Below are positions 1-64,000 of a DNA stretch of 64,000 nucleotides, piece after piece. The notes beneath the pieces are model-generated. The model searched no databases. It was not told where the DNA came from and saw nothing but the letters and a program-made list of their open reading frames with translations. Numbering within the stretch: the stretch's first letter is position 1; every line of letters begins with the position of its first letter. The position numbers were made by a program, and so were the translations under genes. This DNA comes from Clostridia bacterium (GTDB lineage: Bacteria > Bacillota > Clostridia > Acetivibrionales > STF1-152), in the NCBI GenBank assembly GCA_028280575.1, contig JANQLN010000050.1:14136-78135 (forward strand), in the 5' to 3' direction.

Positions 1-1198
1 AGCGCCCCTTAAAGACAAGGCCTTCAGGATGCCTGTACAGGGGGTGTATAAATTTACAAAGGATGGTGACAGCCGCAGGATTATAGCGGGAACAATATTA
101 ACTGGAAAAATAAGTGCAGGGGATGAGGTGTTTTTTTATCCCTCAGGTAAAAAAAGCAAAGTAAAATCAATAGAGGAATTCGGCAGGAAAAATGTTACCT
201 CGGCATCGGCGGGACATGCTGCAGGATTTACATTGACAGAGCAAATATATGTAAAAAGAGGAGAGATTGCAGCTGTTAAGGATAAACCCAGGGTATCAAC
301 AAGGATAAAAGCCGGTATATTCTGGCTTGGCAAAAAGCCAATGGAGACTAATAAGAGGTATTTGTTGAAGCTGGGAACTGCAAAGTCCGGCATGTTTATT
401 GAAAGAATTGATAAGATTATGGATACGTCCCAGTTAACTTACAAAAAGAAAAAAAGGATTGACAGGCACGATGCCGCAGAATGCATTATAAAAACTGAAA
501 AAGCACTAGCCTTTGATATTTCCCGGGATATTTCAGATACAGGAAGGTTTGTAATAGTAGACGGGTACGATATTTGCGGAGGAGGAATTATAAAAGAGGC
601 GCTGGAGGAGGTTCCTGAAAACATAGTCTGGAACGAAGGGAAGATATCATATGAGGAAAGGTGCAGGCAGCTAAGGCAAAAAGGTATTGTAGTTTGGTTC
701 ACCGGGCTTTCCGGTGCGGGAAAATCCACAATAGCAGCGGAATTGGAAGCAGAGCTTTTTGGCAGGGGTAAAATAGTTTACAGGCTGGATGGTGATAATG
801 TAAGGTATTTTTTAAATTCCGACCTGAGCTTTTCTAAATCACACAGGAATGAGAATATAAGGAGGCTGGCTGAAATAGCGGCTTTATTCAAGGATGCAGG
901 TATAATAACCTTGGTTTCGGCAATTTCTCCTTACAGGGAAATGAGGGATTTTGCCAGGAGAAAGGTGGGAAAAAAAGAGTTTGTAGAGGTATATGTAAAA
1001 GCCAGTTTAAAAACATGTGAGAAAAGAGACACCAAAGGATTGTACAAAAAAGCAAGAAACGGTGAAATAAAAGATTTTACGGGAATATCTGCGCCTTATG
1101 AAGAGCCTGATAAAGCAGAGATTGTTATAAATACTGAAAAGATAGAGGCAGGTGAAGCAGTTGATATGATACTGGAATATCTCAGGTACGATATTTGA
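1..1198 (+). CDS. cysNC: Bifunctional sulfate adenylyltransferase subunit 1 (C-terminal part) / adenylyl-sulfate (APS) kinase; 5' end lies outside the window
   Basis: The frame stays open from base 2 upstream of the listed ATG (PLKDKAFRMPVQGVYKF), so the gene is cut by the window edge. The N-terminal part resembles CysN/EF-Tu-like domains II-III. The C-terminal part is a canonical APS kinase: P-loop VVWFTGLSGAGKSTIA, LDGDNVR, ISPYREMR, TGISAPYEEP. Confidence 0.85.
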   Translation, partial: APLKDKAFRMPVQGVYKFTKDGDSRRIIAGTILTGKISAGDEVFFYPSGKKSKVKSIEEFGRKNVTSASAGHAAGFTLTEQIYVKRGEIAAVKDKPRVSTRIKAGIFWLGKKPMETNKRYLLKLGTAKSGMFIERIDKIMDTSQLTYKKKKRIDRHDAAECIIKTEKALAFDISRDISDTGRFVIVDGYDICGGGIIKEALEEVPENIVWNEGKISYEERCRQLRQKGIVVWFTGLSGAGKSTIAAELEAELFGRGKIVYRLDGDNVRYFLNSDLSFSKSHRNENIRRLAEIAALFKDAGIITLVSAISPYREMRDFARRKVGKKEFVEVYVKASLKTCEKRDTKGLYKKARNGEIKDFTGISAPYEEPDKAEIVINTEKIEAGEAVDMILEYLRYDI

Positions 1199-1210
1199 AT
1201 AAAAAATTAT

Positions 1211-2203
1211 TTAAAAACAGCTTTTTAATACTTTTATTACGAAAGCCGCCCTGTCTTTAAATGTATGGTTTTTATAAACCTCGGCCTGGCCCTTAAGTGC
1301 AATCCTGTTTCTTAAATTATCCCTGTTAAGATAGAATTCAATGATTTCTATTGTTTCATCAGAAGATTTTGACCATTCCATGTGGATTCCCTTTTTGAAA
1401 TACCTCTCAAGGCCTGGAGAATACTGGCTGAGGTGGAATGCACCGCAGCCGAGCGCATCAAAAGTCCTTGATGAAATCATGCTTGTTGAGTTCCCGACGG
1501 TTTGAAGGCCAAGGGCAATTTTACACGATGAGTAAACCTGGGGTACTTTCTCATACGGTAAGATAAGTCCGTAATTTTTCATGGGAAGCTTGTAAATCCT
1601 GTCGCCGGACCTCCACCACAATCCCCAGGCCATGAAATCATAATTGCCTTGTGCAATGGGTTTTATCAGGTTTTCTATTCCGTTAAGCCTGTATGCAAAA
1701 TATGCGGGGTCCCACGTAACATTGTAATTATGTCCCAGCAAAACTATGTCGTGCTTTAAGCTGTCACACACAGGTACTTTTTTGTGGTGCGAGGAGCAGC
1801 AGGCAAAAGGCAGCAGGTAGGCGTTTACACCATTTTTCTTATAATTATCGATACACTCTGCGGCTGTTGTAAAAAGAATATCTGTTTTTTTACCTATAGG
1901 AAGTGACATATAATCAAAGCATGGCGGATCGTCCGTTGCCCAGTAAATATGAAGCACGCCCTTTTTATTCAAGGTATGATAAAAAGAATCAATGTTTTCA
2001 AGATTTGACCACCAGCCATAGGAGAAGACCACGTCAGGTTTAAATAGGTTTAATAATCCATTTAATTTATTTTCCAATAAAATATAATCCATGTTTTCAT
2101 ATTCGTTAACGTACTCAAGGGTTTCACAGCCTGATTTCTTAAAGCCTGACTGGATATATTTAAAGCTCCTTGGGTTGAAGTTGAAAAACAGGATTTTATA
2201 CAT
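1211..2203 (-). CDS. CgeB-family (spore-maturation-type) glycosyltransferase-like protein
   Basis: 330 aa. The C-terminal block ISSRTFDALGCGAFHLSQYSPGLERYF...FYLNRDNLRNRIALKGQAEVYKNHTFKDR is the pattern I associate with CgeB/YkvP-type GT1-like domains. RBS AGGAAGTG lies 5 nt before the ATG. The gene is tightly coupled (11 nt) to the upstream gene. Confidence 0.6.
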   Translation of the reverse strand: MYKILFFNFNPRSFKYIQSGFKKSGCETLEYVNEYENMDYILLENKLNGLLNLFKPDVVFSYGWWSNLENIDSFYHTLNKKGVLHIYWATDDPPCFDYMSLPIGKKTDILFTTAAECIDNYKKNGVNAYLLPFACCSSHHKKVPVCDSLKHDIVLLGHNYNVTWDPAYFAYRLNGIENLIKPIAQGNYDFMAWGLWWRSGDRIYKLPMKNYGLILPYEKVPQVYSSCKIALGLQTVGNSTSMISSRTFDALGCGAFHLSQYSPGLERYFKKGIHMEWSKSSDETIEIIEFYLNRDNLRNRIALKGQAEVYKNHTFKDRAAFVIKVLKSCF

Positions 2204-2214
2204 AAGGTCACTTC

Positions 2215-3885
2215 CTAAACTGTTACATATTCTTCATATCTATCGGTGCAGGATGCTATTGAACATTTCTTCAGGAATTCTTCATGCCCAATCTTCCAGG
2301 TATGGTTTTCAGGATTTGCACCCCTTACGCATACATAGTTGAACCTGTCCGAAGAATAAAGCCTTATGCCGTTAACAAGGCAGTCCCTGTAAAACTGGGT
2401 ATCCGTACCTTTTTGGAGGCATTTAAACCTTACCCTGTCAAAAACTTTCCTTTTAGCAACCATTGTTGCTCCCGATAAAAAATCTGAGTAAAGGTTTTCA
2501 AGACCCGGAAATCTTACCGCCAGGATTCTTAATTCCTTTAAATAGCAATAATAGCTGTACTTGCCTGCTATGTCTGCGTCGGTGTATTTGAAACAGTTTA
2601 CAAGGTCTCCCAGGTATTCGGGGGCATAATAGTCATCGTCGTCAAATTTGGCAATATATTGGCATCCGGACTTTTCCACTGCAAAATTCAAGCATTCCCC
2701 CAGGGTTTTTTCGCCATCTAGCCGGAATACCTTTATATTCTTGTAAAAAGCAGCTTTTTCAAGCCATTTTTCCAGGTTAAGGCTGCTGCCGTTTAGAATG
2801 ATAATGAGCTCTTTTTCCTTGTAGTTCTGGGCAGCATAGTTTTTAAAAACATTGTTGATAAACCCATCCTTATTGGTACATGTGATTATTGATACATTGC
2901 CGTTTTCGACGGTTTTTCTGCAAATACCCGTCTTGTCCAGGATATCATTTAATCTATGGGTGCAGGTGTGTTCTTTCAATACATTTCTTAGACCTTTAAG
3001 AGACAGCTTATTTCTTTCTGCTTCGTTGCCAAGCAAAAATTCAAGATGCTGCGCTGTATCTTCTTTATTTTTTGAAAGCTTGACAATACCGGGAAACATT
3101 TTCTCCAAGCCCTGTGAATAATTACTGACTACATTTGTTCCGCAGGCCAGCAGCTCGAAAATTCTCCTTGAAAACATGGTGGGGCTGTCCTTTACCGTGT
3201 TTACATTTAAGAATATGTCATATTTTTTATAGGCGGAATACATTTGTTCAGGGGAAAGGTATCCCCTGATACAGGACTTGTAATCATCTGGAAATTTATA
3301 GTAATCATGCAGGGTATAGTTATATTTCCTGTCATATATGTGCAGACCATAATGTAATGCAGGCTTTAGGAGCATTTCCATATCATTTATTCTCTCCGGC
3401 CTCAGGCTGTACCAGGTGCCTGCAAATGCTACTTTCCCAAGTTTTAAGGCATTTCTGCCCACCGGATTATGAATTTTTGGCTGGGCTGCAAAAGGCATTG
3501 TATATATGTGCCCGTGCCCTGCTTTTTCCATGTAAGCATTAATACAGCCGGAATCAGTTGTAAATATATGGTCAAATTTTACTGCTATATCAATAAAGGT
3601 GTGAAAATGGACGGGATCGTCCTTGCCCCAAAACACTGTGGGAATATTATGTTCCATACACCATTTGATAATCTCGTCACCCTTTTCCATACCGGCTGCG
3701 GAAGCTCTGAAAAATTCTTTGAACGCCGTATTCCATGCCGACTCTACAAATAGAAGGTCAGGTTTTTTATGGGACATGTTTTCTTTCCAACTGGCCGTAT
3801 CAAGCTGTAAAAGACAGCATTCATGTTCGAAGCAGCTGTAACTGAATTCATCCAGGATACAAGCAATTGTAAGTTGATTGTTCAT
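2215..3885 (-). CDS. Two-domain glycosyltransferase: N-terminal CgeB-like domain fused to C-terminal GT2 (GT-A) domain
   Basis: 556 aa. The N-terminal half has ACILDEFSYSCFEHE...PDLLFVESAW and SRRIFELLACGTNVVS...LGNEAERNKLSLKGLRNVLKEHT (CgeB-type). The C-terminal part has VSIITCTNKDGF...ELIIILNG...KFDDDDYYAPEYL (GT2 with DxD). Confidence 0.65.
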   Translation of the reverse strand: MNNQLTIACILDEFSYSCFEHECCLLQLDTASWKENMSHKKPDLLFVESAWNTAFKEFFRASAAGMEKGDEIIKWCMEHNIPTVFWGKDDPVHFHTFIDIAVKFDHIFTTDSGCINAYMEKAGHGHIYTMPFAAQPKIHNPVGRNALKLGKVAFAGTWYSLRPERINDMEMLLKPALHYGLHIYDRKYNYTLHDYYKFPDDYKSCIRGYLSPEQMYSAYKKYDIFLNVNTVKDSPTMFSRRIFELLACGTNVVSNYSQGLEKMFPGIVKLSKNKEDTAQHLEFLLGNEAERNKLSLKGLRNVLKEHTCTHRLNDILDKTGICRKTVENGNVSIITCTNKDGFINNVFKNYAAQNYKEKELIIILNGSSLNLEKWLEKAAFYKNIKVFRLDGEKTLGECLNFAVEKSGCQYIAKFDDDDYYAPEYLGDLVNCFKYTDADIAGKYSYYCYLKELRILAVRFPGLENLYSDFLSGATMVAKRKVFDRVRFKCLQKGTDTQFYRDCLVNGIRLYSSDRFNYVCVRGANPENHTWKIGHEEFLKKCSIASCTDRYEEYVTV

Positions 3886-4021
3886 ATTTTCATCCTACTT
3901 TTATGAGAATCCTTGTTTACCTTTATCCATAATATTCAATAGGTATGGCTAAAGTGAAACTGCAACAAAAGTAATTCAATGTCATAAGATGATTTAAGGT
4001 AAAATTTTTGTGAGGTGAAGC

Positions 4022-5149
4022 ATGAAGAAGCTGAAGGTAATGACCATATTGGGAACAAGGCCTGAAATAATCCGTTTGTCCGCAGTGATTAAAGCATGTG
4101 ACAAATACTTTAGCCATATATTGGTACATACAGGACAAAACTGGGATTACAGGCTCTATAAAATATTTTTTGAGGAATTAAATTTGAGGATGCCGGATTA
4201 TTTTCTGGAATCAGCAGGAAAAAACCTGGGAGAGACGATTGGAAATATTATTTCAAAATCATACGACATACTATGTAAGGAAATGCCGGATGCACTGCTG
4301 GTGCTTGGTGATACAAACAGCACGCTGAGCACGATACCCGCCAAAAGGCTTAAAATACCTATATTTCATATGGAGGCAGGGAACAGATGCTTTGACCAGA
4401 ATGTCCCGGAGGAAATCAACAGGAGGCTTGTAGACCATATCAGTGATATCAACCTTCCTTATACCCAACACAGCAGGATGTACCTGTTAAGTGAAGGCGT
4501 CAGAAAAGAACACATTTTTGTTACCGGCTCTCCCATGCCCGAGGTTCTGTTTTCCTGTATGGATAGAATAGAGGCAAGTGATATCCTGGATAAGCTTAAG
4601 CTCCAAAAAGACAAATATATTCTTGTAAGCGCCCACAGGGAAGAAAACCTTGATACGGATGCAAATCTTTCAAACCTGGTCCATGCCCTTGATAATGTGG
4701 CAATAGAATTCAATATGCCTGTCATATATTCCACTCATCCCAGGAGCTCAAACAAGATAAAAGAAAAGTCAATAAAATTCAATCCTATGGTTAAAAGCTT
4801 AAAGCCCTTTGGTTTTTTTGACTATAACAAGCTTCAGCAAAATGCCTATTGCGTACTTTCCGACAGCGGCACATTAAGTGAGGAATCTTCAATTCTCAAT
4901 TTTCCCGCCGTACTGATTAGAACAAGCACCGAAAGGCCTGAGGTTCTTGATAAAGGTTCTATTGTTGTAGGCGGACTGGAAGGAGAGGATATTGTCAGGT
5001 CAATATATATGGCAAGGGATACCTGCAGCAGCAAAAATGGAAAAATAATTCCTTTAGATTACATGGATGCCAATGTATCAACAAAGGTTGTGAAGATAAT
5101 TGAAAGCTATACTAAAATAATCAACAGGGTTATCTGGTACAAGAATTAA
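4022..5149 (+). CDS. Non-hydrolysing UDP-HexNAc 2-epimerase, Cap5G/FnlC/WbjD-like subgroup of the WecB family
   Basis: 375 aa. Motifs KVMTILGTRPEIIRLS, VHTGQNWDY, LGDTNS, FHMEAGNRCFDQNVPEEINRR, LPYTQHSR. The IIRLS/HTGQNxDY variant is what I remember for Cap5G/FnlC-type epimerases rather than classical WecB (AIKMAP). Confidence 0.85.
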   Translation: MKKLKVMTILGTRPEIIRLSAVIKACDKYFSHILVHTGQNWDYRLYKIFFEELNLRMPDYFLESAGKNLGETIGNIISKSYDILCKEMPDALLVLGDTNSTLSTIPAKRLKIPIFHMEAGNRCFDQNVPEEINRRLVDHISDINLPYTQHSRMYLLSEGVRKEHIFVTGSPMPEVLFSCMDRIEASDILDKLKLQKDKYILVSAHREENLDTDANLSNLVHALDNVAIEFNMPVIYSTHPRSSNKIKEKSIKFNPMVKSLKPFGFFDYNKLQQNAYCVLSDSGTLSEESSILNFPAVLIRTSTERPEVLDKGSIVVGGLEGEDIVRSIYMARDTCSSKNGKIIPLDYMDANVSTKVVKIIESYTKIINRVIWYKN

Positions 5150-5217
5150 GCTTCTGTTTTTTTAGGATGTATCAAAAGATATTCTGCTTACATAATATGA
5201 AATGAGGAGGTGTCATA

Positions 5218-6519
5218 ATGCATGTTATGTTAAAAAGCAGGATAGAAAGCAGACAGGCAATGGCAGCAGTAATAGGATTAGGATATGCAGGGTTACCTCT
5301 GGCACTGGAAATGTGTAATTCGGACTTTGACGTTTATGGAATTGATACATCTAAAGACAGGATAAGCAGTTTGAATAAAGGTAAATCCTATGTTTCAGAT
5401 ATAAAGGATGTTCAAATAGCAGAAGTTATCAATCGAAAGCTTTTTGCAGGAAACGATTTTTCAGTCTTAAAAAATGCCGATATTATCATTATATGTGTTC
5501 CTACTCCGCTTGATAAAGTAAAAGAGCCTGATGTATCATATATAAAAAGTGCTGTGGCTCAGGTGGCCAAATATATAAGGAAAGGGACACTTGTAGTGCT
5601 TGAAAGCACTACTTATCCAGGCACAACCGAAGAGCTGGTTACATCTGTAATAGAATCAAAAAAAGGAATGCAGGTCGGAAAAGATTTTTTTGTATGCTAT
5701 TCGCCCGAAAGGGTTGACCCCGGAAACAAATACTTTAATGTAAAAAATACACCCAGGATAATTGGAGGCAGCACACAAAAATGCCTTGAGCTTGGAATCG
5801 TATTATATGATACTTTTATCAAAAGGCTGGTACCTGTCAGCTCTACCAGGGTGGCCGAAATGGTCAAGCTGCTTGAAAATACTTTCAGGAGTGTGAATAT
5901 AGCCCTGATAAATGAAATGACTCAAATGTCGGACAGTATGGGCATAAATATCTGGGAGGCTGTTGATGCCGCATCTTCTAAACCTTTTGGATTTATGCCT
6001 TTTTATCCCGGGCCGGGAACAGGCGGACACTGTATACCCTTAGATCCCATTTACCTTTCATGGAAAGGCAAAACCTGCAACTACTTTAATCGGTTTATTG
6101 AACTGGCAGACGATATAAACAGCAATATGCCCGGTTACGTTTTTAAACAAATCAAGAGAATTCTAAGCAAAAAAGATTATTCGGATGCCCGTATTTTTAT
6201 TATAGGGATAGCTTATAAAAAAGACGTGGACGATTTAAGAGAATCTCCGGCACTTCGCCTGCTTGGCTTATTCATGGAAAGCGGTGCCGGGGTTAAGTAT
6301 TATGATCCTTATATTCCAACCTTAAGCATTGGAGGATATGAATTGCATTCTTGTGAGCCGGACAGCAAAAACCTTCATGAATCGGATATTGTTGTTATAG
6401 CTACCGACCATACCTGTATTGACTATCAGTTTATAGCTGATAATTCAAAGGTTGTCTATGATACAAGAAATGCTGCTAAAAACTGCCGCACGGACAACGT
6501 AATTTTGATGGGAGGATAG
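5218..6519 (+). CDS. Nucleotide-sugar 6-dehydrogenase (UDP-GlcNAc/UDP-ManNAc dehydrogenase, WbpA/WecC family)
   Basis: 433 aa. N-terminal Rossmann motif AVIGLGYAGLPLAL, then PERVDPGN, catalytic-Cys region GPGTGGHCIPLDPIYLSWK, and AYKKDVDDLRESPA. RBS GAGGAGG lies 7 nt before the ATG. Confidence 0.85.
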   Translation: MHVMLKSRIESRQAMAAVIGLGYAGLPLALEMCNSDFDVYGIDTSKDRISSLNKGKSYVSDIKDVQIAEVINRKLFAGNDFSVLKNADIIIICVPTPLDKVKEPDVSYIKSAVAQVAKYIRKGTLVVLESTTYPGTTEELVTSVIESKKGMQVGKDFFVCYSPERVDPGNKYFNVKNTPRIIGGSTQKCLELGIVLYDTFIKRLVPVSSTRVAEMVKLLENTFRSVNIALINEMTQMSDSMGINIWEAVDAASSKPFGFMPFYPGPGTGGHCIPLDPIYLSWKGKTCNYFNRFIELADDINSNMPGYVFKQIKRILSKKDYSDARIFIIGIAYKKDVDDLRESPALRLLGLFMESGAGVKYYDPYIPTLSIGGYELHSCEPDSKNLHESDIVVIATDHTCIDYQFIADNSKVVYDTRNAAKNCRTDNVILMGG

Positions 6520-6525
6520 TTCTAA

Positions 6526-7695
6526 GTGATAATAAACTGTATATTAAATAATTGCTTTAATGGAATGGCCATTGAAAAGATAAATCAATTTGTTCAAAAT
6601 GTTAACAATATGCCTTTAAGAAGAGCCGTGCCAAAGGGAAACGGTATGATTTTTATTCCTACAAACGGGGCCGGATTAGGACATATGACAAGACTTTTGT
6701 CAATTGCAAAAAGAGTAAAAAAAATTGATCCGTTTATGGAAATAATTTTTTTCTCAACATCTTCGGCAATATATCCCATTTATGAGGAGGGATTTACAGG
6801 GTATTATCTTCCTCCGCAAACTTTGCTTCCCGATTACATTCAACCCATGCAGTGGAGTAATTTGATGAAGGAAGAGCTTAAAAGGATAATGCTTTTTTAC
6901 CGGCCTAAAGTCCTCGTCTTCGACGGAGCATATCCATATGCGGGTTTAATCAGTGCCATGAGGTGTATTCCGCAGATAAAAAAGGTGTGGGTAAACAGGG
7001 GAATGAGTAAGGAGAAGGCGGATGAAAAGAGCAAGCAGAGAAAAATATACTTTGACAACATCATAGAACCTGGAGAAGCCGGGATTGAGAATATTGGAAA
7101 GGACGGATACCATTATTCGGCCCCGGTGATTTTTCTGGAGAAGTCCGAGCTTTTAGACAGGCAAAGTGTGCGTACGCATTGGAATATTCCAAAAGATTGC
7201 AAGCTCATGTATGTACAATTGGGAGCAGGTGTCATAAATGATATAAAAAAAACAACTTCAGTAATTCTTTCGTTTTTACAAATGAGAAATGATTTTTTTG
7301 CAGTTTTTGGAGAGTCTGTTATTGGTGACAAGCTTGATATTTCCCAGCAAAATGTAATCGTATTGAGGGATTTTCCCAATTCGAAATATTTTAATGCATT
7401 TGATATTGCAATTAGTGCCGGCGGCTATAATACATTTCATGAACTGCTGTATTTTGGTGTACCGTCGATTTTTGTTCCTAATGATAATACAAAAAAGGAC
7501 AACCAGGTAAAAAGGGTTATGAATGCGGTTAATAACAGAGCCGGGTTTATTTGGGACGGATTATCTGCCCAAGTCCTTTCACAAGCTGTAGATGCAGCTA
7601 TTTTATACAGGGATGCAATTGTAGCTAATTCTCAAAACCTTATCAAGAGTAATGGAGCGGACCAGATTGCAAAGCTGCTGCTGGAAAAAGCATGA
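6526..7695 (+). CDS. GT-B fold glycosyltransferase (MurG/GT28 C-terminal-like; PseG-like alternative)
   Basis: 389 aa. Motifs IFIPTNGAGLGHMTRLLSIAKR (Gly-rich N-domain loop) and ISAGGYNTFHELLYFGVPSIFVPN (GT28-C-like nucleotide-sugar site). The true start is uncertain: GTG at 6526 or one of several downstream Met codons. Confidence 0.5.
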   Translation: MIINCILNNCFNGMAIEKINQFVQNVNNMPLRRAVPKGNGMIFIPTNGAGLGHMTRLLSIAKRVKKIDPFMEIIFFSTSSAIYPIYEEGFTGYYLPPQTLLPDYIQPMQWSNLMKEELKRIMLFYRPKVLVFDGAYPYAGLISAMRCIPQIKKVWVNRGMSKEKADEKSKQRKIYFDNIIEPGEAGIENIGKDGYHYSAPVIFLEKSELLDRQSVRTHWNIPKDCKLMYVQLGAGVINDIKKTTSVILSFLQMRNDFFAVFGESVIGDKLDISQQNVIVLRDFPNSKYFNAFDIAISAGGYNTFHELLYFGVPSIFVPNDNTKKDNQVKRVMNAVNNRAGFIWDGLSAQVLSQAVDAAILYRDAIVANSQNLIKSNGADQIAKLLLEKA

Positions 7696-7728
7696 TAGGG
7701 TGACGGATATTTTGCCACCCTTTTCACC

Positions 7729-8427
7729 TTACCCAATAAATTCTTCCATTATTTTTCTGGCTTCATTTTTATCGGTTATGACCTTTTTATGTTTAAGAAG
7801 TTGAGTTGTATTATGATAATTTGATGAGTGGAGTAAAACCACATAATTACGTTTTTGCATTATTTCATGGGCCAGTACCTTGATTATGGCCCCATGGCCT
7901 TTTATTCCCGTATATCTTTTGCCGTTCAGATAGTCTTTGACCTTGTATATATATGCGTAAAAGGGAGGAGAAGGCTGGTAGTATTCCACCAGTATATCCT
8001 GGTTTGAATCATACACATACCCGTTTTGGCTGATAAGTACCTCTGTTGTTTTTTTAGGCCTGTAGTCACGCAGCTGCTGCATATAGGTTTTATGATACAT
8101 ATTATCTGAGTCCAGGCGTACTAAATATAAGTATTTGTAGTCTTTTATGCATTGGGCAAGCTTTTCTCTAAACTGCAATGGAGTTACAAATAAAATGTTT
8201 TTGGGAAGAGCTTCATACCTGCTTAGAGACTCTTTCACCAATTCTTCCGTAACAGGATCATAGTTGACAAAGGTCAAAAAATCCTGGTTGGTTTGTTTCT
8301 TGAAGCTTTGAAGAGTGAATTTATGGAAAATATCTATTCTATTATCAATCCATTCCTTTGTTAACCTTTTTTCAGTATATTTATGTGTATTTAGCTGTAT
8401 ATTGACAATTATTATTTTTTTCTTCAT
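7729..8427 (-). CDS. Small GT-A-like transferase ('putative rhamnosyl transferase' family-like)
   Basis: 232 aa. Motifs RLTKEWIDNRIDIFHKFTLQSFKKQTNQDF and LVRLDSDNMYH (DxD-like) match my memory of that family. This is a weak assignment. Confidence 0.4.
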   Translation of the reverse strand: MKKKIIIVNIQLNTHKYTEKRLTKEWIDNRIDIFHKFTLQSFKKQTNQDFLTFVNYDPVTEELVKESLSRYEALPKNILFVTPLQFREKLAQCIKDYKYLYLVRLDSDNMYHKTYMQQLRDYRPKKTTEVLISQNGYVYDSNQDILVEYYQPSPPFYAYIYKVKDYLNGKRYTGIKGHGAIIKVLAHEIMQKRNYVVLLHSSNYHNTTQLLKHKKVITDKNEARKIMEEFIG

Positions 8428-8775
8428 TTATGACTCATCCCCTTATCTGGTACTGCAACAAAAACTACCTTAAACACTTGATTTAAAACCGGTCGGCATA
8501 CCTTTGCTGCATGAGGCATCAAGCATTGAAAAATAAAAGCTTTCGCTGCGGTACTAATAAATAAAACATAATAGTGTTATTACAATATATGCAAGGAGGC
8601 AAGGAATGTTGTAATAGGGCTACATAAAAGATGTAACACAATATGGGGATTTACATAAAATATTAATGAGGAAAGCAAAGCCGGATATTTGTATATTTAT
8701 CAAGTGTAAGTATACGGAATATTTTGAAAAGCCACAAAAAGATATAATGTATTATGTATATTCGGAGTTGATTAT

Positions 8776-9771
8776 ATGTATGAAAACCGAACAATTTTGA
8801 TTACAGGAGGAACAGGCTCGTGGGGAAATGAATTGACCAGGCAGCTGATGGAAAAGAAACCAAAAGAGATAAGAATTTTTTCACGGGGTGAGCTTGCACA
8901 GGTGAACATGAAAAGGAAATTTAACTGTAATAAGCTGAATTTTGTAATAGGGGATGTCAGGGATAAAGAGGCTGTTGAAAGTGCGTCCGAAGGTGTAGAT
9001 TATATATTCCATCTGGCTGCCTTAAAGCATGTGAATATATGTGAAGAACAACCGAATGAAGGCGTGAAAACAAACATAATCGGAACTTCCAACCTGATAA
9101 ATGCGGCTGTGAAAAACAAAGTGAAGAAGGTTATAGATGTTTCTACCGACAAAGCTGTTGTCCCGCTGAATCTTTACGGGATGTCAAAGGCTGTTGGGGA
9201 AAGGCTTACCATCCAGGCAAATAACCTTAACGGGGATACAAGGTTTGTCTGCATAAGAGCAGGAAATGTGCTTGGCTCCAACGGAAGCGTCGTGCCCTTA
9301 TTTATAGATCAAATAAAGAAATTTAACAGGATAACCATAACCGACAAAAAAATGACCAGATTTTTCATGACGCTGCCTGAAGCCATACAGCTTTTATTCA
9401 AAGCAGCGGACAGCAGCTTTGGAGGAGAAATATTTGTTGTTAGAATGCCGTCCTGTAAAATTTCAGATCTTGCAAAAGTACTGATTGAGGTTTATGGCAA
9501 TGATAAAACAAGTATACAAATTACAGGTTTAAGACCCGGAGAAAAAATAAATGAAGTTTTGCTTTCTTGCTATGAATCTCCCAATGCATATTATTTTGAA
9601 GACAATTATTACCTGATTGTACCTATGCTTGAAATAGAAGGATTGAAAGAGCATTATGGAAGCTTTAATAAAATGAAAAAGGTTAATTTTTTGGAATATA
9701 CGTCCGCCGACAAATTAATGCAGCCTGATGAAATCAAGAAAGCTTTAATGAAAGGCGGATTTATGGTATAG
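8776..9771 (+). CDS. UDP-GlcNAc 4,6-dehydratase, short CapD/PseB/FnlA type
   Basis: 331 aa. Motifs ILITGGTGSWGNEL, IRIFSRGE, FHLAALKHV, STDKAV.P.NLYGMSKA (YxxxK), RAGNVLGSNGSV.PLF. Confidence 0.8.
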   Translation: MYENRTILITGGTGSWGNELTRQLMEKKPKEIRIFSRGELAQVNMKRKFNCNKLNFVIGDVRDKEAVESASEGVDYIFHLAALKHVNICEEQPNEGVKTNIIGTSNLINAAVKNKVKKVIDVSTDKAVVPLNLYGMSKAVGERLTIQANNLNGDTRFVCIRAGNVLGSNGSVVPLFIDQIKKFNRITITDKKMTRFFMTLPEAIQLLFKAADSSFGGEIFVVRMPSCKISDLAKVLIEVYGNDKTSIQITGLRPGEKINEVLLSCYESPNAYYFEDNYYLIVPMLEIEGLKEHYGSFNKMKKVNFLEYTSADKLMQPDEIKKALMKGGFMV

Positions 9772-9891
9772 AGTACTTGTATGGAACGTTTTTAATTTTT
9801 GCAATAGGCATTTGAAATACACAAGGATTTCTAAATTCATTTTGCATAGAATTATGACGTTGCTAAATAATTAAATGAAAGGATGAATATT

Positions 9892-10791
9892 ATGACACCT
9901 CCATTTCTAAGTTATATCACATTTAACAGGCTGGGTTTGATTGAAAGGAATTTAAAAGCCCTTTTTGAAACTACTGATGATTTTGAAATGCATATAATTG
10001 ACAACCATTCCACCGACGGTGCCTGGGAATATGTACAAAGCCTTGAAGATCCGCGGATAAAATCCAGGATACAGTTTTCCCTGAACCAGGGACCTATTTA
10101 TTCGGTAAATTTTAATTTGTCCAGAAGAAAAGCCGAACAGTATTTCATAACAATTGATAATGATGTCAATATAGAAACAAAGGACTGGATATCCCAATTT
10201 ATGAAGGTATTTAACACATTTCCCGAGGCAGGTCTTTTGGGAGTGCAGCGGGGTGCTCCATACCCTCAGTATATGCCTCCCGTAATACCCAAATTCAAGG
10301 ATGGAATTTGTTACTTGCAGCTTAAAAACGGAATAGTGGGAGAACCTATGGATTTTGTGCCCGGCTGCTGCCAGTGCTTAAGGCCTGAGCTGATAAAGGA
10401 GATAGGATACTGGAGTGAAGAAAACCACTATGGAGATGCAGAAATGTCTCCAAGGATCAATAACTATACTTCATTTAAGGCAGGTTTTATGACAAGCATC
10501 AAAATTGATATGACCCAGGAGATTGATTGCGGTAAATGCGCGGCAAATAAGTGGTGCAAAAGGGCGAGCAACAAAGAAACATGCTTTGAAATACGTGACA
10601 GGTTATACAAGAATAAGGACATTGCCAAAATGATGGAAGATAAGTACCATAAAACATTTAAGGAGCTGGAAGAAGGTAAAAGGACTCCGTTTTCAGCTTC
10701 AGTATTTGACGGAAAATCCATGGAGGAACATATTTACTACAAGGATTGGGCAGCTGAGAGCTTTAACTTTTATGTAAATAATGCAAATTGA
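9892..10791 (+). CDS. Family-2 glycosyltransferase
   Basis: Motifs LSYITFNRLG...HIIDNHSTDG...ITIDNDV. I prefer the start at ATG 9892 (GAAAGGA 8 nt upstream) over the track start 9883, which abuts the RBS. Confidence 0.7.
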   Translation: MTPPFLSYITFNRLGLIERNLKALFETTDDFEMHIIDNHSTDGAWEYVQSLEDPRIKSRIQFSLNQGPIYSVNFNLSRRKAEQYFITIDNDVNIETKDWISQFMKVFNTFPEAGLLGVQRGAPYPQYMPPVIPKFKDGICYLQLKNGIVGEPMDFVPGCCQCLRPELIKEIGYWSEENHYGDAEMSPRINNYTSFKAGFMTSIKIDMTQEIDCGKCAANKWCKRASNKETCFEIRDRLYKNKDIAKMMEDKYHKTFKELEEGKRTPFSASVFDGKSMEEHIYYKDWAAESFNFYVNNAN

Positions 10792-10831
10792 AAAGTGATG
10801 TTACTTTTACAATGTCCGGGAGGAGTATACA

Positions 10832-11530
10832 ATGGAAAAATATAATAGCCAATTCAGGCAGGACGAGTTTTTAAACGAAGAGGTGATAAAAGGATATCAA
10901 GGAGGTTTTTTTGTTGATGTAGGAGCATATAATGGTGTAACCTTTAGTAATACCTTGTATTTTGAAAGAGAAAATAACTGGAGCGGGATATGTATTGAAC
11001 CTATTCCCAGGGCTTTTGACTGTCTTAAAAGAAATAGAAATTGTGTTTGTGTGAACTGTGCCATATTTGAAGAAGAAGGGGAATATGATTTTTTATGGCT
11101 TGACGATTACAACAGGGGAGATATGCTTAGCGGGTTAAAAACGGAATTTGATATAAGACATTTAAACAACCTAAATATCTTTGCACAAAAATATAACAGG
11201 CAAAGCAAGACAATAAAGGTAAAAGCCAGGAAGCTTAAGTCAATTCTTGACGAGTATGGCGTAAAGCAGATTGATTTGTTGAGTATTGATACTGAAAACA
11301 GTGAAAGGTCGGTATTAAAATCCATAGATTACAGCAAGGTTTTCATAGAATGCATGGTAATTGAAAATCTCTTTGATACAGATGATTATGAAAATTACCT
11401 TAAGGATTTTGGGTTTACAAAAATAATAAAAATATACAAAGACGATTTTTTCCTGCACGAAAAAAGCAAGTTCATGAAAAATCTAAACCCTGCTGCTTTT
11501 GATAAGTATAAATATCCTAATAATTTGTAA
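10832..11530 (+). CDS. FkbM-family SAM-dependent methyltransferase
   Basis: 232 aa. Motifs GFFVDVGAYNGVTFSNTLYFE...WSGICIEP and LLSIDTE are typical of FkbM. RBS GGGAGGAG is present. Confidence 0.7.
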   Translation: MEKYNSQFRQDEFLNEEVIKGYQGGFFVDVGAYNGVTFSNTLYFERENNWSGICIEPIPRAFDCLKRNRNCVCVNCAIFEEEGEYDFLWLDDYNRGDMLSGLKTEFDIRHLNNLNIFAQKYNRQSKTIKVKARKLKSILDEYGVKQIDLLSIDTENSERSVLKSIDYSKVFIECMVIENLFDTDDYENYLKDFGFTKIIKIYKDDFFLHEKSKFMKNLNPAAFDKYKYPNNL

Positions 11531-11593
11531 CACATAAAATTTATAGTTATCTTGTCGCATATTTTTCCGCAATTCTGCTTTGTCGTCGGATTA

Positions 11594-11619
11594 TCCGGCA
11601 CTTACATGTTAGTGCCGGA
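11594..11619. terminator. 9-bp GC-rich hairpin between convergent genes (no U-tract)
   Basis: tCCGGCACT-tacatgtt-AGTGCCGGa. It sits between the FkbM gene (+) and the Cys-rich gene (-). Neither side has a T-run, so terminator function is uncertain. Confidence 0.3.
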
Positions 11620-11690
11620 CGCACCTCCTCCGCCTTGTCTTGCAAAAATCATCCTCGCCGCAAATCCAATATTTTAAATGACGCAAGGTA

Positions 11691-12470
11691 CTAGCGAGTG
11701 GACTTAAAATATCCAACCAATTTGGCTATGGCTCTGGGCACCGCATCTTTTGAATTTTTCCAGGGTTCTTTGCTGTATCTGTAGTCGAATTTTTTTGTAA
11801 ACCAGTTTACTTCTTCATGCAGCCTGTTCATATTCTCAGTCTGCATTTTGATAAGGCTGTATACAAAAGAAGCTGACTTTTTAGGAGGAAGGTATTTTTT
11901 TGCCCCCTCCAAAAGCATTTTGAGATGGTATATGCAAAAACCTTTTTTGCTTTTAAATTTTTCCATGAACTCCTTTTCCTCAAAATACAAGTAAAGGATG
12001 ACATCAATGTATCTATCCATTGTATATTGGAGCTTACTGCATATGGCACATTTATGAAGCCTTTTCTCAAGCTGGCCTATGAGTGAGTCGATATATTTTT
12101 CCCCGGCTGTTTTCTTAGAGGATAATTTGCTGCCGATGGATTTTGTCAAAGAGAGTTTACTGTCTTCACTCAAGGCTTTGGCATTTTTTTCAAAATCCTT
12201 TAACATAGGCTCGTTTTGCTGTTCAAGGTGGGTTTCAATAATTAAAGCAAGCCCAAGTGTGTTTTCCTCTCTATTATAAAGCAATTCAAAATGACGCCTG
12301 CAAAATCCCTTTTCATTGGTATCTATCCTGTGGTCAGGCTCCATGAGAGACGGACCTAAGTAGTAATCAAGTGCTTGGAGCTCAAGCTTTTCTTCAAGTG
12401 AGCATAAAGGGCACTCACATTCTTCATTAAATGCGTCATTGACCGGTATTGTGTATATTTTTTCCTTCAT
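11691..12470 (-). CDS. Conserved hypothetical Cys-rich protein with duplicated CxxC...GFCxxH module (DUF6062-like by memory)
   Basis: I place the start at ATG 12470 (GAGGAG 7 nt upstream) rather than 12485. Module 1: CECPLC ... KGFCRRHFELL. Module 2: HKCAICSK ... KKGFCIYHLKML. Confidence 0.5.
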   Translation of the reverse strand: MKEKIYTIPVNDAFNEECECPLCSLEEKLELQALDYYLGPSLMEPDHRIDTNEKGFCRRHFELLYNREENTLGLALIIETHLEQQNEPMLKDFEKNAKALSEDSKLSLTKSIGSKLSSKKTAGEKYIDSLIGQLEKRLHKCAICSKLQYTMDRYIDVILYLYFEEKEFMEKFKSKKGFCIYHLKMLLEGAKKYLPPKKSASFVYSLIKMQTENMNRLHEEVNWFTKKFDYRYSKEPWKNSKDAVPRAIAKLVGYFKSTR

Positions 12471-12583
12471 ATGCGTGCTCCTCAAAATAGTTTAAAAATC
12501 CATATGTTACATACTTCCTGATAATGAAAGATTATATCATAATGCAAAATAGACTGTAAATAGTTATAAATACTTTATATTAA

Positions 12584-12699
12584 GCAATTTGCGTTGTATC
12601 CATTTCAAGCAAGGAGCATACTAAATGTTGTATATGCTTATTATTCATACTACTAAATTTAGTATGCTCCATTAAGAAAATCATAACAACGCAAATTGC
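12584..12699. repeat. Nested imperfect palindrome (about 116 bp)
   Basis: Outer arms are GCAATTTGCGTTGT (12584-12597) and ACAACGCAAATTGC (12686-12699). Inner arms are GGAGCATACTAAAT (12613-12626) and ATTTAGTATGCTCC (12657-12670). All four arms are perfect. Confidence 0.8.
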
Positions 12700-12798
12700 T
12701 CGTTTTGTTAGCCACTTGAAAAAACAGTAAAAGTGTTTTATAATGTTAGACAAACTGGTGTGGCAGTTTGTTGTTTGTGCGTGTAGCTAAAAGCAAGT

Positions 12799-12834
12799 AG
12801 AACGGTTCTTGCTTACGGAATCAAGAACCGTTCT
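12799..12834. promoter_or_regulatory. Two copies of an AGAAC-N-GTTCT palindrome (candidate operator pair or RNA hairpin)
   Basis: AGAACGGTTCTTGCTT (12799-) and AGAACCGTTCTTGCTT (12824-) lie 25 bp centre to centre. The second copy extends to CAAGAAC-c-GTTCTTG. The two copies are also mutually complementary (13 bp). They sit just upstream of the putative deoR promoter. Confidence 0.45.
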
Positions 12835-12867
12835 TGCTTGCCGGCTTGCTTTTCCGTTAAATCTTAA

Positions 12868-12896
12868 TTGACAAAGAAAAAATATTAAGGTAAAAA
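12868..12896 (+). promoter_or_regulatory. Candidate sigma-A promoter of the DeoR gene
   Basis: TTGACA (12868-12873), a 17-nt spacer, then TAAAAA (12891-12896), about 40 nt upstream of ATG 12934. Confidence 0.35.
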
Positions 12897-12933
12897 TCTG
12901 AATTAATATTAAGAAATATGAGGTAAAATTTAT

Positions 12934-13719
12934 ATGTCTCAAGATAAAATGCATGAATTGAGTATTGATGATAGGAGAGACAAGATAGTAGATATTTTGA
13001 CCAGGCAAAATAAAGTCAGGGTAGCAGAGCTCAGCAGGATGTTTAAAATATCTGAAGCAACAATCAGGCATGACCTTTCCGACCTTGAAAAGCAAGGATT
13101 GCTCGAACGTGTCCACGGAGGTGCAACTAGTACTTATAAAGCTTACTATAACATGTCCTTTTATGAAAGAATGAAAACAAATGAAGATGAAAAAAGAAGT
13201 ATTGCTTTTAAAGCTGCAAAGATGATTTCAGAAGGCGATTCAATAATGATTAATTCAGGAACAACAACTCTTTACGTGGCAAGAGAGCTAAAAAGCATTA
13301 AAAATCTTACCGTTGTTACCAATTCATTGGCTATTTCTCAAGAGCTGGGCAATTATAAGGATATTCATGTTATTTTACTTGGAGGATATTTCAATCCACA
13401 GTATCAATTCACTTATGGTGATGATACGATAAATCAATTAAACAAGTATAAAGCCGATAAGCTGATCCTCGCCGTTGACGGCATTTGCTCTGAGAATGGA
13501 ATAACCACTTACCATTACCTTGAAGCAGAAATAAACAGACAGATGATAAAAAGGGTTGATAATACAGTGGTTGCTGCTGATTATACCAAGGTTGGAAGGA
13601 CAGGGTTTACCCAAATAGACAGTATAGACAGTGCAGATTTTCTCATTACCAACAGTGAAGCCGACGAGCATGAAATTAAAAAGATTATAAAAAAAGGCTT
13701 AGAAGTAGAACTTATATAA
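12934..13719 (+). CDS. DeoR/GlpR-family transcriptional repressor
   Basis: 261 aa. Winged HTH RRDKIVDILTRQNKVRVAELSRMFKISEATIRHDLSDLEKQGLLERVHGGA, followed by a DeoR C-terminal sugar-phosphate sensor domain (INSGTTT, VVTNS). Confidence 0.9.
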   Translation: MSQDKMHELSIDDRRDKIVDILTRQNKVRVAELSRMFKISEATIRHDLSDLEKQGLLERVHGGATSTYKAYYNMSFYERMKTNEDEKRSIAFKAAKMISEGDSIMINSGTTTLYVARELKSIKNLTVVTNSLAISQELGNYKDIHVILLGGYFNPQYQFTYGDDTINQLNKYKADKLILAVDGICSENGITTYHYLEAEINRQMIKRVDNTVVAADYTKVGRTGFTQIDSIDSADFLITNSEADEHEIKKIIKKGLEVELI

Positions 13720-13773
13720 CAGCGCAATTATTGGCATTACTAAAAGTCCGCTCGAAAAACACTAAAGGATAGG

Positions 13774-13798
13774 CTGACTTTGAGTCAGGTTTTCTTTT
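13774..13798 (+). terminator. Rho-independent terminator after the DeoR gene
   Basis: CTGACT-ttg-AGTCAG followed by GTTTTCTTTT. It is nested in a longer AAAAACACTAAA/TTTAGTGTTTTT pairing (13755-13808). Confidence 0.55.
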
Positions 13799-13863
13799 AG
13801 TGTTTTTTACATGCAAAAAAACATTGCAGGTATTCAAATGCAATATAAAAAATAAAAAAACAA

Positions 13864-13892
13864 TTGACTATAAAAATAAAATGATATAAAAT
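13864..13892 (+). promoter_or_regulatory. Strong sigma-A-type promoter of the catabolic operon
   Basis: TTGACT (13864-13869), a 17-nt spacer, then TAAAAT (13887-13892). It lies immediately downstream of the deoR terminator and 75 nt upstream of ATG 13967. Confidence 0.6.
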
Positions 13893-13942
13893 AAAAATAA
13901 AACAAAAACAAAACAAAACAAAAGAAAAACAAAAACAAAAAC
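13893..13942 (+). repeat. A/C-only low-complexity leader, (A4-5C)n
   Basis: aaaaataaaacaaaaacaaaacaaaacaaaagaaaaacaaaaacaaaaac. This is essentially the whole predicted 5'UTR between the -10 box and the RBS AAGGAAGGG. Confidence 0.8.
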
Positions 13943-13966
13943 TAATTGTAAAAGGAAGGGTTTATT

Positions 13967-15325
13967 ATGTATGATAGAAATTGGGCAAAAACAGATGCAG
14001 AAAAGCTGCCGGTAATCAAGACTGAATTACCCGGACCAAATTCAATTGAAATACATAGCAGGGCTTCAAAAAATATGAAGGGTTATTCAAGCCAGGTGAA
14101 GCTTTTCCCTGTTGCTTTTGAGTCAGGAAACGGTTGTACGCTTACTGATGTAGACGGTAATGTATTTATAGACTTTTCTTCTGGTATATATGTAACCGGT
14201 CTGGGACATTGCCATCCTAAAATAAGTGAAGAAATTGCAAAATACGCCAGGCAGCTTATGAACTGCCATGATTTTAATACTGAAACAAAAATGAAATTGC
14301 TGGAAAAGCTAGCTTCTATAACCATGGGCGATTTAAATGGTATTCAGCTTTATGATTCGGGAACTACTGCCGTAGAAGCCGGACTACGCTGCGCAAGAGC
14401 CGCTACGGGAAAATTTGAGTTTGTATCTTTCTGGAGGGATTTTCATGGAAAAACCATGGGCGCGGCCAGTTGTGCCATAGTAAACCAGAGCCAGGGAATG
14501 CGGGCTCCCGGATTCTTCCTTGCACCAAGGCCTAACTGCTACAGGTGTCCTTTTAAGATGAAGCACCCTGAGTGTAATTGTTATTGCGCGGATTTCCTTG
14601 AACAGGTTATTATAAATGAAACCAGCGGCCAATTGGCAGCGGTCGTACTTGAACCTATTCAAGGCTGGGGCGGCTCTATAATACCTCCTGATGATTTTAT
14701 GCCGAGGCTTAAGAATTTGTGTGACAAATACAACATGCTGCTGTTTACGGACGAGGTACTGACATGTATGGGCAGGACCGGAAAGATGTTTTGCATGGAA
14801 CACTGGGATATTACTCCTGATATAACTACCCTGGGGAAAGGATTTGGTAATGGATTCCCTGTAACGGCAATGTGTGTAAGCGACAAGTATAAGGAATCTG
14901 TTGAAAATATTTCCGCATCTTCAAGCTATGGTGGAAATCCAATGGCGTGTGCCGCTGCATTGGCATCAATTGAAGTAATTGAGGAAGAGAACTTATGTGA
15001 AAAGTCTGCACATCTGGGAGATGTATTCATAGAGCGAATGAATAAAATGAAGGAAGAGCATGCGATAATTGGAGATGTAAGAGGAAAGGGCTGCTTGCTT
15101 GCCATGGAGCTTGTTAAAGATAGAAATACGAAGGAGCCTTTTGAAGAGGCGGGTAAATTAGTATATCAAAAGGCATTTTCCAAAGGGCTTACATGGGTTC
15201 CGGCAGGACATATACTGAGAATATCACCTCCTATAATAATGGAGGATGATATGGCTTTAAAAGGATTGGATATAATTGAAGAGGCAGTTTCGGAAGTGGA
15301 AAAAGAGCTTGGGTATGCATTATAA
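13967..15325 (+). CDS. Class-III PLP-dependent aminotransferase
   Basis: 452 aa. Motifs SGTTAVEAGLR, DEVLTCMGRTGKMF, TLGKGFGNGFPV (PLP Lys), SSYGGNPMACAAAL. Confidence 0.85.
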   Translation: MYDRNWAKTDAEKLPVIKTELPGPNSIEIHSRASKNMKGYSSQVKLFPVAFESGNGCTLTDVDGNVFIDFSSGIYVTGLGHCHPKISEEIAKYARQLMNCHDFNTETKMKLLEKLASITMGDLNGIQLYDSGTTAVEAGLRCARAATGKFEFVSFWRDFHGKTMGAASCAIVNQSQGMRAPGFFLAPRPNCYRCPFKMKHPECNCYCADFLEQVIINETSGQLAAVVLEPIQGWGGSIIPPDDFMPRLKNLCDKYNMLLFTDEVLTCMGRTGKMFCMEHWDITPDITTLGKGFGNGFPVTAMCVSDKYKESVENISASSSYGGNPMACAAALASIEVIEEENLCEKSAHLGDVFIERMNKMKEEHAIIGDVRGKGCLLAMELVKDRNTKEPFEEAGKLVYQKAFSKGLTWVPAGHILRISPPIIMEDDMALKGLDIIEEAVSEVEKELGYAL

Positions 15326-15456
15326 CAGGCATAAGTTTTCGCAGAATAAAAAATGGGTAAGTTAAACAATAGTAAAATTGACAAACACAGATTGCGGTGC
15401 TATAGTGATATGAAAATCGGTTTCGTTATAATATTATTCGTTTTGGGAGCTTTTTC

Positions 15457-16920
15457 ATGTATTATTTATGTATTGACATTGGAACAACTGCAATTAAATG
15501 TGCAATTGTAGATAGGAATTATCAAATTGCTGCTGAAAAATCATCTGAATACAGGCTTATAAAAAAACCGGACGAAAAAGTGGAACAGGATGCAAATGAG
15601 TGGTGGAATGTTACTGTGAAAACAACAAGGAGCTTATTAGCGGATTCAGGTATTGCCGGTTCTTCTATTGACGCAGTCGGTATAAGCTCCCAGGGAATTT
15701 CATTTGTTCCTGTGGACAGGGAAATGAATCCCCTCATGAATGCAATATCATGGCTGGATACGAAAAGAGCGCAAACCCAAAGTGATTATATTATTGAAAG
15801 CATGGGGAATGATAAAATACAAAGAATAACAGGTTGCGGGGTTTCCTCAGGCAGAAATCTTGCCAAGCTGTTGTGGATAAGACAGGAATTCTATGGTCTC
15901 TTTAGAAGAATATATAAAATACTCACTGCTCATGATTATATTTTATACAGGCTGTGCGGAAAAATTGTGTCTGACCATACAATGGCAGGGAGCACACAGA
16001 TGTACGACATAAACTTAAGGGACTGGTCTGATCATATTCTGGATGCTTTTAACCTTGATAAGGACATGTTTCCGCAAATTATTGGGAGCGGAAGCTTTGC
16101 AGGCAGGATTGAGAAAAGGGCAGCAGATGAACTTGGAATCGGATATAATGCTGTTGTTGCGGCAGGAGGGCAGGACCAGAAATGTGCTGTTCTCGGGTCC
16201 GGAATTGATAAAGATAGTGTGGCGGTCTCTTTAGGGACTGCCTCTGCTATTTCCCGAAGAATTGACAGACCTTCCATTTTAAGCAATATGAGTATCCCAT
16301 GCTGTGTTGATGTTTTGAAAAACAAGTGGGTTATGGAAGGAGCAGTTGGAACTGCCGGCGCAGGCCTGAAGTGGATGAGAGATACCATATACAAGGGTAA
16401 AAGCTACCGTGAGCTTGACGCACTGGCGGAAAGAGCCAAAACCGGAAGCTTATTTTTTTATCCCCACATGTCCGGTGCTTCCACACCTGTAAATAATAAA
16501 AAAGTAAGGGGTTTTTTGTACGGCATTAATATTTCAACAAGTGAGGAAGAAATTATAAGAAGCTTTATGGAAGGTGTAGCTTACCAAATAAAATCCAATA
16601 TTGACATTATCTCCGAAACATTTGGGGAAACCAAGGGCATCCGTATATATGGAGGAGGGGCAAAAAGCCGTTTCTGGTTATCTGTTCTTGCAAATATAAC
16701 CGGAAAAAGGATTGAAGTCATAAAAAGCACCGAAACTGCATGTATTGGGGCCGCAATGCTTTGTTCCATGTGCACGGGTGAGTGGAAAGGAATAGAAAAA
16801 GCGTCGGAGTCGGTCAAAATAAAAAGTGTGATTGAACCTGAACCAAAAGAGCATGAATTTTATCAGGAGCTGTACTTTGAATATATTAGCATTCAGAATA
16901 AAATAATGGAACTTTTTTGA
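15457..16920 (+). CDS. FGGY-family carbohydrate kinase
   Basis: 487 aa. Motifs YLCIDIGTTAIKCAIVD, GISSQGISFVPVD, GGQDQKCA, IRIYGGGAKSRFW. Confidence 0.85.
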   Translation: MYYLCIDIGTTAIKCAIVDRNYQIAAEKSSEYRLIKKPDEKVEQDANEWWNVTVKTTRSLLADSGIAGSSIDAVGISSQGISFVPVDREMNPLMNAISWLDTKRAQTQSDYIIESMGNDKIQRITGCGVSSGRNLAKLLWIRQEFYGLFRRIYKILTAHDYILYRLCGKIVSDHTMAGSTQMYDINLRDWSDHILDAFNLDKDMFPQIIGSGSFAGRIEKRAADELGIGYNAVVAAGGQDQKCAVLGSGIDKDSVAVSLGTASAISRRIDRPSILSNMSIPCCVDVLKNKWVMEGAVGTAGAGLKWMRDTIYKGKSYRELDALAERAKTGSLFFYPHMSGASTPVNNKKVRGFLYGINISTSEEEIIRSFMEGVAYQIKSNIDIISETFGETKGIRIYGGGAKSRFWLSVLANITGKRIEVIKSTETACIGAAMLCSMCTGEWKGIEKASESVKIKSVIEPEPKEHEFYQELYFEYISIQNKIMELF

Positions 16921-16946
16921 TAAGTTTTAATTGAGCGGAGGTTTGT

Positions 16947-18257
16947 ATGAAAAGCTTAAGAGCAGGCGTATCAATATGCAGTATAAATCCTGACAAAGGA
17001 GTGGCGTTGGGCGGGTATCCGCATGCCGTAAGAAAAAACACAGGAGTTCACGACAGCATATATGCTGCGGTGTTATATCTTGACAGTGAAAATCCTGTTA
17101 TCATTGCAAGCCTTGACCTTCTTGGATTTTCCAAAGTTTATGCGGACAGGGTAAGGTGCAGAATTGCCGGGATAACCGGTATCAGCCGCAGTAATATAAT
17201 GATTATGTGTACTCACACCCATTCAAGTCCCTATGGTATGACTCTTTTAGATGTAAATGAAGCGAAGGATGCTGTTGATGAAGATTATGTTGAAATGGTA
17301 AGCAATAAACTCACCCAAGCCATATTGGATGCTGTGGAAAATACTTTTGCAGCCAGTATCGGTTTTGGTAAAGGAATATGCGGCAGGGAAAAAGGTGTTG
17401 GCGGAAACAGAAAAAATCCCCATGGAATTTCCGACCCGGAGGTCTGTGTGCTTGGGATAAAGGATGAAAATGGAGAGCTTAGAGCATGCATGGCAAATTA
17501 TGCACTTCACCCCACCTTTCTGCATGCGGAAAATCTCCTTGTTTCGGCTGATTACCCCGGATATATCAGAAAGCATCTTAATAAAGCACAGCCAGAAGCC
17601 GTTTTTTTATTTGCCCAGGGAGCATCGGGAGACCAGAGCTCAAGATACTTCAGGAATGAACAGAGCTTCGATGAGGCAAGAAGAGTTGGATATATGCTGG
17701 GAGAAGAAATATTAAGGGTACTTGGAAGCATCAATTATGAAAAGAGTGCGGATATTAGTATAAAAAATAAAGTTCTTGACAGCTGTTTAAGAGGATTTCC
17801 CTCAATTAAAGAAGCAGAAGAAAACCTTGAAAAAGTTTTAAATAAATACAAAAAAATGAAATTAGGTAATGGCGGTTATGCTGTTCTTAGAAATATGGAG
17901 TGTGATGTTTTTGGTGCAGAACGCACACTGGAATATGTAAAACTGATAATGGAAAATAAAAAGCTCCCCAGAATTCAAGAAGAGCATCCTTTGGAGATCA
18001 GCCTGATTCAAATTAATAACAGCCTTATGGTAATGCTGCAGGGAGAAGTGTTTGTAAGATTCGGGCAGGACATAAAAAAAGGGTCCCCCTTTGAGAACAC
18101 TTTTGTTGTTGAGATGGCGAACGGCGGCTCAGCAGGTTATATATATACAAAGGAAGCACTTGAGGAGTTTGGCGGATATGAAATCCAGTCTTCCCTGTAT
18201 TCCTGGGAAATGGGAGAAAGTATTGTAAGGGAAGTATTGAAGCTTATGAAATTTTAA
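16947..18257 (+). CDS. Neutral/alkaline ceramidase N-terminal-domain-like amidohydrolase
   Basis: 436 aa. Motifs LRAGVSICSINPDKGVALGGYPH...GVHDSIYAAVLYLD...IIASLDLLGF and CTHTHSSP match the pattern of bacterial ceramidase-like hypothetical proteins as I remember it. Confidence 0.55.
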   Translation: MKSLRAGVSICSINPDKGVALGGYPHAVRKNTGVHDSIYAAVLYLDSENPVIIASLDLLGFSKVYADRVRCRIAGITGISRSNIMIMCTHTHSSPYGMTLLDVNEAKDAVDEDYVEMVSNKLTQAILDAVENTFAASIGFGKGICGREKGVGGNRKNPHGISDPEVCVLGIKDENGELRACMANYALHPTFLHAENLLVSADYPGYIRKHLNKAQPEAVFLFAQGASGDQSSRYFRNEQSFDEARRVGYMLGEEILRVLGSINYEKSADISIKNKVLDSCLRGFPSIKEAEENLEKVLNKYKKMKLGNGGYAVLRNMECDVFGAERTLEYVKLIMENKKLPRIQEEHPLEISLIQINNSLMVMLQGEVFVRFGQDIKKGSPFENTFVVEMANGGSAGYIYTKEALEEFGGYEIQSSLYSWEMGESIVREVLKLMKF

Positions 18258-18393
18258 AAGATAAGGGATCATTGCAAATTTTAGAAAAAAGCATAATTTT
18301 TTTAAATGAGACACAAAATGCATATTGATAGGAATGGTGCTTATGGAAAACCGCCTTTTGAGTGATATTGGAAGGACAGGCACAAAGGTTATT

Positions 18394-19563
18394 ATGAATG
18401 GAAGAATAGTAACTGAGAATAATGTTATTGATGACGGTGTAATAATTGTCCGGGGAGACAGAATAAAAGCATTGGGGTGCAGATATGGCATTAATGTTCC
18501 GGCGGGTGCGGAAATCATTGATGCAAAAGGTAATCTTGTATGTCCCGGGTTTATTGACATCCACTGTCACGGCGGCGGCGGATTTTTGTTTAAGGATAAT
18601 GCGGACGCAGCATTGAAGGCACATTTAAGACATGGTACGACTTCGGTACTTGCCACACTTTCTTATCATATGACCGATAATGAGTACATTGAGACATTTC
18701 AAAAGCTTGAAAAGGTTATAAAAACAGACTATGGCAAGCAATGTATTGGAGTCAACATGGAAGGCCCGTATTTGAATCCCAGGTATGGGGCAGATACGAG
18801 TAAGGTTAGAGCCATTAAAGCCGAAGATTATGAGAGGGTGTATGAAGCAGGCAGGAAATTAATAAGAATATGGACTTTTGCACCTGAGCTTGACGGAGCA
18901 AAGGATTTTGCGGCTTTTTTGAAAAGTAAAAACATAATTCAGAGCGCAGGCCATTCCGAAGCGGATCATGAAACTGTGAATGAATTTATAAAAAACGGGC
19001 TTAGACTTGGCTGCCATCTGATGAATGCCATGGGATTTCCTCCGCCTTTTGTTTTCAAGGGAGCAATAAGGGAGGTAGGTATAGCAGAGGCACTGCTATG
19101 GGATGACGATACTTACGTGGAAGTAATTCCCGACTCAAAGGGTGTCCATGTGAGACCGCTTATGTTAAAGCTTATCCTGAAGCTTAAGGGGGTTAACAGG
19201 GTTGTTGCAATTTCAGATGCTTTTCTGGCTGGGGCACTTAAAGATCTGGAATATATAAAGGATGAAAAGGGACTTGAATATGTGCCCGATGAAGGTGATT
19301 TATACTATAACGGGTTAAATCAGCTATGTGGTTCCAGGCTGTCTATGGATTATGCAATAAGGAATATGATGAACCATACGGGTATAGGCTTTGTAGATGC
19401 GTTTAAAATAGGAGCTCTTAATGCTGCGGCGCTTCTTGGAATGGATGATGAGATAGGGAGCATTAGAGAAGGCAAGAAAGCAAATATAATAATTGCAGAT
19501 GAAAAAATGAATGTAAAGAATGTAATTCTGGAAGGCAGAAGGGTGCAATTATCAGGACTATAA
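18394..19563 (+). CDS. N-acetylhexosamine-6-phosphate deacetylase (NagA-family amidohydrolase)
   Basis: Motifs PGFIDIHCHGGGG, NMEGPYLN, AGHSEA. Starting at ATG 18394 (AAAGG upstream) gives the NagA-typical distance of about 57 aa from Met to DIH. The track start 18325 remains possible. Confidence 0.8.
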   Translation: MNGRIVTENNVIDDGVIIVRGDRIKALGCRYGINVPAGAEIIDAKGNLVCPGFIDIHCHGGGGFLFKDNADAALKAHLRHGTTSVLATLSYHMTDNEYIETFQKLEKVIKTDYGKQCIGVNMEGPYLNPRYGADTSKVRAIKAEDYERVYEAGRKLIRIWTFAPELDGAKDFAAFLKSKNIIQSAGHSEADHETVNEFIKNGLRLGCHLMNAMGFPPPFVFKGAIREVGIAEALLWDDDTYVEVIPDSKGVHVRPLMLKLILKLKGVNRVVAISDAFLAGALKDLEYIKDEKGLEYVPDEGDLYYNGLNQLCGSRLSMDYAIRNMMNHTGIGFVDAFKIGALNAAALLGMDDEIGSIREGKKANIIIADEKMNVKNVILEGRRVQLSGL

Positions 19564-19610
19564 ATCTGATAAAATAACGGATAAAAAACATTTTATGAGG
19601 TGAAGGTGTT

Positions 19611-20549
19611 ATGAGTAAATTTAATTTCAAACCGGCAGATTTTTGTCCGGTAAAGGACAGGGAATTGTTGGAAAGGCTGGCGAAAATGACTCCGGAGGAA
19701 ATTGAGCAGCATAAGAACCCGGATGTACGTATTAAAATCCTGGCAAATTACGGGCAGGTAGTGCTCACAGAAAAATTTTTGGGCATTAAGGAATCCTATG
19801 AGCAGAACAAGAAGTTTTCTACTATTTTTGGAAATCCGAATCCCAATTCACATATGCCGCTGGCCGAGCTTATCAATTTATACCGTATTGACTGCAAAAA
19901 CTGTGTTTTTGTTACAATGGATGAGTGGGCCGATGAGGATGGGAATGTGGCACCTGTCACCTATAAGGCAGGATTCACATATTCTTTCATGAAATACTTT
20001 ATCAACAAAATTGACCCGAAGCTGCGTCCGCTGCCGGAAAACATTGTTTATCCTACAACGGAAAACATCAATAGCTTTTCCGATATTATTGATGAAAAAA
20101 CGGACGGGGGAATTGACCTGTTTACTTCCGGTCCCGGTTGGGCGGGGCATATTGCCTTTATTGAACCGACCTTGGAGTATACACAGGTGCAAAGTGTTGA
20201 AGAATATTTGCAGCAGCCTGCGAAAATAGTGACCCTTCATCCTTTGACCATTGCGCAGAATTCCTTACACGGTGTTTTCGGGTGCTCCGGCAACGTTGCA
20301 AATGTTCCGCCCAAAGCAGCTACCATTGGCCCCAGGGATGTTCTGCATGCAAAAAAGAGGATTGAATCCCATGGGATAAGTATAATGGGGACATTTTCTT
20401 CATGGCAGCGCATGACATCCAGGCTGATCACCCACGGGCCGGTCACACCTATGGTTCCCGGTTCCATATACCAGGTGCTGCCATGTATCATCTATATAGA
20501 TCCCAATATTGCCAAGCCTGTTGAGTGCCTTGAGACAACAGGATACTAG
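19611..20549 (+). CDS. Glucosamine-6-phosphate deaminase/isomerase (NagB)-family protein, long form
   Basis: 312 aa. It aligns by eye to E. coli NagB: VTMDEW (MDEY), YSFMKYF, PENI, SGPGWAGHIAFIEP (GNDGHIAFNEP). It has an N-terminal extension of about 40 aa. Confidence 0.7.
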   Translation: MSKFNFKPADFCPVKDRELLERLAKMTPEEIEQHKNPDVRIKILANYGQVVLTEKFLGIKESYEQNKKFSTIFGNPNPNSHMPLAELINLYRIDCKNCVFVTMDEWADEDGNVAPVTYKAGFTYSFMKYFINKIDPKLRPLPENIVYPTTENINSFSDIIDEKTDGGIDLFTSGPGWAGHIAFIEPTLEYTQVQSVEEYLQQPAKIVTLHPLTIAQNSLHGVFGCSGNVANVPPKAATIGPRDVLHAKKRIESHGISIMGTFSSWQRMTSRLITHGPVTPMVPGSIYQVLPCIIYIDPNIAKPVECLETTGY

Positions 20550-20572
20550 TGTAAAAATGAGGAGTTGTGAAT

Positions 20573-21553
20573 ATGAATGAGACTTGTAATAAGGACAGCT
20601 TGATTATACATGACAAAGCCATCAGGCTTGCCGTCCTGGGAATGGTTGAAGGCAATGGGCACCCATACTCCTGGAGTGCTATAATCAACGGATATGACAA
20701 GGAGGAAATGGCAAAGTGCCCCTATCCGGGTATCCCTGAATATCTGGGATTGCAGCCGGAAGAGAACCTGGGGATACCGGGGGCTGTGGTATCCCATATA
20801 TGGACAGATAATCCGGAGGACGCAGAAAATGTGGCAAGGGCTTCTCTCATTGAGAATGTAGTGGGAAAACCGGAAGATGTAATTGGAGAGGTGGATGCCG
20901 TTATTATTCCTACAGACAGGGGATATGAGCATGTGGAAAGGGCAAGGCCATTTGTTGAAGCCGGATTTCCGGTTTTTATCGACAAGCCGATGGTAGATAA
21001 TGCAGAAGATTTGAAAACAATGGTTGAATGGGTCAAAGCCGGAGCAGCTATAATGTCGTCAAGTGCTGCAAGATTCTCAAAAGAATTCATGCCGTACTAC
21101 AAAAATACATATGAGCTTGGAAAAATCAGATTTGCCACAACAACAATGATAAAGAAGTGGGAGACATATGGAATACATGCACTTGAAGGCATATATCCTG
21201 TCTTTGGACCGGGGTTTGCATCGGTAAGGAATACGGGAAGGGAAGACAGCAATATTGTACATCTTAGACACAGCTGTGGAGCAGATATTGTAATAGCCGT
21301 AATAAAAGACATGCTCGGTTCATTCAACCTGATGCAGCTTTGCGGAACAAAGGGAAATGTATTTATCAGAAAACAGGATACGTTTTATTCATTTAAAGAA
21401 CAGATGGCAAGTTATATTGAATATTTGAAAACCGGTAAGAGGCCTTTTCCATTTGATGAAACAGTTGAACTAATGAAGCTTCTTATTGCAGGAATCATAA
21501 GCCGTAATGAAGGCGGAAGGGAAGTCATGCTGGAGGAAATAGAGGTGTACTAG
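20573..21553 (+). CDS. Gfo/Idh/MocA-like oxidoreductase, atypical N-terminus
   Basis: IRLAVLGMVEGNGHPYSWSAIINGY replaces the canonical GxGxxG. I place the start at ATG 20573 (GAGGAG 8 nt upstream). Confidence 0.6.
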   Translation: MNETCNKDSLIIHDKAIRLAVLGMVEGNGHPYSWSAIINGYDKEEMAKCPYPGIPEYLGLQPEENLGIPGAVVSHIWTDNPEDAENVARASLIENVVGKPEDVIGEVDAVIIPTDRGYEHVERARPFVEAGFPVFIDKPMVDNAEDLKTMVEWVKAGAAIMSSSAARFSKEFMPYYKNTYELGKIRFATTTMIKKWETYGIHALEGIYPVFGPGFASVRNTGREDSNIVHLRHSCGADIVIAVIKDMLGSFNLMQLCGTKGNVFIRKQDTFYSFKEQMASYIEYLKTGKRPFPFDETVELMKLLIAGIISRNEGGREVMLEEIEVY

Positions 21554-21570
21554 TATATCAGGAGGGTGTT

Positions 21571-22353
21571 ATGAAAGTATTGGATAGTTTTTCTTTAATG
21601 GGAAAGGTGGCCCTGGTAACAGGCGGGGCAGGTAAATATGGAAAGCAGATAGCAGGTGCTTTGGCGGAGGCGGGAGCGGTAACATACATGGCATCCAGGA
21701 ATCTTGAAGCCCTTGAAAAAGAGGCAAAAGAGCATAGAGAAAAGGGTTATGACGTAACGGCCCTCCAATATGACCAGGCCGAAGAGGAGTCCATAATAGC
21801 ATTAAAAGATGAAATTCTCAGAAGAAGCGGTCGGATTGACGTACTGGTTAACAATGCTGTTGCAAGAATCATAAGAGGATGGGATGAAGAAGGTGAAAAG
21901 TTTGACCGGAGCCTTAAAGTGAATGCTACCGGCTTGTTCCTCATGTGCAGGGCATTTGGGGAAGAAATGTCAAAACAAAACGGCGGGTCTATTATAAATA
22001 TCGGGTCCATATATGGAATGGTTGGATATGATCCCGGTATTTATGAAGGTACGGATATGAAAATGGGAGGTCCTGCATACTGTTTTGAAAAGGGCGGCAT
22101 GATTAATTTTACCAGGCTTATTGGAAGCTATTATGGGAAAAACAATGTAAGATGCAACTGCATAAGCCCGGGTGGGTTCGGGACCCCTTCATTGAATGAA
22201 GTTTTTCATGACAGGTATAGAAAGAAGACCTTCCTTGGAAGGATGGCAAATGAAACCGACTTAAAGGGTATAATAGTATTTCTGGCATCGGATGCGTCAT
22301 TATATGTAACCGGAGCCAACATACCTGTTGACGGGGGCTATACTGCAAAGTAA
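21571..22353 (+). CDS. Short-chain dehydrogenase/reductase (SDR)
   Basis: 260 aa. Motifs KVALVTGGAGKYGKQIA, NNAV, NIGSIYG, YCFEKGG (YxxxK). Confidence 0.85.
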   Translation: MKVLDSFSLMGKVALVTGGAGKYGKQIAGALAEAGAVTYMASRNLEALEKEAKEHREKGYDVTALQYDQAEEESIIALKDEILRRSGRIDVLVNNAVARIIRGWDEEGEKFDRSLKVNATGLFLMCRAFGEEMSKQNGGSIINIGSIYGMVGYDPGIYEGTDMKMGGPAYCFEKGGMINFTRLIGSYYGKNNVRCNCISPGGFGTPSLNEVFHDRYRKKTFLGRMANETDLKGIIVFLASDASLYVTGANIPVDGGYTAK

Positions 22354-22546
22354 AATCGTATTAACCTGTAATAATTTTTAGAAAAATGTCAAGTAATACT
22401 ATAAAAATATCATTTAAAAACATGTGCGGATTATCTATAATTATAATTAAGTTATATGTTACAGATCACTAGTACTCTTAATAGCGCAAGAAAATATGCT
22501 GCAAGACACCTGTAAATTCAGGGTTACCAGGGTAGGAGGAAATTAC

Positions 22547-23476
22547 TTGGAAAAAGTGTTATCGGGAAGAAAAAGAAACATCCTTACACATTTAAGAAAA
22601 GACTACGATTTATATTTAATGGTATTACCTGCCATTGTTGTAGTTTTTATTTTTCATTACATTCCCATTTACGGAATTATAATAGCCTTTCAGGATTATA
22701 ATCCTTTTGACGGGTATGCAGGAAGTGAATTTGTCGGATTGGAGAATTTCATTGATTTTTTCAAAGACCCTTTTTCATTCAGGGTTATTAGAAATACTTT
22801 TTACCTTGGTGCATTAATGATTTTCTTTCGTTTTTGGCCGCCAATTTTGCTTGCGCTTCTGATAAATGAGCTGGCCAACCTTAAATTTAAAAGAACAGTC
22901 CAATCTATTTCCTATCTCCCTCACTTTATATCGACGGTTATTATCGTCGGAATGCTGTTCAGGTTTGTCTCGGTTGATGGCGGATTGGTTAATTCCCTGT
23001 TAAGTTCTCTTGGTATACAAAAAATAAATTTTACAGTATCACCGGAATGGTTCAGGCCGCTTTACATAATCAGCATGATATGGCAAAATGTAGGCTGGGG
23101 ATCGATTTTATATCTAGCTGCAATGGCCGGAATAAGCACAGAGTTATATGAAGCTGCTTATTGTGAAGGCGCAAACAGGTTCCAAAGAGTAAGGTTTATT
23201 ACAATACCCGGAATAACGCCAACGGTTATTATTTTACTGATTTTGAATATGAGAAACATTGTCAACATAGGCCTGGAAAAGGTTTTGCTGATGTATAATC
23301 CGGCAATTTATGAAACAGCAGATGTAATATCTACATATGTTTACAGAAAAGGCATTTTAGGAAGTGATCAAAGCTATGCCTCCGCTATTGGGCTTTTTAA
23401 TTCGGTCATGGCATTAATAGTGGTCCTGGCCGTTAACAAGATGGCCCAGAAATTTAGCGAAACAAGTTTATGGTAA
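22547..23476 (+). CDS. Carbohydrate ABC transporter permease (LplB/YesP type)
   Basis: Multi-TM protein with the EAA-like loop ELYEAAYCEGANRFQRVRFITIPG. I place the start at TTG 22547 (AGGAGG 7 nt upstream); the track ATG 22496 lacks an RBS. Confidence 0.85.
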   Translation: MEKVLSGRKRNILTHLRKDYDLYLMVLPAIVVVFIFHYIPIYGIIIAFQDYNPFDGYAGSEFVGLENFIDFFKDPFSFRVIRNTFYLGALMIFFRFWPPILLALLINELANLKFKRTVQSISYLPHFISTVIIVGMLFRFVSVDGGLVNSLLSSLGIQKINFTVSPEWFRPLYIISMIWQNVGWGSILYLAAMAGISTELYEAAYCEGANRFQRVRFITIPGITPTVIILLILNMRNIVNIGLEKVLLMYNPAIYETADVISTYVYRKGILGSDQSYASAIGLFNSVMALIVVLAVNKMAQKFSETSLW

Positions 23477-23499
23477 AAGGACGAAAGGACGGTGATGAA

Positions 23500-24414
23500 A
23501 TGGACATCATAAATGCACGGAAATCTCTTGGTTCTAAAATTTTTGATTTTATTAATATTACTGTCATGACAATTTTTTCGGTCATTATGTTATATCCGCT
23601 GGTTTATGTTTTAAGTATATCTATCAGCAATTCGGAAGCAGTTACTTTGGGAAAAGTATTTCTCTGGCCGGTTGGGTTTGATTTGACAGCTTATAAAATT
23701 GCACTTGTAAACCCTGATATATGGAATGCATACAAAAATACACTTATATATGTAGTGCTTGGTACTACTATCACAATAATGCTTAATACAATGGCTGCAT
23801 ATCCTTTATCAGTAAAGCAGTTTTATGGAAGAAAATACATAACTGTGTATTTTACCGTAACAATGTTTTTCAGCGGCGGGCTGATTCCCACATATCTTCT
23901 CATAAGCCGTCTGGGAATGATAGATACCATATGGGTTATGGTAATTCCCACATCGGTTACCGCATGGAATATTATTGTGTTCAGAACAAATTTCCAGGGG
24001 ATACCCGAATCATTAATTGAAGCTGCAAAGATGGAAGGTGCAAATTCATTCAGGATATACCTTCAGATAGTTATACCCTTATCAAAGCCTATAATAGCTA
24101 CAATTTCGCTTTTTACCGTTGTCGGAATATGGAATAACTTCTTTCAGGCTTTGATATATTTGAATGATAACAGGATGATACCCTTGCAAAACTATTTGAG
24201 AACATTAATAATAAGTGCGAATTTTGAGTCTCAAAGCATTGAAGAAAATCTGGAAGCAATAACACTTATGGGAAGCGGAAAAAGCATTGTCGGGCTCATG
24301 GAATCGATTAAGATGGCAGCAATACTTGTGAGCCTGGGTCCAATATTACTTGTTTATCCATTTGTACAAAAATATTTTGTTAAAGGAGTACTTGTAGGAG
24401 CAATAAAAGGATAA
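23500..24414 (+). CDS. Carbohydrate ABC transporter permease (LplC/YesQ type)
   Basis: Contains SLIEAAKMEGANSFRIYLQIVIPL. The start is probably ATG 23500; the track start 23470 overlaps the upstream stop. Confidence 0.85.
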   Translation: MDIINARKSLGSKIFDFINITVMTIFSVIMLYPLVYVLSISISNSEAVTLGKVFLWPVGFDLTAYKIALVNPDIWNAYKNTLIYVVLGTTITIMLNTMAAYPLSVKQFYGRKYITVYFTVTMFFSGGLIPTYLLISRLGMIDTIWVMVIPTSVTAWNIIVFRTNFQGIPESLIEAAKMEGANSFRIYLQIVIPLSKPIIATISLFTVVGIWNNFFQALIYLNDNRMIPLQNYLRTLIISANFESQSIEENLEAITLMGSGKSIVGLMESIKMAAILVSLGPILLVYPFVQKYFVKGVLVGAIKG

Positions 24415-24485
24415 TAAAGTTATTATTTACATATATTATATAATGATTTTATTATAAAATACTATGCTGCAAGGAGGAGATTTAA

Positions 24486-26165
24486 TTGAAGAAAATCTTG
24501 AAAGGGGTTTCCCTGGTAACGGCACTTTTGATTTTGATTTCTGTGTTATCAGCCTGTGGAGGCCGGAAAGATGAAAAAGACGGTACAACGCCGGAGAAGA
24601 CAACGACACAAGCGGAAGGAAATAAACAGAAACCTGCAGAAGAAACGGAAAAAATGAAGATTGACAAGGTATCTTATGTAATGAGGTCATGGAACCAGGT
24701 TCAGTGGGAAGATTCAAATTTTGACAAAATGGTGAAGGAGAGATTCGGGTTAGAACTTGATTTACAGGTAATTGACTTGAGTTCATACAGGGAAAAGTTC
24801 AGAGTAATGTTCAATACCAACAACCTGCCCGATGTCAGCACCGTATTCGGTATTGACATTTCATCGTTAAACCAGGCAGGTGACAGGGGACTTTTTCTAG
24901 ACTATTATGATTATATGGATGAAATGCCGGTACTCAGGAAAATAATAACAGATAACAAGCCTATCATACCCTATATTACAGCTGCTTCAGGAAGTCTGTA
25001 TTATTCACCTATCTATTATGGTGTTGGCTATAAGCTAGAAAATTATGGGTTTGGCGTAAGAAAGGATTTGCTTGACAAGGCAAGATTTGATTACAGCAAT
25101 TTAGAAAGCATGGATGACCTGTATGCCATGTATAAGGCTCTGAAAGAGCAGGCCCCGGAAAAATATGTCCTTGGAGCGAACCATGAACTAGTTAATATAT
25201 TTCGTGTAGGAGAGCTTATGGGCATAAGTGACGAACCGGCGACCTGGGATCCCAAAAAAGAAGAATGGATTAGAACATATGACCAGCCCGCGATGAAAGA
25301 TTTTCTCACTTTCTGGGCAAATGCTTACGAGGAGGGTATTCTCCACCCGGACTTTTTAACAATGCAAAGCAATGATATGTGGCAAAAGTGTTATAACGGT
25401 GAGCTGACGGCATATATAGAATATTTAAGACACATTGACATATGTAATGATAATGCATCTTCTGATGAAATGGAATGGACATATGTAATGCCTCCTTTAT
25501 ATAAAGGTGAAAAACATGGCATAGTGGCCATGCCCGGTTTTGGATGGGTAAATGCGAAAATTGTCAATTCCAGTACAAAGGTACCCGAAAAAGTTATGAA
25601 GTTTATTGATTGGACATATACCGATGAAGGATACCTTAGAAGCATGTTTGGTGAGGAGGGTGTTGATTATGCATTGCTGGAAAGTGATCCGGTCAAGTGG
25701 ATAGCATTGGATGAATCAAATAAGGATACTCTCCCTGAGGAATATCATGACAAACTGCTTTCGGTTGAGGAAATTGCAAAAAGGAAAGTCGAAGCTCCAT
25801 ACTTTTTATACGGATTCTATTCCAAAAGCAATACTTGGAACAGGTACCAAAAATGGAAAAGGCCATATGTTGATACAGTTTTTGAAGAAGCTCATCAAAG
25901 ATATATACAAGATGGTTGGTACAGCGACCCATCGCCAAATGTTGCACTGTTAGATGATGAACTGGAAGAATTCAATGACTTGAGCACAGCAATTAATGAT
26001 TATGCGATAGAAATGATTTCCAGAATAATTACAGGACAGGTTGACATAGGAAAATGGTCTGAAGTTGTTGATGAAATTTATCAAATGGATTATGACAGGC
26101 TAATGGAATTATATGAAATAAGCTATGAAAACTTTACAAAAGTTGAGCCAAAGTTTAATCCGTAA
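24486..26165 (+). CDS. Extracellular solute-binding lipoprotein (LplA-type, large family-1 SBP)
   Basis: 559 aa. TTG start with AGGAGGAG. Signal peptide plus lipobox LSACGG, then a Thr/Glu/Lys-rich linker. No ATPase gene is present in the locus, which is typical for this transporter type. Confidence 0.85.
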   Translation: MKKILKGVSLVTALLILISVLSACGGRKDEKDGTTPEKTTTQAEGNKQKPAEETEKMKIDKVSYVMRSWNQVQWEDSNFDKMVKERFGLELDLQVIDLSSYREKFRVMFNTNNLPDVSTVFGIDISSLNQAGDRGLFLDYYDYMDEMPVLRKIITDNKPIIPYITAASGSLYYSPIYYGVGYKLENYGFGVRKDLLDKARFDYSNLESMDDLYAMYKALKEQAPEKYVLGANHELVNIFRVGELMGISDEPATWDPKKEEWIRTYDQPAMKDFLTFWANAYEEGILHPDFLTMQSNDMWQKCYNGELTAYIEYLRHIDICNDNASSDEMEWTYVMPPLYKGEKHGIVAMPGFGWVNAKIVNSSTKVPEKVMKFIDWTYTDEGYLRSMFGEEGVDYALLESDPVKWIALDESNKDTLPEEYHDKLLSVEEIAKRKVEAPYFLYGFYSKSNTWNRYQKWKRPYVDTVFEEAHQRYIQDGWYSDPSPNVALLDDELEEFNDLSTAINDYAIEMISRIITGQVDIGKWSEVVDEIYQMDYDRLMELYEISYENFTKVEPKFNP

Positions 26166-26179
26166 TATTTAATACCTTT

Positions 26180-26221
26180 ACAGGTGCAGATCTGACTTTT
26201 TAAAGTCAGGCCTGCACCTGT
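26180..26221 (+). terminator. Strong hairpin after the SBP gene (intra-operon attenuator/stabiliser or terminator)
   Basis: ACAGGTGCAG ... CTGCACCTGT (10 bp, perfect) encloses CTGACTT-tttaa-AGTCAG. It is followed by an A-run rather than a T-run. Confidence 0.45.
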
Positions 26222-26268
26222 GTATTATAAAAAAATTATGTTAAGTTTAAGGAAAGGATTATTTAGCT

Positions 26269-27426
26269 ATGCCTGCTCAAAAAAATGAAAAAAGAAAAAT
26301 AACAGGATCTATATGGAAGACAGAAAAATGCATGTATGAAGAATTTGGTATTGAAGAGCCGGACCCTTTCAATACGGACCTTGATACACTTGCTGAGGTT
26401 TATGCCGAAATGAGGAATGCATTTGCAAGAAAGTATCCGGATTTGTGTCCCGAAGGTCCTGTTCATAAGCCTGTATATTCCATACCCCAGTATGACGGAA
26501 GAACAGTATGCTCAGTTGCCTATGGAGCTCAAAGACCGGTATGGGACGGTCGGACAAGGAGCTATTGGCATGATAGAAGTTATGTTCCATGGGCATGGGT
26601 AGAAACTGTAAAGGACGTTAGCAGTATAAAGGTTCCTGATTGGAGCAGTATTCCCATGGTTCAGGAGAATATTAAAAAATATGAGGAAGTAAGGTCAAAA
26701 ACCAAGTATACACTTGAAGCAAATACGCGTATTCAATGGAGTGAGTTAAGGTTTACACATCCATATACAAAGAAAAGCTATGCCTTCAATACTACTATGA
26801 GTTTTGTAGACCTGGGAGCATTTCTTTTTGGTGACACAAGATTTCTGGAGACATCTTTATCAGATGTTGACCTTACGAAAGCTCTTATGGAAAAATGCTT
26901 TGAAGTAACAGTAAGCTATCGTGATTACGTTAATAAGATGTATGGCTTAAAAGTTAAGGGTATGGCCAGCTTTGGAGGAGATTATTCATTCATGTTCTCA
27001 CCTGACATGTACAGGGAATATGCAATGGCATATGATGCAATGCGTGTTGAAAGATATGGTGATTTGCCATGCAATCTGCACTCCTGCGGGGCGTCTTCAC
27101 ATCTTTATGAAATATGGGGAACATATCCCAACAAGGATAATATTGTATTAATGCAGACAAGAGGAATTGAGGGTAAGTTGAAAGAATTGAGGTCTTCATT
27201 GCCGAATACTTTTCTGCAGATAACAATACACCAGCCCCAGTTTGATTTTGAAGAGGAAAGCGTAGAGAATATTGTTAAGCTTGTATGGCACTATGCAGAA
27301 GAAGCCGGATTCAAGGATCTCCATCTTACAGTTATAGTGTCGAAGACCAACGATGATGTGGAGAGGAATATCAGAGCTTTTTACAAGGTTATAGATGAAG
27401 TAAATGAGCATGCGTTAAGCCAATAA
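26269..27426 (+). CDS. Hypothetical protein, possibly a remote uroporphyrinogen-decarboxylase-fold (URO-D-like) TIM barrel
   Basis: 385 aa and clearly coding (long ORF inside an operon). My only functional hint is NLHSCGASSHLYEIWG, which resembles the HSCG strand of the URO-D-family protein at 41416. The function is not supported beyond that. Confidence 0.35.
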   Translation: MPAQKNEKRKITGSIWKTEKCMYEEFGIEEPDPFNTDLDTLAEVYAEMRNAFARKYPDLCPEGPVHKPVYSIPQYDGRTVCSVAYGAQRPVWDGRTRSYWHDRSYVPWAWVETVKDVSSIKVPDWSSIPMVQENIKKYEEVRSKTKYTLEANTRIQWSELRFTHPYTKKSYAFNTTMSFVDLGAFLFGDTRFLETSLSDVDLTKALMEKCFEVTVSYRDYVNKMYGLKVKGMASFGGDYSFMFSPDMYREYAMAYDAMRVERYGDLPCNLHSCGASSHLYEIWGTYPNKDNIVLMQTRGIEGKLKELRSSLPNTFLQITIHQPQFDFEEESVENIVKLVWHYAEEAGFKDLHLTVIVSKTNDDVERNIRAFYKVIDEVNEHALSQ

Positions 27427-27490
27427 TACGTCAGATAAATAAATTTAAGATTAACTGCACAGATTTTATATATTTATGAGGTGAATTACG

Positions 27491-29056
27491 GTGTATGTAA
27501 AAAACATTAAAAATAGAAAAAAAGCACAAAATATGATTTTAGCAATTGATGATGTTTCACTGCCATTTAAAAAAAACACAGTGCTTTGCATAAGCAAGCC
27601 CGTGGTTCGTAGCGAGCCGGTTCTGAAACCAAGCCCGTTAGGAAGTGGTGCACCCGATGATCTGGCAGCGCACTTTTATGGGACTGTGCTGCACGACGAA
27701 GGGAAATTCCGCATGTGGTACTATGCCGTGCACCGCGGCAAGAATCCTGATTTGCCGCCATATATGATGCAGCAAATTGTTAAATCGCCGGCACACTTAA
27801 AGGGAAGAGAACGCAAAAATTTTCAAGGCCCGCTCTGCTATGCGGAAAGTGATGACGGGATTGTATGGAAAAAACCCTCCCTGGAGCAGGTCCTTTTTAA
27901 GGGAAGTCGTGCCAACAATGCTTTGGCTCTGCCTCACACAGTGGTCAGCGGTGCCACAGTCATAAAGGATATGGACGAGCCGGACCCTGCGCGCCGCTAT
28001 AAGATGGTATACCAATTTTATCCTGCATGCTGCGATCCGGTTATAGAAGAGTATGGGACCGTATCTACCGTGGCTCTGGCGGTATCGCCGGACGGCCTGA
28101 AATGGAATGTAATCGGGATTCCTTTTCCCAACCAGTTTGTAGAACATGCTTCCTTCATTAAGCACCATGATTACTATATAATTCACCATCATAATATGGA
28201 GGGCTTATCGGGATATTCGGAAGGAGGAAGTCCTTCCGGGAGGAAAGGCGTCGCCCGCAAGACGGCAGATTTTTTTCACTGGCCTGACCTGGCGGCAGAA
28301 TCTTTTGCTCTTGTTGAACCTGAAGACCGCAGTTTGAGAGGAATTAACGGTTTATATGACCAGGTGCATCTCGGGGTAGGAGCAGCAAGCTTTGGCAATG
28401 TTTGTGTAGGCTTGTACGGATTGTGGCATAATGGGGATTTTCTTAATGGGTTTGACCAGATTTCGGGTGACCTGGGACTGCTTGTATCTAATGACGGGAT
28501 ACATTTCAGGGAACCTGTAAAAGGTTACCGGTTCATTACGCGTGAAAATTCCCCGGTTACTCCCGCTCCCGGGTACAATTTCAACACTATCTTATGCCAG
28601 GCAAACGGTATTCTGAATGTGGGCGATGAAACCCTCATCTATCACGGACGCTGGCGCAATACCGGACACAAGCGTGAAGAGCTGCAAACAAAATATTATG
28701 GGGAAGTAGCCCTTGCAACTATCCCGCGTGACCGTTGGGGTGCAATGATATTGAATCCCGATTCAAAAGAAGGGATGGTATGTTCAGCGCCTGTTGAACT
28801 TCCGCCTGCAGGTTGTGAATTATACCTGAATGCCGACGTTGTTTCCGGTCTTACCGTAAAATTGCTGGATAAAAATTTCCGCTCCATCAACGGTTTCAGT
28901 AATGGACGGGTCAACAGCGGTGACGGACTGGACTGCCGGGTAGAATGGTCCGGGCATGAACTGTCAGAGCTGGGAGGAAAGACAGTACGTGTGCAGATAA
29001 CGCTTGATCGAGTGAATGATACAAGTCCGTGTTTGTATGCCATGTACGTGATTTAA
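27491..29056 (+). CDS. Beta-propeller protein, glycoside-hydrolase/phosphorylase-like (GH43/32/130-type SxDGxxW blades), family unassigned
   Basis: 521 aa. GTG start with GAGGTG. Repeated blade motifs YAESDDGIVWKKP, LAVSPDGLKWNV, LLVSNDGIHFREP, plus KFRMWYYA. No signal peptide. Confidence 0.5.
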   Translation: MYVKNIKNRKKAQNMILAIDDVSLPFKKNTVLCISKPVVRSEPVLKPSPLGSGAPDDLAAHFYGTVLHDEGKFRMWYYAVHRGKNPDLPPYMMQQIVKSPAHLKGRERKNFQGPLCYAESDDGIVWKKPSLEQVLFKGSRANNALALPHTVVSGATVIKDMDEPDPARRYKMVYQFYPACCDPVIEEYGTVSTVALAVSPDGLKWNVIGIPFPNQFVEHASFIKHHDYYIIHHHNMEGLSGYSEGGSPSGRKGVARKTADFFHWPDLAAESFALVEPEDRSLRGINGLYDQVHLGVGAASFGNVCVGLYGLWHNGDFLNGFDQISGDLGLLVSNDGIHFREPVKGYRFITRENSPVTPAPGYNFNTILCQANGILNVGDETLIYHGRWRNTGHKREELQTKYYGEVALATIPRDRWGAMILNPDSKEGMVCSAPVELPPAGCELYLNADVVSGLTVKLLDKNFRSINGFSNGRVNSGDGLDCRVEWSGHELSELGGKTVRVQITLDRVNDTSPCLYAMYVI

Positions 29057-29190
29057 AGTCCTCTTAGGAGGCTCCTGGATCGTTGTAAACTTTAATCAAA
29101 CAATTTTTTTAACTGTATGGAAAATTCAGAAATTTTGTAAAACTGCAGATGATTAATATGCTTTTAATTTATGGTATGGGAGAAGACAAT

Positions 29191-30204
29191 ATGAAAAACA
29201 TACTTATTGATGTAAAAGTAAATCAGGAAAAGATGAAAGAACTTCAGGAGATTGAAGGAATAAACATAGAAGTAGTTGAATACAGGGAAAAAAGCAGAAT
29301 TATTCCAAAAGACATACTTAAAGACAAAAACATACTATTTTGTATGTTTCCACCTCGCAATTTTGCCGATCTTGATACCATAGAATTTATCCAGGTAAAC
29401 TCTGCCGGATACGGTCAACTATTAGGACTGGGTCTGGCTGAGAAGGGGATACGTGCCTGTAATGCCCGGGGTGTATCCAACATACCAATTGCGGAGTGGA
29501 GTATGGCTATGATGATAAACCTTGCAAGGGATATGAAAAGTATGATGAGGAACCAGGAGGCAAAAATATGGGACAGATCTGCCAGGTTCCAGAGTGAAAT
29601 CCGGGGTTTAAAATTGGGAATATGGGGATACGGAGCAATAGGGCGTGAAACGGCCAGGCTTGCCAAGGCTTTTGGAATGAAGGTTTATTCTATGGACATG
29701 GAGCTGCCGGGCAGTATCAGGCATGATATATATAGAGTTGAAGGCACAGGTGATCCTGAAGGAAAACTGCAGGATAAAGCATTTGTTACCGGAGAAGAAA
29801 ACAAATTCCTTAAGGATTTGGATTTTCTGGTTATTTCCATGCCGCTTACAAATAATACAAAAGGGTTAATAGGTAAGGAAGAATTAAAAGCACTGCCCAG
29901 TACGGCATATGTACTAAATCCGGCACGAGGACCGATAATACAAGAAGAAGCACTTCTGACAGCATTAAAAGAAGGCTGGATAGCAGGAGCTGCACTGGAC
30001 ACCCATTATTACTATCCTTTGCCTGCCGACCACCCTCTATGGGAGCTTCCCAATGTTGTTATAACTCCTCATATTTCTGGTTCCTCACTTAGCAGCCATT
30101 TTATGGAGAGATCCTGGGACATCTTTGTACAGAATGTAAAAAGGTTATTGTCTTCACAGCCTTTGCTGAATGAGCTAAGTCAAGCTCAGCTGGAAGGAGA
30201 ATAA
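29191..30204 (+). CDS. D-isomer-specific 2-hydroxyacid dehydrogenase family protein
   Basis: Motifs LGIWGYGAIGRETARLAKAFGMKV, NPARGPII, AALDTH, TPHISG. I place the start at ATG 29191 (GGGAGAAG upstream). Confidence 0.8.
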   Translation: MKNILIDVKVNQEKMKELQEIEGINIEVVEYREKSRIIPKDILKDKNILFCMFPPRNFADLDTIEFIQVNSAGYGQLLGLGLAEKGIRACNARGVSNIPIAEWSMAMMINLARDMKSMMRNQEAKIWDRSARFQSEIRGLKLGIWGYGAIGRETARLAKAFGMKVYSMDMELPGSIRHDIYRVEGTGDPEGKLQDKAFVTGEENKFLKDLDFLVISMPLTNNTKGLIGKEELKALPSTAYVLNPARGPIIQEEALLTALKEGWIAGAALDTHYYYPLPADHPLWELPNVVITPHISGSSLSSHFMERSWDIFVQNVKRLLSSQPLLNELSQAQLEGE

Positions 30205-30227
30205 AATTTTAATCAGGAGGGATTCAG

Positions 30228-31439
30228 ATGAAAATCACCGATGTAAAAACAGTTTTACTGACAGGGCCGTGTACAGATGATCCTTTTTTATCGGAGGCAA
30301 GAAAAAGGCGCAGCGCAGCCTTTATTGAAATACACACCGACACTGAGTTAATAGGTATAGGAGAAACCTATGCAGGATATTTCTGCCCCGAAATGGTGCC
30401 GGAGATAGTTGAGTTTTTTAAACCTATACTGGTTGGAATGAATGTAGACAACATACATAAATTGTGGAACAGGATGTACCAGTGCGGAAATTTCTGGTGC
30501 AGGGTAGGGCTTGGACTTATTGTACTAAACGGTATAGAAGCCGCACTATGGGATTTGAAGGGGAAAATATGCAATCTGCCCGTCTATGAGCTTTTAGGCG
30601 GAAAAAAGCATGACAGCCTTTTTTGCTATGCCACCGGAGGACCCAGTAATTACCCTAAGGAAAAGCTGGCAGCAAAGATTGAATTTTATTTATCTCTTGG
30701 CTTTAAAGCCTTTAAGCTGGGTGCAGGGTGCCATTCGGACAAAGGAAAGTATATACCTTGCGTTCCCAATGAGGCAGCAGAATTTGAGGCAGAAAAGCTT
30801 GAGTTTGTGAGAAACACATTCGGCCCGGAGGTCATAGTGGCATTAGACGGCCATATGGGCAACAGGTATGAAAATACATGGGATTTGCCGACGGCAAAGG
30901 CGGTTATGAAAGCCCTGGAACCCTTTGATATATTCTTTTTTGAAGAACCCCTGCACTATACGGACCCCTGGGGCTATGGGGAACTTTGCAAAAGCACGTT
31001 CATACCCATAGCAGGAGGGGAGTGCCTTACAGGGACATATGAGTGGCGTGTATTTGCAGAAAAGGACAGCTTTGATATAGGCCAGCCGGATGCCTCCTTT
31101 ACAGGAGGACTTTTGGAATTTATTAAGGTGGCTGCCTTGCTGGAAAGCAAGGGTAAAAAGATTGCCACACACGCCTGGGGTGCGGCTGCTTCCCTGATGC
31201 AGAACATCCACTGCGGTTTTGCATGTGCAAACACACTGGTGCTTGAGATTCCGCCTGCTTATGGTCCGCTTCACAGTGAGATAATGGGGGATTCTTTTAT
31301 AATGAAGGACGGGAGGATATTTCCGCCTCAAAAACCAGGGCTTGGCATAGAGCTAACCGAACGGGTAAAGGAGAAGTATCCTTTTGTCAGAGGAAGCGGA
31401 GAATTCAACAGCGTACCGGGAAAGATACTGACGGACTGA
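30228..31439 (+). CDS. Enolase-superfamily (mandelate racemase/muconate lactonizing) sugar-acid dehydratase
   Basis: 403 aa. Motifs MKITDVKT, GIGETY, AALWDLKGK, FKAFKLG, LDGHMG, FFEEP, IAGGE, QPD, HAWG. Confidence 0.85.
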   Translation: MKITDVKTVLLTGPCTDDPFLSEARKRRSAAFIEIHTDTELIGIGETYAGYFCPEMVPEIVEFFKPILVGMNVDNIHKLWNRMYQCGNFWCRVGLGLIVLNGIEAALWDLKGKICNLPVYELLGGKKHDSLFCYATGGPSNYPKEKLAAKIEFYLSLGFKAFKLGAGCHSDKGKYIPCVPNEAAEFEAEKLEFVRNTFGPEVIVALDGHMGNRYENTWDLPTAKAVMKALEPFDIFFFEEPLHYTDPWGYGELCKSTFIPIAGGECLTGTYEWRVFAEKDSFDIGQPDASFTGGLLEFIKVAALLESKGKKIATHAWGAAASLMQNIHCGFACANTLVLEIPPAYGPLHSEIMGDSFIMKDGRIFPPQKPGLGIELTERVKEKYPFVRGSGEFNSVPGKILTD

Positions 31440-31556
31440 GATGCCTATTAAGCATGCAACAACTTTTTTCAGGCTTTGATGCAGATAACGCTGCATTTAG
31501 TATGTTCACTGCATAAAACCGATGCGTGAGCAAATCTGCCGGACAAAATATACCAC

Positions 31557-31585
31557 TTGTATTGAATTTGTTTATATGCTAGAAT
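31557..31585 (+). promoter_or_regulatory. Candidate promoter of the two-component system genes
   Basis: TTGTAT, a 17-nt spacer, then an extended -10 TGcTAGAAT. Confidence 0.35.
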
Positions 31586-31667
31586 AAAACCATGCAAAAT
31601 AGGTCTTGGAATTTACAGATTATACAAACAAAATACAATATTTTCAATTAAAAGGGAAAAAAGAGGT

Positions 31668-33170
31668 ATGATTCCAATTAAAGTACTATTTATTGATGAT
31701 GAAGTAATAATAAAGAGAATAATCATGGAGAAGGTTAATTGGGATAAATACAATATGGAGATTACTAAAATTGCGAATAATGCATGTGAAGCACTTGAAT
31801 ATCTGGATAAATTTCATGTTGATTTGATTATTACCGATATTAAAATGCCATTGATAGACGGAAATGAATTTATTAAAAAGGCCTTATCTTTGAAGAAGAA
31901 TTTTAAATTCTTAGTGCTTAGTGCGTATACTGATTTTGACATTGTCAGAAAATCATTTAAGCTGGGCGTATATGACTATATGCAAAAGTCTGATATAAAT
32001 ACACCGGTAATGGATAATATATTGGTTAAATTAAGAAATGAGATAACAAATGAGAATACTAAAAATGCAGATGGCATGGATGAAGCTTTAAGCGAGGGAT
32101 TTACAGATGGCTTTGCGGACACCTCGCAAATATCGGTTTCTAAAAGATATACTGTTCTGCTTATTAAATATTTAGACTTCCACAGTAAAACCGGCAAGCA
32201 GGTAATAAAACTGGTTAAAGAGGCGAATGAAGTTCAAAAACTGTTTTTTACAGATATTTTTAAGGATAGGTTCACTGTTATAATAGAGCACATATCAAAA
32301 TCATATAAAAATATCAATCATGAAAGAGAACGCATAACTGAAATAATAAAGAAATCAATTAACCGGGAAAAATTAATTAGTTATTATATAGGAGTAAGCA
32401 CGACAGGGTTTGGTTCTGAAATTGACACCTTGAAATTTGAAGCGGAAGAGGTTATCGAAAGTCAGTATTACCATATTCAAAGTAAAAAGGTATTCTATTA
32501 TGAACCCAAAGCAAACAAGCAGGAACTCTTAGAGGACGATTGGAAGCTGAGGCTTAAAAGAGAAGTTGAAATGCTCAATATAGATAAGGCATCCGATATA
32601 CTCAAAGAACTGATGACACGTATTCATGTTATAAAACCGGATAAAACAAGATGCCAGGATTTTATTTATAATATATACGTATTTTATGTAAATTATTTAT
32701 ATAATAACAATATTATTGCAAAAGTAATAGAATTGGATTATAACAGGATTCATAATATTATTAAACAATTCGATAAGTTCGACAAGCTGGAAGAATGGAT
32801 AACAAATAATCTTGAGATTATACATGAAGGCTATATGCTTAAGTACAGAAGCAATTTGGCAGAGATTTTGAAGGTTTATATTAAATTTAATTTAAATGAA
32901 GACCTATCGGTTAATAAAATTGCGGAAAAGTATAATGTCAATAGTTCTTATATAAGCTATTTGTTCAAAAAGCAAGAAGGGACATCTTTAAAAAAATATA
33001 TTAATGAAGTCAAAATTAATAAAGCAAAGCATTATCTTGTTAATACGAATATAAAGGTTAAGGAAATCTGCAATTTACTTGGATACAATAATCCGGAACA
33101 CTTTTCTCGTGTATTTAAAGAGAGATTCGGGGAATCACCCAATTTTTACCGGGGTAAAAGTACTATCTAA
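31668..33170 (+). CDS. Response regulator with AraC-type HTH output (YesN-like)
   Basis: 500 aa. Receiver domain KVLFIDDE...DLIITDIKMPLIDG. C-terminal AraC HTH (SVNKIAEKYNVNSSYISYLFKK...GYNNPEHFSRVFKERFGESP). Confidence 0.9.
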   Translation: MIPIKVLFIDDEVIIKRIIMEKVNWDKYNMEITKIANNACEALEYLDKFHVDLIITDIKMPLIDGNEFIKKALSLKKNFKFLVLSAYTDFDIVRKSFKLGVYDYMQKSDINTPVMDNILVKLRNEITNENTKNADGMDEALSEGFTDGFADTSQISVSKRYTVLLIKYLDFHSKTGKQVIKLVKEANEVQKLFFTDIFKDRFTVIIEHISKSYKNINHERERITEIIKKSINREKLISYYIGVSTTGFGSEIDTLKFEAEEVIESQYYHIQSKKVFYYEPKANKQELLEDDWKLRLKREVEMLNIDKASDILKELMTRIHVIKPDKTRCQDFIYNIYVFYVNYLYNNNIIAKVIELDYNRIHNIIKQFDKFDKLEEWITNNLEIIHEGYMLKYRSNLAEILKVYIKFNLNEDLSVNKIAEKYNVNSSYISYLFKKQEGTSLKKYINEVKINKAKHYLVNTNIKVKEICNLLGYNNPEHFSRVFKERFGESPNFYRGKSTI

Positions 33171-33217
33171 AGTATTTGCATTCTTATAAATTTTAAAAAG
33201 TTTGGTGGAAAGAAATA

Positions 33218-35017
33218 ATGAAAAGGGAAGGGAAAATATATATTAAAAATTTTTTGAATTCAATAACAATACCTTTTGTTATTCTTACCCTATTGATACT
33301 GGTATCGGTAGTATATATCAGTTATCAAAATAGTGATAATTTTATTGAACAGCAGCTTACAGAAGAATATATAAATATAATTGACGGAAAAAGGGATATG
33401 TTTACCAATATGGCAAATAGGATTATATCCCTTATTAATAATGCTTTGGATAATGAATCTACTCTTGATCTGATAAGCGGAAAATTGACAGGATATGACA
33501 GGCAAAAAAGTATGGAGGATGTCAGGAATTTATTATTATATGACAAAGGATTTGTAGATGAATATGATTTCTTTTATTATGGACTGAATGGCATATATTT
33601 TTATAAGCCGGATATTATTTTTAAAGATATATCTTCATTTAAAGAGACAAAATGGTTTAAAGAGGCCTCAGGCAGTGAAACACCATTAAACTGGTTTGGT
33701 TTAAGCAAAAGTGAAATTGTTGACGGCGGTTATGAATTTATTGTATCTCTTAAAGTGGATATATATGATAATTTCAGAGGAAATTTGCAGGGAATAGCAT
33801 TTTTTTCAATTGATGACAGTGTGCTCGACAGTATTATGAAAAGTGGAAAAGGAAAGGTTTATATTATAAATAACAGGGGTGAAATCATTTATGATATTGA
33901 AAAAAAATTGCAAAATAGTAATGCTTCTGTTCTGGGGTTAGATTATGAGCTGGATATACCGGCTAAATCAAAGTACCGTGTAAAAAAAATAGATAAAAGG
34001 TATACGCAGGATAAAAGTAAAAATTTAATTGCAATAATAAGTGCCCAGGATAAATTTGGTTTATCCATAATTCATATAAGAGAGCATTCATCAATTATTG
34101 AAAAATTTAAATCACTGCAATTCATGTTTTATGCTGTTCTTTCTATAGTGATAGCATTTATAGCATATTATATATTTGTGTATGTTTGGATTATTAATAA
34201 ACCAATAAAAAATTTGTACGGAAAAATTCTAAGCTTGAATAATAGTCAAAGTTCAAATATATTAATTAAAAAAGAAAATATCATAACAACAGGGATTAAA
34301 AAAATTGATATAGAGTTTAATAGAATTATTTCTGAAAATAAAAAGAATTTAAAAAGAATCAATGAATATGAAAGAACAAAGCAGTTAATGGAAATAAAAA
34401 AATTACAGGCTGAAATTGACCCCCACTTTTTATACAATGTGCTTGGACATATTAAATTTGTTGCAATGCTCAACGATCCCGTTCAAATTATTAAGATAAT
34501 TGACTCATTGTTTATTATTCTAAAAAGCAAAAAGGCACAGGTGAAACATATTATACCTGTCGGGGAAGAGATTAATGTATTAAAAAAATATATTGATTTA
34601 ATTCAGTTAATATATGGAGACAACATTGAATTTGAGTTTGATATTGATTCAATTGTGTACGGATATGATATGCCGGCATTTATACTCCAGCCAATTGTGG
34701 AAAACTGCATAAATCACGGAATTAATCCAAGTGTCAAGGGAGGAAAAATCAGCATATTGGGAAGGATTGCTAATTCCTGCGTTATTTTTGAAATAGTTGA
34801 TAATGGAATTGGAATACAGGAAAAAGCAATAACAAAAATAGTTCAATACCAGAGGGATTTGAACGGTAAAAATGAACACATGGGTATTATGAATATTGAT
34901 AAGAAGATTAAATTAAGCTGCGGAAAAGACTATGGAATCAGTATATCGTCAGAAGACGGTAAGGGTACAAGGGTTACAGTCACCTTGAGCTTGAACCCTT
35001 CAAGCAATGTCATGTGA
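33218..35017 (+). CDS. Sensor histidine kinase (YesM-like, His_kinase + HATPase_c)
   Basis: 599 aa. Two TM segments flank an extracellular sensor domain. It also has the H-box EIDPHFLYNVL and N/G boxes (ENCINHG, DNGIGI). Confidence 0.9.
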   Translation: MKREGKIYIKNFLNSITIPFVILTLLILVSVVYISYQNSDNFIEQQLTEEYINIIDGKRDMFTNMANRIISLINNALDNESTLDLISGKLTGYDRQKSMEDVRNLLLYDKGFVDEYDFFYYGLNGIYFYKPDIIFKDISSFKETKWFKEASGSETPLNWFGLSKSEIVDGGYEFIVSLKVDIYDNFRGNLQGIAFFSIDDSVLDSIMKSGKGKVYIINNRGEIIYDIEKKLQNSNASVLGLDYELDIPAKSKYRVKKIDKRYTQDKSKNLIAIISAQDKFGLSIIHIREHSSIIEKFKSLQFMFYAVLSIVIAFIAYYIFVYVWIINKPIKNLYGKILSLNNSQSSNILIKKENIITTGIKKIDIEFNRIISENKKNLKRINEYERTKQLMEIKKLQAEIDPHFLYNVLGHIKFVAMLNDPVQIIKIIDSLFIILKSKKAQVKHIIPVGEEINVLKKYIDLIQLIYGDNIEFEFDIDSIVYGYDMPAFILQPIVENCINHGINPSVKGGKISILGRIANSCVIFEIVDNGIGIQEKAITKIVQYQRDLNGKNEHMGIMNIDKKIKLSCGKDYGISISSEDGKGTRVTVTLSLNPSSNVM

Positions 35018-35094
35018 TGGGGCAAAATATTTTTTGAAAGCTGATTCAGATTGTAAATTATGAATGCCCTGCTGAAAAAGATGGAGGAGATAGT

Positions 35095-36468
35095 TTGAAC
35101 ACGTTTGTGTTTTATGATGATTTTATGCTGTGGAAATATGAAGGGATAAGGAGGAGAGTATTCAGGCCGGTACATATACCGGAAGCAACATTTTGGAAAC
35201 CATCCATAACAGGCGGAACAGTTTTGTGGTGCCCGGAAGTTAACAAATACAGGATGTGGTACAGCAAAATTCCGGATATAACAAAAGACTGGGGAAGATT
35301 TTCTGAGTTTGCGGAATCGGAAGACGGACTTGACTGGCATGCTCCTGGTTGCGGTGAAGAAAAGTCGAGGCTTGCCCCGGCAGTTGAAGTTATGAGGGAT
35401 GAGCATGCAAATAACCACCGGGAAAGGTATAAATGCGTGTACATAGATTATAAGGGTGAATATAATTCAAAAGGCTACATTGCTGTAAGCCCCGACGGCA
35501 TACACTGGACCGGGGACAAAAGGTATAAATTCTGTGAGCACGCAAGTGATACAAAAAACAACCTTTTTTATAACCCGGTAACGGATGAGTACCAGGTTAT
35601 TTTAAGAGCGAATCATGGAGACAGGCGTATTTGCTGTGTGCGTTCAAAAGATTTGATTAACTGGACCGGACCTGAATTATTGATGTCCCCTGATCCATTT
35701 GATGAGGCAGTCACAGAGTATTACGGCCTGGTGGTTTTTCCTATGGAAGGGTATTTTCTTGGATATTTATGGGTGTATTATACGGACATGAATGACATTT
35801 CAACCTATAAAATGGCAGGAAAGGTAGATACTTTCCTGGTTTACAGCTATGATGGGCTTCACTGGAACAGGGTGTCAAAAGCCCCTCTTGTGGAAAGGGC
35901 AACTCCTCCTGAATATGGCAGCACTAATATATATATGCATTCCATTGTTCAAACTACGGATAAGGGAGGATGGATTCTTGGTGCAGGGGGAAACAGGATA
36001 GACCATGCCTGCGGCTTTACACCCGTTTATCCGGATTCAAGGATTCCCAAGCTGGCATCCGGTGGGAAAAGGTATGTAAACCTGTTCTACAAAATACGCC
36101 GTGAAGGATTTGTAGGTATGGAATCATTCGGTTATACGGCAAGCATGGTTTTCAAGGCTGTTGATATTGTTGGTGATGATTTGTTTTTCAACATTTGCGC
36201 ACCCTGCGGGTGGGTAAAATTTCAGATTATTGAAAAAATAGGCAAAACAATAAAGGGTTTTACGTTTGAGGATTCAATACCATTTACAGGAGATGAAACC
36301 AGGTACAAACCTGTATGGAAAGAGCATGATTTAAATGAGCTTAAGGGAAGAAGGGTTATGATTGAGCTGAAAATGTATATGGCAATTGTTTTTTCTATGT
36401 CGGGCCACATAAGGCCCCATTTTGGATTAAAGCCTCAGAAATCGCTGGGTGAAGTGGCCGTAATTTAA
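35095..36468 (+). CDS. Beta-propeller protein, paralogous in type to 27491-29056; family unassigned
   Basis: 457 aa. TTG start with GGAGGAG. Motifs RMWYSK, AESEDGLDWHAPG, IAVSPDGIHWTGDK, VRSKDLINWTGPE, LVYSYDGLHWNRVS. No signal peptide. Confidence 0.5.
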   Translation: MNTFVFYDDFMLWKYEGIRRRVFRPVHIPEATFWKPSITGGTVLWCPEVNKYRMWYSKIPDITKDWGRFSEFAESEDGLDWHAPGCGEEKSRLAPAVEVMRDEHANNHRERYKCVYIDYKGEYNSKGYIAVSPDGIHWTGDKRYKFCEHASDTKNNLFYNPVTDEYQVILRANHGDRRICCVRSKDLINWTGPELLMSPDPFDEAVTEYYGLVVFPMEGYFLGYLWVYYTDMNDISTYKMAGKVDTFLVYSYDGLHWNRVSKAPLVERATPPEYGSTNIYMHSIVQTTDKGGWILGAGGNRIDHACGFTPVYPDSRIPKLASGGKRYVNLFYKIRREGFVGMESFGYTASMVFKAVDIVGDDLFFNICAPCGWVKFQIIEKIGKTIKGFTFEDSIPFTGDETRYKPVWKEHDLNELKGRRVMIELKMYMAIVFSMSGHIRPHFGLKPQKSLGEVAVI

Positions 36469-36492
36469 GTGAAACTAAAAGGGGAGATTGGA

Positions 36493-37311
36493 ATGATAGA
36501 AGGTATAAGGATGAAACCGAGCCGGGTTCTTGAAAAACTGCGTTCCGGAGGTGTGGCAAGCTGTGTTAAGCTGAATCTTGCCGATTCAAGGGTTTTTGAG
36601 ATAGCTGCAATGAAAGGCTTTGACTGCCTGTGGACAGATATGGAGCATTGTGCAAGCGACTGGTCTGTTATTGAAAAACAGGTACTGGCGGCAAAAGCAT
36701 ACGGAAGCGATATCATGGTACGTGTCGCAAGAGGCAGCTACAGTGACTATACAAGGCCTTTGGAGCTTGATGCTTCAGGTATAATGGTGCCGCATGTAAT
36801 GGGATTTGAGGATGCAAAAAGAGTTGTTGATATGACCAGGTTTTACCCTTTGGGCAGGCGGCCGCTTGACGGAGGGAATGCCGACGGGGCGTACTGCAAT
36901 ATTGACCTTTTGGAGTATATAAGGGATGCAAACAGTCAAAGGTTTGTCATTGTACAGATCGAAGACCCGGAGCCAATGGATGAAATCGATGATATCGCAT
37001 CACTTGAAGGCATTGATATGCTGTTTTTCGGACCGGGAGATTTCAGCCAGGGAATAGGTGCTCCGGTCCAGTGGGATAATCCGGAGCTCAAAGATGCCCG
37101 GAAAAGAGTTGCAAGGGCAGCTGTCAAAGCGGGAAAGTATGCGGGTACTGTGGGTGGAACGGGCAATCTTGAAGAGCTTTTGGATATGGGCTACCGCTTT
37201 ATAAGCATGGGTGCAGATGTAGTAGGGCTGGCTCAATATTTTTCCGGTATTGTGTCGGAATTTAAAGGAAAAGAGACGACAGGGCACAAAAACAGGCTTT
37301 TATATGAATAG
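36493..37311 (+). CDS. HpcH/HpaI-family aldolase (2-keto-3-deoxy-sugar-acid aldolase type)
   Basis: Motifs FDCLWTDMEHC, VRV, GIMVPHV, VQIEDPE, FGPGDFS. I place the start at ATG 36493 (GGGGAG 6 nt upstream). Confidence 0.8.
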   Translation: MIEGIRMKPSRVLEKLRSGGVASCVKLNLADSRVFEIAAMKGFDCLWTDMEHCASDWSVIEKQVLAAKAYGSDIMVRVARGSYSDYTRPLELDASGIMVPHVMGFEDAKRVVDMTRFYPLGRRPLDGGNADGAYCNIDLLEYIRDANSQRFVIVQIEDPEPMDEIDDIASLEGIDMLFFGPGDFSQGIGAPVQWDNPELKDARKRVARAAVKAGKYAGTVGGTGNLEELLDMGYRFISMGADVVGLAQYFSGIVSEFKGKETTGHKNRLLYE

Positions 37312-37372
37312 AGCAGAAAAATGATACGGCAGCATAAATTTTATAAAGCAGAATTTAAGAGGTGTGTATGTT

Positions 37373-38320
37373 ATGAAGTACGCTGATATAGACGGATGCA
37401 AGATATCAAAAATGACACTGGGTACCGTTCAGCTGGGAATGAATTACGGGATAGCGAACAAGACAGGAAAACCCTCTCGGGAAAAAGCTTTTGAAATCCT
37501 GAATACGGCTGCTGGAGGAGGCGTGAATTCATTTGACACCGCAAATGCGTATGGTGACTCAGAGGATGTACTGGGCAGATATTTCTGCTCGCCGCAATGC
37601 AAAGTCAGGAGGCCCTTCTTCACAACGAAGTTCAAGCTGGGTTTACCGGCAGAAGCCGATAGATATACTGTGGAAAGAGAAATCCGCAGTTTTGCGGAAA
37701 AATCGCTGGAGAGGCTGAAGATTAATAAAATACAGGTCTATATGCTCCATAACGCAATAGCTATGTCCCGGTACGGCGATACCGTGCCTGAAACTTTAAA
37801 AAAATTGAAGAATGAAGGATTGGTTGAAAAGGCCGGGGTATCCGTTTACAATCCGGAAGAAGTGGATAAAATGCTTGAAAATGAACTTTACGAGGCTGTG
37901 CAGATTCCCATGAATGTGTTTGATCTGAAGATGGTACGAAGCGGGGCACTGAATAAGCTCAAAAACGCGGGATATATTGTATTTGTCAGAAGTGTGTTTT
38001 TACAGGGACTGTTTTTCATGGAACCCGGGCAAATGCCTGAAAGCCTGGCATCAACATCCGAATATTTGAAACAGCTTCATAAGCTTGCGCAAGAGGAAGG
38101 TCTTAGCATTGCACAGCTTGCCCTTTCCTTCATAAGAGACCTTGAAGGAGTAACCTGTCTTGTGCTTGGAGCTGAAACGCCGGAGCAGGTGGAGGAAAAT
38201 ATAAGGCTTATGGAAGGCCCTGGATTGAAAAGGAGTACGGTTGAAAGGATTGAGAGCCTGTCGGAGAAGACTCCTGTCGAAACAATCATGAAGGAGCTTC
38301 ATTCAAGGTGGCGGCGCTAA
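37373..38320 (+). CDS. Aldo/keto reductase
   Basis: Motifs LGTVQLGMNYG, FDTANAYGDSE, TKF, YMLH. I place the start at ATG 37373 (AAGAGG about 10 nt upstream). Confidence 0.85.
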   Translation: MKYADIDGCKISKMTLGTVQLGMNYGIANKTGKPSREKAFEILNTAAGGGVNSFDTANAYGDSEDVLGRYFCSPQCKVRRPFFTTKFKLGLPAEADRYTVEREIRSFAEKSLERLKINKIQVYMLHNAIAMSRYGDTVPETLKKLKNEGLVEKAGVSVYNPEEVDKMLENELYEAVQIPMNVFDLKMVRSGALNKLKNAGYIVFVRSVFLQGLFFMEPGQMPESLASTSEYLKQLHKLAQEEGLSIAQLALSFIRDLEGVTCLVLGAETPEQVEENIRLMEGPGLKRSTVERIESLSEKTPVETIMKELHSRWRR

Positions 38321-38401
38321 ACATTGAACCCATAACTTATATTCATACCCTCATCCTAAGAGGAGCATCATAAAAATGGGGAAACTCAAACAAGGTATAT
38401 G

Positions 38402-38430
38402 TTGATAGTTTTTTAATTTTATGGTATTAT
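38402..38430 (+). promoter_or_regulatory. Promoter of argS
   Basis: TTGATA (38402-38407), a 17-nt spacer, then an extended -10 TGgTATTAT (38422-38430). Confidence 0.55.
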
Positions 38431-38529
38431 CATTTAAGGAAAATTTTAAAAATGCAAAACGTGTTTATAGTTTTTTACTTTTTGGAATTATTAAATTATT
38501 TTCAACGAGAAATGCAGAGGAGGTAATAA

Positions 38530-40290
38530 GTGGAAACAACATTGCGAGTATTGACAAATGTTGTTTCTGAAGCTTTTCAGAAATGTGGTTATGATAAATC
38601 TTTGGGAAATGTTACTGAGTCAAATAGATTGGATTTGTGTCAATTTCAGTGTAATGGCGCTTTTACTGCTGCAAAAACATATCGTAAATCACCTATTTTG
38701 ATAGCGGATGATATTGCAGCACTCTTAAAGGAAAACCATATTTTTCAAAAAGCAGAAGTTGCAGCCCCAGGCTTTATAAATTTAACTCTTACAGATGAAT
38801 ATATGCTGAATATTTTGCATAAGATAGCAGATGATGTTAATATAGGCATTCCTCAGATTGAATCTTCTGAAACAATTGTTTTGGATTATGGCGGTCCAAA
38901 TATTGCAAAACCGCTGCATGTTGGACATCTTCGTGCTGCTATTATTGGTGAATCACTAAAACGATTGGCTAAGTCAATGGGAATGAGAGTGACCAGTGAT
39001 GCGCATCTTGGAGACTGGGGGCTGCAAATTGGTCTTGTAATTGCTGAGCTGGAGGAGCGAAACCCCTTATGGAATTGTTTTTCTTCAGCTTTTAATGCAG
39101 ATATTAATACTGTTCCAACGCTATCAGTTAGTATGCTAAATGAAATTTACCCTTTTGCAAGTAGAAAGAGTAAAATAGATAAGTTGTTTAAATCAAAAGC
39201 TGACCGTGCGACATTTAAATTGCAGAATGGACATGATGGATATACTGCGCTTTGGAAAGAGATCATGAGAGTTTCTATTTCGGACCTTAAGGAAAACTAT
39301 AATAAATTAAATGTTAATTTTGACTTATGGTACGGAGAAAGTGACTCGGAAAAATATATTAATGTGTTAATTAACAAACTGGTGGAAAGGGGTCTTCTGT
39401 ATAAGAGCGAGGGAGCAATGGTAGTTGATGTTGAAGAAGAAACGGATAAATCGTCAATGCCTCCGGTTATTATTAAAAAAACAGATAATACCAGTAATTA
39501 TGCAACTACAGACCTAGCTACTATTATTCAAAGACAAAAAGATTTTGCTCCGGATAAAATATGGTATGTTGTTGATAAAAGACAGAGCTTACACTTTACA
39601 CAGGTGTTTCGTTGTGCTAGAAAGGCAGGGCTTGTTCCCCAAAAAACTGAGCTTGAACACCTGGGTTTTGGAACAATGAATGGCAGTGATGGGAAACCAT
39701 ATAAAACACGTGATGGTGGAGTAATGAGGCTATCTGATCTGTTAGATACAATTATTAATGCCTCTTATGAAAAAATCAACACTCCTTGGTTAACGGCTGA
39801 AGATGAGAAAAAGGAAGTTGCACGAAGAATAGGTATAGCTGCTGTTAAATTTGGAGATTTGGTTAACCATCGCTTAAAAGACTATATTTTTGATTTAGAT
39901 AGATTTCTTTCTTTTGAAGGGAAGACAGGAGTATATTTACTTTATACAATAACACGAATTAATTCTATTCTTAAAAAGGTGAATGACTTGAAGGAATTGG
40001 AGTTTAATTGTCCTCAAATTTTCACCGATGCTGAACGAAACTTGATTTTTTCTATCATTTTGAGCGGGGAAACATTTTTAAAAGCGATAAGGGAAAAAGC
40101 ACCAAATATCATTTGTGAAAATGCTTTTCGGCTTGCATCTGACTTTTCAAACTTTTATCATACAAATAATATTATTAATGAAACTGATGAATTGAAAAAA
40201 GCTACATGGGTATCTTTATGTATTCTAACAAGAAAATTGTTAATAAAGCATCTTGATGTTTTAGGAATTGAGCCTGTTGAGAGAATGTAA
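38530..40290 (+). CDS. argS: Arginine--tRNA ligase, E. coli-like type
   Basis: 586 aa. GTG start with AGGAGG 6 nt upstream. Motifs DYGGPNIAKPLHVGHLRAAIIGE, AHLGDWGLQIG, and the terminal ...GIEPVERM (ArgS proteins end in Met). The architecture aligns by eye with E. coli ArgS rather than the B. subtilis type. Confidence 0.9.
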   Translation: METTLRVLTNVVSEAFQKCGYDKSLGNVTESNRLDLCQFQCNGAFTAAKTYRKSPILIADDIAALLKENHIFQKAEVAAPGFINLTLTDEYMLNILHKIADDVNIGIPQIESSETIVLDYGGPNIAKPLHVGHLRAAIIGESLKRLAKSMGMRVTSDAHLGDWGLQIGLVIAELEERNPLWNCFSSAFNADINTVPTLSVSMLNEIYPFASRKSKIDKLFKSKADRATFKLQNGHDGYTALWKEIMRVSISDLKENYNKLNVNFDLWYGESDSEKYINVLINKLVERGLLYKSEGAMVVDVEEETDKSSMPPVIIKKTDNTSNYATTDLATIIQRQKDFAPDKIWYVVDKRQSLHFTQVFRCARKAGLVPQKTELEHLGFGTMNGSDGKPYKTRDGGVMRLSDLLDTIINASYEKINTPWLTAEDEKKEVARRIGIAAVKFGDLVNHRLKDYIFDLDRFLSFEGKTGVYLLYTITRINSILKKVNDLKELEFNCPQIFTDAERNLIFSIILSGETFLKAIREKAPNIICENAFRLASDFSNFYHTNNIINETDELKKATWVSLCILTRKLLIKHLDVLGIEPVERM

Positions 40291-40437
40291 CAGACATCTT
40301 TTTAATTTTATATGTTAAACTTTAAAATTCATCATTTCGCGGAAAAAATATTCCCAACTGCATTTTGTTAAATACTTGATTGGCAATGTGAATCATCGAA
40401 AGTTTCGGCAGTTCCTTCTTCTCTTATGTATACTCAT

Positions 40438-41307
40438 TTATGAGTAATTTGCTGAATCATTAAATTTGCCCGGTGATATACCTGTATACTTTTTGAAAGT
40501 CCTTATAAAGCTGTTTATGCTTAAGAAACCGCACATGCAAGCTGTTTCTGTTACCGGCAAGCCTTTTTTCAGCAAATCTATGGCAATTTTAATCCTGTAA
40601 TGGTTCAAGTATTCAACAAAGCTCATTCCGGTAGACCTTTTGAATATCCTGCAAAAATGTGGAATACTGTAATTTATTTTTTTTGATATGTCTCCAAGTG
40701 TAATTTTCCTGTCAAAATTATCATCCACAAAATCAAATACCTTTTGCAAATCCTTTTTAACCTTTGAATTAACTTGTACGGCATTCTCCTTTTTTGAATA
40801 ATTCCTTATGCATGAGGAAATGATTTCACAGCAGCCGGATATAGCGGCAAATTCCCATGCAGGTTTTTTTAGTTCATACTCCTTCTTTACATTCAATATA
40901 TTATCTAATATTTTACTTCCCGGAAAGTCATTACTTTTTATGGCAAAAGACAATCTTGTTTTCCGGGAAAAAGCTTCAAGGATTCTTATTGTATTTGCTT
41001 CATAGGGATTGAATATGCTTTCATCAAACTGTATTACAAAAATTTCGGTATAATGGCTTGACATGGAATAGGTAGAATGTATTTCCTGTCCCTTTATGAT
41101 TACGATATCCCCTTTTGCTATTTCAAATACATTTTTATTTATTTGCTGGGTTGCACTTCCTTTGATGACAAAGAGTATTTCAATCATATCATGCCAATGG
41201 GGATGCACCTTGATGAAATCATCATGATTATTTTTTGAACAGTTTATAAAACAGCGGATTTTAAAATCAGTATTATCAAGCTTTATACTTTCCTTATAAA
41301 TCTCCAT
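40438..41307 (-). CDS. AraC-family transcriptional regulator (cupin sensor + HTH)
   Basis: 289 aa. N-terminal cupin (HPHWHDMIEILFV), C-terminal HTH (LGDISKKINYSIPHFCRIFKRSTG...FLSINSFIRTFKKYTGISP). Confidence 0.9.
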   Translation of the reverse strand: MEIYKESIKLDNTDFKIRCFINCSKNNHDDFIKVHPHWHDMIEILFVIKGSATQQINKNVFEIAKGDIVIIKGQEIHSTYSMSSHYTEIFVIQFDESIFNPYEANTIRILEAFSRKTRLSFAIKSNDFPGSKILDNILNVKKEYELKKPAWEFAAISGCCEIISSCIRNYSKKENAVQVNSKVKKDLQKVFDFVDDNFDRKITLGDISKKINYSIPHFCRIFKRSTGMSFVEYLNHYRIKIAIDLLKKGLPVTETACMCGFLSINSFIRTFKKYTGISPGKFNDSANYS

Positions 41308-41415
41308 AGGATCTCCCTTTGATAAAATCGGTTAACTTTAAGATATTATATAACAAGTATTCAAAGAGTTAATTTGCTATTATTTATATAATAATATAAG
41401 TAAAGGAGGATTTCA

Positions 41416-42480
41416 ATGATAAAATATGATAATAAATATTCTACTGTAGACTCAGTTTTAGAAATTACAAAAAAAAGAAAGCCGGATTTCAATAATCTTC
41501 TCAAGGTTTTAAACAGGCAAAAACCATCAAGGCCAACACTGTTTGAATTTTTCTTAAACGGTGAAATATATACGGAGCTTTCCGGCTATGAGCCTGAAAA
41601 TTCTTTTGTTTCACACTGTCAATGGATTATGGAAGCCTATCGCAATGCAGGCTATGACTATTTTACACTTCCATGGCCTCATGCCCTGTCTTTTCAAACC
41701 AAACAGCACAAGAGTGATAAAAGCATATCATTGAATGACACTGCAATGATATTTGACAGGTATAGCTTTGACGAATATAAATGGCCTGATATAGAAAAAG
41801 TTGATTTCTCCTATCTTGAAAAATTGAAAAGCACTCTAATACCAGGGATGAAAGCAGTTCCATACTCTCCCAGAGGTGTTCTGGAGAACACAACACAGCT
41901 TTTGGGTTACGATAACATGTGTTATCTTTTATGTGATGATCCCAAGCTCTTAGGTGATGTATTCAATAAAACTGGTGAAATACTGCTGTCATATTATGAC
42001 AGGGTGATTGACAATGAAATCGTCTGTGCAGCCATAGTAAATGATGACTGGGGTTTCAATACACAGACCATGCTGAGCAAAAGCAATATGCTGCAATATG
42101 TAATACCCTGGCACAAAAGGATAGTTGAGCGAATCCACAAATCAGGCAAACCTGCAATTCTTCACTCATGCGGCCAACTGGAAACAGTTATGGAAGAAAT
42201 AATTGGCGATATAGGCTTTGATGCCAAACATTCATATGAGGATAATATTATCTCTGTGGAAGATGCATATGATCTATGGGGAAGCAGAATTGCAATACTT
42301 GGCGGCCTGGATGTTGATTTTTTGTGCACCGCAAGTTCCAAGGAGGTTTTCAACAGGGCTTCATGTATTCTTGAGAAAACAAAGGACAAAGGCGGATATG
42401 CCCTTGGTACGGGAAACAGCGTACCAACTTATGTACCAAAAGAAAATTATTACGCAATGATAATGGCAGCACTGGTTTAA
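41416..42480 (+). CDS. Uroporphyrinogen decarboxylase (URO-D)-family protein of unknown substrate
   Basis: 354 aa. Motifs LKVLNRQKPSRPTLFEFFLN, VNDDWG, ILHSCGQLETVMEEI...DAKHSYED, ALGTGNSVP. It is divergent from the AraC gene. Confidence 0.65.
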   Translation: MIKYDNKYSTVDSVLEITKKRKPDFNNLLKVLNRQKPSRPTLFEFFLNGEIYTELSGYEPENSFVSHCQWIMEAYRNAGYDYFTLPWPHALSFQTKQHKSDKSISLNDTAMIFDRYSFDEYKWPDIEKVDFSYLEKLKSTLIPGMKAVPYSPRGVLENTTQLLGYDNMCYLLCDDPKLLGDVFNKTGEILLSYYDRVIDNEIVCAAIVNDDWGFNTQTMLSKSNMLQYVIPWHKRIVERIHKSGKPAILHSCGQLETVMEEIIGDIGFDAKHSYEDNIISVEDAYDLWGSRIAILGGLDVDFLCTASSKEVFNRASCILEKTKDKGGYALGTGNSVPTYVPKENYYAMIMAALV

Positions 42481-42495
42481 CTATTAAAATATCAA

Positions 42496-42635
42496 GGGGA
42501 CGGCAGGCTGTGTGAGAATTAAGAAGAATATGGTAAAATGGTTGAAAACACTGGATTTGAGCTTGGAATTGCAATATAATACAGGCATAAAACAATTAAG
42601 AATGAATAAATTATTTTCACACAAGCCTGCCCCCC
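42496..42635. repeat. Inverted repeat of about 19 bp bounding a 100-bp AT-rich segment
   Basis: GGGGACGGCAGGCTGTGTGA (42496-42515) versus TCACACAAGCCTGCCCCCC (42617-42635). There are two perfect 7-bp blocks plus a G/C cap, in the convergent intergenic space. Confidence 0.6.
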
Positions 42636-42657
42636 ACTTGCCCCCATATCAAAATTA

Positions 42658-44004
42658 TTATCCGGCTGCAATTTTTTTAAGAGTATTATTTACCCATATG
42701 ATGCCTATAATGGCACTGCCAATCATGCCGCCGCAAATACCAATCCAGATATAATTGATGTGAGGCTTAAAAAGTAGTTCCAGTATAAGAGTTACCGGTA
42801 CTGTAATAAATAATGCTCTAAATCCTATTACCAGCATTGCCCTGGTTGATTTTTCCAATGCCTGCAAACAGCTGGACGCTGCGGTTGATATAGATATGCC
42901 GCTTGCAACAGGTATTGTCAGATAAAGTACTTGTTTTACAGCCAAATTAATAACCTCTTGATTGGATGACATCATTAAAAAGGTCCTCCTGGCAAATACC
43001 ATATATGCGCCGCCGAGTACCAGGGTAAACAAAGTAATAAGCATGCTGCCTTTAAAGAAAATCTTTTTAAGCTCTTTAATTTTACCCGCACCATAATTTT
43101 GGCCAACCATGATAGAAAGCCCGATTGAAAAAGCTAATGCAGGTGTCACTAATATCCCGTCTAATCGAGTCACCAAAGTATAAGCATTCAGGCTGACCTC
43201 ACTAATGTTACTCACAAATTTATTTAATATCATGAAAGATGCCGACAGTATGACAAATGTGAGTGAAGCAGGTATACCAATCTTTAAAATACGTTTTATC
43301 AGACCTTTATCCAATTGAATAAGGCTGCTGAGCTTAAAGTGAGCAGTACCGATACTTTTATAATGGACAGTAATAAAAACCCACAAAATGAATTGTGATA
43401 TGACTGTAGCTATAGCAGCACCCTTAACCCCCATTTCCAGCGTAAAAATAAAAATTGGATTCAATACAAGATTCAGCAGGGTTGATGCCATCATTGCAAT
43501 ACCGATGATGCGGGTTTTACCCATACCTTGTAAAACAGAAAATCTGGCTTGTACCAAAAACATAAAGATAAAACCGGGCAAGCTATACTTTAGATAAATA
43601 ATAGCAACTTCTTTTGCCTCAAAGGATACTTCATTACCGGACAATCCGTTAACAATAAGCTCCGATAGCACAAAAAACAAGCCAACCATAACGATACTTG
43701 AATAAAGGGATAAATTATATCCTGTTGAAGATACCTTATTCACGGTTTGATTGTCCTCTCCTCCATATGCGATGGCTGTTATGGTGGATATGCCCGTACC
43801 GATACCCTGGTCTACCGAAGTCAGTAAAAATATTAAAGGAAATATAATTCCGACACCGCTAACCACATGTGTGGTTTCTTTGTCTATTGCCGCTATGAAA
43901 TATATATCAGTTAAAGAATACAGAAGCTCTGCTATCATTCCCAACAAAATGGGGAGTGATAGCTTGATTAACTGTTTATATATTCCGTCTTTATAATTAT
44001 TCAT
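42658..44004 (-). CDS. MATE-family efflux transporter
   Basis: 448 aa with about 12 TM segments. The N-terminal LIKLSLPILLGMIAELLYSLTDIYFI is a typical MatE start. Confidence 0.9.
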   Translation of the reverse strand: MNNYKDGIYKQLIKLSLPILLGMIAELLYSLTDIYFIAAIDKETTHVVSGVGIIFPLIFLLTSVDQGIGTGISTITAIAYGGEDNQTVNKVSSTGYNLSLYSSIVMVGLFFVLSELIVNGLSGNEVSFEAKEVAIIYLKYSLPGFIFMFLVQARFSVLQGMGKTRIIGIAMMASTLLNLVLNPIFIFTLEMGVKGAAIATVISQFILWVFITVHYKSIGTAHFKLSSLIQLDKGLIKRILKIGIPASLTFVILSASFMILNKFVSNISEVSLNAYTLVTRLDGILVTPALAFSIGLSIMVGQNYGAGKIKELKKIFFKGSMLITLFTLVLGGAYMVFARRTFLMMSSNQEVINLAVKQVLYLTIPVASGISISTAASSCLQALEKSTRAMLVIGFRALFITVPVTLILELLFKPHINYIWIGICGGMIGSAIIGIIWVNNTLKKIAAG

Positions 44005-44105
44005 ATAAACACCCCCTGCATGTATTCTAATCAGAAAGTTTTAAATGGGGTTATACTGGAGGGTTATTTTTTTTAGTGATTTAAACAATAATAGTTTTCA
44101 ATAGT

Positions 44106-44333
44106 TCAGTATTCTTTTTTGGAAATAAGCCATTTTTTCAAAAATGAAAATACAATAGATACCACTCCTAGAGATATTGCCAGATACAGTAAAAAACGGT
44201 TGTTTTCCACAGGACACGCTCCCGCCGGCAGCTTTCCCTTCACTAAATAAATATCAATAAAAGCGTATAAAGTAGTCATAATAAATATTACATAAATTAT
44301 GTTATTTATAATTTTGTATGCTTTTTCCGGCAT
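44106..44333 (-). CDS. Small two-TM membrane protein, translationally linked to resA
   Basis: I place the start at ATG 44333 (AGGAGG 6 nt upstream). It has two hydrophobic helices and a PAGACP loop. Function unknown. Confidence 0.45.
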   Translation of the reverse strand: MPEKAYKIINNIIYVIFIMTTLYAFIDIYLVKGKLPAGACPVENNRFLLYLAISLGVVSIVFSFLKKWLISKKEY

Positions 44334-44344
44334 AGGTCCCCTCC

Positions 44345-45013
44345 TCATTCTATGGAACGGATATTTTCAATCAGTGTCTCCATTTGTTCTTTGTCTTTAA
44401 ACATTCCCAAAGCATAGCGAATGATACCCTCTTTATCAATAATATAATTTGTTGGAATGCCTCTTTGCTGATAATGGCTCCAGGCTTTATTCTCTTTGTC
44501 CAAAAGAACGGGAAAAGTATATCCGCTGTCCTCAATGAATTTTTTTACCTTACTTTCGGCCTTTTTGCTATCATTTCCTCCCCGCAGCTCAACAGATGTA
44601 GGACTAACTGCAAGTATGACCACATCCTGGTCCTTATAATCATCGTGTATTTCCTGCATATAAGGCATTTCTTCCCTGCAGGGGGGGCACCATGTACCCC
44701 AGAAATTGAGAAAAATTATTTTACCTTTATAATCAGACAATTTGTGTTTATTTCCCTCCAGGTCTACAGCTTCGAAGTCCTCCATGGGAATATCCAGCAT
44801 GTCTTTAAGAAGATCCTCTTTATTCGGCTTCTTATCATCAGGCAAAGAGTTATTCTCAGAAGCCTTAACTGATTCATCGTTTTTCTCTTCTGTTTTTGAT
44901 GCTTCATTTTTACTATCTTCTGCCTGTTCTTTGCTTATCGTTTTACAGCCTGATAATAAAGCAGCAAATATCACAACAGTAAATAAAAATGCTATTATTC
45001 TTGTCCTATTCAT
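44345..45013 (-). CDS. resA: Thiol-disulfide oxidoreductase lipoprotein (ResA/TlpA/StoA family)
   Basis: MNRTRIIAFLF...LLSGC lipobox, an acidic linker, and a thioredoxin fold with FWGTWCPPCREEMP. I place the start at ATG 45013 (TGGAGGT 9 nt upstream). Confidence 0.85.
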   Translation of the reverse strand: MNRTRIIAFLFTVVIFAALLSGCKTISKEQAEDSKNEASKTEEKNDESVKASENNSLPDDKKPNKEDLLKDMLDIPMEDFEAVDLEGNKHKLSDYKGKIIFLNFWGTWCPPCREEMPYMQEIHDDYKDQDVVILAVSPTSVELRGGNDSKKAESKVKKFIEDSGYTFPVLLDKENKAWSHYQQRGIPTNYIIDKEGIIRYALGMFKDKEQMETLIENIRSIE

Positions 45014-45035
45014 TCTTATCAAACCTCCAAATAGT

Positions 45036-45737
45036 TTAAATACCAAAAGTACCCAGATAGCCTAAAGTATTTGTTAGGATTAATATTCCTATTATTACTA
45101 ATATTAAACCGCTGACTATTTTAATTGTTTTAATGTGTTTTTTAATTCCCTTTAAGTACTTCCAAAAATACTTCAAAAAGATTGTAATTGCTAAAAATGG
45201 AATACCAAGCCCCAAAGAATATACTGCAAGTAAACCGACTCCGCTCCATACCGTAGAGGTTCTGCTGGCCAATATCAAAACGGATGAAAGAACAGGACCT
45301 ATGCACGGTGTCCATCCAAAGCTAAATCCAATGCCCATAAGCATGGAACTGAATAAACCGGGTGTCTTGCCTGAGATTTGAAGCCTTTTTTCATAATTTA
45401 GAAAGGAAATTGGCACCAGGCCCATATGGAACAGCCCAAAAGCAATAACAATTGCACCACTTATCTGACGGAATATTTCATTATTTTTTAATAAGAATTT
45501 TCCAATTCCGGTAGCGGCAGCGCCAAGCAATACAAATACAATTGTGAATCCGGCGACAAAAGCCACCCCGTTCCATATCAGCATCCTATGTGATTTGACA
45601 TCATGGAGCATTGCCTCAGCAGACTTTCCTGTAAAATATGTCAGATAGGCAGGTATTAAAGGAAGTACACAAGGGGAGAGAAAAGATGCCATACCCTGCA
45701 GAAAAACTATGATTACCGATAGTTCCCTTGTCACCAC
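45036..45737 (-). CDS. ccdA: Cytochrome c biogenesis-type thiol:disulfide electron transporter CcdA (DsbD family)
   Basis: 233 aa with 6 TM segments. It has the conserved Cys/Pro motifs FLSPCVLPLIPAY and WTPCIGPVL. GTG start with GGGAGAAG. Confidence 0.85.
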   Translation of the reverse strand: MVTRELSVIIVFLQGMASFLSPCVLPLIPAYLTYFTGKSAEAMLHDVKSHRMLIWNGVAFVAGFTIVFVLLGAAATGIGKFLLKNNEIFRQISGAIVIAFGLFHMGLVPISFLNYEKRLQISGKTPGLFSSMLMGIGFSFGWTPCIGPVLSSVLILASRTSTVWSGVGLLAVYSLGLGIPFLAITIFLKYFWKYLKGIKKHIKTIKIVSGLILVIIGILILTNTLGYLGTFGI

Positions 45738-46003
45738 ATTAAACTTCTCCCTTCACTTTACTCTTTTGTTACTCCAGTTCCAAGCCTTTGTTTTAAATAT
45801 TTAATAAACATACAAGTATTATACCATAGATATGAAAATTATTGTTATGATTTTTTAAGCTTTTCTATAAGTAAGCAAGCTTATAATTTGATAAAAAATT
45901 CTTGACTTGCGGTTTTAAAATACGTATACTATATGCAAGGTTTTTAATTCTTGCAATACAGCTTTTGAAACACAAAAGATTCCAGTGGATTTCGAAAGCC
46001 ATA

Positions 46004-46031
46004 TTGATAGGATTATGGAGTTACATATAGT
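46004..46031 (+). promoter_or_regulatory. Candidate promoter driving the ZTP riboswitch-glyA transcript
   Basis: TTGATA (46004-46009), a 16-nt spacer, then TATAGT (46026-46031). A second candidate lies further upstream: TTGACT-17-TATACT at 45902-45930. Confidence 0.4.
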
Positions 46032-46046
46032 AATAAATTTAGCAAA

Positions 46047-46161
46047 AGGAGTCATGTGACCGGCGGAATAAGTGGAATGAACCACAGAGAAGCATGGCTT
46101 TTGGGATTATCGGCCGCCTGGGTATATAAGCATATACCTGGGTGGCTTTATTAGTGTTTTT
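46047..46161 (+). promoter_or_regulatory. ZTP/ZMP riboswitch (pfl motif) with terminator expression platform
   Basis: P1 is GUCAUG (46051-56) paired with CAUGGC (46093-98). UGACCGGCG matches the conserved UGACUGGCG. The P2 hairpin is GUGG-aaugaa-CCAC (46072-85). After a linker comes CGGCCGCCUGGG (46111-22), which matches the conserved CCGCCUGGG pseudoknot strand. glyA is a classic gene under this riboswitch class. Confidence 0.65.
46114..46161 (+). terminator. Intrinsic terminator overlapping the riboswitch 3' pseudoknot strand
   Basis: CCGCCUGGGUAUAU-aagc-AUAUACCUGGGUGG forms a 14-bp stem with 3 G-U pairs, followed by CUUUAUUAGUGUUUUU. Confidence 0.55.
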
Positions 46162-46216
46162 GACCGGTGTATTAGATAGTTGTCCCTGGTAAAAACATAT
46201 TCGGGAGGATGATTTG

Positions 46217-47734
46217 ATGAATGGGAAAAGTTTGTTGTCATTGTATTTGGAAAAGCAGGGAAAAGATAATATTGATTCTTCCGCTGCTTCATTTTACGCT
46301 TCTTGCGACCATATTAATTCTGTTTCACCGCTTGTTGCAAAGGCAATTATAAAAGAGCTGTTTGACCAGAAAGAGAATTTGAAGTTAATTGCCAGCGAGA
46401 ACTTTTGCTCACTTGCCGTACAGATGGCACAGGGCAATCTTTTTACGGACAAATATGCGGAAGGATATGCCGAGCACAGGTTTTATGCAGGATGTGAAAA
46501 TGTGGATGATGTTGAAAAGGAAGCGTCCAGGCTTGCATGCAAGCTATTTGGAGCAGAGTATGCATATGTGCAGCCCCACTCAGGGTCTGATGCGAACCTT
46601 CTGGCTTATTTAATGGCGTTATCCCATAAAATTCAAAGGCCTTTTATGGAGGGGATAAGCATTGATAACCCCTCAAATATGCAGGATAATGACTGGGAAG
46701 AGCTGAGAAAAGCTTTTTTCAGACAAAAGCTCTTTGCCCTTGATTACTATTCAGGAGGGCATTTGACCCATGGATACAGGCATAATTTTTCCAGTATGCT
46801 TTTCGATGTGCACAGTTATACAGTTAACCGTGATACTTATCTTATAAACCTGGATGATTTAAGAAAGCAAATACATGAAATAAAACCGCTGATATTTTTA
46901 GCCGGGTACAGTTCATACCCTCGAAAAATTAATTTTGCCAAGATGAGGGAAATTGCAGATGAAGTTGGAGCAGTATTCATGGTGGACATGTCACACTTTG
47001 CAGGTTTGGTTGCAGGAAAAGTATTTACAGGGGATTACAATCCCATACCATATGCTCATATTGTTACGACAACAACTCATAAGACACTCAGAGGACCCAG
47101 AGGGGGCGTTGTAATGTGCAAGAATGATTTTGCACAATGGGCGGATAAAGGCTGCCCCATAATACAGGGAGGACCGCTGCCACATGTAATTGCAGCGAAA
47201 GCAGTCGCATTTAAAGAAGCACTTGCTCCCGAATTTTCTGAATATGCTCATAAAATAGTTAATAATTCAGTTATGCTTGCAGAGCATTGTATGAATGAAT
47301 CATTGGATGTGGTTACAGGGGGAACAGATAACCATTTGCTGCTTGTTGATGTTGCAAAAAGCTTTGGCATTACCGGCAGGCAGGCCGAATCTGCCCTCAG
47401 GGATTGTGGAATTACACTGAACCGTAATGTGCTGCCTTTTGATAAAAATGGTCCCTGGTATACAAGCGGATTGAGACTTGGCACTCCTGCAGTAACAACT
47501 TTGGGTATGGGAAGTGAAGAAATGAAGGAAATTGCAAAAACTATAAAGCTTGTATTGCAAAAAACTTCTCCTAAAACTTTAAAATCAGGCAAAAAGAGCC
47601 TTGCTAAATATACTGTTCCTGAGAAAATAGTCAAAGAGGCACATCAATGTGTTGGCAATTTACTGAAAAAATATCCTTTGTATCCCAACCTGGATATTGA
47701 AATAATCAGGGAAAGCGGAATTACAAGGAGCTGA
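46217..47734 (+). CDS. glyA: Serine hydroxymethyltransferase, unusually long form
   Basis: Motifs LIASENFCS, NKYAEGY-like DKYAEGYAEHRFYAGCE, VQPHSGSDAN, TTTTHKTLRGPRGG (PLP Lys). It is about 505 aa versus about 415 typical. I place the start at ATG 46217 (GGGAGG 8 nt upstream). Confidence 0.9.
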   Translation: MNGKSLLSLYLEKQGKDNIDSSAASFYASCDHINSVSPLVAKAIIKELFDQKENLKLIASENFCSLAVQMAQGNLFTDKYAEGYAEHRFYAGCENVDDVEKEASRLACKLFGAEYAYVQPHSGSDANLLAYLMALSHKIQRPFMEGISIDNPSNMQDNDWEELRKAFFRQKLFALDYYSGGHLTHGYRHNFSSMLFDVHSYTVNRDTYLINLDDLRKQIHEIKPLIFLAGYSSYPRKINFAKMREIADEVGAVFMVDMSHFAGLVAGKVFTGDYNPIPYAHIVTTTTHKTLRGPRGGVVMCKNDFAQWADKGCPIIQGGPLPHVIAAKAVAFKEALAPEFSEYAHKIVNNSVMLAEHCMNESLDVVTGGTDNHLLLVDVAKSFGITGRQAESALRDCGITLNRNVLPFDKNGPWYTSGLRLGTPAVTTLGMGSEEMKEIAKTIKLVLQKTSPKTLKSGKKSLAKYTVPEKIVKEAHQCVGNLLKKYPLYPNLDIEIIRESGITRS

Positions 47735-47785
47735 TATTTCATATAACTTTAAAAAAAAAAGCTTTTTTAATTTTGTAAGAAAGTA

Positions 47786-47814
47786 TTGAACAATTATAAA
47801 AAAGGTGCTATTAT
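47786..47814 (+). promoter_or_regulatory. Promoter of the TetR gene
   Basis: TTGAAC (47786-47791), a 17-nt spacer, then an extended -10 TGcTATTAT (47806-47814). Confidence 0.55.
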
Positions 47815-47819
47815 ATATG

Positions 47820-47845
47820 TATAAGTAACTATTCGGTTACTTATA
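47820..47845. promoter_or_regulatory. Palindromic operator O1 (TetR autoregulation site)
   Basis: TATAAGTAAC-tattcg-GTTACTTATA has perfect 10-bp arms. It starts 6 nt after the -10 box and so covers the predicted transcription start. Confidence 0.65.
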
Positions 47846-47869
47846 TGCTTTTTTATATGGGAGATTCAT

Positions 47870-48499
47870 ATGAAGAATAGAAAAGTGAGAGATTCTCAAA
47901 AATCAAGGGAAGACATATTGCTTGCGGCAGAGCAGGAATTTGCTGAAAAAGGAATATATGGAGCACGCATTGATGAAATTGCAGCAAAGGCCAATATAAA
48001 CAAGAGGATGATATATGAGTATTTCGGGAACAAGGAAGAGCTGTACAAGATTGTTCTTGCCAATGTATACAGCCGTTTGAGCCGGAAGGAGATCGATGTA
48101 TTGTCAGAGGATGCTTCATGTGTTGAGATCATTAAAAAAGTGATCAGCTTGTATTTTGATTATTTGAGCCATAATCCTTCATATGTCAATTTGATACTTT
48201 GGGAGAACCTGAATAAGGGCATGTATATCAAGGACATGGATTTTACACATATAAAAACACCTGAGCTTGACCTTTTGAGAAAAGTTATTGAAAGAGGCAA
48301 GGAAGAGGGCATTTTCAAGCCGGATGTTGACACCGAACAGGTTGTATTGTCTCTTTTGACATATAGTTTTTCATATTTTTCAAACAGGTATACACTGTCC
48401 AAGCTTTTGGGAAAAAAGCTGGATAATGAAGAAAATATCAAAAAAAGGATAAAGAATGTTACAGAGATGTTTTTGGAATATTTGTGTATAAAGCCATAA
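47870..48499 (+). CDS. TetR/AcrR-family transcriptional regulator
   Basis: 209 aa. N-terminal HTH SREDILLAAEQEFAEKGIYGARIDEIAAKANINKRMIYEYFGNKEELY. Confidence 0.9.
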   Translation: MKNRKVRDSQKSREDILLAAEQEFAEKGIYGARIDEIAAKANINKRMIYEYFGNKEELYKIVLANVYSRLSRKEIDVLSEDASCVEIIKKVISLYFDYLSHNPSYVNLILWENLNKGMYIKDMDFTHIKTPELDLLRKVIERGKEEGIFKPDVDTEQVVLSLLTYSFSYFSNRYTLSKLLGKKLDNEENIKKRIKNVTEMFLEYLCIKP

Positions 48500-48542
48500 A
48501 AGATAAAGGCTTTATACAAAAATGAATAAGTATATATTTTGC

Positions 48543-48572
48543 CATATAAATAACTAACTGGTTATTTATATG
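48543..48572. promoter_or_regulatory. Palindromic operator O2 in front of the creatininase-family gene
   Basis: CATATAAATAAC-taactg-GTTATTTATATG has perfect 12-bp arms and the same core and 6-nt spacer as O1. It ends at the RBS GAAGAGGTG of the next gene. Confidence 0.65.
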
Positions 48573-48587
48573 AAGAGGTGATTATTT

Positions 48588-49298
48588 ATGCTTGATTATT
48601 ATTCAACTGCAGACGAGATTCAAGATTCCGGTATTGATACAGCTCTGCTGCCTGTAGGCTCAGTAGAACAGCATGGACCGCATCTTCCAATAGCTACTGA
48701 TTTGATGATAGCCTCTGCTGTTGGGAAAAAGGTGTCAGAAAGACTGAATGTGCTTTTGCTTCCAACCCTGCCTGTCAGTACATGCAGGGAGCACATGGGC
48801 AAAAAGGGAAGTGTGTGGATTAATCCCGACACATTTTATTACATGATCCGGGATATTGTTTTGAGCCTTAAGGAGCAGGGATTTAAAAGGGTAATTCTTC
48901 TTATTGCCCATGGTGGCATATTCATAGCCAATCCTGCTGTCAGGGAGCTCAACGCTACAAATAATGATATAAAAGTTATAAAGGTTGACCTGGTTGGGTT
49001 CATGGGATCAAAAGAAATGGCTGTGATACTGGATTGTGAGGATAATCTTCATGCAGGTGAGCTTGAAACTTCAATTATCCTTTACCTTGACAAAGAGCTT
49101 GTAAAGAAGAAAAAAAATGTGGATTCAATACCCGGGGTACCCAGGGATTATCTCAATTATGGATCAATATTCAAATACAGTGAGAATGGAGTATGGGGAA
49201 AGCCCAGCCTTGCAAGCTGTGAAAAGGGAGAAAAAATATTCGGATTGCTTGTTGATATGAGTATAAATTATGTAAAAAAAATAAATGAGCTGATATGA
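48588..49298 (+). CDS. Creatininase-family (creatinine amidohydrolase/ArfB/MftE-type) metal-dependent amidohydrolase
   Basis: 236 aa. Motifs LLPVGSVEQHGPHLPIATD, LIAHGG, HAGELETS. Confidence 0.8.
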   Translation: MLDYYSTADEIQDSGIDTALLPVGSVEQHGPHLPIATDLMIASAVGKKVSERLNVLLLPTLPVSTCREHMGKKGSVWINPDTFYYMIRDIVLSLKEQGFKRVILLIAHGGIFIANPAVRELNATNNDIKVIKVDLVGFMGSKEMAVILDCEDNLHAGELETSIILYLDKELVKKKKNVDSIPGVPRDYLNYGSIFKYSENGVWGKPSLASCEKGEKIFGLLVDMSINYVKKINELI

Positions 49299-49429
49299 AG
49301 CAGTGTGATTTTTGTTATGGTAGTGAGTTGAGGCAGTTTTAGAAAAGCTGCGAAAATGATTATAACTGTAAACTGGATTAGCATTTATAATCTTAGCTCA
49401 TGGTTAAAAAAACGGAGGGGTGTTTTAAA

Positions 49430-50503
49430 TTGAGTGGAAAAGTAAAGGTTTTACTTGTGGGGGCAGCTTTTAGTGCAGACCTTCATATGGAAGGCTATGC
49501 AAGGTGCAGGGACATTGCACAGATTGTGGCCATTTGTGACAAGGATGTATCAAGGATAAAGGAACTGGCTGAAAGATTCGGAGTTGAAAACTACAAGGCA
49601 TATGACAATTATGATGATGCAATTGATGAGGTTGAATGTGATTTAGTGGATATATGTCTTCCAAACTTTCTTCATCATGATGTTGCCCTTAAGGCGTTTA
49701 AAAAGGGCAGGCATGTTATTTCAGAAAAGCCTCTTGCCACTACTGCTGAAGATGCCTGGGAAATGGTTGATGCGGCAGTAAAGGCCGGTAGGAAGCTCTT
49801 TTATGCAGAAGATTGGCTGTTTGCGCCGGCACTTGGCAAGGCATTGGAAATTGTAGAGGAAGGAGCAATAGGAAAACCAATGTATATAAGGGCAAGGGAG
49901 TGCCACAACGGTTCCCATTCACCATTCACTCAGACAATCAAGTATTGCGGAGGAGGTTGTATGGTTCATCTGGGAATTCATCCGGTCGGCTTTATGCTTG
50001 CCCTTAAAAACAACAGGTGGACCGAATTGGTTGCAATGACATCAGGCGGCTCTGAAAACAACTATATACACAAAAAAATGGAAGGGGAAGACTGGGCCGC
50101 TTGCATTATCAAGTTTGAGGACGGTACGTCCGCACTTCTTGAGTCAAACTATATTACAGTTGGCGGCATGGAGGACGTAATAGACATTTACGGGACAGAT
50201 GGATGCATGCATATTGACCTGACATTCTCATCAGCAATCAAATGCTTCTCTACTCCAGGGCTTAAATATACTGTGGAAAAGGCAGATATGACAAAAGGGT
50301 GGTCCCGGCCCGCAGTAGATGAGAAATTCAATCTTGGATATGTTGGTGAGATAAGACACTTCATGGAATGCTGCCTTGAAAACAGGGATGCAAAGACAGG
50401 ACTCAGGGGGATAGACGGCCTTGAAGCACTCAAGGTTATAAACCTGATATACAAGTCGGCAAAAGAAGGCAGGAAAATTGTTAATGAAGCAATAAGCGTT
50501 TAA
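49430..50503 (+). CDS. Gfo/Idh/MocA-family NAD(P)-dependent oxidoreductase
   Basis: Motifs VKVLLVGAAFSADLH, ICLPNFLHH, VISEKPLA. I place the start at TTG 49430 (GGAGGGG 9 nt upstream); the track ATG 49400 lacks an RBS. Confidence 0.8.
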   Translation: MSGKVKVLLVGAAFSADLHMEGYARCRDIAQIVAICDKDVSRIKELAERFGVENYKAYDNYDDAIDEVECDLVDICLPNFLHHDVALKAFKKGRHVISEKPLATTAEDAWEMVDAAVKAGRKLFYAEDWLFAPALGKALEIVEEGAIGKPMYIRARECHNGSHSPFTQTIKYCGGGCMVHLGIHPVGFMLALKNNRWTELVAMTSGGSENNYIHKKMEGEDWAACIIKFEDGTSALLESNYITVGGMEDVIDIYGTDGCMHIDLTFSSAIKCFSTPGLKYTVEKADMTKGWSRPAVDEKFNLGYVGEIRHFMECCLENRDAKTGLRGIDGLEALKVINLIYKSAKEGRKIVNEAISV

Positions 50504-50526
50504 TTCTCTTAAGAATGGAGGTCAAT

Positions 50527-53178
50527 ATGGGAAAAGATTTATATTTGCCTGTGGATATCGCAGGTATAACATTCAAAAATCCGTTTTATGTCGCTTCAGG
50601 ACCTACTACAAAATCGGTAAAGCAGCTTGTAAGAATTGAACAGACCGGATGGGCGGCAGCCAGTATAAAGCTTACAATTGATCCTGCACCATATATTAAC
50701 AGGGTTCCAAGGTATGCCATATTCAAAGACCGGGATGCCCTTTGCTTTACTGCTGAAAAAAGACTTACGTTTGAAGAGGGCTTAAGGCTTGTGGAGGATG
50801 CAAAAAAGGAGCTCTGTGAACTGATCCTTATGGCCAATATCACATATGCGGGGGATAAAGGGGCCCAAGGATGGGTCAATATGGCAAAGAAGTTTGAAGA
50901 GGCCGGTGCGGATATTATTGAGCTTAACATGTGCTGTCCCAATATGTCATATAATGTTGAGCTGTCAAGCTGCAATGATAAAGCCTGTAATGTACGCACA
51001 GGTGCAAGCCTTGGACAGCAGGGCGATGTTGTTGCAGGGATTGTGCGTGAAATAAAAAAAGTGATTGGGATTCCATTGTTTGTTAAACTCACCCCGGAAG
51101 GGGGAAAGATTGCACAGGTTGCAAAATCCCTTTATGAAGCAGGTGCGGATGCAGTAGGCGGAACATCAAACCGTCTGGGAATTCCTCCAATTGATCTTGA
51201 TAATCCCGCCAGGGCGGTTTACCACTTGCAGGATGAAATCAGCATGTCCTGCCATTCAGGTGCCTGGCTCAAACCTCTTGCTTTGAGGGATACGTATGAG
51301 ATGAGAAAGGTAAGCGGACCGGAAATGAGAATCATGCAGGCGGGAGGGGTACGAAACTACAGGGATGCAGTTGAGATGGTCATGTCAGGTGCCGATCTGA
51401 TAGGAATATGCGCAGAAACCCTGATAAGCGGCTATGGATTCATAGAAGAGCTGATTTCAGATATGAAGGATTATATGGATGAGCATGGATACGGGTCCCT
51501 GGTGGAAATGAGAGATTTGATTGTTCCTGAAGTTAAAAGTGCTCCGGACCTGACACTCTATGAAGGACATGCAAGGATATCAAAGCCTGAGCTTGCAGCT
51601 CCCTGTAAAGCAGCATGTCCCCATAACGTACCTGCCCAGGCATATGTGCAAAAGGTTGCAAAAGGCAGGTTCAGGCAGGCCTATGATTTGATAATGGGCA
51701 AAAATCCGCTCCAGTCGGTTTGCGGATGGGTATGCAGCCATCCATGCGAAGAAGAGTGTACAAGAGGTGTAGCAGGTATACCGGTCAGGATCAGGGAAAT
51801 CAAAAGATTTGTGATTGAATATGGCAAAAAATCAGGGTGGAAGCCAAAAGTACCTGTAAAGGAAAAAAGAAACCAGAAGGTTGCAGTGATCGGTTCAGGT
51901 CCTGCCGGACTGTCCTGTGCATATAATCTTGCCGTATCCGGATATGAGGTTACGGTGTTTGAAAAGGAAGATTATATCGGGGGTATGCTGCGCTATGGCC
52001 TTCCCAGGTTCAGGATGTGCCACAGTGTTCTTGACGATGAAATTGGCATGCTGAAATCAATGGGAATCCGGTTTGAAACAGGCAAGGCATTGGGCAGGCA
52101 TGTAAATATTGATAAGCTTAAGTCTGACGGTTATGCTTCCATATTCCTTGGGACAGGTGCACAGAAAGGTTATGAACTGGGCATTGAGGGGGAACATGCA
52201 GATGGTGTTGTATCGGCAATAGATTTTCTTAAAAGTTTTTACGACGGGAAAAGGATAAATGTGGGTAAAAGAGCTGTAGTCATAGGAGGAGGCTTCACTG
52301 CCGTTGATGCAGCCAGGACTGTTAAAAGACTGGGAGCAGATGAAGTATTTATTGCTTACAGGCGCACAAAGGATGAAATGCCTGCATCACAGGATGAAGT
52401 AAGAGAGGCTGAAGAAGAAGGTATCAAGGTCATGTACCTAGTTTCACCCAGGTCAATAAAAACAAAAAATGAAAAGGTTACCGGCATTACGATGGTAAAT
52501 CAGGTATTGGGTGAAAGAGATTCCTCCAACAGGCGCAGACCTGAAGAAATAGAAGCTGCTGAATTCACCCTGCCCTGTGACATTGTTATTGCTGCAACAG
52601 GCCAGATGCCTGATCCCATTGGTATCCGGGAGGTTGCAGCCAATAGGAAGGGGATGGTGATTGCCGACCGGACGACAGGAGCTACGAATATTAAAGGAGT
52701 ATATGCGGGAGGGGATGTCACCAATGTCCAGACTGTAATAGCTGCTGTCGCAGCAGGTAAAAAATGTGCCTGCTCCATTGACAAGCTTTTGTCAGGTGAT
52801 GATGCGGTATTGGAATACCAGGAGGAACTGCCGGCAGTATCCCCGGAGGGAGTGTTGAGAAGAGCCGGATATTTCAAGGACAATGACGGAATTGATTTAT
52901 ACACAATGGATGGCAAGGAAAGATTGGAAAATTTCTCAACCTATATAAGGACAATGACAGAGGACGAAGCGGTAAATGAGGCAAAGAGATGCCTTAACTG
53001 TGGCTGTGGAGAGGGATGCGGATTGTGTGCAGACATATGCAGTGAGTTTGCCATTCATTTGGACTCGCCGGATAAATGGAGAGTTGACAGCGAGGAATGT
53101 GTAGCATGTGGTATGTGTTATAATAGATGTCCCAATCAAAATATTGATATGGTTGACAAGGGCATAGTTGTTAAATAA
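50527..53178 (+). CDS. Three-module flavo-iron-sulfur oxidoreductase: DHOD/DPD-like FMN TIM barrel + GltD/PreT-like FAD/NAD(P)H module + 2x[4Fe-4S] ferredoxin tail
   Basis: N-terminal module: ITFKNPFYVASGP, IELNMCCPNM, LFVKLTP. Middle module: CKAACPHNVP...CGWVCSHPCEEECTRG, VAVIGSGPAGLSCAYNL, AVVIGGGFTAVDAAR, YAGGDV. C-terminal tail: CLNCGCGEGCGLCADIC ... CVACGMCYNRCP. I place the start at ATG 50527 (GGAGG 5 nt upstream). Confidence 0.8.
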   Translation: MGKDLYLPVDIAGITFKNPFYVASGPTTKSVKQLVRIEQTGWAAASIKLTIDPAPYINRVPRYAIFKDRDALCFTAEKRLTFEEGLRLVEDAKKELCELILMANITYAGDKGAQGWVNMAKKFEEAGADIIELNMCCPNMSYNVELSSCNDKACNVRTGASLGQQGDVVAGIVREIKKVIGIPLFVKLTPEGGKIAQVAKSLYEAGADAVGGTSNRLGIPPIDLDNPARAVYHLQDEISMSCHSGAWLKPLALRDTYEMRKVSGPEMRIMQAGGVRNYRDAVEMVMSGADLIGICAETLISGYGFIEELISDMKDYMDEHGYGSLVEMRDLIVPEVKSAPDLTLYEGHARISKPELAAPCKAACPHNVPAQAYVQKVAKGRFRQAYDLIMGKNPLQSVCGWVCSHPCEEECTRGVAGIPVRIREIKRFVIEYGKKSGWKPKVPVKEKRNQKVAVIGSGPAGLSCAYNLAVSGYEVTVFEKEDYIGGMLRYGLPRFRMCHSVLDDEIGMLKSMGIRFETGKALGRHVNIDKLKSDGYASIFLGTGAQKGYELGIEGEHADGVVSAIDFLKSFYDGKRINVGKRAVVIGGGFTAVDAARTVKRLGADEVFIAYRRTKDEMPASQDEVREAEEEGIKVMYLVSPRSIKTKNEKVTGITMVNQVLGERDSSNRRRPEEIEAAEFTLPCDIVIAATGQMPDPIGIREVAANRKGMVIADRTTGATNIKGVYAGGDVTNVQTVIAAVAAGKKCACSIDKLLSGDDAVLEYQEELPAVSPEGVLRRAGYFKDNDGIDLYTMDGKERLENFSTYIRTMTEDEAVNEAKRCLNCGCGEGCGLCADICSEFAIHLDSPDKWRVDSEECVACGMCYNRCPNQNIDMVDKGIVVK

Positions 53179-53245
53179 TTGTATAGCAATGTCCATCAAT
53201 GAAGAATGATGAATCATTAATGATAAGGAAAAATGGGGGGATTGG

Positions 53246-54178
53246 ATGAAGATATTGATTACGCCCAGGTCTTTTTCCAGGTCTAAGGAATTGGCCTTGG
53301 AGATACTAAAGGACTATGATTTGGACATTATTGAAAATACTACCGGAAAAACATTTGATGAAGAGCAAATGAACAGCCTCTGCAGTGATGTTGACGGAGT
53401 TATTGTTGGAATTGATCCTATGACTGAAAGGGTATTGGGAAATGCCAAAAACCTGAAAGCCATTTCAAAATATGGTGCAGGTCTTGACAATATTGACATT
53501 GACACTGCAAACAAGCTTGGGATAAAAGTAGAAAGGGCTGTAGGTACCAATGCCGTTTCTGTTGCCGAGCTTGCAATAGGTTTGTTTTTTGAGCTGTCCA
53601 GAAAAATATCTGCCTCGGCTGCAAGTGTCAAAAATGGTGGATGGGACAGATTCATCGGATGTGAATTGACCGGTAAGACTGCAGGAATAATAGGCTTGGG
53701 TGCAATTGGCAGAAAAGCTGCTTCCATGGCAGCAGGGATAGGGATGAAAGTTATCGCATATGATCCATATTTCAAGGATGACAGTTTTCTCAAAGAATAT
53801 GACATTCAAATGAAGCCACTGGATAAAGTCCTTAGACAGGGAGACTATATTTCCCTGCATGTGCCGGTGACAGAGGAAACAAGCAATATGATAAACAGGG
53901 AGACGCTGAAGGTAATGAAAAAAACGGCATTTCTCATAAATACTTCAAGAGGGGGACTGGCAGATGAAGATATGCTGTATCAAGCCCTTGCAGATGGTGA
54001 GATTGCAGGTGCTGCCCAGGATGTATTTTCCAAGGAACCTCCGGGAGAACATAAGCTGCTGGGACTTCAAAACTTTATATTGACACCGCATATTGGTGCC
54101 TATACAAAAGAAGCCAACCAGAGAATGGTAGTGCAGTCAACAAAAAACCTGGTAAATATGTTATTTGGAGATGAGTAA
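53246..54178 (+). CDS. D-isomer-specific 2-hydroxyacid dehydrogenase (phosphoglycerate-dehydrogenase-like)
   Basis: 310 aa. Motifs GIIGLGAIGRKAASMAAGIGMKV, NTSRGGL, AAQDVF, TPHIGA. Confidence 0.85.
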   Translation: MKILITPRSFSRSKELALEILKDYDLDIIENTTGKTFDEEQMNSLCSDVDGVIVGIDPMTERVLGNAKNLKAISKYGAGLDNIDIDTANKLGIKVERAVGTNAVSVAELAIGLFFELSRKISASAASVKNGGWDRFIGCELTGKTAGIIGLGAIGRKAASMAAGIGMKVIAYDPYFKDDSFLKEYDIQMKPLDKVLRQGDYISLHVPVTEETSNMINRETLKVMKKTAFLINTSRGGLADEDMLYQALADGEIAGAAQDVFSKEPPGEHKLLGLQNFILTPHIGAYTKEANQRMVVQSTKNLVNMLFGDE

Positions 54179-54191
54179 AGGAGGCATTTTT

Positions 54192-55010
54192 ATGAAAGTG
54201 AATTTTGACATTGCAGGAAAAACTGCAGCAATTATGGGTGGAGCCGGTGTATTGTGCAGCGAAATGGCAAAGCAGCTTGCCAAAAAAGGTGTAAAGGTAG
54301 CTGTTTTGGATTTGATTGGAGATAAGGCAGAGGAAGCTGCCGATGAAATAAACAAAGCAGGCGGGAAAGCAATAGGCGTTGAGAGCAATGTGCTTGACAA
54401 GGACAGTCTTATTCTTGCAAGAGACATTGTGTTGAAAGAGTTTGGAGCAATTGATATTTTAATAAATGGTGCAGGTGGAAACAAGAAGGAGGGTACAACC
54501 GGACCTGACATGAGTTTCTTTGACATACCTCTGGATGCCCTGCAGTGGGTATTCAATTTGAATTTTATGGGTACTGTCCTTGCCACCCAGGTTTTCAGTG
54601 AAGTAATGGTAAAAAGGGGCAAGGGAAATGTCATTAATGTATCATCAATGGCAGCTATTTCACCTCTTACCAGAACCATAAGCTATTCGGCGGCAAAGGC
54701 AGCTGTAAGCAACTTCACCCAGTGGATGGCAGTTCATTTCAATCAGAATTATTCAAAGGATATACGGGTTAATGCCATAGCACCGGGATTTTTACTGACT
54801 GAGCAGAACATGTACCTGCTGACCGATAAAGAGACAGGAGAAAGTACACCAAGGGGAAAATCCATTATTGACAATACACCGATGGGAAGATATGGGAGGC
54901 CTGATGAGCTTGTTGGAGCGATTATATGGCTGTCTTCAGATGCATCATCATTTGTCAATGGCGCTGTAATACCTATAGATGGGGGCTTTTCCGCATTTTC
55001 GGGAGTATAA
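54192..55010 (+). CDS. SDR-family oxidoreductase (mannonate/fructuronate-reductase-like subgroup)
   Basis: Motifs KTAAIMGGAGVLCSEMA, NGAGGN, NVSSMAA, YSAAKAAV. I place the start at ATG 54192 (AAGGAGG 7 nt upstream). Confidence 0.85.
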   Translation: MKVNFDIAGKTAAIMGGAGVLCSEMAKQLAKKGVKVAVLDLIGDKAEEAADEINKAGGKAIGVESNVLDKDSLILARDIVLKEFGAIDILINGAGGNKKEGTTGPDMSFFDIPLDALQWVFNLNFMGTVLATQVFSEVMVKRGKGNVINVSSMAAISPLTRTISYSAAKAAVSNFTQWMAVHFNQNYSKDIRVNAIAPGFLLTEQNMYLLTDKETGESTPRGKSIIDNTPMGRYGRPDELVGAIIWLSSDASSFVNGAVIPIDGGFSAFSGV

Positions 55011-55017
55011 GGGGGGC

Positions 55018-56526
55018 ATGGCTTTGAATAGTTTGTTTATGGGAGTGGATATTGGTACATCTTCAGTCAAAGCAGCTTTGTTTGATAGGGAAGGAAAACA
55101 GGTAAGCCTTTACCATAAAGAGTACCCGCTTATCTGTAATGAAGACGGAATGGCTGAAATTGATCCTGATAAAATCCTGGGTTCTCTTTTGGAGGTTATT
55201 AAAACATGCTTGGAAAAGGCAGGTGTAAATAAAAATAACATAGAAGCCATGGCATTCAGTACCCAGCTGTTCAGCCTGATGGGTGTGGACAGAAATGGAA
55301 ATCCTGTCACCAATCTCTATGTATGGGCAGATAGCCGTTCCATCAATGAATCCAGGGAAATTCAAAAAAACCATGATGTATATGATTTGTACTGCAGGAC
55401 GGGATGCAGGCCGCACCATCCCATGTACCCTTTAAGCAAGGTATTGTGGCTCAAAAACAACTATAAGCACCTGTATGAAAATATTGACAAGCTTGTCTCT
55501 ATAAAGGAGTATGTGATTTACAGGCTTTTTGGCGAATTTGCAATTGATATTACCGATGCTTCAACAACCGGCTTTTTCAATATACATGAGTTTAAATGGG
55601 ATGAAGACATATTAAAAGATGTACTTGGAATGGGAAAAGATAAGTTAGGCAGTCCTGTAGATTGTACACAGGTTTTCAATGGAATGAAAAGTGGATACGC
55701 AAAGGCAATGGGATTGAGAGAGGATATTACAGTGGCAATAGGTTCTGGAGACGGCATGCTTGCAAATCTTGGCTGCGGTGTATTTGATGATACTTCAATG
55801 TCTTTTACAATAGGAACAAGCGGAGCCCTTAGGATTTCCCTGAATAAACCCCTTTTGGACAGGGAACAGAGGACATGGTGCTATTGTTTTACAAGAGATA
55901 CATGGGTTGCAGGAGGAGCAGTGAACAATGGAGGCATAGTCTTAAAGTGGCTTAGAGATTCCCTGAGGGAACAATTTGAACATGATGCCAGGAATGAAGG
56001 GCTTGACAATATATACAAGCTTTTTGACAAATATGCCTCGCAAATAGGGCCTGGCTGTGAAAATCTGATTTTTCTTCCCCATTTGACCGGAGAAAGGTCA
56101 CCGGGATGGAATGCAGAAGCCAGGGCTACAATACACGGCCTGGGTCTTGTCCATGGAAAAAAGCATATAATAAGAGCCGCCATGGAAGGTGTAATGTACA
56201 AGATGTATTCAATTTATGAGGTTATTACCCAGATAAATGACAATGTAGAGGTAATAGTTGCAAATGGCGGATATGTGAATTCAGACCTCTGGGTCCAAAT
56301 ACAGGCAGATATTTTCAACAGGAAAATAGCTGTAGCCGGAGTTGGCGAGGCTGCAGCATTTGGTGCAGCTTATGCTGCAATGGTTGCTGCCGGAGCACTT
56401 GACGGATTTAAAGAGAAACTGCCTGGAATGAATCCTTCAAAAATTGTTGAGCCCATACCTGATAACCATATTGAATATAGGAAAGTGTATAATAATTTTA
56501 TTGAGCTGTATAAAAGCCTGTATTGA
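55018..56526 (+). CDS. FGGY-family carbohydrate kinase (gluconate/xylulose kinase-like)
   Basis: Motifs FMGVDIGTSSVKAALFD, FSTQLFSLMGVD, GSGDGMLANLG, ANGGYVNSDLW. The start is probably ATG 55018. Confidence 0.85.
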   Translation: MALNSLFMGVDIGTSSVKAALFDREGKQVSLYHKEYPLICNEDGMAEIDPDKILGSLLEVIKTCLEKAGVNKNNIEAMAFSTQLFSLMGVDRNGNPVTNLYVWADSRSINESREIQKNHDVYDLYCRTGCRPHHPMYPLSKVLWLKNNYKHLYENIDKLVSIKEYVIYRLFGEFAIDITDASTTGFFNIHEFKWDEDILKDVLGMGKDKLGSPVDCTQVFNGMKSGYAKAMGLREDITVAIGSGDGMLANLGCGVFDDTSMSFTIGTSGALRISLNKPLLDREQRTWCYCFTRDTWVAGGAVNNGGIVLKWLRDSLREQFEHDARNEGLDNIYKLFDKYASQIGPGCENLIFLPHLTGERSPGWNAEARATIHGLGLVHGKKHIIRAAMEGVMYKMYSIYEVITQINDNVEVIVANGGYVNSDLWVQIQADIFNRKIAVAGVGEAAAFGAAYAAMVAAGALDGFKEKLPGMNPSKIVEPIPDNHIEYRKVYNNFIELYKSLY

Positions 56527-56627
56527 AAGAGTCAGTGGGGAAGACAGGTTTAGTTTTATATACAACTACATTACTAAACTATATAGAATACGTTTGGAAT
56601 TTGTTCATATGTGTTTCTATTGCCTTG

Positions 56628-56681
56628 ATATAACTTACGGCAGTAAGTTATTCATCAGTAACTTTCTGCCGTAAGTTATAT
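56628..56681. terminator. 23-bp hairpin between convergent operons
   Basis: ATATAACTTACGGCAGtAAGTTA ... TAACTTtCTGCCGTAAGTTATAT has 16+6 bp with one mismatch. Neither side has a flanking T-run. Confidence 0.4.
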
Positions 56682-56739
56682 GATAAAACATACAAGCCAA
56701 CACAGGTTGTTTAAATTAAGAAACATACGGTATTAGCTG

Positions 56740-58377
56740 CTATCGGATTGTGCCTGTTCCATCAACCCAGTCAGAGCCATTCCACCATATAGGATATCCC
56801 AATGATGTATCTAAATAGAACTCATACAAATAAGGAGAAGACGGCCTGTTTGCGGTTGCCCCGCCATTCTGTTTATATCGTATAATTTCATAATTCGTCA
56901 GGCTTTTAACATCAAATTCATTTTTTGCCTTTTGTATAATATTACCGACAAGCTGCACGTCACTGCCATATGCAGCGTATATACCATTTGAACTTGGAGA
57001 TGTTGAATCCAGATATATAATATTTCTTCCTATTGTTATATCATTAATATTAGATGTTGCATATATACCATGCATTACAACAGGCCCTGAAGTTGTATTA
57101 GTAATGTTATTTGCTATGGCACTTACATTAGTAGATTTATAAATATATATTCCACCCACATTACCATTATAATATTTACTGCTCCGTACAATATTTGAAA
57201 GAATATCAATTTTTGAACTCCATTCAACGTTTATAAAAGTGTCCGTCAATATATTATCCGATATCAAAATGCCTTGGCCTGACTCTACATAAATGCCGTT
57301 CCGGTTTGAGCTCTCAATATTGCAGCCTTTTATTGTAATATCTTTAGGATTAGTAGTACCCCACCACAAAACTTCAATCCCCATGTTATCCCCAGTTTTT
57401 ACAGTACAGTTTTCAATATTTACTGATTCACTGCCTTGTATCATGAGTCCTGCATATGCTGCATCAGTTACTATGAACTGGCAATTGGATACATTGACGT
57501 TTTCAGCGTTGCGGGAAATTTTCATCCCGCCTTGAGAACAGTCTCTAACTATACAATTCTCTACATTTACATTTTTAGTATCATATCCTATGTAAAGACC
57601 CAGTGCTGAAGTGGGAAGTACACTATTAGGAAACATATTTTGTACTATTATATTAGAAAGCAGTACATTTTCACATTCGTGTGATACTGCAACACCCTTT
57701 ACACAGCTATCTCTAACCCTGATATTATCAATAATTACATTTTTAGAGTACCTGAAATGTATTACAGCTTCTTTACCCCATTTATTGGCATCATCACATT
57801 TTATATTCAGTGCTTTTCCATTTTCTACTCCCATGCCAAATATATTATAGCTGCCCAGACCTTTAAAGTTACAGTTAATGACATTAAAGTTTTTAATCGT
57901 GCTTATTAATTCAAATGGAATATTTTCAGTAAACTCTCCTCTGCCATAGATACCTATGGCATTTGCTGAAGGGGAGCTTTCAAATGTACCATTTTCTACT
58001 GTAAAATCATCTGCATGTACATAAAAGATAGCTCCTACTGATGAAAAAGTATTTATGGTAGGTATGGTTGTATTCACAACAATCTTGGCATTTTTTGCAA
58101 ATATTATCTTTATACCAGGCTTAGTTATTTGAACTTCAGAATCCCATAAGTATGTTCCATCTGGAAAGTATATAGTTTCATTTCCTGAGATATTATCAAT
58201 AATTGTCTGAAAAGATGTAGAATCTGCTGTTATGCCATCACCTGCCAATCCCCAATCCTTAACGGAAATCATGTCCATATCAGTAGTATGTGCAAATACA
58301 TATACGGGAATTGCTGAAAAAAGTATAGCGAAAACTATTAATTTAATAACTGTATAGCGAATTATTATTTTTAGCAC
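56740..58377 (-). CDS. Secreted right-handed parallel beta-helix protein (pectate-lyase-superfamily / polysaccharide depolymerase-like), paralog 1
   Basis: 545 aa. GTG start with AAGGGGTGA. Signal peptide. N-terminal ISVKDWGLAGDGITADSTSFQ..IYFPDGTYL (the pectate_lyase_3-type opening). It has many I/V-x-N repeats and the C-terminal RPSSPYLYEFYLDTSLGYPIWWNGSDWVDGTG. Confidence 0.7.
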   Translation of the reverse strand: MLKIIIRYTVIKLIVFAILFSAIPVYVFAHTTDMDMISVKDWGLAGDGITADSTSFQTIIDNISGNETIYFPDGTYLWDSEVQITKPGIKIIFAKNAKIVVNTTIPTINTFSSVGAIFYVHADDFTVENGTFESSPSANAIGIYGRGEFTENIPFELISTIKNFNVINCNFKGLGSYNIFGMGVENGKALNIKCDDANKWGKEAVIHFRYSKNVIIDNIRVRDSCVKGVAVSHECENVLLSNIIVQNMFPNSVLPTSALGLYIGYDTKNVNVENCIVRDCSQGGMKISRNAENVNVSNCQFIVTDAAYAGLMIQGSESVNIENCTVKTGDNMGIEVLWWGTTNPKDITIKGCNIESSNRNGIYVESGQGILISDNILTDTFINVEWSSKIDILSNIVRSSKYYNGNVGGIYIYKSTNVSAIANNITNTTSGPVVMHGIYATSNINDITIGRNIIYLDSTSPSSNGIYAAYGSDVQLVGNIIQKAKNEFDVKSLTNYEIIRYKQNGGATANRPSSPYLYEFYLDTSLGYPIWWNGSDWVDGTGTIR

Positions 58378-58421
58378 ATTTTTTCACCCCTTAATAAATT
58401 TTTTAATGAAACCGATGGCAC

Positions 58422-60071
58422 TTAATGGCTTGTGCCGGATGAATCTATCCAGTTTGACCCATCCCACCATAACGGATATCCTAACGTTGCATCAAAATAG
58501 CATTCGTACAAATATGGAGATGAAGGTCTTGATTGAGAATTTCCTCCAAAAATTTTAATCCTTATAATTTCACAATTAGTTACACTGTTTGTTCCAAAAT
58601 CATTTAGAGCATCAACTATATTGTTAACAACTTTTATATCATCTCCGTATGAAATAAAAATTCCATTAGTGCCTGCAGTTGTAGAATCAAGTGATATATT
58701 ATTATTGCCTATTAAAATATTACTAAGACTTGATGTTGCATATATACCATGATACCATGTACCACCGTTATTTGTATTAGAAATATTATTTGACATGGCG
58801 TTTACTGCAGTAGACTTATAAATATATATTCCTCCAATATTAGAATCATAATATTCACTGCTCCGTATTGTATTTGAAATAATATTTACATGAGAACTCC
58901 AATGGATTCTAATGTATGTATTTTTCATACTGTTACCAATTATATCAACATTTTTTGCACCTAGAGCATATATCCCATAGCTGTTCGCGCTTTTTACAAT
59001 GTTTCCCTCTATTTTTATATTTTCTACGTCATAGCCACCATCCCAGTCGGCTATATAAATACCTCTTGCTGTAATTGTATTAACAATACTGTTATTCAAG
59101 TTAACATTTTTACAACCCATAAGTATAACTGCACTATCTGTACTACTATTACTTTCAAGGTTCTCAAAGTAACAGTTTTCAATATTTATGTCTTTACTGT
59201 TTCTTGATACTCTTAATGCTGCTTCATCATTCATAGTACTTATGTAATTACTGATATTAACATGGTTGCAATTATATCCGATGTCAATTCCCAATCCGGT
59301 GCCAGCACCAACTGTGTGCTCTGACAAATTATTGATAATAATGTTTTTTAGTAAAACATTATTACTGTAAAATGCTGCAATGCCTTTATAATAACTATCG
59401 CTGATCCTTATGTTATTTACTATTGCATTGTCAGCATTCTTACAGTATATTATACCTTCTGCTCCATCAATATTAGCATTGCTAAAATCAACATTTTGTA
59501 TAGTAATATCATTTACATAGTCAGCATAAATGTTACTATTCTTTATTCCATCAAAGCTACTGTTTAAAATCTTTATGTTTGAAAGGCGGTCATTCAACTG
59601 GCCAAGTATGTATAAAGCTTTAGATGTGGTTGCACTTCCCTCAAATTTTGCGTTTTCAATGGTTATATCATCATCAGTAATTTTAAAGATAGAATTAATT
59701 GAAGTGTTATTAACAATTTTTGCGTTTTTTTCAAACACTATCCTAACTCCAGAAACTGTTATTTCTACTTCTGATCCCCATAGATATGTTCCGTCGGGGA
59801 AGTAAATTGACTCACCGGTTGAAAGACCACTGAGCAAAGTTCGAAATGCGCTGGAATCATCAGTAAATCCATCACCAATCAAACCATGGTCTTTTACTGA
59901 TATCATATCCATACTTGTCGATTGATTTGCACCTTCTACGGTTTGAATATTTACTTCCATGGTCAGTAAAAACATACAAACTGCAAATACCACAATTAAT
60001 AAAGCTGTTTGTCCAAAAAATTTTTTTACCACAAAAACCACTTCCTTCCTAATATTAATATTTATCTTCAT
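58422..60071 (-). CDS. Secreted right-handed parallel beta-helix protein, paralog 2
   Basis: 549 aa and collinear with paralog 1 (ISVKDHGLIGDGFTDDSSAF..IYFPDGTYL ... RPSSPYLYECYFDATLGYPLWWDGSNWIDSSG). An alternative start at GTG 60032 (AGGAAGGAAG 8 nt upstream) gives a cleaner signal peptide (MVKKFFGQTALLIVVFAV). Confidence 0.7.
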   Translation of the reverse strand: MKININIRKEVVFVVKKFFGQTALLIVVFAVCMFLLTMEVNIQTVEGANQSTSMDMISVKDHGLIGDGFTDDSSAFRTLLSGLSTGESIYFPDGTYLWGSEVEITVSGVRIVFEKNAKIVNNTSINSIFKITDDDITIENAKFEGSATTSKALYILGQLNDRLSNIKILNSSFDGIKNSNIYADYVNDITIQNVDFSNANIDGAEGIIYCKNADNAIVNNIRISDSYYKGIAAFYSNNVLLKNIIINNLSEHTVGAGTGLGIDIGYNCNHVNISNYISTMNDEAALRVSRNSKDINIENCYFENLESNSSTDSAVILMGCKNVNLNNSIVNTITARGIYIADWDGGYDVENIKIEGNIVKSANSYGIYALGAKNVDIIGNSMKNTYIRIHWSSHVNIISNTIRSSEYYDSNIGGIYIYKSTAVNAMSNNISNTNNGGTWYHGIYATSSLSNILIGNNNISLDSTTAGTNGIFISYGDDIKVVNNIVDALNDFGTNSVTNCEIIRIKIFGGNSQSRPSSPYLYECYFDATLGYPLWWDGSNWIDSSGTSH

Positions 60072-60265
60072 TAGTTACGCTTCCCGGGATAATGTAACTA
60101 CAAAGATCGTAAAAGAATGTCCTTGTTTGGTTAAGAGACCTTTAAAAGTATCTTATAATGAAAATTTATTGAGTTGGACTGAGCAGCAAAATCAGTAATA
60201 TGTCTTTTTATCTTAAACATCAGCAAATAATAAAATAAAGGCTAAAAAAAGCAAATGGCTTATAT

Positions 60266-61441
60266 CTATTTCAACATCCTGTTCAAAAGACTAGTACATA
60301 AAATAAAAGCCCTTGGAACATGGAAAGGCCCTTTCCAAAGTGAACCTTTTATTGGTGAGGAAAGTGAACCATCCCTGTGAAGGTATCCGTACCATTCACC
60401 AAATTCCTTGTCCGGAAAATGTCTGAATGTCCAGTCATGCATCTTCTCATACCACTGCTCATACTTCCCATCTTCAGTCAGGTTATAAGCAAGCAGCAGA
60501 GCATACAGCGCCTCAGTATGCGGCCACCAAAGCTTCATATCCCACTCAAGCTGCTCGGGGGGGTTGCCGTCCACATCAATAAAATATAAAAGTCCCCCAT
60601 ACTGTTTATCCCATCCCAGCTCAAGCGACCAGTCAAGAATTAGTAAAGCTTTTTTTATTATAGCCTTATCTCCTCGTCTCATTCCCTCCTCCATAAGAAA
60701 CCAGGAAGTTTCTATGGCATGTCCGGGATTTACACATCTTCCCTCAGGCAAGTCAATAAATTCACCATTAACCCCAACATTTTCAAGTAAAGCCTTCTTT
60801 TCAGTATTAACAAAATCACTGAACAATTCATTGATAAGCATATTAATTACATCATCATATACCGGACTGTCATCCACTTCACGCAAACCCTGGCTTGTAG
60901 CTATCAGAATCATAGGCATTGAGTGAGATTTCATGCTGCGTGTCTCTGTATACACCTTTGACGGGAGTCTGTCCGGGTTTTGATAGTAATCAATGACAAG
61001 GTTGTATGTATCCTTTGCAAATTGCAAGGCCTTTTTACTGCCTGAAGCCTTTGCATATTCGGCAAAGGCAATTATGGCAAAACATTCTGAAAAAAGGTAT
61101 CTTCTCTTCCTTAAAGGCTTACCTTCTCTTGTGACATGGAAAAAAAGCCTACCATCGTCATCAAAGCAATGCCTTGTTAAAAATTCATAACCAAGACGAG
61201 CTGCATTCAGCCACTCATCCTTTTTGCCAAATCTATTGCATAACTTAGAGTATATCCATACTCCTCTTCCCTGAAACCAAACAGATTTATCACTTGAAAG
61301 AATTGAACCCTTTCTATCAAGCCATGTAATATATCCGCCATGTTCATTATCCAGTGAATGTTTTAGCCAAAATGGTATAATATCTCTGAACAAAGTATTG
61401 CTGTATAGTTCATGAAGCTCTTTAATCCTGTTTTTATTCAT
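60266..61441 (-). CDS. N-acylglucosamine 2-epimerase (AGE) superfamily epimerase/isomerase
   Basis: 391 aa. Motifs IIPFWLKHSLDNEHGGY, VWFQGRGVW, NPGHAIETSWF, WDKQYGGLLYF, KLWWPHTEALYA, GEWYGYLHRDG. Confidence 0.8.
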   Translation of the reverse strand: MNKNRIKELHELYSNTLFRDIIPFWLKHSLDNEHGGYITWLDRKGSILSSDKSVWFQGRGVWIYSKLCNRFGKKDEWLNAARLGYEFLTRHCFDDDGRLFFHVTREGKPLRKRRYLFSECFAIIAFAEYAKASGSKKALQFAKDTYNLVIDYYQNPDRLPSKVYTETRSMKSHSMPMILIATSQGLREVDDSPVYDDVINMLINELFSDFVNTEKKALLENVGVNGEFIDLPEGRCVNPGHAIETSWFLMEEGMRRGDKAIIKKALLILDWSLELGWDKQYGGLLYFIDVDGNPPEQLEWDMKLWWPHTEALYALLLAYNLTEDGKYEQWYEKMHDWTFRHFPDKEFGEWYGYLHRDGSLSSPIKGSLWKGPFHVPRAFILCTSLLNRMLK

Positions 61442-61502
61442 TATACCTCACCTCCATTTTCATTTTTTATCAAAAACCAATCTTAGCAATTTATCTTATT
61501 CT

Positions 61503-62498
61503 CTAATCAGCCTTATATTTTTCTGTCCTATTTCTTATGCAATCAGCAATTTCAACTGATTGAAGCGCTGATAATACGTCTCCGCCGGGCTTTATTCCCG
61601 CTCTGATATTATCAAAAAAAGATGTGTTTTCACTATAGAAACCACACAGTTCAAACATATCTGCATTGCCTGGTGCCTTTTTACCCTGTATATCAAGTAT
61701 AATTTTTTCTCCGTTATAGTGAACAAGCCTTCCTGATGAAACACTTCCAAATACAGGTATATCCAAAAAAAATGAATTATTATATGTATTTATTACAACT
61801 TGCTCACTGACTAGACCTCCAAAAGGAAAAAAATTAATTTTTGCAGTTGTACCTGATTTAAATACACAATTCAGATATATATTAACAATATTATCACCAG
61901 CCTGGCTAACTTTCTGGTAATTAAATTCTACATATCTAAAATCCGAACCAGAAAGAAACTTAACTGTATCAATACCATGTATTGCAGTTGTTGCAAAATC
62001 CTTGTCTCGTCTTCCGGCTCTGACAAAATTGCATTGTATGTCAAATATACTATTATTTCTTTGTTCTTCAGATAGAATGCTTTTTATTTTCTTGACCAAA
62101 GTTATATAACGTCTGTTAAAGGCTACCTGGTTGGGAATCCCTTTAGCCTGTGCTGCTTTGATTACCTTTTCAGTCTCTTTTCTATTTAGACCGGGAGGCT
62201 TTTCCATTATTAAGGGGTATCCCTTTTCCAGTATTTCTACAGATAAACTGGATGTAAGTTCTGGAGTAACTACAAGACATACTGCGTCTGGCTTCTCAAT
62301 GTCCAACATTTCCTTAAAATCTTTGTAATATCTTTTAAATCCGAAGGTCTTCATGAATATGCCTGCTTTTTTTTCATCAAGATCACAGCATGCACAGAGT
62401 TCCGTATCGGGATGTATTTGTGCATATTTTTTGTAGGATGGTCCATGCACCGCACTGGCAAATACTCCACAACCTATTGCGCAAATCTTAATACTCAT
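61503..62498 (-). CDS. Gfo/Idh/MocA-family oxidoreductase
   Basis: Motifs IKICAIGCGVFAS and PLIMEKPPG. I place the start at ATG 62498 (AGGAAAGGTG 8 nt upstream) rather than 62522. Confidence 0.75.
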   Translation of the reverse strand: MSIKICAIGCGVFASAVHGPSYKKYAQIHPDTELCACCDLDEKKAGIFMKTFGFKRYYKDFKEMLDIEKPDAVCLVVTPELTSSLSVEILEKGYPLIMEKPPGLNRKETEKVIKAAQAKGIPNQVAFNRRYITLVKKIKSILSEEQRNNSIFDIQCNFVRAGRRDKDFATTAIHGIDTVKFLSGSDFRYVEFNYQKVSQAGDNIVNIYLNCVFKSGTTAKINFFPFGGLVSEQVVINTYNNSFFLDIPVFGSVSSGRLVHYNGEKIILDIQGKKAPGNADMFELCGFYSENTSFFDNIRAGIKPGGDVLSALQSVEIADCIRNRTEKYKAD

Positions 62499-62566
62499 AA
62501 TTAATACACCTTTCCTAAACAAATATAAATAAAATATATTGATATATAATAATTATACAAGATAAT

Positions 62567-64000
62567 TCACCTTAATCTACTATTATTTTGTGTGATAAGT
62601 TTTCCCATCTTTAAATTAAGACAATCAATCATCAAGCTAATATTTTGATGTCTGCAAAGATGCTCTTTAATGTCCTCGATGTTAAATATTTTCTGTTCAC
62701 CAGGGAATATAGTGCTGAAATTTTCATTGCATATTATGCTTTTTTGAATATTTTTAAGATATATATTGACAAACAGTGCTGCCTCTCTGCCGTTATTCCT
62801 AATTGTTACACTTAGCTTGTCATCTTCTTCGCTTAAATATTCTGCTACAAGTTCTGTATTTTCTATGCAGGTCAAATTTTCAAATGGCCTTTCCCTTTTT
62901 TGTGAAAATATATAAACATTTTCAGTTTTATTGTTTTCACTATTCTTTACGATAAGCCTTACAAAAAATATTCCTTTACTCATTTCTTCAACGTTCCATA
63001 TTATATCGTCAAGATAAATACTCTTATCCCGGGGAATAATTTTGTCAAATTTATCGTACTTTATCAAATTTCCACATATATCCATAATCTCATACTCTAT
63101 TACAACTTTTTCACTTTTTACTGATGAATTATTGATATACAAATGTCCAAGAAACTTTTCTCCTTTTTCATAAATAAGTTTTTCATACTTGAGTGATGCA
63201 TGAATATGTTCATAGCTGTTTCTGATCCAGTAATAAGCCATTTTAGGATTTCCATAATAATCTACTGCATTGGTGCATGTTATATTTGGCCAAGGCTCGT
63301 TCATCTGCCAGGGAATACACCCACTGCAATAGAATTTTCTTCTCCTGTTAGATTCAATTATATATCTTAAAGCTTCTGCTTGTATAAACTGACTACATTT
63401 AACAATTACCTCAAGAGTATCCCTTTCTCCGAATATTACTTCATCTCTTTCATCTACATCCCACCAAGCAGCACCTTTATGATTCCAGAACATATTATTC
63501 TTATTTGCAGGCAAGTAATTTTTTTTATTTACAATTGATTCAACTACATCTTTTCTCGAACATCCTTCAGCTCCAAATTCACTATGTAGAAGGCAATCCA
63601 TCATATTATACTTTTTATAATGTTCTTCCATCCCTTCATAATTCCACATCCCATGTATATCATGGTGCATATTTTTACCTGTATTCTCTTTTTTATAGTG
63701 AACCGCTGGCCCCGATGGAGAAGTAGGAAAGAACATTCTCCCAGGATCATATTCATCAACAAGTTTTTTTAACATTTTCAGGTTTTTATCATTAAAATCC
63801 TGGGGTATAAAATCATCGGATATTAATTCATTACCCCCACACCATGCAACTAAGCTTACATGATTTCTTTTCCGGATAATAGCCTCCATGGATGTCTCAA
63901 AAAGCAGTTTCAGATATTCTTCATTTTTGTTAGTTTCATTACTTATACTTGAACTGCACTGAATAAATTCTTGCCATACCATAATTCCGTATCTGTCGCA
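62567..64000 (-). CDS. Glycoside hydrolase family 2 (beta-mannosidase / exo-beta-hexosaminidase-like), C-terminal part; 5' end outside the window
   Basis: The frame stays open to the window edge (CDRYGIMVWQEF). It has the acid/base region VAWCGGNE, a second catalytic region HSEFGAEG, and beta-sandwich C-terminal domains. Confidence 0.8.
   Translation of the reverse strand, partial: CDRYGIMVWQEFIQCSSSISNETNKNEEYLKLLFETSMEAIIRKRNHVSLVAWCGGNELISDDFIPQDFNDKNLKMLKKLVDEYDPGRMFFPTSPSGPAVHYKKENTGKNMHHDIHGMWNYEGMEEHYKKYNMMDCLLHSEFGAEGCSRKDVVESIVNKKNYLPANKNNMFWNHKGAAWWDVDERDEVIFGERDTLEVIVKCSQFIQAEALRYIIESNRRRKFYCSGCIPWQMNEPWPNITCTNAVDYYGNPKMAYYWIRNSYEHIHASLKYEKLIYEKGEKFLGHLYINNSSVKSEKVVIEYEIMDICGNLIKYDKFDKIIPRDKSIYLDDIIWNVEEMSKGIFFVRLIVKNSENNKTENVYIFSQKRERPFENLTCIENTELVAEYLSEEDDKLSVTIRNNGREAALFVNIYLKNIQKSIICNENFSTIFPGEQKIFNIEDIKEHLCRHQNISLMIDCLNLKMGKLITQNNSRLR

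What the first reader, a model, noticed from the sequence alone, without database searches (positions are those of the whole stretch)
12934..38320. 25-kb catabolic island under DeoR and YesMN control that merges amino-sugar processing with a non-phosphorylative sugar-acid route
All 20 genes are on one strand. They comprise:
- a DeoR repressor with its own terminator, followed by a near-consensus promoter;
- an aminotransferase, an FGGY kinase and two different amidohydrolases (ceramidase-like and NagA-like);
- a NagB-like enzyme, an atypical Gfo/Idh/MocA protein and an SDR;
- an LplABC-type oligosaccharide importer and a URO-D-like orphan;
- two unassignable intracellular beta-propellers;
- a 2-hydroxyacid dehydrogenase and an enolase-superfamily dehydratase;
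- an AraC-type two-component system, an HpcH aldolase and an AKR.

I know each enzyme family, but I do not know a described pathway with this combination. The gene content suggests import of an oligosaccharide, cleavage by the propellers, de-N-acylation and deamination of an amino (possibly 6-deoxy or diamino) sugar, then oxidation, dehydration and aldol cleavage to pyruvate plus an aldehyde. The substrate cannot be read from the sequence.
Basis: partly seen in the sequence, partly recalled or inferred. Interest (0 to 1): 0.72.

Follow-up and report, generated by a model that had tools for sequence, protein, structure and literature searches.

The report
Composite amino-sugar glycan catabolic locus
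A 25-kb run of 20 same-strand genes is real and consists of two uncharacterised sugar-breakdown cassettes, each also found in many other anaerobic bacteria, joined in this genome; the sugar they degrade is still unknown.

Summary
The block lies between a glycan-biosynthesis cluster and argS.

It is not a single invention, and it is not a chance pile-up. Fifteen genes form a system that recurs in other genomes: DeoR, FGGY kinase, ceramidase-like amidase, NagA-like, NagB-like, atypical Gfo, SDR, two permeases, SBP, RR, HK, the 457-aa propeller, HpcH aldolase and AKR. HpcH and AKR lie 16 kb from the NagB-like gene here but next to it elsewhere. The SBP orthologues (54-56% identity) sit in Christensenellaceae-type loci with the same transporter, two-component system, propeller, Gfo, SDR, HpcH and AKR.

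Four genes (URO-D-like, 521-aa propeller, 2-hydroxyacid dehydrogenase, enolase-type dehydratase) form a second cassette that is conserved on its own in metagenomes. Here it sits between the SBP and RR genes. The aminotransferase has no conserved partner.

The two propellers are homologous to each other and belong to a large family with no Pfam model, distantly related to GH130.

The most likely function is import of an oligosaccharide, cytoplasmic cleavage, N-deacylation, NagB-type deamination, and cleavage to pyruvate plus an aldehyde. The substrate is unresolved. No paper with this gene set was found.

The parts
12934..13719 (+). DeoR/AgaR-like repressor gene
   Evidence: Pfam HTH_DeoR + DeoRC; NCBIfam AgaR 205.8 bits, below the cutoff of 260. 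Homologues at 40-51% identity lie beside NagB-like modules in 7-8 other loci.
13755..13807 (+). Hairpin terminator after the DeoR gene
   Evidence: Inverted repeat with 25-nt arms, 84% complementary, followed by a T-run.
13864..13892 (+). Promoter-like site TTGACT-17-TAAAAT, followed by an A-rich (CAAAA)n leader at 13893-13942
   Evidence: Consensus scan 10/12; sequence read directly. Function not tested.
13967..15325 (+). Class-III (omega) aminotransferase-family PLP enzyme; specific to this genome
   Evidence: Aminotran_3 2.5e-96. Nearest solved structures are GABA aminotransferase and racemase types. No conserved neighbour relationship in 170 comparison loci.
15457..16920 (+). FGGY sugar kinase (XylB-like, below cutoff)
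   Evidence: FGGY_N + FGGY_C; TIGR01312 336.8 bits against a cutoff of 380. An FGGY gene lies next to NagB-like in 31-33 of 80 loci at 27-42% identity.
16947..18257 (+). Cytoplasmic ceramidase-N-terminal-like Zn amidase (putative N-deacylase)
   Evidence: Ceramidase_alk 5.4e-11. The THTHS motif and the later His align to neutral ceramidase 2zws. No signal peptide. Neighbour of NagB-like in 23-24 of 80 loci, 62% identity in L090.
18325..19563 (+). NagA-like amidohydrolase (N-acetyl-sugar(-phosphate) deacetylase type)
   Evidence: TIGR00221 221.9 bits against a cutoff of 225.65. Neighbour of NagB-like in 31-35 of 80 loci at 25-40% identity.
19611..20549 (+). NagB-like protein, the anchor of the conserved system
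   Evidence: 3603 homologues at 55-87% identity across Clostridia, Spirochaetes and the PVC group. AF2 pLDDT 85; Foldseek matches NagB at E 4e-15, ahead of 6-phosphogluconolactonase at 1e-8. Equivalents of NagB Asp72, His143 and Glu148 are kept; Arg172 and Asp141 are not.
20567..21553 (+). Atypical Gfo/Idh/MocA oxidoreductase
   Evidence: Partial PF01408 hit 2.8e-10. No solved relative by sequence. Orthologues at 51-71% identity in L014, L054-59, L076, L080, L085, L090, L092-94 and L126.
21571..22353 (+). SDR (gluconate-5-dehydrogenase/KduD-like)
   Evidence: adh_short_C2; PRK08213 5.9e-59, below cutoff. Orthologues at 42-77% identity in the same loci.
22496..24414 (+). Two ABC permease genes (LplB/LplC type)
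   Evidence: BPD_transp_1. 70-73% identical to the permeases in L092-L094.
24486..26165 (+). Lipoprotein solute-binding protein (LplA type)
   Evidence: SBP_bac_1; lipobox LSAC. Only 16 homologues at E<=1e-30. The 54-56% orthologues lie in syntenic loci L092-L094.
26269..27426 (+). URO-D-like protein (cassette 2)
   Evidence: Weak URO-D / MtaA-CmuA hits. Homologues at 33-41% identity lie adjacent to P521 relatives in 7-8 metagenome loci.
27491..29056 (+). 521-aa five-bladed propeller + beta-sandwich, GH130-related, no Pfam model (cassette 2)
   Evidence: More than 1173 homologues at 58-68% identity, all annotated 'hypothetical'. AF2 plus Foldseek. No Pfam hit for 30 family members.
29149..30204 (+). 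D-2-hydroxyacid dehydrogenase family (cassette 2)
   Evidence: 2-Hacid_dh_C 1.1e-49. Relatives at 48-56% identity lie beside P521 relatives in 9-10 loci.
30228..31439 (+). Enolase-superfamily acid-sugar dehydratase or cycloisomerase (cassette 2)
   Evidence: MR_MLE_N/C. Best NCBIfam matches are arabinonate and galactonate dehydratases, below cutoffs. Nearest solved structures are unassigned MR/MLE proteins. Relatives at 53-79% identity lie beside P521 relatives in 13-14 loci.
31668..33170 (+). YesN-type response regulator (REC + AraC HTH)
   Evidence: Pfam. 46-47% orthologues in L092-L094.
33218..35017 (+). YesM-type sensor histidine kinase
   Evidence: His_kinase PF06580 + HATPase_c. 52-54% orthologues in L092-L094.
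35095..36468 (+). 457-aa propeller, distant homologue of the 521-aa protein; travels with the SBP
   Evidence: hhalign against the P521 family: probability 99.9. 45% orthologues lie directly after the SBP gene in L092-L094. 2356 representatives at E<=1e-3. Profile hit to GH130 structure 7fip at E 1.2e-7.
36469..37311 (+). HpcH/HpaI class II pyruvate aldolase
   Evidence: PF03328; HpaI, GarL and YfaU matches all below cutoffs. Orthologues at 54-73% identity lie next to NagB-like/Gfo/SDR in 10-13 loci.
37364..38320 (+). Aldo-keto reductase
   Evidence: PF00248. Orthologues at 41-63% identity lie beside HpcH in the same loci.

Best explanation
The locus is a catabolic system for an imported oligosaccharide that contains an N-acylated amino sugar. 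It is built from two independently conserved, uncharacterised cassettes.

Cassette 1 holds 15 genes: DeoR, FGGY, ceramidase-like amidase, NagA-like, NagB-like, Gfo, SDR, the ABC importer, the YesMN-type sensor pair, the 457-aa propeller, HpcH and AKR. The inferred steps are:
1. The lipoprotein SBP and the two permeases take up an oligosaccharide.
2. The cytoplasmic GH130-related propeller cleaves it, by hydrolysis or phosphorolysis.
3. The Zn amidase and the NagA-like enzyme remove N-acyl groups.
4. The NagB-like enzyme converts the amino sugar to a keto sugar and ammonia.
5. The FGGY kinase, Gfo, SDR and AKR phosphorylate and adjust the redox state of intermediates.
6. The HpcH aldolase releases pyruvate and an aldehyde, and the AKR reduces the aldehyde.

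Cassette 2 holds the URO-D-like protein, the 521-aa propeller, the 2-hydroxyacid dehydrogenase and the enolase-type dehydratase. It has been inserted between the SBP and RR genes. It probably adds a second glycosidic cleavage and a sugar-acid dehydration branch that supplies the same aldolase.

The class-III aminotransferase is an extra specific to this genome, possibly acting on a second amino group.

Shown here: gene content, protein folds, the gene associations, and retention of catalytic residues in the NagB-like and ceramidase-like proteins. Inferred: every reaction, the order of steps, and the substrate.
For: Gene content and families.

Association in cassette 1:
- Among 45 species-representative genome loci of at least 12 kb anchored on the NagB-like gene, 30 carry an amidase (NagA-like, ceramidase-like or creatininase-family), 25 an FGGY kinase, 18 an aldolase (HpcH, DHDPS or FSA type), and 17 carry four or more module genes.
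- L090 has BNR_2 - NagB-like (85%) - amidase (62%) - AKR - Gfo (71%) - SDR (77%) - HpcH (67%) - URO-D, next to an LplABC/YesMN set.
- The rare SBP has its 54-56% orthologues in L092-L094. These loci carry the permeases (70-73%), the 457-aa propeller orthologue (45%) plus a paralogue, RR (46%), HK (54%), Gfo (52%), SDR (59%), HpcH (73%) and AKR (55%). In L092/L079 these are followed by BNR_2, NagA-like, FGGY, creatininase-family and NagB-like genes.

Association in cassette 2: the enolase, 2-hydroxyacid dehydrogenase and URO-D-like families are the three most frequent neighbours of P521 relatives in 80 metagenome loci.

Enzymology hints:
- The NagB-like model matches NagB better than lactonases and keeps the equivalents of Asp72, His143 and Glu148.
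- The amidase keeps the ceramidase THTHS/His motif.
- The propellers are GH130/32/43/117-like.
- The SBP is an exported lipoprotein and the enzymes are cytoplasmic.

Operon layout: all genes are co-directional, gaps are 0-247 bp, and the only convincing terminator lies after the DeoR gene.
Against: - No expression or biochemical data exist.
- Cassette 2 is conserved without cassette 1. The two meet only in this window, with weak exceptions (L126, L144), so they may serve different substrates.
- The FGGY and NagA-like proteins are only 25-42% identical to those in other loci and may not be orthologous.
- About a third of NagB-like genes sit alone or in housekeeping contexts (L005-L009, L007). 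The family may therefore have a more general role.
- The L092-type loci contain the aldolase but no dehydratase, so the origin of the aldolase's 2-keto-3-deoxy substrate is unexplained there.
- Two regulatory systems and promoter-like sites before FGGY, Perm1 and RR allow independent transcription.
- The phosphate-binding Arg172 of NagB is not conserved, so whether the intermediates are phosphorylated is unclear.
Confidence: 0.55

Rival explanations
1. The locus is a juxtaposition of independent operons for different substrates: an amino-sugar operon under DeoR, an oligosaccharide importer with a sugar-acid cassette, and a TCS/aldolase unit. They share a strand but not a pathway.
For: Cassette 2 is conserved on its own and is absent from all 86 NagB-like/SBP-anchored loci. 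Promoter-like sites lie in the 131-, 142- and 228-bp gaps. There are two different regulators. The RR/HK genes have a lower GC content.
Against: HpcH and AKR (right end), Gfo and SDR (left block), and the SBP, permeases, TCS and 457-aa propeller (middle and right) are syntenic together in L090 and L092-L094. At least 15 genes therefore form one recurring unit. Cassette 2 is inserted inside that unit, with no terminator on either side.
Confidence: 0.22
2. Cassette 1 is a Nan-like pathway for a sialic-acid-like or other acidic amino sugar from microbial envelopes. Candidates are di-N-acyl nonulosonic acids such as pseudaminic or legionaminic acid, or an N-acetylhexosaminuronic acid. The aldolase would split off pyruvate. 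Two amidases would remove two N-acyl groups. The NagB-like enzyme, and here the aminotransferase, would remove the amino groups.
For: Relatives of the module carry counterparts of the whole E. coli Nan repertoire in non-canonical families: BNR_2 sialidase-fold proteins (L085, L090, L079/L092-94), DUF386/YhcH (8 loci), GDSL esterases (6), typical Gfo/Idh/MocA, DHDPS/NanA-type aldolases (L089 plus 5 loci), NagA-like and NagB-like. Two or three different amidases often co-occur. The held literature describes no catabolic route for these sugars.
Against: The window itself has no BNR_2, DUF386, NanE or NanA-type gene. Family-level parallels are not substrate evidence. The GH130-like propellers point instead to beta-mannoside-type linkages. 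Nothing here distinguishes a nonulosonic acid from a uronic acid or a neutral HexNAc.
Confidence: 0.15
3. It is an ordinary GlcNAc/GalNAc (Nag/Aga-type) utilisation locus with divergent enzymes, next to a generic hexonate or hexuronate route.
For: The DeoR protein's best match is AgaR. The NagA-like protein scores almost at the nagA cutoff. The NagB fold is confirmed. The SDR resembles KduD and gluconate 5-dehydrogenase.
Against: NagB-like scores 34 bits against a cutoff of 237 and forms its own tightly conserved family. There is no ROK/NagK kinase, PTS, AgaS, tagatose-bisphosphate aldolase, KdgK or Eda. A cytoplasmic ceramidase-like amidase and an HpcH aldolase are not part of the Nag/Aga pathways.
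Confidence: 0.06

Closest known systems
Sialic-acid catabolism (Nan regulon: NanH/NanA/NanK/NanE + NagA/NagB, with NanQ/YhcH, NanS, NanY/YjhC) - from my own knowledge of E. coli and gut anaerobes
   Same: The logic matches: release of an acidic amino sugar, a pyruvate-forming aldolase, a kinase, then NagA-type deacetylation and NagB-type deamination. Related loci add BNR_2, DUF386, GDSL and Gfo proteins.
   Different: Almost every step uses a different protein family: HpcH instead of NanA (a few relatives do use a DHDPS type), FGGY instead of a ROK kinase, no NanE, an extra ceramidase-like amidase, and extra SDR, Gfo and AKR redox steps. The window has no sialidase-fold gene.
GalNAc/GlcNAc pathways (AgaR-AgaA-AgaI/AgaS; NagA-NagB)
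   Same: A DeoR-family repressor, an amidohydrolase-superfamily deacetylase and a NagB-fold enzyme with conserved catalytic Asp/His.
   Different: All scores are below the family cutoffs. Arg172 of the phosphate site is lost. There is no PTS, ROK kinase or tagatose branch. The genes are linked to a pyruvate aldolase.
Non-phosphorylative 6-deoxyhexose/hexonate routes (L-rhamnose LRA1-4 with YfaU-type aldolase; L-fucose route of anaerobes) - from my own knowledge
   Same: A dehydrogenase, an enolase-superfamily dehydratase, an HpcH-type aldolase giving pyruvate plus an aldehyde, and an aldehyde reductase are all encoded in the window.
   Different: The dehydratase and the aldolase belong to different conserved cassettes and do not co-occur elsewhere. 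No lactonase was identified. The dehydratase matches no characterised subgroup above cutoff.
YesMN / LplABC-type oligosaccharide uptake units of Bacillota (aldouronate and rhamnogalacturonan loci of Paenibacillus and Bacillus) - from my own knowledge
   Same: A PF06580 histidine kinase, a REC-AraC regulator, a large lipoprotein family-1 SBP and two permeases, with no dedicated ATPase.
   Different: The SBP is a rare lineage (16 homologues at E<=1e-30). The associated enzymes are not GH67, GH105 or PL11 but unclassified propellers.
GH130 beta-mannoside phosphorylases/hydrolases (e.g. 7fip, 9fj8, 5ayd)
   Same: A five-bladed propeller. The profile-to-sequence hit is E 1.2e-7 and Foldseek gives E 1.5e-11.
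   Different: There is no Pfam GH130 hit. The proteins are 150-200 residues longer and carry a C-terminal beta-sandwich like GH32 and GH43. Catalytic and phosphate-binding residues were not mapped.
Oxidative chitin (GlcNAc1A) pathway OngB/OngC (PMC9537276)
   Same: Deacetylation and then deamination of an oxidised N-acetyl amino sugar to a 2-keto-3-deoxy acid, which is then cleaved by an aldolase.
   Different: That pathway uses KdgK and Eda plus a dedicated deaminase in aerobic marine Proteobacteria. None of those families is present here.

Membership tests
NagA (GlcNAc-6-P deacetylase, TIGR00221) | Score at or above the curated equivalog cutoff | tested here: not met
   221.9 bits against a cutoff of 225.65. 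Borderline: same superfamily and probably the same chemistry.
NagB (GlcN-6-P deaminase, TIGR00502) | Score at or above the curated cutoff | tested here: not met
   34.4 bits against a cutoff of 236.9; no Pfam hit.
NagB (GlcN-6-P deaminase, TIGR00502) | NagB fold and catalytic Asp72/His143/Glu148 | tested here: met
   Foldseek matches NagB at E 4e-15 with TM 0.62-0.73. The profile alignment shows TMDEW aligned to NMDEY and GHIAFIDP aligned to GHIAFNEP.
NagB (GlcN-6-P deaminase, TIGR00502) | Phosphate-binding Arg172 and active-site Asp141 | tested here: not met
   The aligned positions are Leu219 (followed by invariant His220) and Ala (using my numbering of E. coli NagB). The alignment in this region is of low confidence.
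Neutral ceramidase | Full N-terminal catalytic domain plus C-terminal domain; secreted | tested here: not met
   Only residues 18-233 align (profile positions 16-256 of 509). NCBIfam gives 20.8 bits against a cutoff of 1200. There is no signal peptide.
Neutral ceramidase | Zn/catalytic His motif (THTHSGP) and the second His | tested here: met
   CTHTHSSP aligns with ATHTHSGP, and ALHPT aligns with PVHST of 2zws.
Non-phosphorylative sugar-acid pathway | Dehydrogenase, lactonase, dehydratase and aldolase encoded together and co-conserved | tested here: not met
   Candidates for all steps except the lactonase are present in the window. The enolase dehydratase and the HpcH aldolase never co-occur in 170 comparison loci.
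YesMN/LplABC-type unit | PF06580 kinase + REC-AraC regulator + family-1 lipoprotein SBP + two BPD_transp_1 permeases | tested here: met
   syntenic in L090 and L092-L094.
GH130 | Match to PF04041 / sequence-level family membership | tested here: not met
   No hit for 30 P521-family members. One of 11 P457-family members hits at E 0.013. The relationship is distant only.
GH130 | Catalytic Asp and phosphate-binding residues; phosphorolytic activity | not testable with these tools
   A residue-level structural superposition was not available. Enzyme assays with and without phosphate are needed.
Nan (sialic acid) cluster | NanA (DHDPS-family lyase), NanK (ROK), NanE | tested here: not met
   None of these families occurs in the window. 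DHDPS-type aldolases occur only in some related loci.

The most novel reading that the evidence does not exclude
Cassette 1 is the missing catabolic route for an abundant acidic N-acyl amino sugar from microbial cell envelopes. Candidates are pseudaminic/legionaminic-type nonulosonic acids, ManNAcA, or the N-acetyltalosaminuronic acid of methanogen pseudomurein. The system occurs widely in anaerobes from guts, digesters and sediments. It would use a new NagB-like deaminase subfamily and a cytoplasmic ceramidase-like N-deacylase. The 457/521-aa propellers would found a new GH130-related glycosidase or phosphorylase family.
Probability: 0.2. Interest if true: 0.8.

Novelty: new variant of a known kind. 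Interest (0 to 1): 0.58.

Why it matters
If the inference holds, three results follow.

1. The NagB-like, amidase, kinase and aldolase genes would define a widespread carbohydrate pathway with no assigned substrate. It occurs in Clostridia, termite-gut Treponema, Christensenellaceae, Lentisphaerae, Kiritimatiellae and other anaerobes. The NagB-like family alone has about 3,600 homologues.

2. The propeller superfamily has more than 2,300 cluster representatives and no Pfam model. It is a candidate new glycoside hydrolase or phosphorylase family.

3. The window gives a natural experiment in pathway assembly, with one conserved cassette inserted inside another.

Identifying the substrate would improve annotation of many gut and biogas-reactor genomes. 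It could also show how microbial cell-wall amino sugars are recycled in anoxic habitats.

Tried and rejected
- Metagenome scan with the SBP as a single protein: 26 pattern matches, none confirmed.
- Exact look-up of P0121, the identical NagB-like protein: not on record. It is a low-GC Clostridia-like genome, seen otherwise only in Logan run SRR20820735.
- First neighbourhoods of 521-aa homologues (L002-L004) looked unrelated to the window. The larger scan later revealed cassette 2, so the early impression of 'no conserved context' was dropped.
- Single-sequence PDB searches for the two propellers and for Gfo found nothing.
- Four literature searches found no paper with this gene combination. 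One search was rejected for syntax.
- Cluster 9 in the neighbourhood clustering was an antisense ORF artefact overlapping the NagB-like gene and was discarded.
- Lactonase role for the NagB-like protein: considered less likely, because the model and residues match NagB better than 6-phosphogluconolactonase.
- Biosynthetic reading of the cluster (aminotransferase + Gfo + kinase): rejected, because of the importer, the sensor pair, the aldolase and the absence of glycosyltransferases inside the block.
- Search for a shared operator in the intergenic regions: it gave only a post hoc 14-nt motif. This is reported as an aside, not as evidence.

Full report
**Observation.** The window carries 20 consecutive + strand ORFs from 12934 to 38320.
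- DeoR/AgaR-like repressor
- class-III aminotransferase
- FGGY kinase
- a 436-aa protein matching only the N-terminal half of neutral ceramidase
- a NagA-like amidohydrolase just under the nagA cutoff (221.9 against 225.65 bits)
- a 312-aa weak NagB relative
- an atypical Gfo/Idh/MocA protein
- an SDR
- two permeases and a family-1 SBP
- a weak URO-D-like protein
- a 2-hydroxyacid dehydrogenase
- an enolase-superfamily protein
- a REC-AraC regulator and a PF06580 kinase
- an HpcH aldolase and an AKR
- two proteins (521 and 457 aa) with no Pfam hit

The block is bounded upstream by glycan-biosynthesis genes and a DUF6062 gene, and downstream by argS. A hairpin with 25-nt arms and a T-run follows the DeoR gene. 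A TTGACT-17-TAAAAT site precedes the aminotransferase gene. Further promoter-like sites sit before FGGY, Perm1 and RR. No other convincing terminator was found. The SBP has a lipobox, and the amidase and both unknown proteins lack signal peptides.

**The two unknown proteins.** The 521-aa protein has more than 1,173 homologues at 58-68% identity in Planctomycetes, Verrucomicrobia, Clostridia and Paenibacillaceae. All are annotated as hypothetical.
- An AlphaFold2 model (pLDDT 88.9) is a five-bladed propeller with a C-terminal beta-sandwich. Its best Foldseek matches are GH130 beta-1,2-mannoside phosphorylases, followed by GH32, GH43, GH117 and EndoMA1.
- The 457-aa protein is a distant homologue. 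BLASTP gives E 4e-6. Profile-profile comparison gives probability 99.9 and E 5e-34 over 407 columns.
- Its family has 2,356 representatives of 50% clusters at E<=1e-3.
- Neither family hits a Pfam model, apart from faint GH32N and GH130 similarity.
- The 457-aa family profile reaches GH130 structure 7fip at E 1.2e-7.

They can now be placed as an unclassified GH130-related superfamily.

**Is the cluster one unit?** I anchored a scan of species-representative genomes on the NagB-like protein. This protein belongs to a very conserved family, with 3,603 homologues at 55-87% identity across phyla. The scan returned 80 loci. tblastn and ORF clustering show these recurrent neighbours:
- FGGY kinase: 31-33 loci
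- NagA-like: 31-35
- ceramidase-like amidase: 23-24
- SDRs: 19-21
- HpcH aldolase: 10-12
- AKR: 12
- the atypical Gfo: 9-10
- a DeoR homologue: 7-8

Among the 45 loci of at least 12 kb, 30 have an amidase, 25 a kinase, 18 an aldolase, and 17 have four or more module genes. Typical strings are SDR-SDR-FGGY-amidase-NagB-like-NagA-like-HpcH in termite-gut Treponema (L062, L064) and Gfo-SDR-SDR-HpcH-NagA-like-creatininase-NagB-like-AKR (L080). HpcH and AKR lie 16 kb from the NagB-like gene in the window. Elsewhere they are its direct neighbours, which ties the two ends of the locus together.

**The importer, the sensor pair and the 457-aa propeller also belong to this unit.** The SBP is rare, with 16 homologues at E<=1e-30. 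Its 54-56% orthologues lie in three syntenic loci (L092-L094).
- One arm of these loci reads Perm1 (72%) - Perm2 (70%) - SBP - 457-aa orthologue (45%) - a 544-aa paralogue - RR (46%) - HK (54%) - BNR_2.
- The divergent arm reads Gfo (52%) - HpcH (73%) - SDR (59%) - AKR (55%) - a 442-aa FucI_C-like protein.
- In the Christensenellaceae chromosome (L092/L079), NagA-like, FGGY, a creatininase-family amidase and NagB-like follow directly.
- L090, whose NagB-like protein is 85% identical, has an LplABC/YesMN set beside BNR_2 - NagB-like - amidase (62%) - AKR - EamA - Gfo (71%) - SDR (77%) - HpcH (67%) - URO-D.

Fifteen of the 20 genes thus form a recurring system, which I call cassette 1.

**A second cassette.** Four genes never appeared in those loci: URO-D-like, the 521-aa propeller, the 2-hydroxyacid dehydrogenase and the enolase protein. 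A metagenome scan anchored on the 521-aa family (80 loci) showed that these same three families are its most frequent neighbours:
- enolase superfamily: 13-14 loci, up to 79% identity
- 2-hydroxyacid dehydrogenase: 9-10 loci
- URO-D-like: 7-8 loci

Examples are L108 (P521-UROD-Enol-HADH), L125, and L141/L150. Alpha/beta-hydrolase esterases and BNR_2 proteins also recur, and some homologues are fused to an esterase. Window positions 26269-31439 are therefore an independently conserved cassette 2. It is inserted between the SBP and RR genes, which are separated only by the propeller genes in L092-type loci. Links between the two cassettes outside this window are few: L126 has Gfo at 60% identity and an SDR beside P521, and L144 has an SDR at 60% and an AKR. 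The aminotransferase has no conserved partner anywhere.

**Enzymology that can be read from sequence.**
- The NagB-like model (pLDDT 85) matches NagB structures at E 4e-15 to 1e-11. 6-Phosphogluconolactonases match only at about 1e-8.
- The profile alignment keeps the equivalents of NagB Asp72, His143 and Glu148 (as Asp). It does not keep Asp141 or the phosphate-binding Arg172 (E. coli numbering is from my own knowledge). An aldose-ketose deaminase/isomerase is therefore plausible, but the substrate may not be a 6-phosphate.
- The amidase retains the ceramidase THTHS motif and the later His.
- The enolase protein matches no characterised subgroup above cutoff.
- Gfo has no solved relative by sequence.

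**Mechanism.** The best-supported reading is an oligosaccharide catabolic system.
1. An ABC importer takes up the oligosaccharide under YesMN-type sensing.
2. GH130-related propellers cleave it in the cytoplasm.
3. The ceramidase-like and NagA-like amidases remove N-acyl groups.
4. The NagB-like enzyme deaminates and isomerises the amino sugar.
5. FGGY phosphorylates an intermediate, and Gfo, SDR and AKR carry out redox steps.
6. HpcH cleaves the product to pyruvate plus an aldehyde.

Cassette 2 would add a second glycosidase and a sugar-acid dehydration branch. All reactions are inferred.

Related loci carry variable accessories: BNR_2 sialidase-fold proteins, DUF386/YhcH, GDSL esterases, DHDPS-type aldolases, creatininase-family amidases, and in one gut lineage an FSA-type aldolase with SIS, Iso_dh and TIM-like genes. 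Step by step, this set parallels the sialic-acid Nan/Nag scheme using different protein families. That parallel motivates the more novel reading that the substrate is an acidic N-acyl amino sugar of microbial envelopes. The window itself lacks those accessory genes, and the GH130 relationship points equally to beta-mannoside-type linkages. The substrate therefore remains open.

**Known or new.** No Nag, Aga, Nan, non-phosphorylative 6-deoxyhexose, or GlcNAc1A (PMC9537276) pathway matches the gene set. Their defining families are absent or score below cutoff (see the membership table). Four full-text searches found no paper with this combination. I rate the locus as a new variant of a known kind, namely a regulated oligosaccharide-utilisation locus. 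It contains three poorly understood protein families.

**Limits.**
- There are no expression data.
- The source organism is unidentified.
- Many comparison contigs are short, so neighbour frequencies are lower bounds.
- FGGY and NagA-like identities to other loci are low (25-42%).
- About a third of NagB-like genes sit without the module.

Noticed in passing
window 46046-46130 (+): A ZMP/ZTP riboswitch (RF01750, 55.9 bits, above the gathering score) lies upstream of a 506-aa SHMT-like ORF at 46214-47734.
   Followed up: no
window 47870-56526 (+): A second unassigned sugar-type cluster. It has a creatininase-family protein (48588-49298, about 30% identical to the creatininase genes that sit beside NagB-like genes in other genomes), Gfo/Idh/MocA (49400), an 887-aa DHO_dh + Fer4_20 + Pyr_redox_2 fusion (50515), a 2-hydroxyacid dehydrogenase (53246), an SDR (54165) and a second FGGY kinase (54979).
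   Followed up: partly
window 13893-13942: An unusual A-rich (CAAAA)n leader lies between the promoter-like site and the aminotransferase start codon.
   Followed up: no
window 12614-12627, 12656-12669, 31494-31507: The 14-nt motif GA[GA]CATACTAAAT[GT] occurs three times in 64 kb, against 0.27 expected. Two copies form an inverted pair in the DUF6062/DeoR divergent region, and one lies upstream of the response-regulator gene. The pattern was derived post hoc, so the statistic is biased. It is a possible shared operator.
   Followed up: partly
window 12790-12850: Near-perfect repeated and inverted copies of AGAACGGTTCTTGCTT lie just upstream of the DeoR promoter-like site. A 50-nt-arm inverted repeat lies at 12583-12700.
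   Followed up: no
window 32001-36000: The RR and HK genes have a markedly lower GC content (0.30-0.36) than the enzyme genes around them (0.40-0.45).
   Followed up: no
window 1-11530: The adjacent glycan-biosynthesis cluster includes UDP-GlcNAc 2-epimerase (4022) with a UDP-sugar dehydrogenase (5218), a ManNAcA-type pair. It also has a Polysacc_synt_2 4,6-dehydratase-type gene (8776), glycosyltransferases, an FkbM methyltransferase and an APS kinase fusion. The cell may therefore make acidic or 6-deoxy amino sugars next to a locus that may degrade such sugars.
   Followed up: no
window 40438-42480: An AraC-family regulator (minus strand) is divergent from a second, clearer URO-D-family gene (41416-42480) just beyond argS.
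   Followed up: no
L005/L006/L009 (Caldicoprobacterales) and L007/L008 (Lentisphaerales): The NagB-like gene (83% and 60% identical) sits in housekeeping surroundings. In one case it is paired only with an FGGY kinase between hpf and secA. In the other it lies next to a typical Gfo/Idh/MocA gene and rseP/ispG. This hints at a constitutive or recycling role for the family.
   Followed up: partly
P0008, P0073; L002 11553-12326; L143, L114: 521-aa-family proteins are sometimes fused to, or sit adjacent to, Peptidase_S9/alpha-beta-hydrolase esterases. This suggests an esterified (O-acylated) substrate.
   Followed up: no
L026, L030, L033, L036, L038 (gut Clostridia MAGs): A variant of the module replaces HpcH/AKR/Gfo with an FSA/transaldolase-type aldolase, an Iso_dh-family dehydrogenase, a 199-aa SIS protein, a TIM-like protein, UPF0047 and a GDSL esterase.
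   Followed up: partly

What the first reader, a model, noticed from the sequence alone, without database searches (positions are those of the whole stretch)
13967..20549. Aminotransferase + kinase + two distinct N-deacylases + NagB-like enzyme: signature of a doubly N-substituted sugar
The canonical GlcNAc/GalNAc routes need one deacetylase (NagA/AgaA) and one deaminase (NagB/AgaS). Here a second, unrelated amidohydrolase (ceramidase-fold-like, 16947-18257) and a class-III aminotransferase sit in the same translationally tight block. That arrangement would make sense if two amide or amine groups must be removed, as in a diacetamido sugar, or if the N-acyl group is not acetyl. The NagB-like protein is also atypical: it has an N-terminal extension of about 40 aa, and GPGWAGHIAFIEP replaces GNDGHIAFNEP.
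Basis: inference. Interest (0 to 1): 0.6.

Follow-up and report, generated by a model that had tools for sequence, protein, structure and literature searches.

The report
Mosaic amino-sugar operon with two amidases
The genes are really there and form a sugar-breakdown cluster that joins two recurring, uncharacterised gene modules from uncultured anaerobes, including a ceramidase-shaped amidase and a very conserved odd relative of glucosamine-phosphate deaminase, but which sugar it degrades is still unknown.

Summary

CerL keeps every Zn and catalytic residue of neutral ceramidase but lacks its C-terminal domain.

NagBL has the NagB fold and the catalytic Asp/His/Glu. It has lost Asp141 and all three phosphate-binding elements. 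Its family has more than 3,600 members and no Pfam model.

Comparative genomics changes the picture: the locus is a mosaic.
- **Module 1:** FGGY + second amidase + NagA-like + NagBL (± GFO/SDR) recurs in MAGs of Clostridia, Lentisphaerae, Kiritimatiellae and spirochaetes. The second amidase is CerL or a creatininase-fold enzyme. Of 13 loci with kinase and NagA-like, 11 have one of the two. AT3 occurs in 0 of 83 such loci.
- **Module 2:** AT3 has its own module, with DeoR, a 3-dehydrogenase-like GFO, FGGY, an isomerase, a class-I aldolase and again creatininase- or ceramidase-like hydrolases.
- **Joint occurrence:** the two modules meet in this window and in two other loci. In L102 the genes are translationally coupled.

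"Two amide bonds are cut" is well supported. "A diacetamido sugar" is plausible but unproven. This is a new variant of amino-sugar catabolism and a good lead for enzyme discovery.

The parts
12934..13719 (+). DeoR-family repressor (AgaR/GlpR-like, below every equivalog cutoff). It travels with the aminotransferase module.
   Evidence: PF08220 + PF00455. AgaR model 205.8 bits against cutoff 260. Homologues of 56-61% identity lie 1-2 genes from AT3 orthologues in L085-L088 and L093.
13967..15325 (+). Class-III (PLP) aminotransferase, AT3. It belongs to a separate recurrent module, and its amine substrate is unknown.
   Evidence: PF00202, 323 bits. No NCBIfam equivalog is reached (best PRK05769, 382 against 552). 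The closest solved structure is 7vno, followed by amino-acid racemases and GABA aminotransferases. The sequence carries TLGK291GF and ILR418ISPP. There are 131 related metagenome loci, of which 80 were read; 68 had an intact AT3 ORF. Neighbours: GFO in 19 of 68, DeoR in 16, FGGY in 16.
15378..15406 (+). Promoter-like site between AT3 and the kinase gene (TTGACA, 17 nt, TG-TATAGT).
   Evidence: 11 of 12 consensus positions plus an extended -10 TG. This is a consensus match only.
15457..16920 (+). FGGY-family sugar kinase of the subtype that sits next to amidase genes.
   Evidence: FGGY_N + FGGY_C. XylB 336.8 bits against cutoff 380. It is 40-43% identical to FGGY genes next to CerL or NagBL, 37-40% to those next to creatininase genes, and about 29-32% to FGGY genes in AT3 loci without an amidase.
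16947..18257 (+). CerL: a cytoplasmic Zn-amidohydrolase with the neutral-ceramidase catalytic fold and no C-terminal domain. Predicted second N-deacylase/amidase.
   Evidence: PF04734. AF2 model pLDDT 89.9. Foldseek finds only 2zws and 4wgk (E 5e-29, TMq 0.75). Zn and catalytic residues are conserved and invariant. It usually lies directly after an FGGY gene.
18325..19563 (+). NagA-like amidohydrolase (N-acetyl-sugar-phosphate deacetylase type).
   Evidence: TIGR00221 221.9 bits against cutoff 225.65. E 2e-38 to V. cholerae NagA. H80-x-H82, E146, H210, H231, D298 and R249 align with the NagA metal, catalytic and phosphate-Arg positions.
19611..20549 (+). NagBL: a divergent NagB-fold enzyme, predicted amino-sugar isomerase/deaminase with a remodelled distal (phosphate) site.
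   Evidence: No Pfam hit. Family of more than 3,600 proteins, 55-87% identical across phyla. Model pLDDT 84. Best fold matches are NagB, ahead of 6-phosphogluconolactonase. Residue mapping to E. coli NagB: D72→D104, H143→H180, E148→E185, D141→A178, R172→L219, K208→Q266, and loop 41-44 deleted.
20567..21553 (+). GFO/IDH/MocA oxidoreductase, part of the NagBL module.
   Evidence: PF01408. It is 71-74% identical and syntenic in L001 and L004. The spacer to the NagBL gene is 17 nt.
21571..22353 (+). SDR oxidoreductase (gluconate-5-dehydrogenase/KduD-like), part of the NagBL module.
   Evidence: PF13561/PF00106. PRK08213 199.7 bits against cutoff 279. It is 77% identical in L001 and L004.
22496..26165 (+). 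ABC sugar importer: two permeases (22496-23476, 23470-24414) and a 559-aa lipoprotein solute-binding protein (24486-26165).
   Evidence: ORFs and sequences. SBP_bac_1 hit for the binding protein. The permease assignment was made by eye from the sequences and was not scanned.
26269..31439 (+). A third, separable module: URO-D-like | 521-aa unknown protein (P521) | D-2-hydroxyacid dehydrogenase | enolase-superfamily acid-sugar dehydratase.
   Evidence: The same set (MR/MLE, P521-like, URO-D, 2-Hacid_dh) recurs without NagBL, CerL or AT3 in L169 and L170.

Best explanation
The region is a cytoplasmic catabolic locus for an imported N-acylated amino sugar or a glycan fragment containing one. It is assembled from separable modules.

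**Core module (15457-22353)**
- It probably has its own promoter.
- An FGGY kinase phosphorylates the sugar.
- Two unrelated metallo-amidases cut two different amide bonds. One is a ceramidase-fold Zn enzyme and the other is NagA-like.
- A NagB-fold enzyme converts the freed 2-amino aldose into a ketose plus ammonia. It keeps the isomerase-deaminase catalytic residues but not the GlcN-6-P phosphate site, so it probably acts on something other than GlcN-6-P, such as a 6-deoxy or differently phosphorylated amino sugar.
- GFO and SDR enzymes carry out keto/hydroxyl adjustments.

**Add-on (12934-15325)**
- The DeoR repressor and the class-III aminotransferase come from a sister module. There the aminotransferase works with a sugar 3-dehydrogenase-like GFO enzyme, a kinase, an isomerase, an aldolase and an amidase.
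- This adds a second way to remove nitrogen: amine to ketone, then reduction.
- In this locus the most economical substrate has two nitrogen substituents, for example a di-N-acyl diamino(deoxy)hexose.

**What is shown and what is inferred**
- Shown: gene content, folds, conserved active-site residues, recurrent co-localisation, and the mosaic structure.
- Inferred: every substrate, the order of steps, and the presence of two amines on one sugar.
For: - **Gene content and families:**
- **CerL:** only the neutral-ceramidase fold is found. Zn and catalytic residues are conserved and invariant.
- **NagA-like:** metal ligands, catalytic Asp and phosphate Arg are conserved.
- **NagBL:** NagB fold. 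D104, H180 and E185 are equivalent to NagB D72, H143 and E148; the phosphate ligands are lost.
- **Recurrence of the core:** within 5 kb of NagBL in 67 loci there is FGGY in 29, NagA-like in 28, CerL in 22 and a creatininase-fold gene in 10. Of 13 fully flanked loci with kinase and NagA-like, 11 have CerL or a creatininase-fold gene or both. CerL lies directly after FGGY in the window and in L166-L168.
- **GFO and SDR:** 71-77% identical and syntenic in the closest relatives.
- **AT3 module:**
- **Kinase subtype:** the FGGY subtype linked to amidases is shared by both modules.
- **Coupling of the two modules:** in L102 the genes creatininase-like | FGGY | AT3 | GFO overlap by 4 nt, with NagBL-like | Amidohydro_2 just upstream. 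L102 also has an Amidohydro_2-aminotransferase fusion protein. L112 also combines AT3, CerL and NagBL.
- **Paired paralogues:** some loci carry two NagBL paralogues with two amidases (L050-L055).
Against: - AT3 is absent from all 83 NagBL loci examined. Two amidases therefore usually go with a single amine-removing enzyme, so the second amide may not sit on a second sugar amine. It could be an aglycone, peptide or uronamide link, or an oligosaccharide-level deacetylation.
- AT3 is separated from the kinase by 131 nt that hold a strong promoter-like site.
- AT3's nearest characterised relatives act on amino acids.
- The creatininase family also includes a C-C hydrolase, IolN. Replacement of CerL by that fold is therefore not proof of amidase chemistry.
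- The window has no aldolase to finish a phosphorylative route.
- No member of the CerL, NagBL or AT3 subfamilies has been characterised in the sources searched.
- No shared operator motif was found.
Confidence: 0.4

Rival explanations
1. The substrate is an ordinary mono-amino HexNAc, with a two-level deacetylation. CerL (or the creatininase-fold enzyme elsewhere) deacylates the unphosphorylated sugar or the imported oligosaccharide, or cuts an amide to an aglycone or peptide. Possible targets include GlcNAc-Asn, muropeptides, uronamides or N-acyl groups other than acetyl. Kinase, NagA-like and NagBL then run a nagK/nagA/nagB-type route. The aminotransferase serves a different substrate, or the released amine, and is not needed for the sugar itself.
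For: - Most NagBL loci have two amidases, one NagBL and no aminotransferase.
- The NagA-like protein is nearly within the NagA equivalog score and keeps the phosphate Arg.
- An archaeal precedent for deacetylation before phosphorylation exists (my own knowledge of the Thermococcus chitin pathway).
- GDSL esterase, SIS, GH20 and sulfatase genes in related loci point to complex glycans.
Against: - NagBL has lost all three phosphate-binding elements of GlcN-6-P deaminase.
- The kinase is of FGGY type, and no HexNAc kinase of that type is known to me.
- AT3 recurs with amidases and the same kinase subtype, and is translationally coupled to them in L102.
Confidence: 0.3
2. The adjacency is a mosaic without a shared substrate. 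DeoR-AT3 is a remnant of a separate pathway that landed next to the kinase operon. The two units are transcribed and used independently.
For: - AT3 is found in 0 of 83 NagBL loci, and only 2 of 80 AT3 loci have NagBL.
- There is a strong promoter-like site in the AT3-kinase gap.
- The window lacks the GFO partner (c2 type), isomerase and aldolase of the AT3 module.
- The downstream genes 26269-31439 are also a transplantable module.
Against: - No terminator-like site follows AT3.
- DeoR is the only regulator next to the block.
- Independent re-association of AT3 with NagBL-like genes and amidases occurs in L102 and L112, with different gene orders and divergent sequences.
- Both modules share the amidase-linked FGGY subtype.
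Confidence: 0.2
3. NagBL is not a deaminase. It is a lactonase or sugar isomerase of the NagB/6-phosphogluconolactonase superfamily that works with GFO and SDR in an oxidative sugar-acid route, and the amidases act elsewhere.
For: - NagBL is most tightly conserved together with GFO and SDR in the nearest relatives.
- HpcH aldolase, aldo-keto reductase and acid-sugar dehydratase genes are frequent neighbours.
- Asp141 and the phosphate site are not conserved.
Against: - The fold is closer to NagB than to 6-phosphogluconolactonase (E 1e-15 against 1e-8).
- The NagB-specific catalytic Asp72, His143 and Glu148 equivalents are invariant.
- The most frequent partner genes are NagA-like and the kinase.
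Confidence: 0.1
4. CerL is a true ceramidase or lipid N-deacylase acting on sphingolipids or lipid A-type N-acyl glucosamine.
For: It has the ceramidase catalytic fold and residues.
Against: - It has no C-terminal domain. The profile alignment starts at about residue 8 of CerL against residue 8 of the crystallised 2zws chain, so there is no room for a signal peptide.
- It is embedded in cytoplasmic sugar operons directly after a sugar kinase.
- It is interchangeable with a small creatininase-fold hydrolase.
- The NCBIfam ceramidase equivalog scores 20.8 against a cutoff of 1200.
Confidence: 0.03

Closest known systems
Canonical GlcNAc/GalNAc catabolism (NagK or PTS, NagA, NagB; AgaA/AgaS)
   Same: It uses the same logic of kinase, amidohydrolase-superfamily deacetylase and isomerising deaminase. 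The NagA-like protein is close to NagA, and NagBL has the NagB fold and catalytic Asp/His/Glu.
   Different: - The kinase is of FGGY type rather than ROK or PTS.
- NagBL scores 34 bits against a cutoff of 237, lacks Asp141 and the phosphate ligands, and has an N-terminal extension of about 35 aa.
- An obligatory-looking second amidase and GFO/SDR enzymes are added.
Neutral/alkaline ceramidase (P. aeruginosa 2ZWS, human 4WGK)
   Same: The catalytic-domain fold and the His/His/Glu/Tyr Zn site, together with the His, Arg and Tyr catalytic residues.
   Different: It is about 440 aa with no C-terminal Ig-like domain. It is cytoplasmic, encoded in sugar operons, and only 15-18% identical. There is no evidence for a lipid substrate.
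Archaeal chitin pathway (Thermococcus Dac deacetylase, GlcN kinase, GlmD); my own knowledge
   Same: It is a precedent for deacetylating a non-phosphorylated sugar or oligosaccharide by a separate deacetylase, before phosphorylation and deamination.
   Different: All the enzyme families differ (PIG-L deacetylase, ADP-dependent kinase, GlmS-type deaminase).
Sulfoquinovose sulfo-EMP pathway and 6-deoxyhexose (fucose/rhamnose) pathways
   Same: The AT3 module carries a sulfoquinovose-isomerase-like isomerase, a sugar kinase and a DeoC/LacD class-I aldolase. FGGY kinases phosphorylate 6-deoxy-ketoses at C1 (my own knowledge).
   Different: There is no sulfonate chemistry here. An aminotransferase, a 3-dehydrogenase-like GFO enzyme and an amidase are added. 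All model scores are far below the equivalog cutoffs.
Kanosamine/aminocyclitol logic (GFO dehydrogenase plus aminotransferase) and ectoine degradation (hydrolase, deacetylase, class-III aminotransferase); my own knowledge
   Same: Both pair a GFO-type ketone/alcohol enzyme with an aminotransferase. The ectoine route also follows the sequence hydrolyse the amide, then transaminate.
   Different: The known sugar aminotransferases are of DegT type, not class III. Those pathways run in the biosynthetic direction or act on amino acids. No orthology was shown.

Membership tests
Glucosamine-6-phosphate deaminase NagB (TIGR00502 / PF01182) | Family HMM score above the curated cutoff | tested here: not met
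   TIGR00502 scores 34.4 bits against a cutoff of 236.9. There is no PF01182 hit.
Glucosamine-6-phosphate deaminase NagB (TIGR00502 / PF01182) | NagB alpha/beta fold | tested here: met
   The AF2 model has pLDDT 84. The top 26 Foldseek hits are NagB structures (E down to 4e-15, TM 0.6-0.8). 6-phosphogluconolactonases are weaker, at about E 1e-8.
Glucosamine-6-phosphate deaminase NagB (TIGR00502 / PF01182) | Catalytic base Asp72 and ring-opening His143/Glu148 | tested here: met
   hhalign against verified E. coli NagB gives D104, H180 and E185 (Asp in most members). D104 and H180 are invariant in A1, and position 185 is always acidic.
Glucosamine-6-phosphate deaminase NagB (TIGR00502 / PF01182) | Asp141 of the Asp-His-Glu triad | tested here: not met
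   Position 178 is Ala or Thr in the family.
Glucosamine-6-phosphate deaminase NagB (TIGR00502 / PF01182) | 6-phosphate site: loop 41-44 (TGGT), Arg172 and Lys208 | tested here: not met
   The loop is replaced by a GNPNP stretch that is 4 residues shorter. R172 aligns with L219 and K208 with Q266. The invariant H220 and R267 lie next to these positions and might substitute. No coordinates were available for a geometric check.
N-acetylglucosamine-6-phosphate deacetylase NagA (TIGR00221) | Equivalog HMM score above the cutoff | tested here: not met
   221.9 bits against a cutoff of 225.65, which is just below.
N-acetylglucosamine-6-phosphate deacetylase NagA (TIGR00221) | Metal ligands, catalytic Asp and phosphate-binding Arg | tested here: met
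   H80-x-H82, E146, H210, H231, D298 and R249 align with the corresponding positions of V. cholerae NagA 3egj. The assignment of residue roles comes from my own knowledge of E. coli and B. subtilis NagA.
Neutral ceramidase (PF04734 + C-terminal domain; NF041649) | Catalytic-domain fold | tested here: met
   Foldseek finds 2zws and 4wgk only (E 5e-29, TMq 0.75).
Neutral ceramidase (PF04734 + C-terminal domain; NF041649) | Zn ligands His97, His204, Glu411 and Tyr448, plus His99, Arg160 and Tyr460 | tested here: met
   H90, H188, E367, Y398, H92 and Y411 align and are invariant. N154-R155 probably equals N159-R160; the alignment there is shifted by a few residues.
Neutral ceramidase (PF04734 + C-terminal domain; NF041649) | C-terminal Ig-like domain and full-length equivalog score | tested here: not met
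   The protein ends at residue 436. The target TM-score is only 0.5 because the C-terminal domain of the target is unmatched. NF041649 scores 20.8 against a cutoff of 1200.
Neutral ceramidase (PF04734 + C-terminal domain; NF041649) | Hydrolysis of ceramide | not testable with these tools
   This needs an enzyme assay.
Class-III aminotransferase (PF00202) | Family HMM, PLP lysine and carboxylate-binding Arg motif | tested here: met
   PF00202 scores 323 bits over the full length. K291 lies in TLGKGF and R418 in ILRISPP. The roles of these motifs are from my own knowledge.
Class-III aminotransferase: specific subfamilies (GABA-AT, ArgD, ornithine-AT, PbfA lyase, racemases) | Equivalog score above the cutoff | tested here: not met
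   All 70 NCBIfam hits are below their cutoffs. The best is PRK05769, 381.8 against 552.
FGGY carbohydrate kinases | Both FGGY domains; xylulokinase equivalog | tested here: inconclusive
   PF00370 and PF02782 are met. XylB scores 336.8 against a cutoff of 380.25, so it is not met. The substrate is undetermined.

The most novel reading that the evidence does not exclude
The FGGY kinase, ceramidase-fold (or creatininase-fold) amidase, NagA-like deacetylase and phosphate-independent NagB-like deaminase form a widespread, undescribed pathway for bacterial di-N-acyl diamino-deoxyhexoses. Candidate substrates are bacillosamine-type sugars, including the aldolase products of pseudaminic- or legionaminic-type nonulosonic acids. 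In this reading the second amine is removed either by a second NagB-like paralogue or, as in this window, by a class-III aminotransferase plus a ketoreductase.
Probability: 0.15. Interest if true: 0.75.

Novelty: new variant of a known kind. Interest (0 to 1): 0.55.

Why it matters
- **Unassigned families.** Three large protein families in this locus have no assigned function: NagBL (more than 3,600 members, no Pfam model), the short ceramidase-fold amidases (about 800) and the 521-aa P521 family (more than 1,100). All are common in uncultured anaerobes that break down complex glycans in digesters, sediments and guts.
- **Experimental access.** The recurrent four-enzyme core gives an expressible set of enzymes for finding out how unusual bacterial or host amino sugars are recycled.
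- **New chemistry for known folds.** If the NagB-like enzyme works without the 6-phosphate handle, or the ceramidase fold has been recruited for soluble N-acyl sugars, both would extend well-known enzyme families.
- **Annotation.** These genes are currently labelled 'glucosamine-6-phosphate deaminase', 'neutral ceramidase' or 'hypothetical'. Better assignments would also improve metabolic models built from MAGs.

Tried and rejected
- **Literature.** Four full-text searches for ceramidase-like or creatininase enzymes with amino-sugar genes, and for diacetamido-sugar catabolism, found nothing relevant.
- **Source organism.** The organism is therefore unknown. The nearest NagBL genes are in Caldicoprobacterales and Clostridia MAGs.
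- **Shared DeoR operator.** A search of the five or so intergenic regions found only AT-rich 9-mers and nothing convincing.
- **P521.** No Pfam, PDB or NCBIfam assignment was obtained. A homologue search gave only hypothetical proteins.
- **A strict sialic-acid operon.** I considered this because DHDPS, DUF386 and BNR_2 genes occur in some relatives. I rejected it for this window, which has no lyase, NanE or NanK.
- **A true ceramidase role.** I considered and rejected this; the reasons are given under the rival explanations.

Full report
**1. What is in the window**

On the + strand lie a DeoR repressor (12934-13719), a class-III aminotransferase (AT3, 13967-15325) and an FGGY kinase (15457-16920). 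These are followed by a 436-aa protein matching only the N-terminal neutral-ceramidase domain (CerL, 16947-18257), a NagA-like amidohydrolase (18325-19563) and a 312-aa protein with only a faint NagB signal and no Pfam hit (NagBL, 19611-20549).

With 17-nt spacers come a GFO/IDH/MocA oxidoreductase (20567-21553) and an SDR (21571-22353). Then follow an ABC sugar importer (22496-26165), a URO-D-like protein, a 521-aa unknown protein (P521), a D-2-hydroxyacid dehydrogenase and an enolase-superfamily acid-sugar dehydratase, ending at 31439.

The gaps inside the block are 131, 26, 67 and 47 nt. The 131-nt gap after AT3 carries the best promoter-like site of the region, at 15378-15406.

**2. The ceramidase-like protein (CerL)**

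- It has about 800 relatives of roughly 440 aa. None carries a functional name beyond 'neutral ceramidase' or 'hypothetical'.
- An AlphaFold model built on a 25-sequence alignment is confident (pLDDT 89.9).
- Among solved structures it matches only the catalytic domains of P. aeruginosa and human neutral ceramidase (E 5e-29, TMq 0.75). It has nothing equivalent to their C-terminal domain.
- A profile alignment places H90, H188, E367 and Y398 on the Zn ligands H97, H204, E411 and Y448. It places H92 and Y411 on H99 and Y460. All are invariant in the family, as is an N154-R155 pair that probably equals N159-R160.
- The alignment begins at residue 8 of both proteins, so there is no signal peptide.

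CerL is therefore very probably an active cytoplasmic Zn-amidohydrolase, but not a ceramidase in the family sense.

**3. The NagB-like protein (NagBL)**

- The family is large (3,603 hits) and evolves slowly. Members are 55-87% identical across Clostridia, Lentisphaerae, Kiritimatiellae, Treponema and others, with no Pfam model.
- The model (pLDDT 84) is closest to GlcN-6-P deaminases (E about 1e-15). 6-phosphogluconolactonases are far weaker.
- I aligned the family against E. coli NagB. I had recalled that sequence from memory and verified it as 100% identical to 1CD5.
- The catalytic Asp72, His143 and Glu148 correspond to D104, H180 and E185.
- Asp141 is Ala or Thr. The phosphate loop 41-44 is deleted. 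Arg172 aligns with Leu219 and Lys208 with Gln266.
- The isomerase-deaminase chemistry is thus plausible, but the substrate is unlikely to be held like GlcN-6-P.

**4. The NagA-like protein and the kinase**

The NagA-like protein scores just under the NagA equivalog cutoff. It keeps the HxH, Glu, His, His and Asp residues and the phosphate Arg. The kinase is a generic xylulokinase-like FGGY member.

**5. Context of NagBL**

A scan of one genome per species found 427 loci, of which 80 were fetched. Nearly all are MAGs.

Within 5 kb of NagBL on the same strand, in 67 loci, the most frequent neighbours are:

| Neighbour | Loci |
|---|---|
| FGGY kinase | 29 |
| NagA-like | 28 |
| CerL | 22 |
| SDR | 15 |
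| Creatininase-fold hydrolase | 10 |
| SIS isomerase | 9 |
| Aldo-keto reductase | 8 |
| Tartrate-dehydrogenase-type IsoDH | 7 |
| HpcH aldolase, GFO, UPF0047, TPI-like, GDSL | 6 each |
| FSA aldolase | 4 |

DHDPS and DUF386 genes also occur.

Among the 29 loci with at least 5 kb on both sides, 13 have the kinase plus NagA-like. Of these, 11 also have CerL (5), the creatininase-fold protein (5) or both (1). The second hydrolase is therefore a conserved member of the module, supplied by either of two unrelated folds.

CerL almost always follows an FGGY gene directly, including in loci found through CerL itself. The closest relatives (L001, L003, L004) conserve NagBL at 82-85%, GFO at 71-74%, SDR at 77% and CerL at 58-62%.

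AT3 was found in none of the 83 loci.

**6. Context of AT3**

By sequence, AT3 belongs with archaeal ornithine/GABA-type aminotransferases and amino-acid racemases. No equivalog cutoff is met.

Its orthologues (60-85% identity; 131 metagenome loci, 80 fetched) sit in sugar loci. Their neighbours are:
- a GFO enzyme whose best model is levoglucosan/glycoside 3-dehydrogenase (19 of 68 loci);
- DeoR (16 loci; 56-61% identical to the window's DeoR in the nearest loci);
- an FGGY kinase (16 loci);
- a DeoC/LacD class-I aldolase;
- AraA/sulfoquinovose-isomerase-like isomerases;
- Amidohydro_2, creatininase-fold (5 loci) and ceramidase-like (4 loci) hydrolases;
- GH4, DUF5696 and DUF4432 proteins.

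This looks like a route of deacylation, transamination, keto-reduction, isomerisation, phosphorylation and aldol cleavage for an amino(deoxy)hexose. That route is an inference.

**7. How the modules relate**

The window's kinase is closest to FGGY genes next to CerL or NagBL (40-43%), then to those next to creatininase-fold genes, including in AT3 loci (37-40%). It is distant from FGGY genes in AT3 loci without an amidase (about 29-32%). An amidase-plus-kinase pair thus seems to be the common core. It is combined either with NagA-like/NagBL or with AT3/GFO.

Both combinations meet in the window, in L112 and in L102. In L102, the genes creatininase-like | FGGY | AT3 | GFO overlap by 4 nt. A NagBL-like gene and an Amidohydro_2 gene lie just upstream. 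The same contig holds an Amidohydro_2-aminotransferase fusion, a ceramidase-like gene, two M24/creatinase-like genes, an HpcH aldolase and URO-D genes. This argues for real functional coupling of the hydrolase and aminotransferase steps.

The downstream genes 26269-31439 are a third transplantable module.

**8. Interpretation**

- Well supported: this is a cytoplasmic amino-sugar catabolic locus of an unusual kind, in which two different amide bonds are hydrolysed.
- Less certain: both amides sit on amino groups of one sugar. Most relatives have two amidases but only one amine-removing enzyme.
- For this window, which has both a NagB-type and a transaminase-type nitrogen exit, a substrate with two nitrogen substituents is the most economical reading (about 0.4).
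- A specific diacetamido-trideoxyhexose is a minority guess (about 0.15).
- The rivals are a two-level deacetylation of an ordinary HexNAc glycan (0.3), a mosaic without a shared substrate (0.2), NagBL as a lactonase or isomerase (0.1) and a true lipid ceramidase (0.03). The first two overlap with the main reading.

**9. Novelty**

No characterised member of the CerL, NagBL, AT3 or P521 subfamilies was found in PDB, NCBIfam, Pfam or the literature searched. The system is a new variant of amino-sugar catabolism rather than a new category. It is of moderate-to-good interest as a lead for enzyme discovery.

Noticed in passing
window 27491-29056: P521 is a 521-aa protein with no Pfam, PDB or NCBIfam assignment. 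It belongs to a family of more than 1,100 proteins that are 58-68% identical across Planctomycetes, Verrucomicrobia, Clostridia and Paenibacillaceae. Some members are fused to an S9/esterase domain. It recurs with MR/MLE, URO-D, 2-Hacid_dh and GH172 genes in L169 and L170.
   Followed up: partly
L102 13404-15719: A 771-aa fusion of an Amidohydro_2 hydrolase with a class-III aminotransferase domain. It lies in an operon that also has creatininase-like | FGGY | AT3 | GFO genes overlapping by 4 nt.
   Followed up: partly
L050, L051, L053, L055 (about 1 kb either side of the match): Two NagB-like paralogues flank a creatininase-family gene, in the order FGGY | NagBL | creatininase | NagBL2 | NagA-like. 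DHDPS-type lyase genes lie nearby in L053 and L055, and a DUF386 gene lies near a DHDPS gene in L057.
   Followed up: no
window 13893-13945: An A-rich run of AAAAC/AAAACA-like units lies just upstream of the aminotransferase start codon.
   Followed up: no
window 29-1198, 4022-6519, 8776-9771: Surface-glycan biosynthesis genes lie just upstream of the catabolic locus: a truncated CysN-like domain fused to an adenylyl-sulfate kinase (CysC), WecB, a UDP-ManNAc-dehydrogenase-like enzyme and a PseB/FnlA-like UDP-GlcNAc 4,6-dehydratase. The organism may itself make 6-deoxy amino sugars.
   Followed up: partly
window 26183-26222: A long near-perfect hairpin lies directly after the solute-binding-protein gene, ahead of the URO-D-like gene. 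It probably marks a transcript boundary.
   Followed up: no
window 26269-27426 and 41416-42480: There are two URO-D-like genes. URO-D-like genes recur in CerL, NagBL and AT3 loci (L001, L003, L004, L102, L165, L168). Their role in sugar loci is unknown; decarboxylase or methyltransferase activity are possibilities.
   Followed up: partly
window 11691-12485 (- strand): A 264-aa ORF with paired CxxC motifs lies between the glycan-biosynthesis genes and the DeoR gene. It was not analysed.
   Followed up: no

Follow-up and report, generated by a model that had tools for sequence, protein, structure and literature searches.

Five-bladed propellers of the glycoside hydrolase families GH32 and GH43 carry a 7-position motif, the short 's-Asp-box', which differs from the 8-position Asp-box of sialidases, S-x-D-x-G-x-T-W (PMC2716378). 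Blades with s-Asp-box-type repeats also build the five-bladed propellers of GH130 (PDB 7fip, 5a7v and 9gph, the last with mannose and phosphate), in which the Asp of an (E)D motif (Asp142 in BT3780) is the candidate catalytic residue (PMC4599007). GH159, founded from unclassified sequences, is a single-domain five-bladed propeller with the residues D19/D142/E190 (PMC9278983). The fold is shared by the F. plautii GalNAc deacetylase (6n1a/6n1b), a non-glycosidase with SxDGxxW blades. Here, we describe a propeller protein encoded in a 64-kb window (the whole stretch of DNA analysed) from a Clostridia bacterium, compare it with these families and weigh what it might do.

The propeller gene and its locus

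The target gene lies among co-directional genes:

13967..22353, + strand: class-III aminotransferase, FGGY kinase, ceramidase-like amidase, NagA-like deacetylase, NagB-like protein, GFO/IDH/MocA oxidoreductase, SDR
22496..24414, + strand: two ABC permease genes (BPD_transp_1)
24486..26165, + strand: extracellular solute-binding protein (SBP_bac_1, 559 aa)
26269..27426, + strand: URO-D-like protein (weak Pfam match), recurrent partner of the family
27491..29056, + strand: target ORF, 521 aa, cytoplasmic five-bladed propeller with C-terminal beta-sandwich, clade A of the superfamily (model, Foldseek)
29149..30204, + strand: D-2-hydroxyacid dehydrogenase family protein, commonest conserved partner
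30228..31439, + strand: enolase-superfamily (MR_MLE) acid-sugar dehydratase-like protein, conserved partner
31668..35017, + strand: AraC-type response regulator and histidine kinase (YesN/YesM-like pair)
35095..36468, + strand: distant paralog of the target, clade B, 457 aa, same propeller and sandwich, three s-Asp-boxes (profile, model, motif scan)
36469..37311, + strand: HpcH/HpaI-family 2-keto-3-deoxy-acid aldolase
37364..38320, + strand: aldo/keto reductase

The sequence-only reading had the target follow an ABC importer, and the locus bears this out: the permeases and the solute-binding protein are encoded upstream on the same strand, with the URO-D-like gene intervening. No intergenic terminator-like site was found on the + strand from 22496 to 31439, and we infer that the co-directional upstream genes at 13967..22353 are part of the target's transcription unit. 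The clade B paralog sits 6 kb downstream of the target, and the best models for the MR_MLE protein are arabinonate and galactonate dehydratases.

Translation of the ORF from a GTG start at 27491 gives 521 aa. In most homologs the protein starts where Met15 lies (homolog alignment), but the letters upstream of this internal ATG (27533) hold no Shine-Dalgarno sequence, while a GAGGTG precedes the GTG; the earlier coordinates, 27491-29056, therefore hold. The N-terminus, MYVKNIKNRKKAQN, is rich in Lys and not hydrophobic, so the protein lacks a signal peptide, as had also been read from the sequence. The following features were assigned:

27479..27484, + strand: Shine-Dalgarno-like GAGGTG, 6 nt upstream of the GTG start
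27530..27610, + strand: N-terminal segment, residues 14-40, with an 'LAIDD' strand (alignments, profile comparisons)
27614..28753, + strand: five-bladed beta-propeller, residues ~42-421 (DSSP of model, blade register)
27848..27868, + strand: s-Asp-box 1, SDDGIVW, residues 120-126, blade A, strands 3-4 (model, motif scan)
28085..28105, + strand: s-Asp-box 2, SPDGLKW, residues 199-205, blade B (model, motif scan)
28262..28282, + strand: degenerate fourth s-Asp-box, TADFFHW, residues 258-264, blade C (alignment, motif scan)
28487..28507, + strand: s-Asp-box 3, SNDGIHF, residues 333-339, blade D (model, motif scan)
28763..29053, + strand: C-terminal beta-sandwich, residues ~425-521, as in GH32 enzymes and GH43 beta-xylosidases (model, Foldseek)

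The three motifs quoted in the sequence-only reading (YAESDDGIVWKKP, LAVSPDGLKWNV and LLVSNDGIHFREP) are all present in the translation, and S.DG..[WF] matches at residues 120, 199 and 333. Among 200,000 shuffles of the protein, none reached three or more matches and nine reached two. In the predicted model, each motif is placed between strands 3 and 4 of its blade. The ORF and its repeated motifs are thus confirmed as genuine.

Structure prediction and a fold search had both been proposed earlier. The AlphaFold model (pLDDT 82.8, pTM 0.85) consists of five blades, with approximate limits of 42-131, 128-210, 207-275, 276-345 and 341-421 (DSSP), followed by the beta-sandwich. The top Foldseek matches in the PDB are GH130, GH32, GH43 and GH117 enzymes at 13-15% identity, in line with the GH43/GH32/GH130-type propeller that had been claimed. 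The GH130 chains 9gph, 7fip and 5b0p match at E ~1e-10 to 1e-11 with TM on target of 0.60-0.66 (9gph: E 3e-11, TM 0.65), GH117 chains reach TM on target of 0.45-0.51, and the GH32-type 6num, 3ugf and 3kf5 align across both propeller and sandwich.

Relation to described families

The earlier statement that the length and the rest of the sequence match none of the families GH43, GH32 and GH130 stands. Pfam (2025 copy) returned no match at E<=10; the sole NCBIfam (June 2026) match was GH130 NF052550, which scored 17.2 bits (cutoff 450) over residues 40-129 only; and a PDB (2026) sequence search returned nothing for either the single sequence or a profile of close homologs. None of these libraries gave a confident match to a characterised GH family.

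A diverse family profile did find PDB chains, namely GH130 7fip (5.6e-10), GH117 5ta7 (6e-7), GH32 7vco (5e-4) and the deacetylase 6n1a (2.9e-4). The matches to GH130, GH117 and GH32 chains span one blade only, which makes the link one of clan-level homology and not of membership. The target thus appears to share a structural clan with GH130, GH32, GH43 and GH117 without belonging to any of these families, and for clade A the sequence similarity is limited to generic blade features. The clade B profile matches GH130 over a contiguous stretch of ~190 residues, in which the conserved 'VxRD' of the family pairs with GH130 'VEDPR'. As clades A and B align with each other (hhalign probability 100, E 5.6e-60) and the 'VxRD' Asp falls on target D160, 7fip 'VEDPR', clade B 'VxRD' and D160 are linked by transitive alignment.

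GH130 is the best fold match (TM ~0.65) and the best profile match. However, its Pfam model, PF04041, does not match the target, identity is 13-15%, and the target adds the C-terminal sandwich and the N-terminal segment with its invariant Asp; the GH130 chains have no equivalent of this segment (residues 14-40). With GH32 (beta-fructofuranosidases and levanases; 6num, BT1760), the target shares the propeller, the s-Asp-box repeats and the C-terminal sandwich, and some clade B relatives narrowly exceed the Pfam GH32N cutoff (26.5 and 24.9 bits against 22.1). The target itself, in contrast, has no PF00251 match and lacks the WMNDPNG, RDP and EC motifs, and the GH32 nucleophile position corresponds to His61 in a linear alignment through clade B and 1uyp.

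GH43 beta-xylosidases and GH159 furanosidases (clan GH-F) likewise have the propeller fold, in the former together with a sandwich domain. The spacing of target D20/D160/E218 appears similar to D15/D128/E187 of XynB3 (GH43), a likeness that is suggestive only, and may also resemble D19/D142/E190 of GH159 (PMC9278983). Pfam, PDB profile and hhalign searches gave no significant sequence or profile match to GH43 or GH159, hhalign of the family profile against the verified sequence of the GH43 XynB3 structure 2exh giving a probability of 2.6%. Membership of GH159 was rejected, since that family is a single-domain propeller and the target has two domains, and since GH159 is absent from the profile matches and the top 50 fold matches. 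A GH33/BNR sialidase was rejected on the basis of five blades instead of six, the 7-position motif and the lack of a PF13088 match, and GH117 membership on the basis of matches limited to single blades (E 6e-7 to 1e-5) and the low TM values given above.

An uncurated family and its gene neighbourhood

More than 1,100 close homologs belong to the family, which forms 2,173 clusters at 50% identity; none has a name. Its members come from Planctomycetota, Verrucomicrobiota, Lentisphaerota, Paenibacillus and Clostridia. The target had been proposed as a candidate founding member of a new CAZy-type family; with so many clusters, it is better described as one member of a large uncurated family. Identity between phyla is 58-68%, against 70% or less for the window's arginyl-tRNA synthetase within its own order; judged by these identities, cross-phylum conservation of the family is as high as that of the synthetase within an order.

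Like the target, 104 of its 112 close homologs are cytoplasmic proteins. Some family members have Sec or Tat signals; their conserved core does not differ from that of the cytoplasmic members. Homologs are found fused to alpha/beta-hydrolase esterases, a GDSL esterase, CBM4_9, GH115_C with Laminin_G, and PKD domains; the carbohydrate esterases and CBMs among these partners speak for action on carbohydrates. Six carboxylates are kept down to ~30% identity, D20, D56, D/E160, E218, E341 and D414, and these would provide the acidic residues that the sequence-only reading had called for. D20 is invariant in clade A, as is its counterpart D8 in clade B, and 35 of 37 diverse members have an Asp or Glu at position 160. 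A basic cluster (R169, K171, R251, H293 and R413) is conserved as well, including in Sec/Tat members and in members fused to CBM or PKD domains.

A 2-hydroxyacid dehydrogenase, an enolase-superfamily dehydratase and the URO-D-like protein recur beside the family, in modest numbers (each in 6-10 of ~77 loci). The target, 2-Hacid_dh and MR_MLE genes are grouped in the window, in Paenibacillus, Victivallis, Chloroflexota and Opitutales, and at the locus of the closest homolog; in Paenibacillus, a DUF386 anomerase accompanies the grouping. GFO/IDH/MocA and DUF386 proteins recur in three loci each, and SASA acetylesterases, GH172 and GH42 are also among the neighbours. The 25 most frequent neighbour families include no phosphosugar mutase or isomerase family. 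The family moves between bacterial phyla together with the same few sugar-acid enzymes, which suggests a route of sugar breakdown not yet described. A sialic-acid-type substrate is conceivable, as BNR_2, SASA, DUF386 and DHDPS genes are among the neighbours, but at low counts and against a high background frequency in PVC genomes, which are generally rich in BNR and SASA genes. Specificity for red-algal anhydro-galactose was considered and rejected: the MR_MLE protein resembles 5olc and 5xd7, but the hosts are mostly from soil, freshwater and gut.

Proposed activity and alternatives

The reading that we favour from this evidence, at about even odds, is that the target would work in the cytoplasm as a glycoside hydrolase, probably an exo-acting one, and belong to an uncurated family, 'uncurated' being judged against Pfam, NCBIfam and the PDB, the only libraries by which it is set apart from the CAZy families. 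An oligosaccharide would be imported by the adjacent ABC system and trimmed in the cytoplasm by the target and its distant paralog (35095-36468). Cleavage is predicted to be a single-displacement (inverting) reaction at the central pocket of the propeller. The conserved acid at position 160 would be the counterpart of the GH130 candidate catalytic Asp, and another conserved carboxylate may activate water, with E218 ranking before D20, D56 and E341 as the candidate. The basic cluster probably holds an anionic group of the substrate. The released sugar would be a sugar acid, or be oxidised to one, and would pass to the 2-hydroxyacid dehydrogenase and the enolase-superfamily dehydratase and, in the window, also to the HpcH aldolase and the aldo-keto reductase. 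The esterase fusions and neighbours suggest an O-acetylated glycan as the source. Against a glycosidase, the non-glycosidase propeller 6n1a scores like GH130 with the clade B profile (1.8e-8). The earlier interpretation as a whole, with an enzyme acting on the imported oligosaccharide, is nevertheless supported.

The sequence-only reading had left hydrolase and phosphorylase side by side. We tentatively favour a hydrolase, because exported and cytoplasmic members have the same conserved core and because phosphosugar enzymes are missing from the recurrent neighbours. A GH130-like phosphorylase, in which phosphate on basic residues would attack the anomeric carbon and release a sugar 1-phosphate from the imported oligosaccharide, seems unlikely to us. 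In its favour, no fold or sequence profile fits better than that of GH130 phosphorylases, an acid is kept at the position that aligns with the candidate catalytic Asp of GH130, and the target and most close homologs reside in the compartment where phosphorylases work. Phosphate might also bind at the conserved basic cluster, which would run counter to hydrolysis; yet this cluster is also kept in exported and CBM/PKD-fused members, and the known phosphorylases are, to our knowledge, intracellular. In GH130 hydrolases, a Glu227/Glu268 pair replaces the basic phosphate-binding residues of the phosphorylases. At the one phosphate-site position that the alignments cover, the Arg of the 7fip 'HRR', clade A has H or Q and clade B has R, so that clade A carries neither the phosphorylase basic residue nor the hydrolase Glu there. 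Furthermore, no recurrent phosphomutase or sugar-phosphate enzyme is encoded nearby, and the conserved partners use non-phosphorylated acids.

About as unlikely is that the family has already been classified, as a recent CAZy GH family with neither a Pfam or NCBIfam model nor a structure. New GH families do appear regularly, GH159 among them, but Pfam (2025 copy), NCBIfam (June 2026) and the PDB (2026) hold nothing for this one. Furthermore, every source name among the sequence matches is 'hypothetical protein' (the exact 521-aa sequence is present without a name), and a full-text literature search found no description of the family.

A non-glycosidase carbohydrate modifier on the same propeller, such as a metal-dependent de-N-acetylase like the F. 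plautii enzyme, is improbable. 6n1a tops the clade B profile matches in the PDB at a score comparable to GH130, with a fold match at E 6e-9; conserved His, Asp and Glu residues could serve as metal ligands; and the window's operon has NagA-like, NagB-like, ceramidase-like and aminotransferase genes. However, the 6n1a score sums weak single-blade matches (individual E 0.17-0.64) to generic blade features, whereas the GH130 alignment is contiguous. 6n1a is also outside the target's top 50 Foldseek matches in the PDB and carries a CBM instead of a target-type sandwich. Separate esterase or deacetylase domains are fused to family members or encoded beside them, which suggests that the propeller does something else.

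Least probable of these activities is a lyase or intramolecular transglycosylase, making an anhydro or unsaturated sugar acid that neighbouring oxidoreductases then convert. Characterised relatives of the GFO/IDH/MocA and DUF386 partners process anhydro- and ring-closed sialic acids (PMC7315737, PMC8141875), and the basic cluster would suit an acidic substrate, but these partners occur in only three loci each and the matched clan families (GH130, GH32, GH43, GH117) carry no lyase annotation. A sugar lactonase with a monosaccharide substrate was rejected, since exported members and the CBM, PKD and esterase fusions imply a polymer substrate.

Returning to the glycoside hydrolase, a bolder version of this reading is possible but doubtful. 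Here, both propeller clades, the URO-D-like protein, the 2-hydroxyacid dehydrogenase and the enolase-superfamily dehydratase (with the DUF386 anomerase in Paenibacillus) would form an undescribed, horizontally mobile pathway for an unusual sugar of O-acetylated glycans, and the target would found a new GH family with a new specificity. An example would be a ketosidase or ulosonidase, whose 2-keto-acid product would be ring-opened, reduced at C2, dehydrated and cleaved by the aldolase.

Conservation across phyla and co-travel with fixed sugar-acid enzymes suggest one specific, widespread substrate with an unmapped breakdown route. As cultured Paenibacillus species, among them P. cymbidii, P. 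hemerocallicola and P. ginsengarvi, carry the operon, the function is open to direct testing. If confirmed, it would add a new glycoside hydrolase family to a well-studied structural clan, and thousands of 'hypothetical proteins' would gain a function in Planctomycetota, Verrucomicrobiota, Lentisphaerota, Paenibacillus and Clostridia, all of them major polysaccharide degraders.

The propeller protein and its fold

The target of this analysis is a member of clade A of its superfamily, found by translation:

27491-29056, +, 521-aa propeller protein

A GAGGTG sequence precedes the GTG start with a 6-nt spacer, while no ribosome-binding site is present before the internal ATG at 27533. The motif S-x-D-G-x-x-[W/F] is found at residues 120, 199 and 333, with a fourth, degenerate copy at residue 258; in 200,000 shuffled versions of the protein, three copies never arose. 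All three motif peptides quoted in the sequence-only reading are found in the translation, confirming its observation of an ORF with repeated blade motifs. The absence of a signal peptide and the position after an ABC importer were also correctly described: the N-terminus is Lys-rich and lacks a hydrophobic stretch, and two ABC permeases and a solute-binding protein lie upstream, with one URO-D-like gene intervening. No intergenic terminator-like sites were found on the + strand between 22496 and 31439.

The AlphaFold model, built from an alignment of 31 sequences (pLDDT 82.8, pTM 0.85), is all-beta, with five four-stranded blades (residues ~42-421) followed by a beta-sandwich (~425-521), and each motif copy lies between blade strands 3 and 4. 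Because the motif has 7 positions, whereas the sialidase Asp-box has 8, it is designated here as the short 's-Asp-box', which PMC2716378 reports as the repeat in five-bladed propellers of GH32 and GH43. In Foldseek searches against the PDB, GH130 phosphorylases rank at the top (9gph, E 3e-11, TM on the target 0.65, 15% identity), followed by two-domain GH32 enzymes and GH43 beta-xylosidases, and then by GH117 and GH137. The modelled propeller is closest to the GH43/GH32/GH130 type, as had been proposed.

Sequence searches agree with the earlier failure to match the protein to known GH families. Pfam gives zero matches even at E<=10, and no Pfam families were detected in ten divergent relatives; the sole NCBIfam match is the GH130 beta-1,2-mannobiose phosphorylase model (17.2 bits, cutoff 450, residues 40-129), and PDB sequence searches returned nothing, whether the query was the target alone or a close-homolog profile. 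A more diverse family profile, taking in members at 27-35% identity, matches GH130 (7fip, 5.6e-10; 9fj8, 6.6e-8), GH117 (6e-7 to 1e-5) and GH32 (4.6e-4), in one blade only. These matches point to clan-level homology, not family membership. The target is a member of an uncurated family inside a known structural clan; a rival view is that some CAZy family already contains it.

Family spread and a second propeller in the window

A word-indexed search found >1,100 homologs, the best 120 of which are full-length at 58-68% identity, have no Pfam domain on the propeller region and are 'hypothetical' wherever source names are given, except for two esterase-fused members. At E<=1e-3, an exhaustive search gave 2,173 cluster representatives. 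Scanning species genomes revealed relatives at 301 matched sites, frequently in multiple copies per genome, in Planctomycetota, Verrucomicrobiota, Lentisphaerota, Paenibacillus, Hydrogenedentota, Chloroflexota, Gemmatimonadota and Acidobacteriota. Homologs from Planctomycetota, Verrucomicrobiota and Paenibacillus share 58-68% identity with the target. For the ArgRS gene of the window (38530-40290), the nearest other database sequence is 70% identical, and named matches at 63-66% come from Eubacteriales, Oscillospiraceae and Ruminococcus, which puts the window in an uncultured lineage of Clostridia. Conservation of the target between phyla thus resembles that of ArgRS within an order, from which we infer horizontal spread: the gene looks transferred and strongly constrained.

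When ORFs from the window were clustered with those of the first 83 loci retrieved, a distant paralog (clade B) fell into the target superfamily:

35095-36468, +, 457-aa clade-B propeller protein

Pfam finds nothing in it at E<=0.001, and BLASTP aligns it to the target at 29% identity across 168 aa; profile-profile comparison of the two clades gives probability 100 (E 5.6e-60, 438 aligned columns). Its model (pLDDT 92.8) has the same propeller-plus-sandwich and fold neighbours, with three s-Asp-boxes (SEDGLDW, SPDGIHW, SYDGLHW). Some clade-B relatives slightly exceed the Pfam GH32N cutoff, and the clade-B profile aligns contiguously with GH130 chains over ~190 residues. Clade-B genes lie <=8 kb from clade-A genes in ~17 of ~80 loci. 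In the window, the gene sits 3' of a YesN/YesM-like two-component pair and 5' of an HpcH aldolase and an aldo-keto reductase.

Candidate active site and predicted activity

Outside the s-Asp-boxes, D20, D56, N142/N143, D/E160, R169, K171, E218, R251, H293, E341, R413 and D414 are kept at ~30% identity. The GH130 'VEDPR' motif aligns with the family's 'VxRD', at target D160; its Asp is the candidate catalytic acid in GH130 (Asp142 in BT3780), and GH130 hydrolases have Glu227 and Glu268 in place of basic phosphate-binding residues (PMC4599007). The 'HRR' Arg position of 7fip is H or Q in clade A, and the 'AIDD' N-terminal segment with the invariant D20 has no counterpart in GH130. By linear alignment, the GH32 nucleophile position is His61 in the target. 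Roles for D160, D20, His61 and the other conserved residues are putative.

The target is most likely a glycoside hydrolase, its catalysis being predicted. One rival is a GH130-like phosphorylase. Judged by simple criteria of hydrophobicity and a Tat motif, signal-like N-termini occur in 8/112 close homologs and 16/30 divergent full-length representatives, the conserved core is the same in exported and cytoplasmic members, and no phosphosugar-handling families are within the 25 most frequent neighbour families; hydrolysis is therefore favoured over phosphorolysis. An anionic group on the substrate would account for the conserved basic cluster better than phosphate would. The earlier interpretation as a carbohydrate-acting propeller enzyme, hydrolase or phosphorylase, is thus supported, with the first option preferred. 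A propeller deacetylase like 6n1a, the five-bladed F. plautii GalNAc deacetylase, is suggested by its being the top sequence-profile match of clade B (1.8e-8), but that score adds up weak matches to single blades. Alternatively, the protein might be a lyase or an enzyme that forms anhydro-sugars.

Genomic neighbourhood and possible substrates

Other window features are:

2215-7695, glycosyltransferase cluster with UDP-GlcNAc 2-epimerase and UDP-sugar dehydrogenase
16947-20549 and 13967-15325, +, neutral-ceramidase-like amidase, NagA-like deacetylase, weak NagB-like protein and class-III aminotransferase, 5' of the target
26269-27426 and 41416-42480, +, URO-D-like (MtaA/CmuA-fold) proteins
46046-46130, +, ZMP/ZTP riboswitch (Rfam RF01750, 55.9 bits, gathering score 39)
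50515-53178, 887-aa fusion of dihydroorotate/dihydropyrimidine-dehydrogenase-like and pyridine-nucleotide-disulphide oxidoreductase domains
56740-58377, -, right-handed beta-helix protein
60266-61441, -, N-acylglucosamine 2-epimerase

The riboswitch, the sole Rfam family detected in the window, lies immediately 5' of a serine hydroxymethyltransferase-like gene (46214-47734). The NagA-like deacetylase scores 221.9 bits (cutoff 225.65). Ceramidase-like and aminotransferase homologs also occur in other family loci (L009, L017, L030, L046; L022, L072). This set of upstream genes hints at a substrate that includes an N-acylated amino sugar.

URO-D-like proteins adjoin propeller genes repeatedly, in unrelated taxa, as in two other loci (L004, 6737-7876; L084, 6926-7942 and 12115-13374). 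No corrinoid protein is annotated among the scanned window genes. In a sugar locus, URO-D-like proteins might act as demethylases or decarboxylases.

In several homologs (P0122, P0008, P0073, P0177, P0187, P0192, P0261, P0124), the propeller occurs in natural fusions with S9-like and alpha/beta-hydrolase esterases, a GDSL esterase, CBM4_9, Laminin_G with GH115_C, PKD or an HpiC1-like domain.

Most frequent Pfam families among 117 co-directional neighbours in ~77 loci, window excluded
BNR_2: 8
2-Hacid_dh: 6
MR_MLE: 6
URO-D: 6
DUF386: 3
GFO/IDH/MocA: 3
GH172: 2
DHDPS: 2

SASA acetylesterases are the top family (4 members) in a set of 33 larger or added proteins. Gene order around the closest homolog is MR_MLE, target, URO-D, clade-B-like propeller, 2-Hacid_dh, Zn-ADH, URO-D and GH172; Paenibacillus loci run SBP, two or three propellers, 2-Hacid_dh, MR_MLE and DUF386. 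Two Paenibacillus loci (L052, 9583-10359; L069, 9516-10292) have 258-aa ORFs, grouped with the propeller family by clustering, 3' of full-length copies and just 5' of 2-Hacid_dh; these may represent truncated paralogs or a distinct small domain protein. The best models for the window MR_MLE protein are arabinonate and galactonate dehydratase, at scores below cutoffs. DUF386/YhcH is an anomerase that provides a 2-keto sugar acid in its open form (PMC8141875), and we therefore speculate that the pathway may handle an ulosonic acid. The target family is embedded in a conserved, mobile sugar-acid module.
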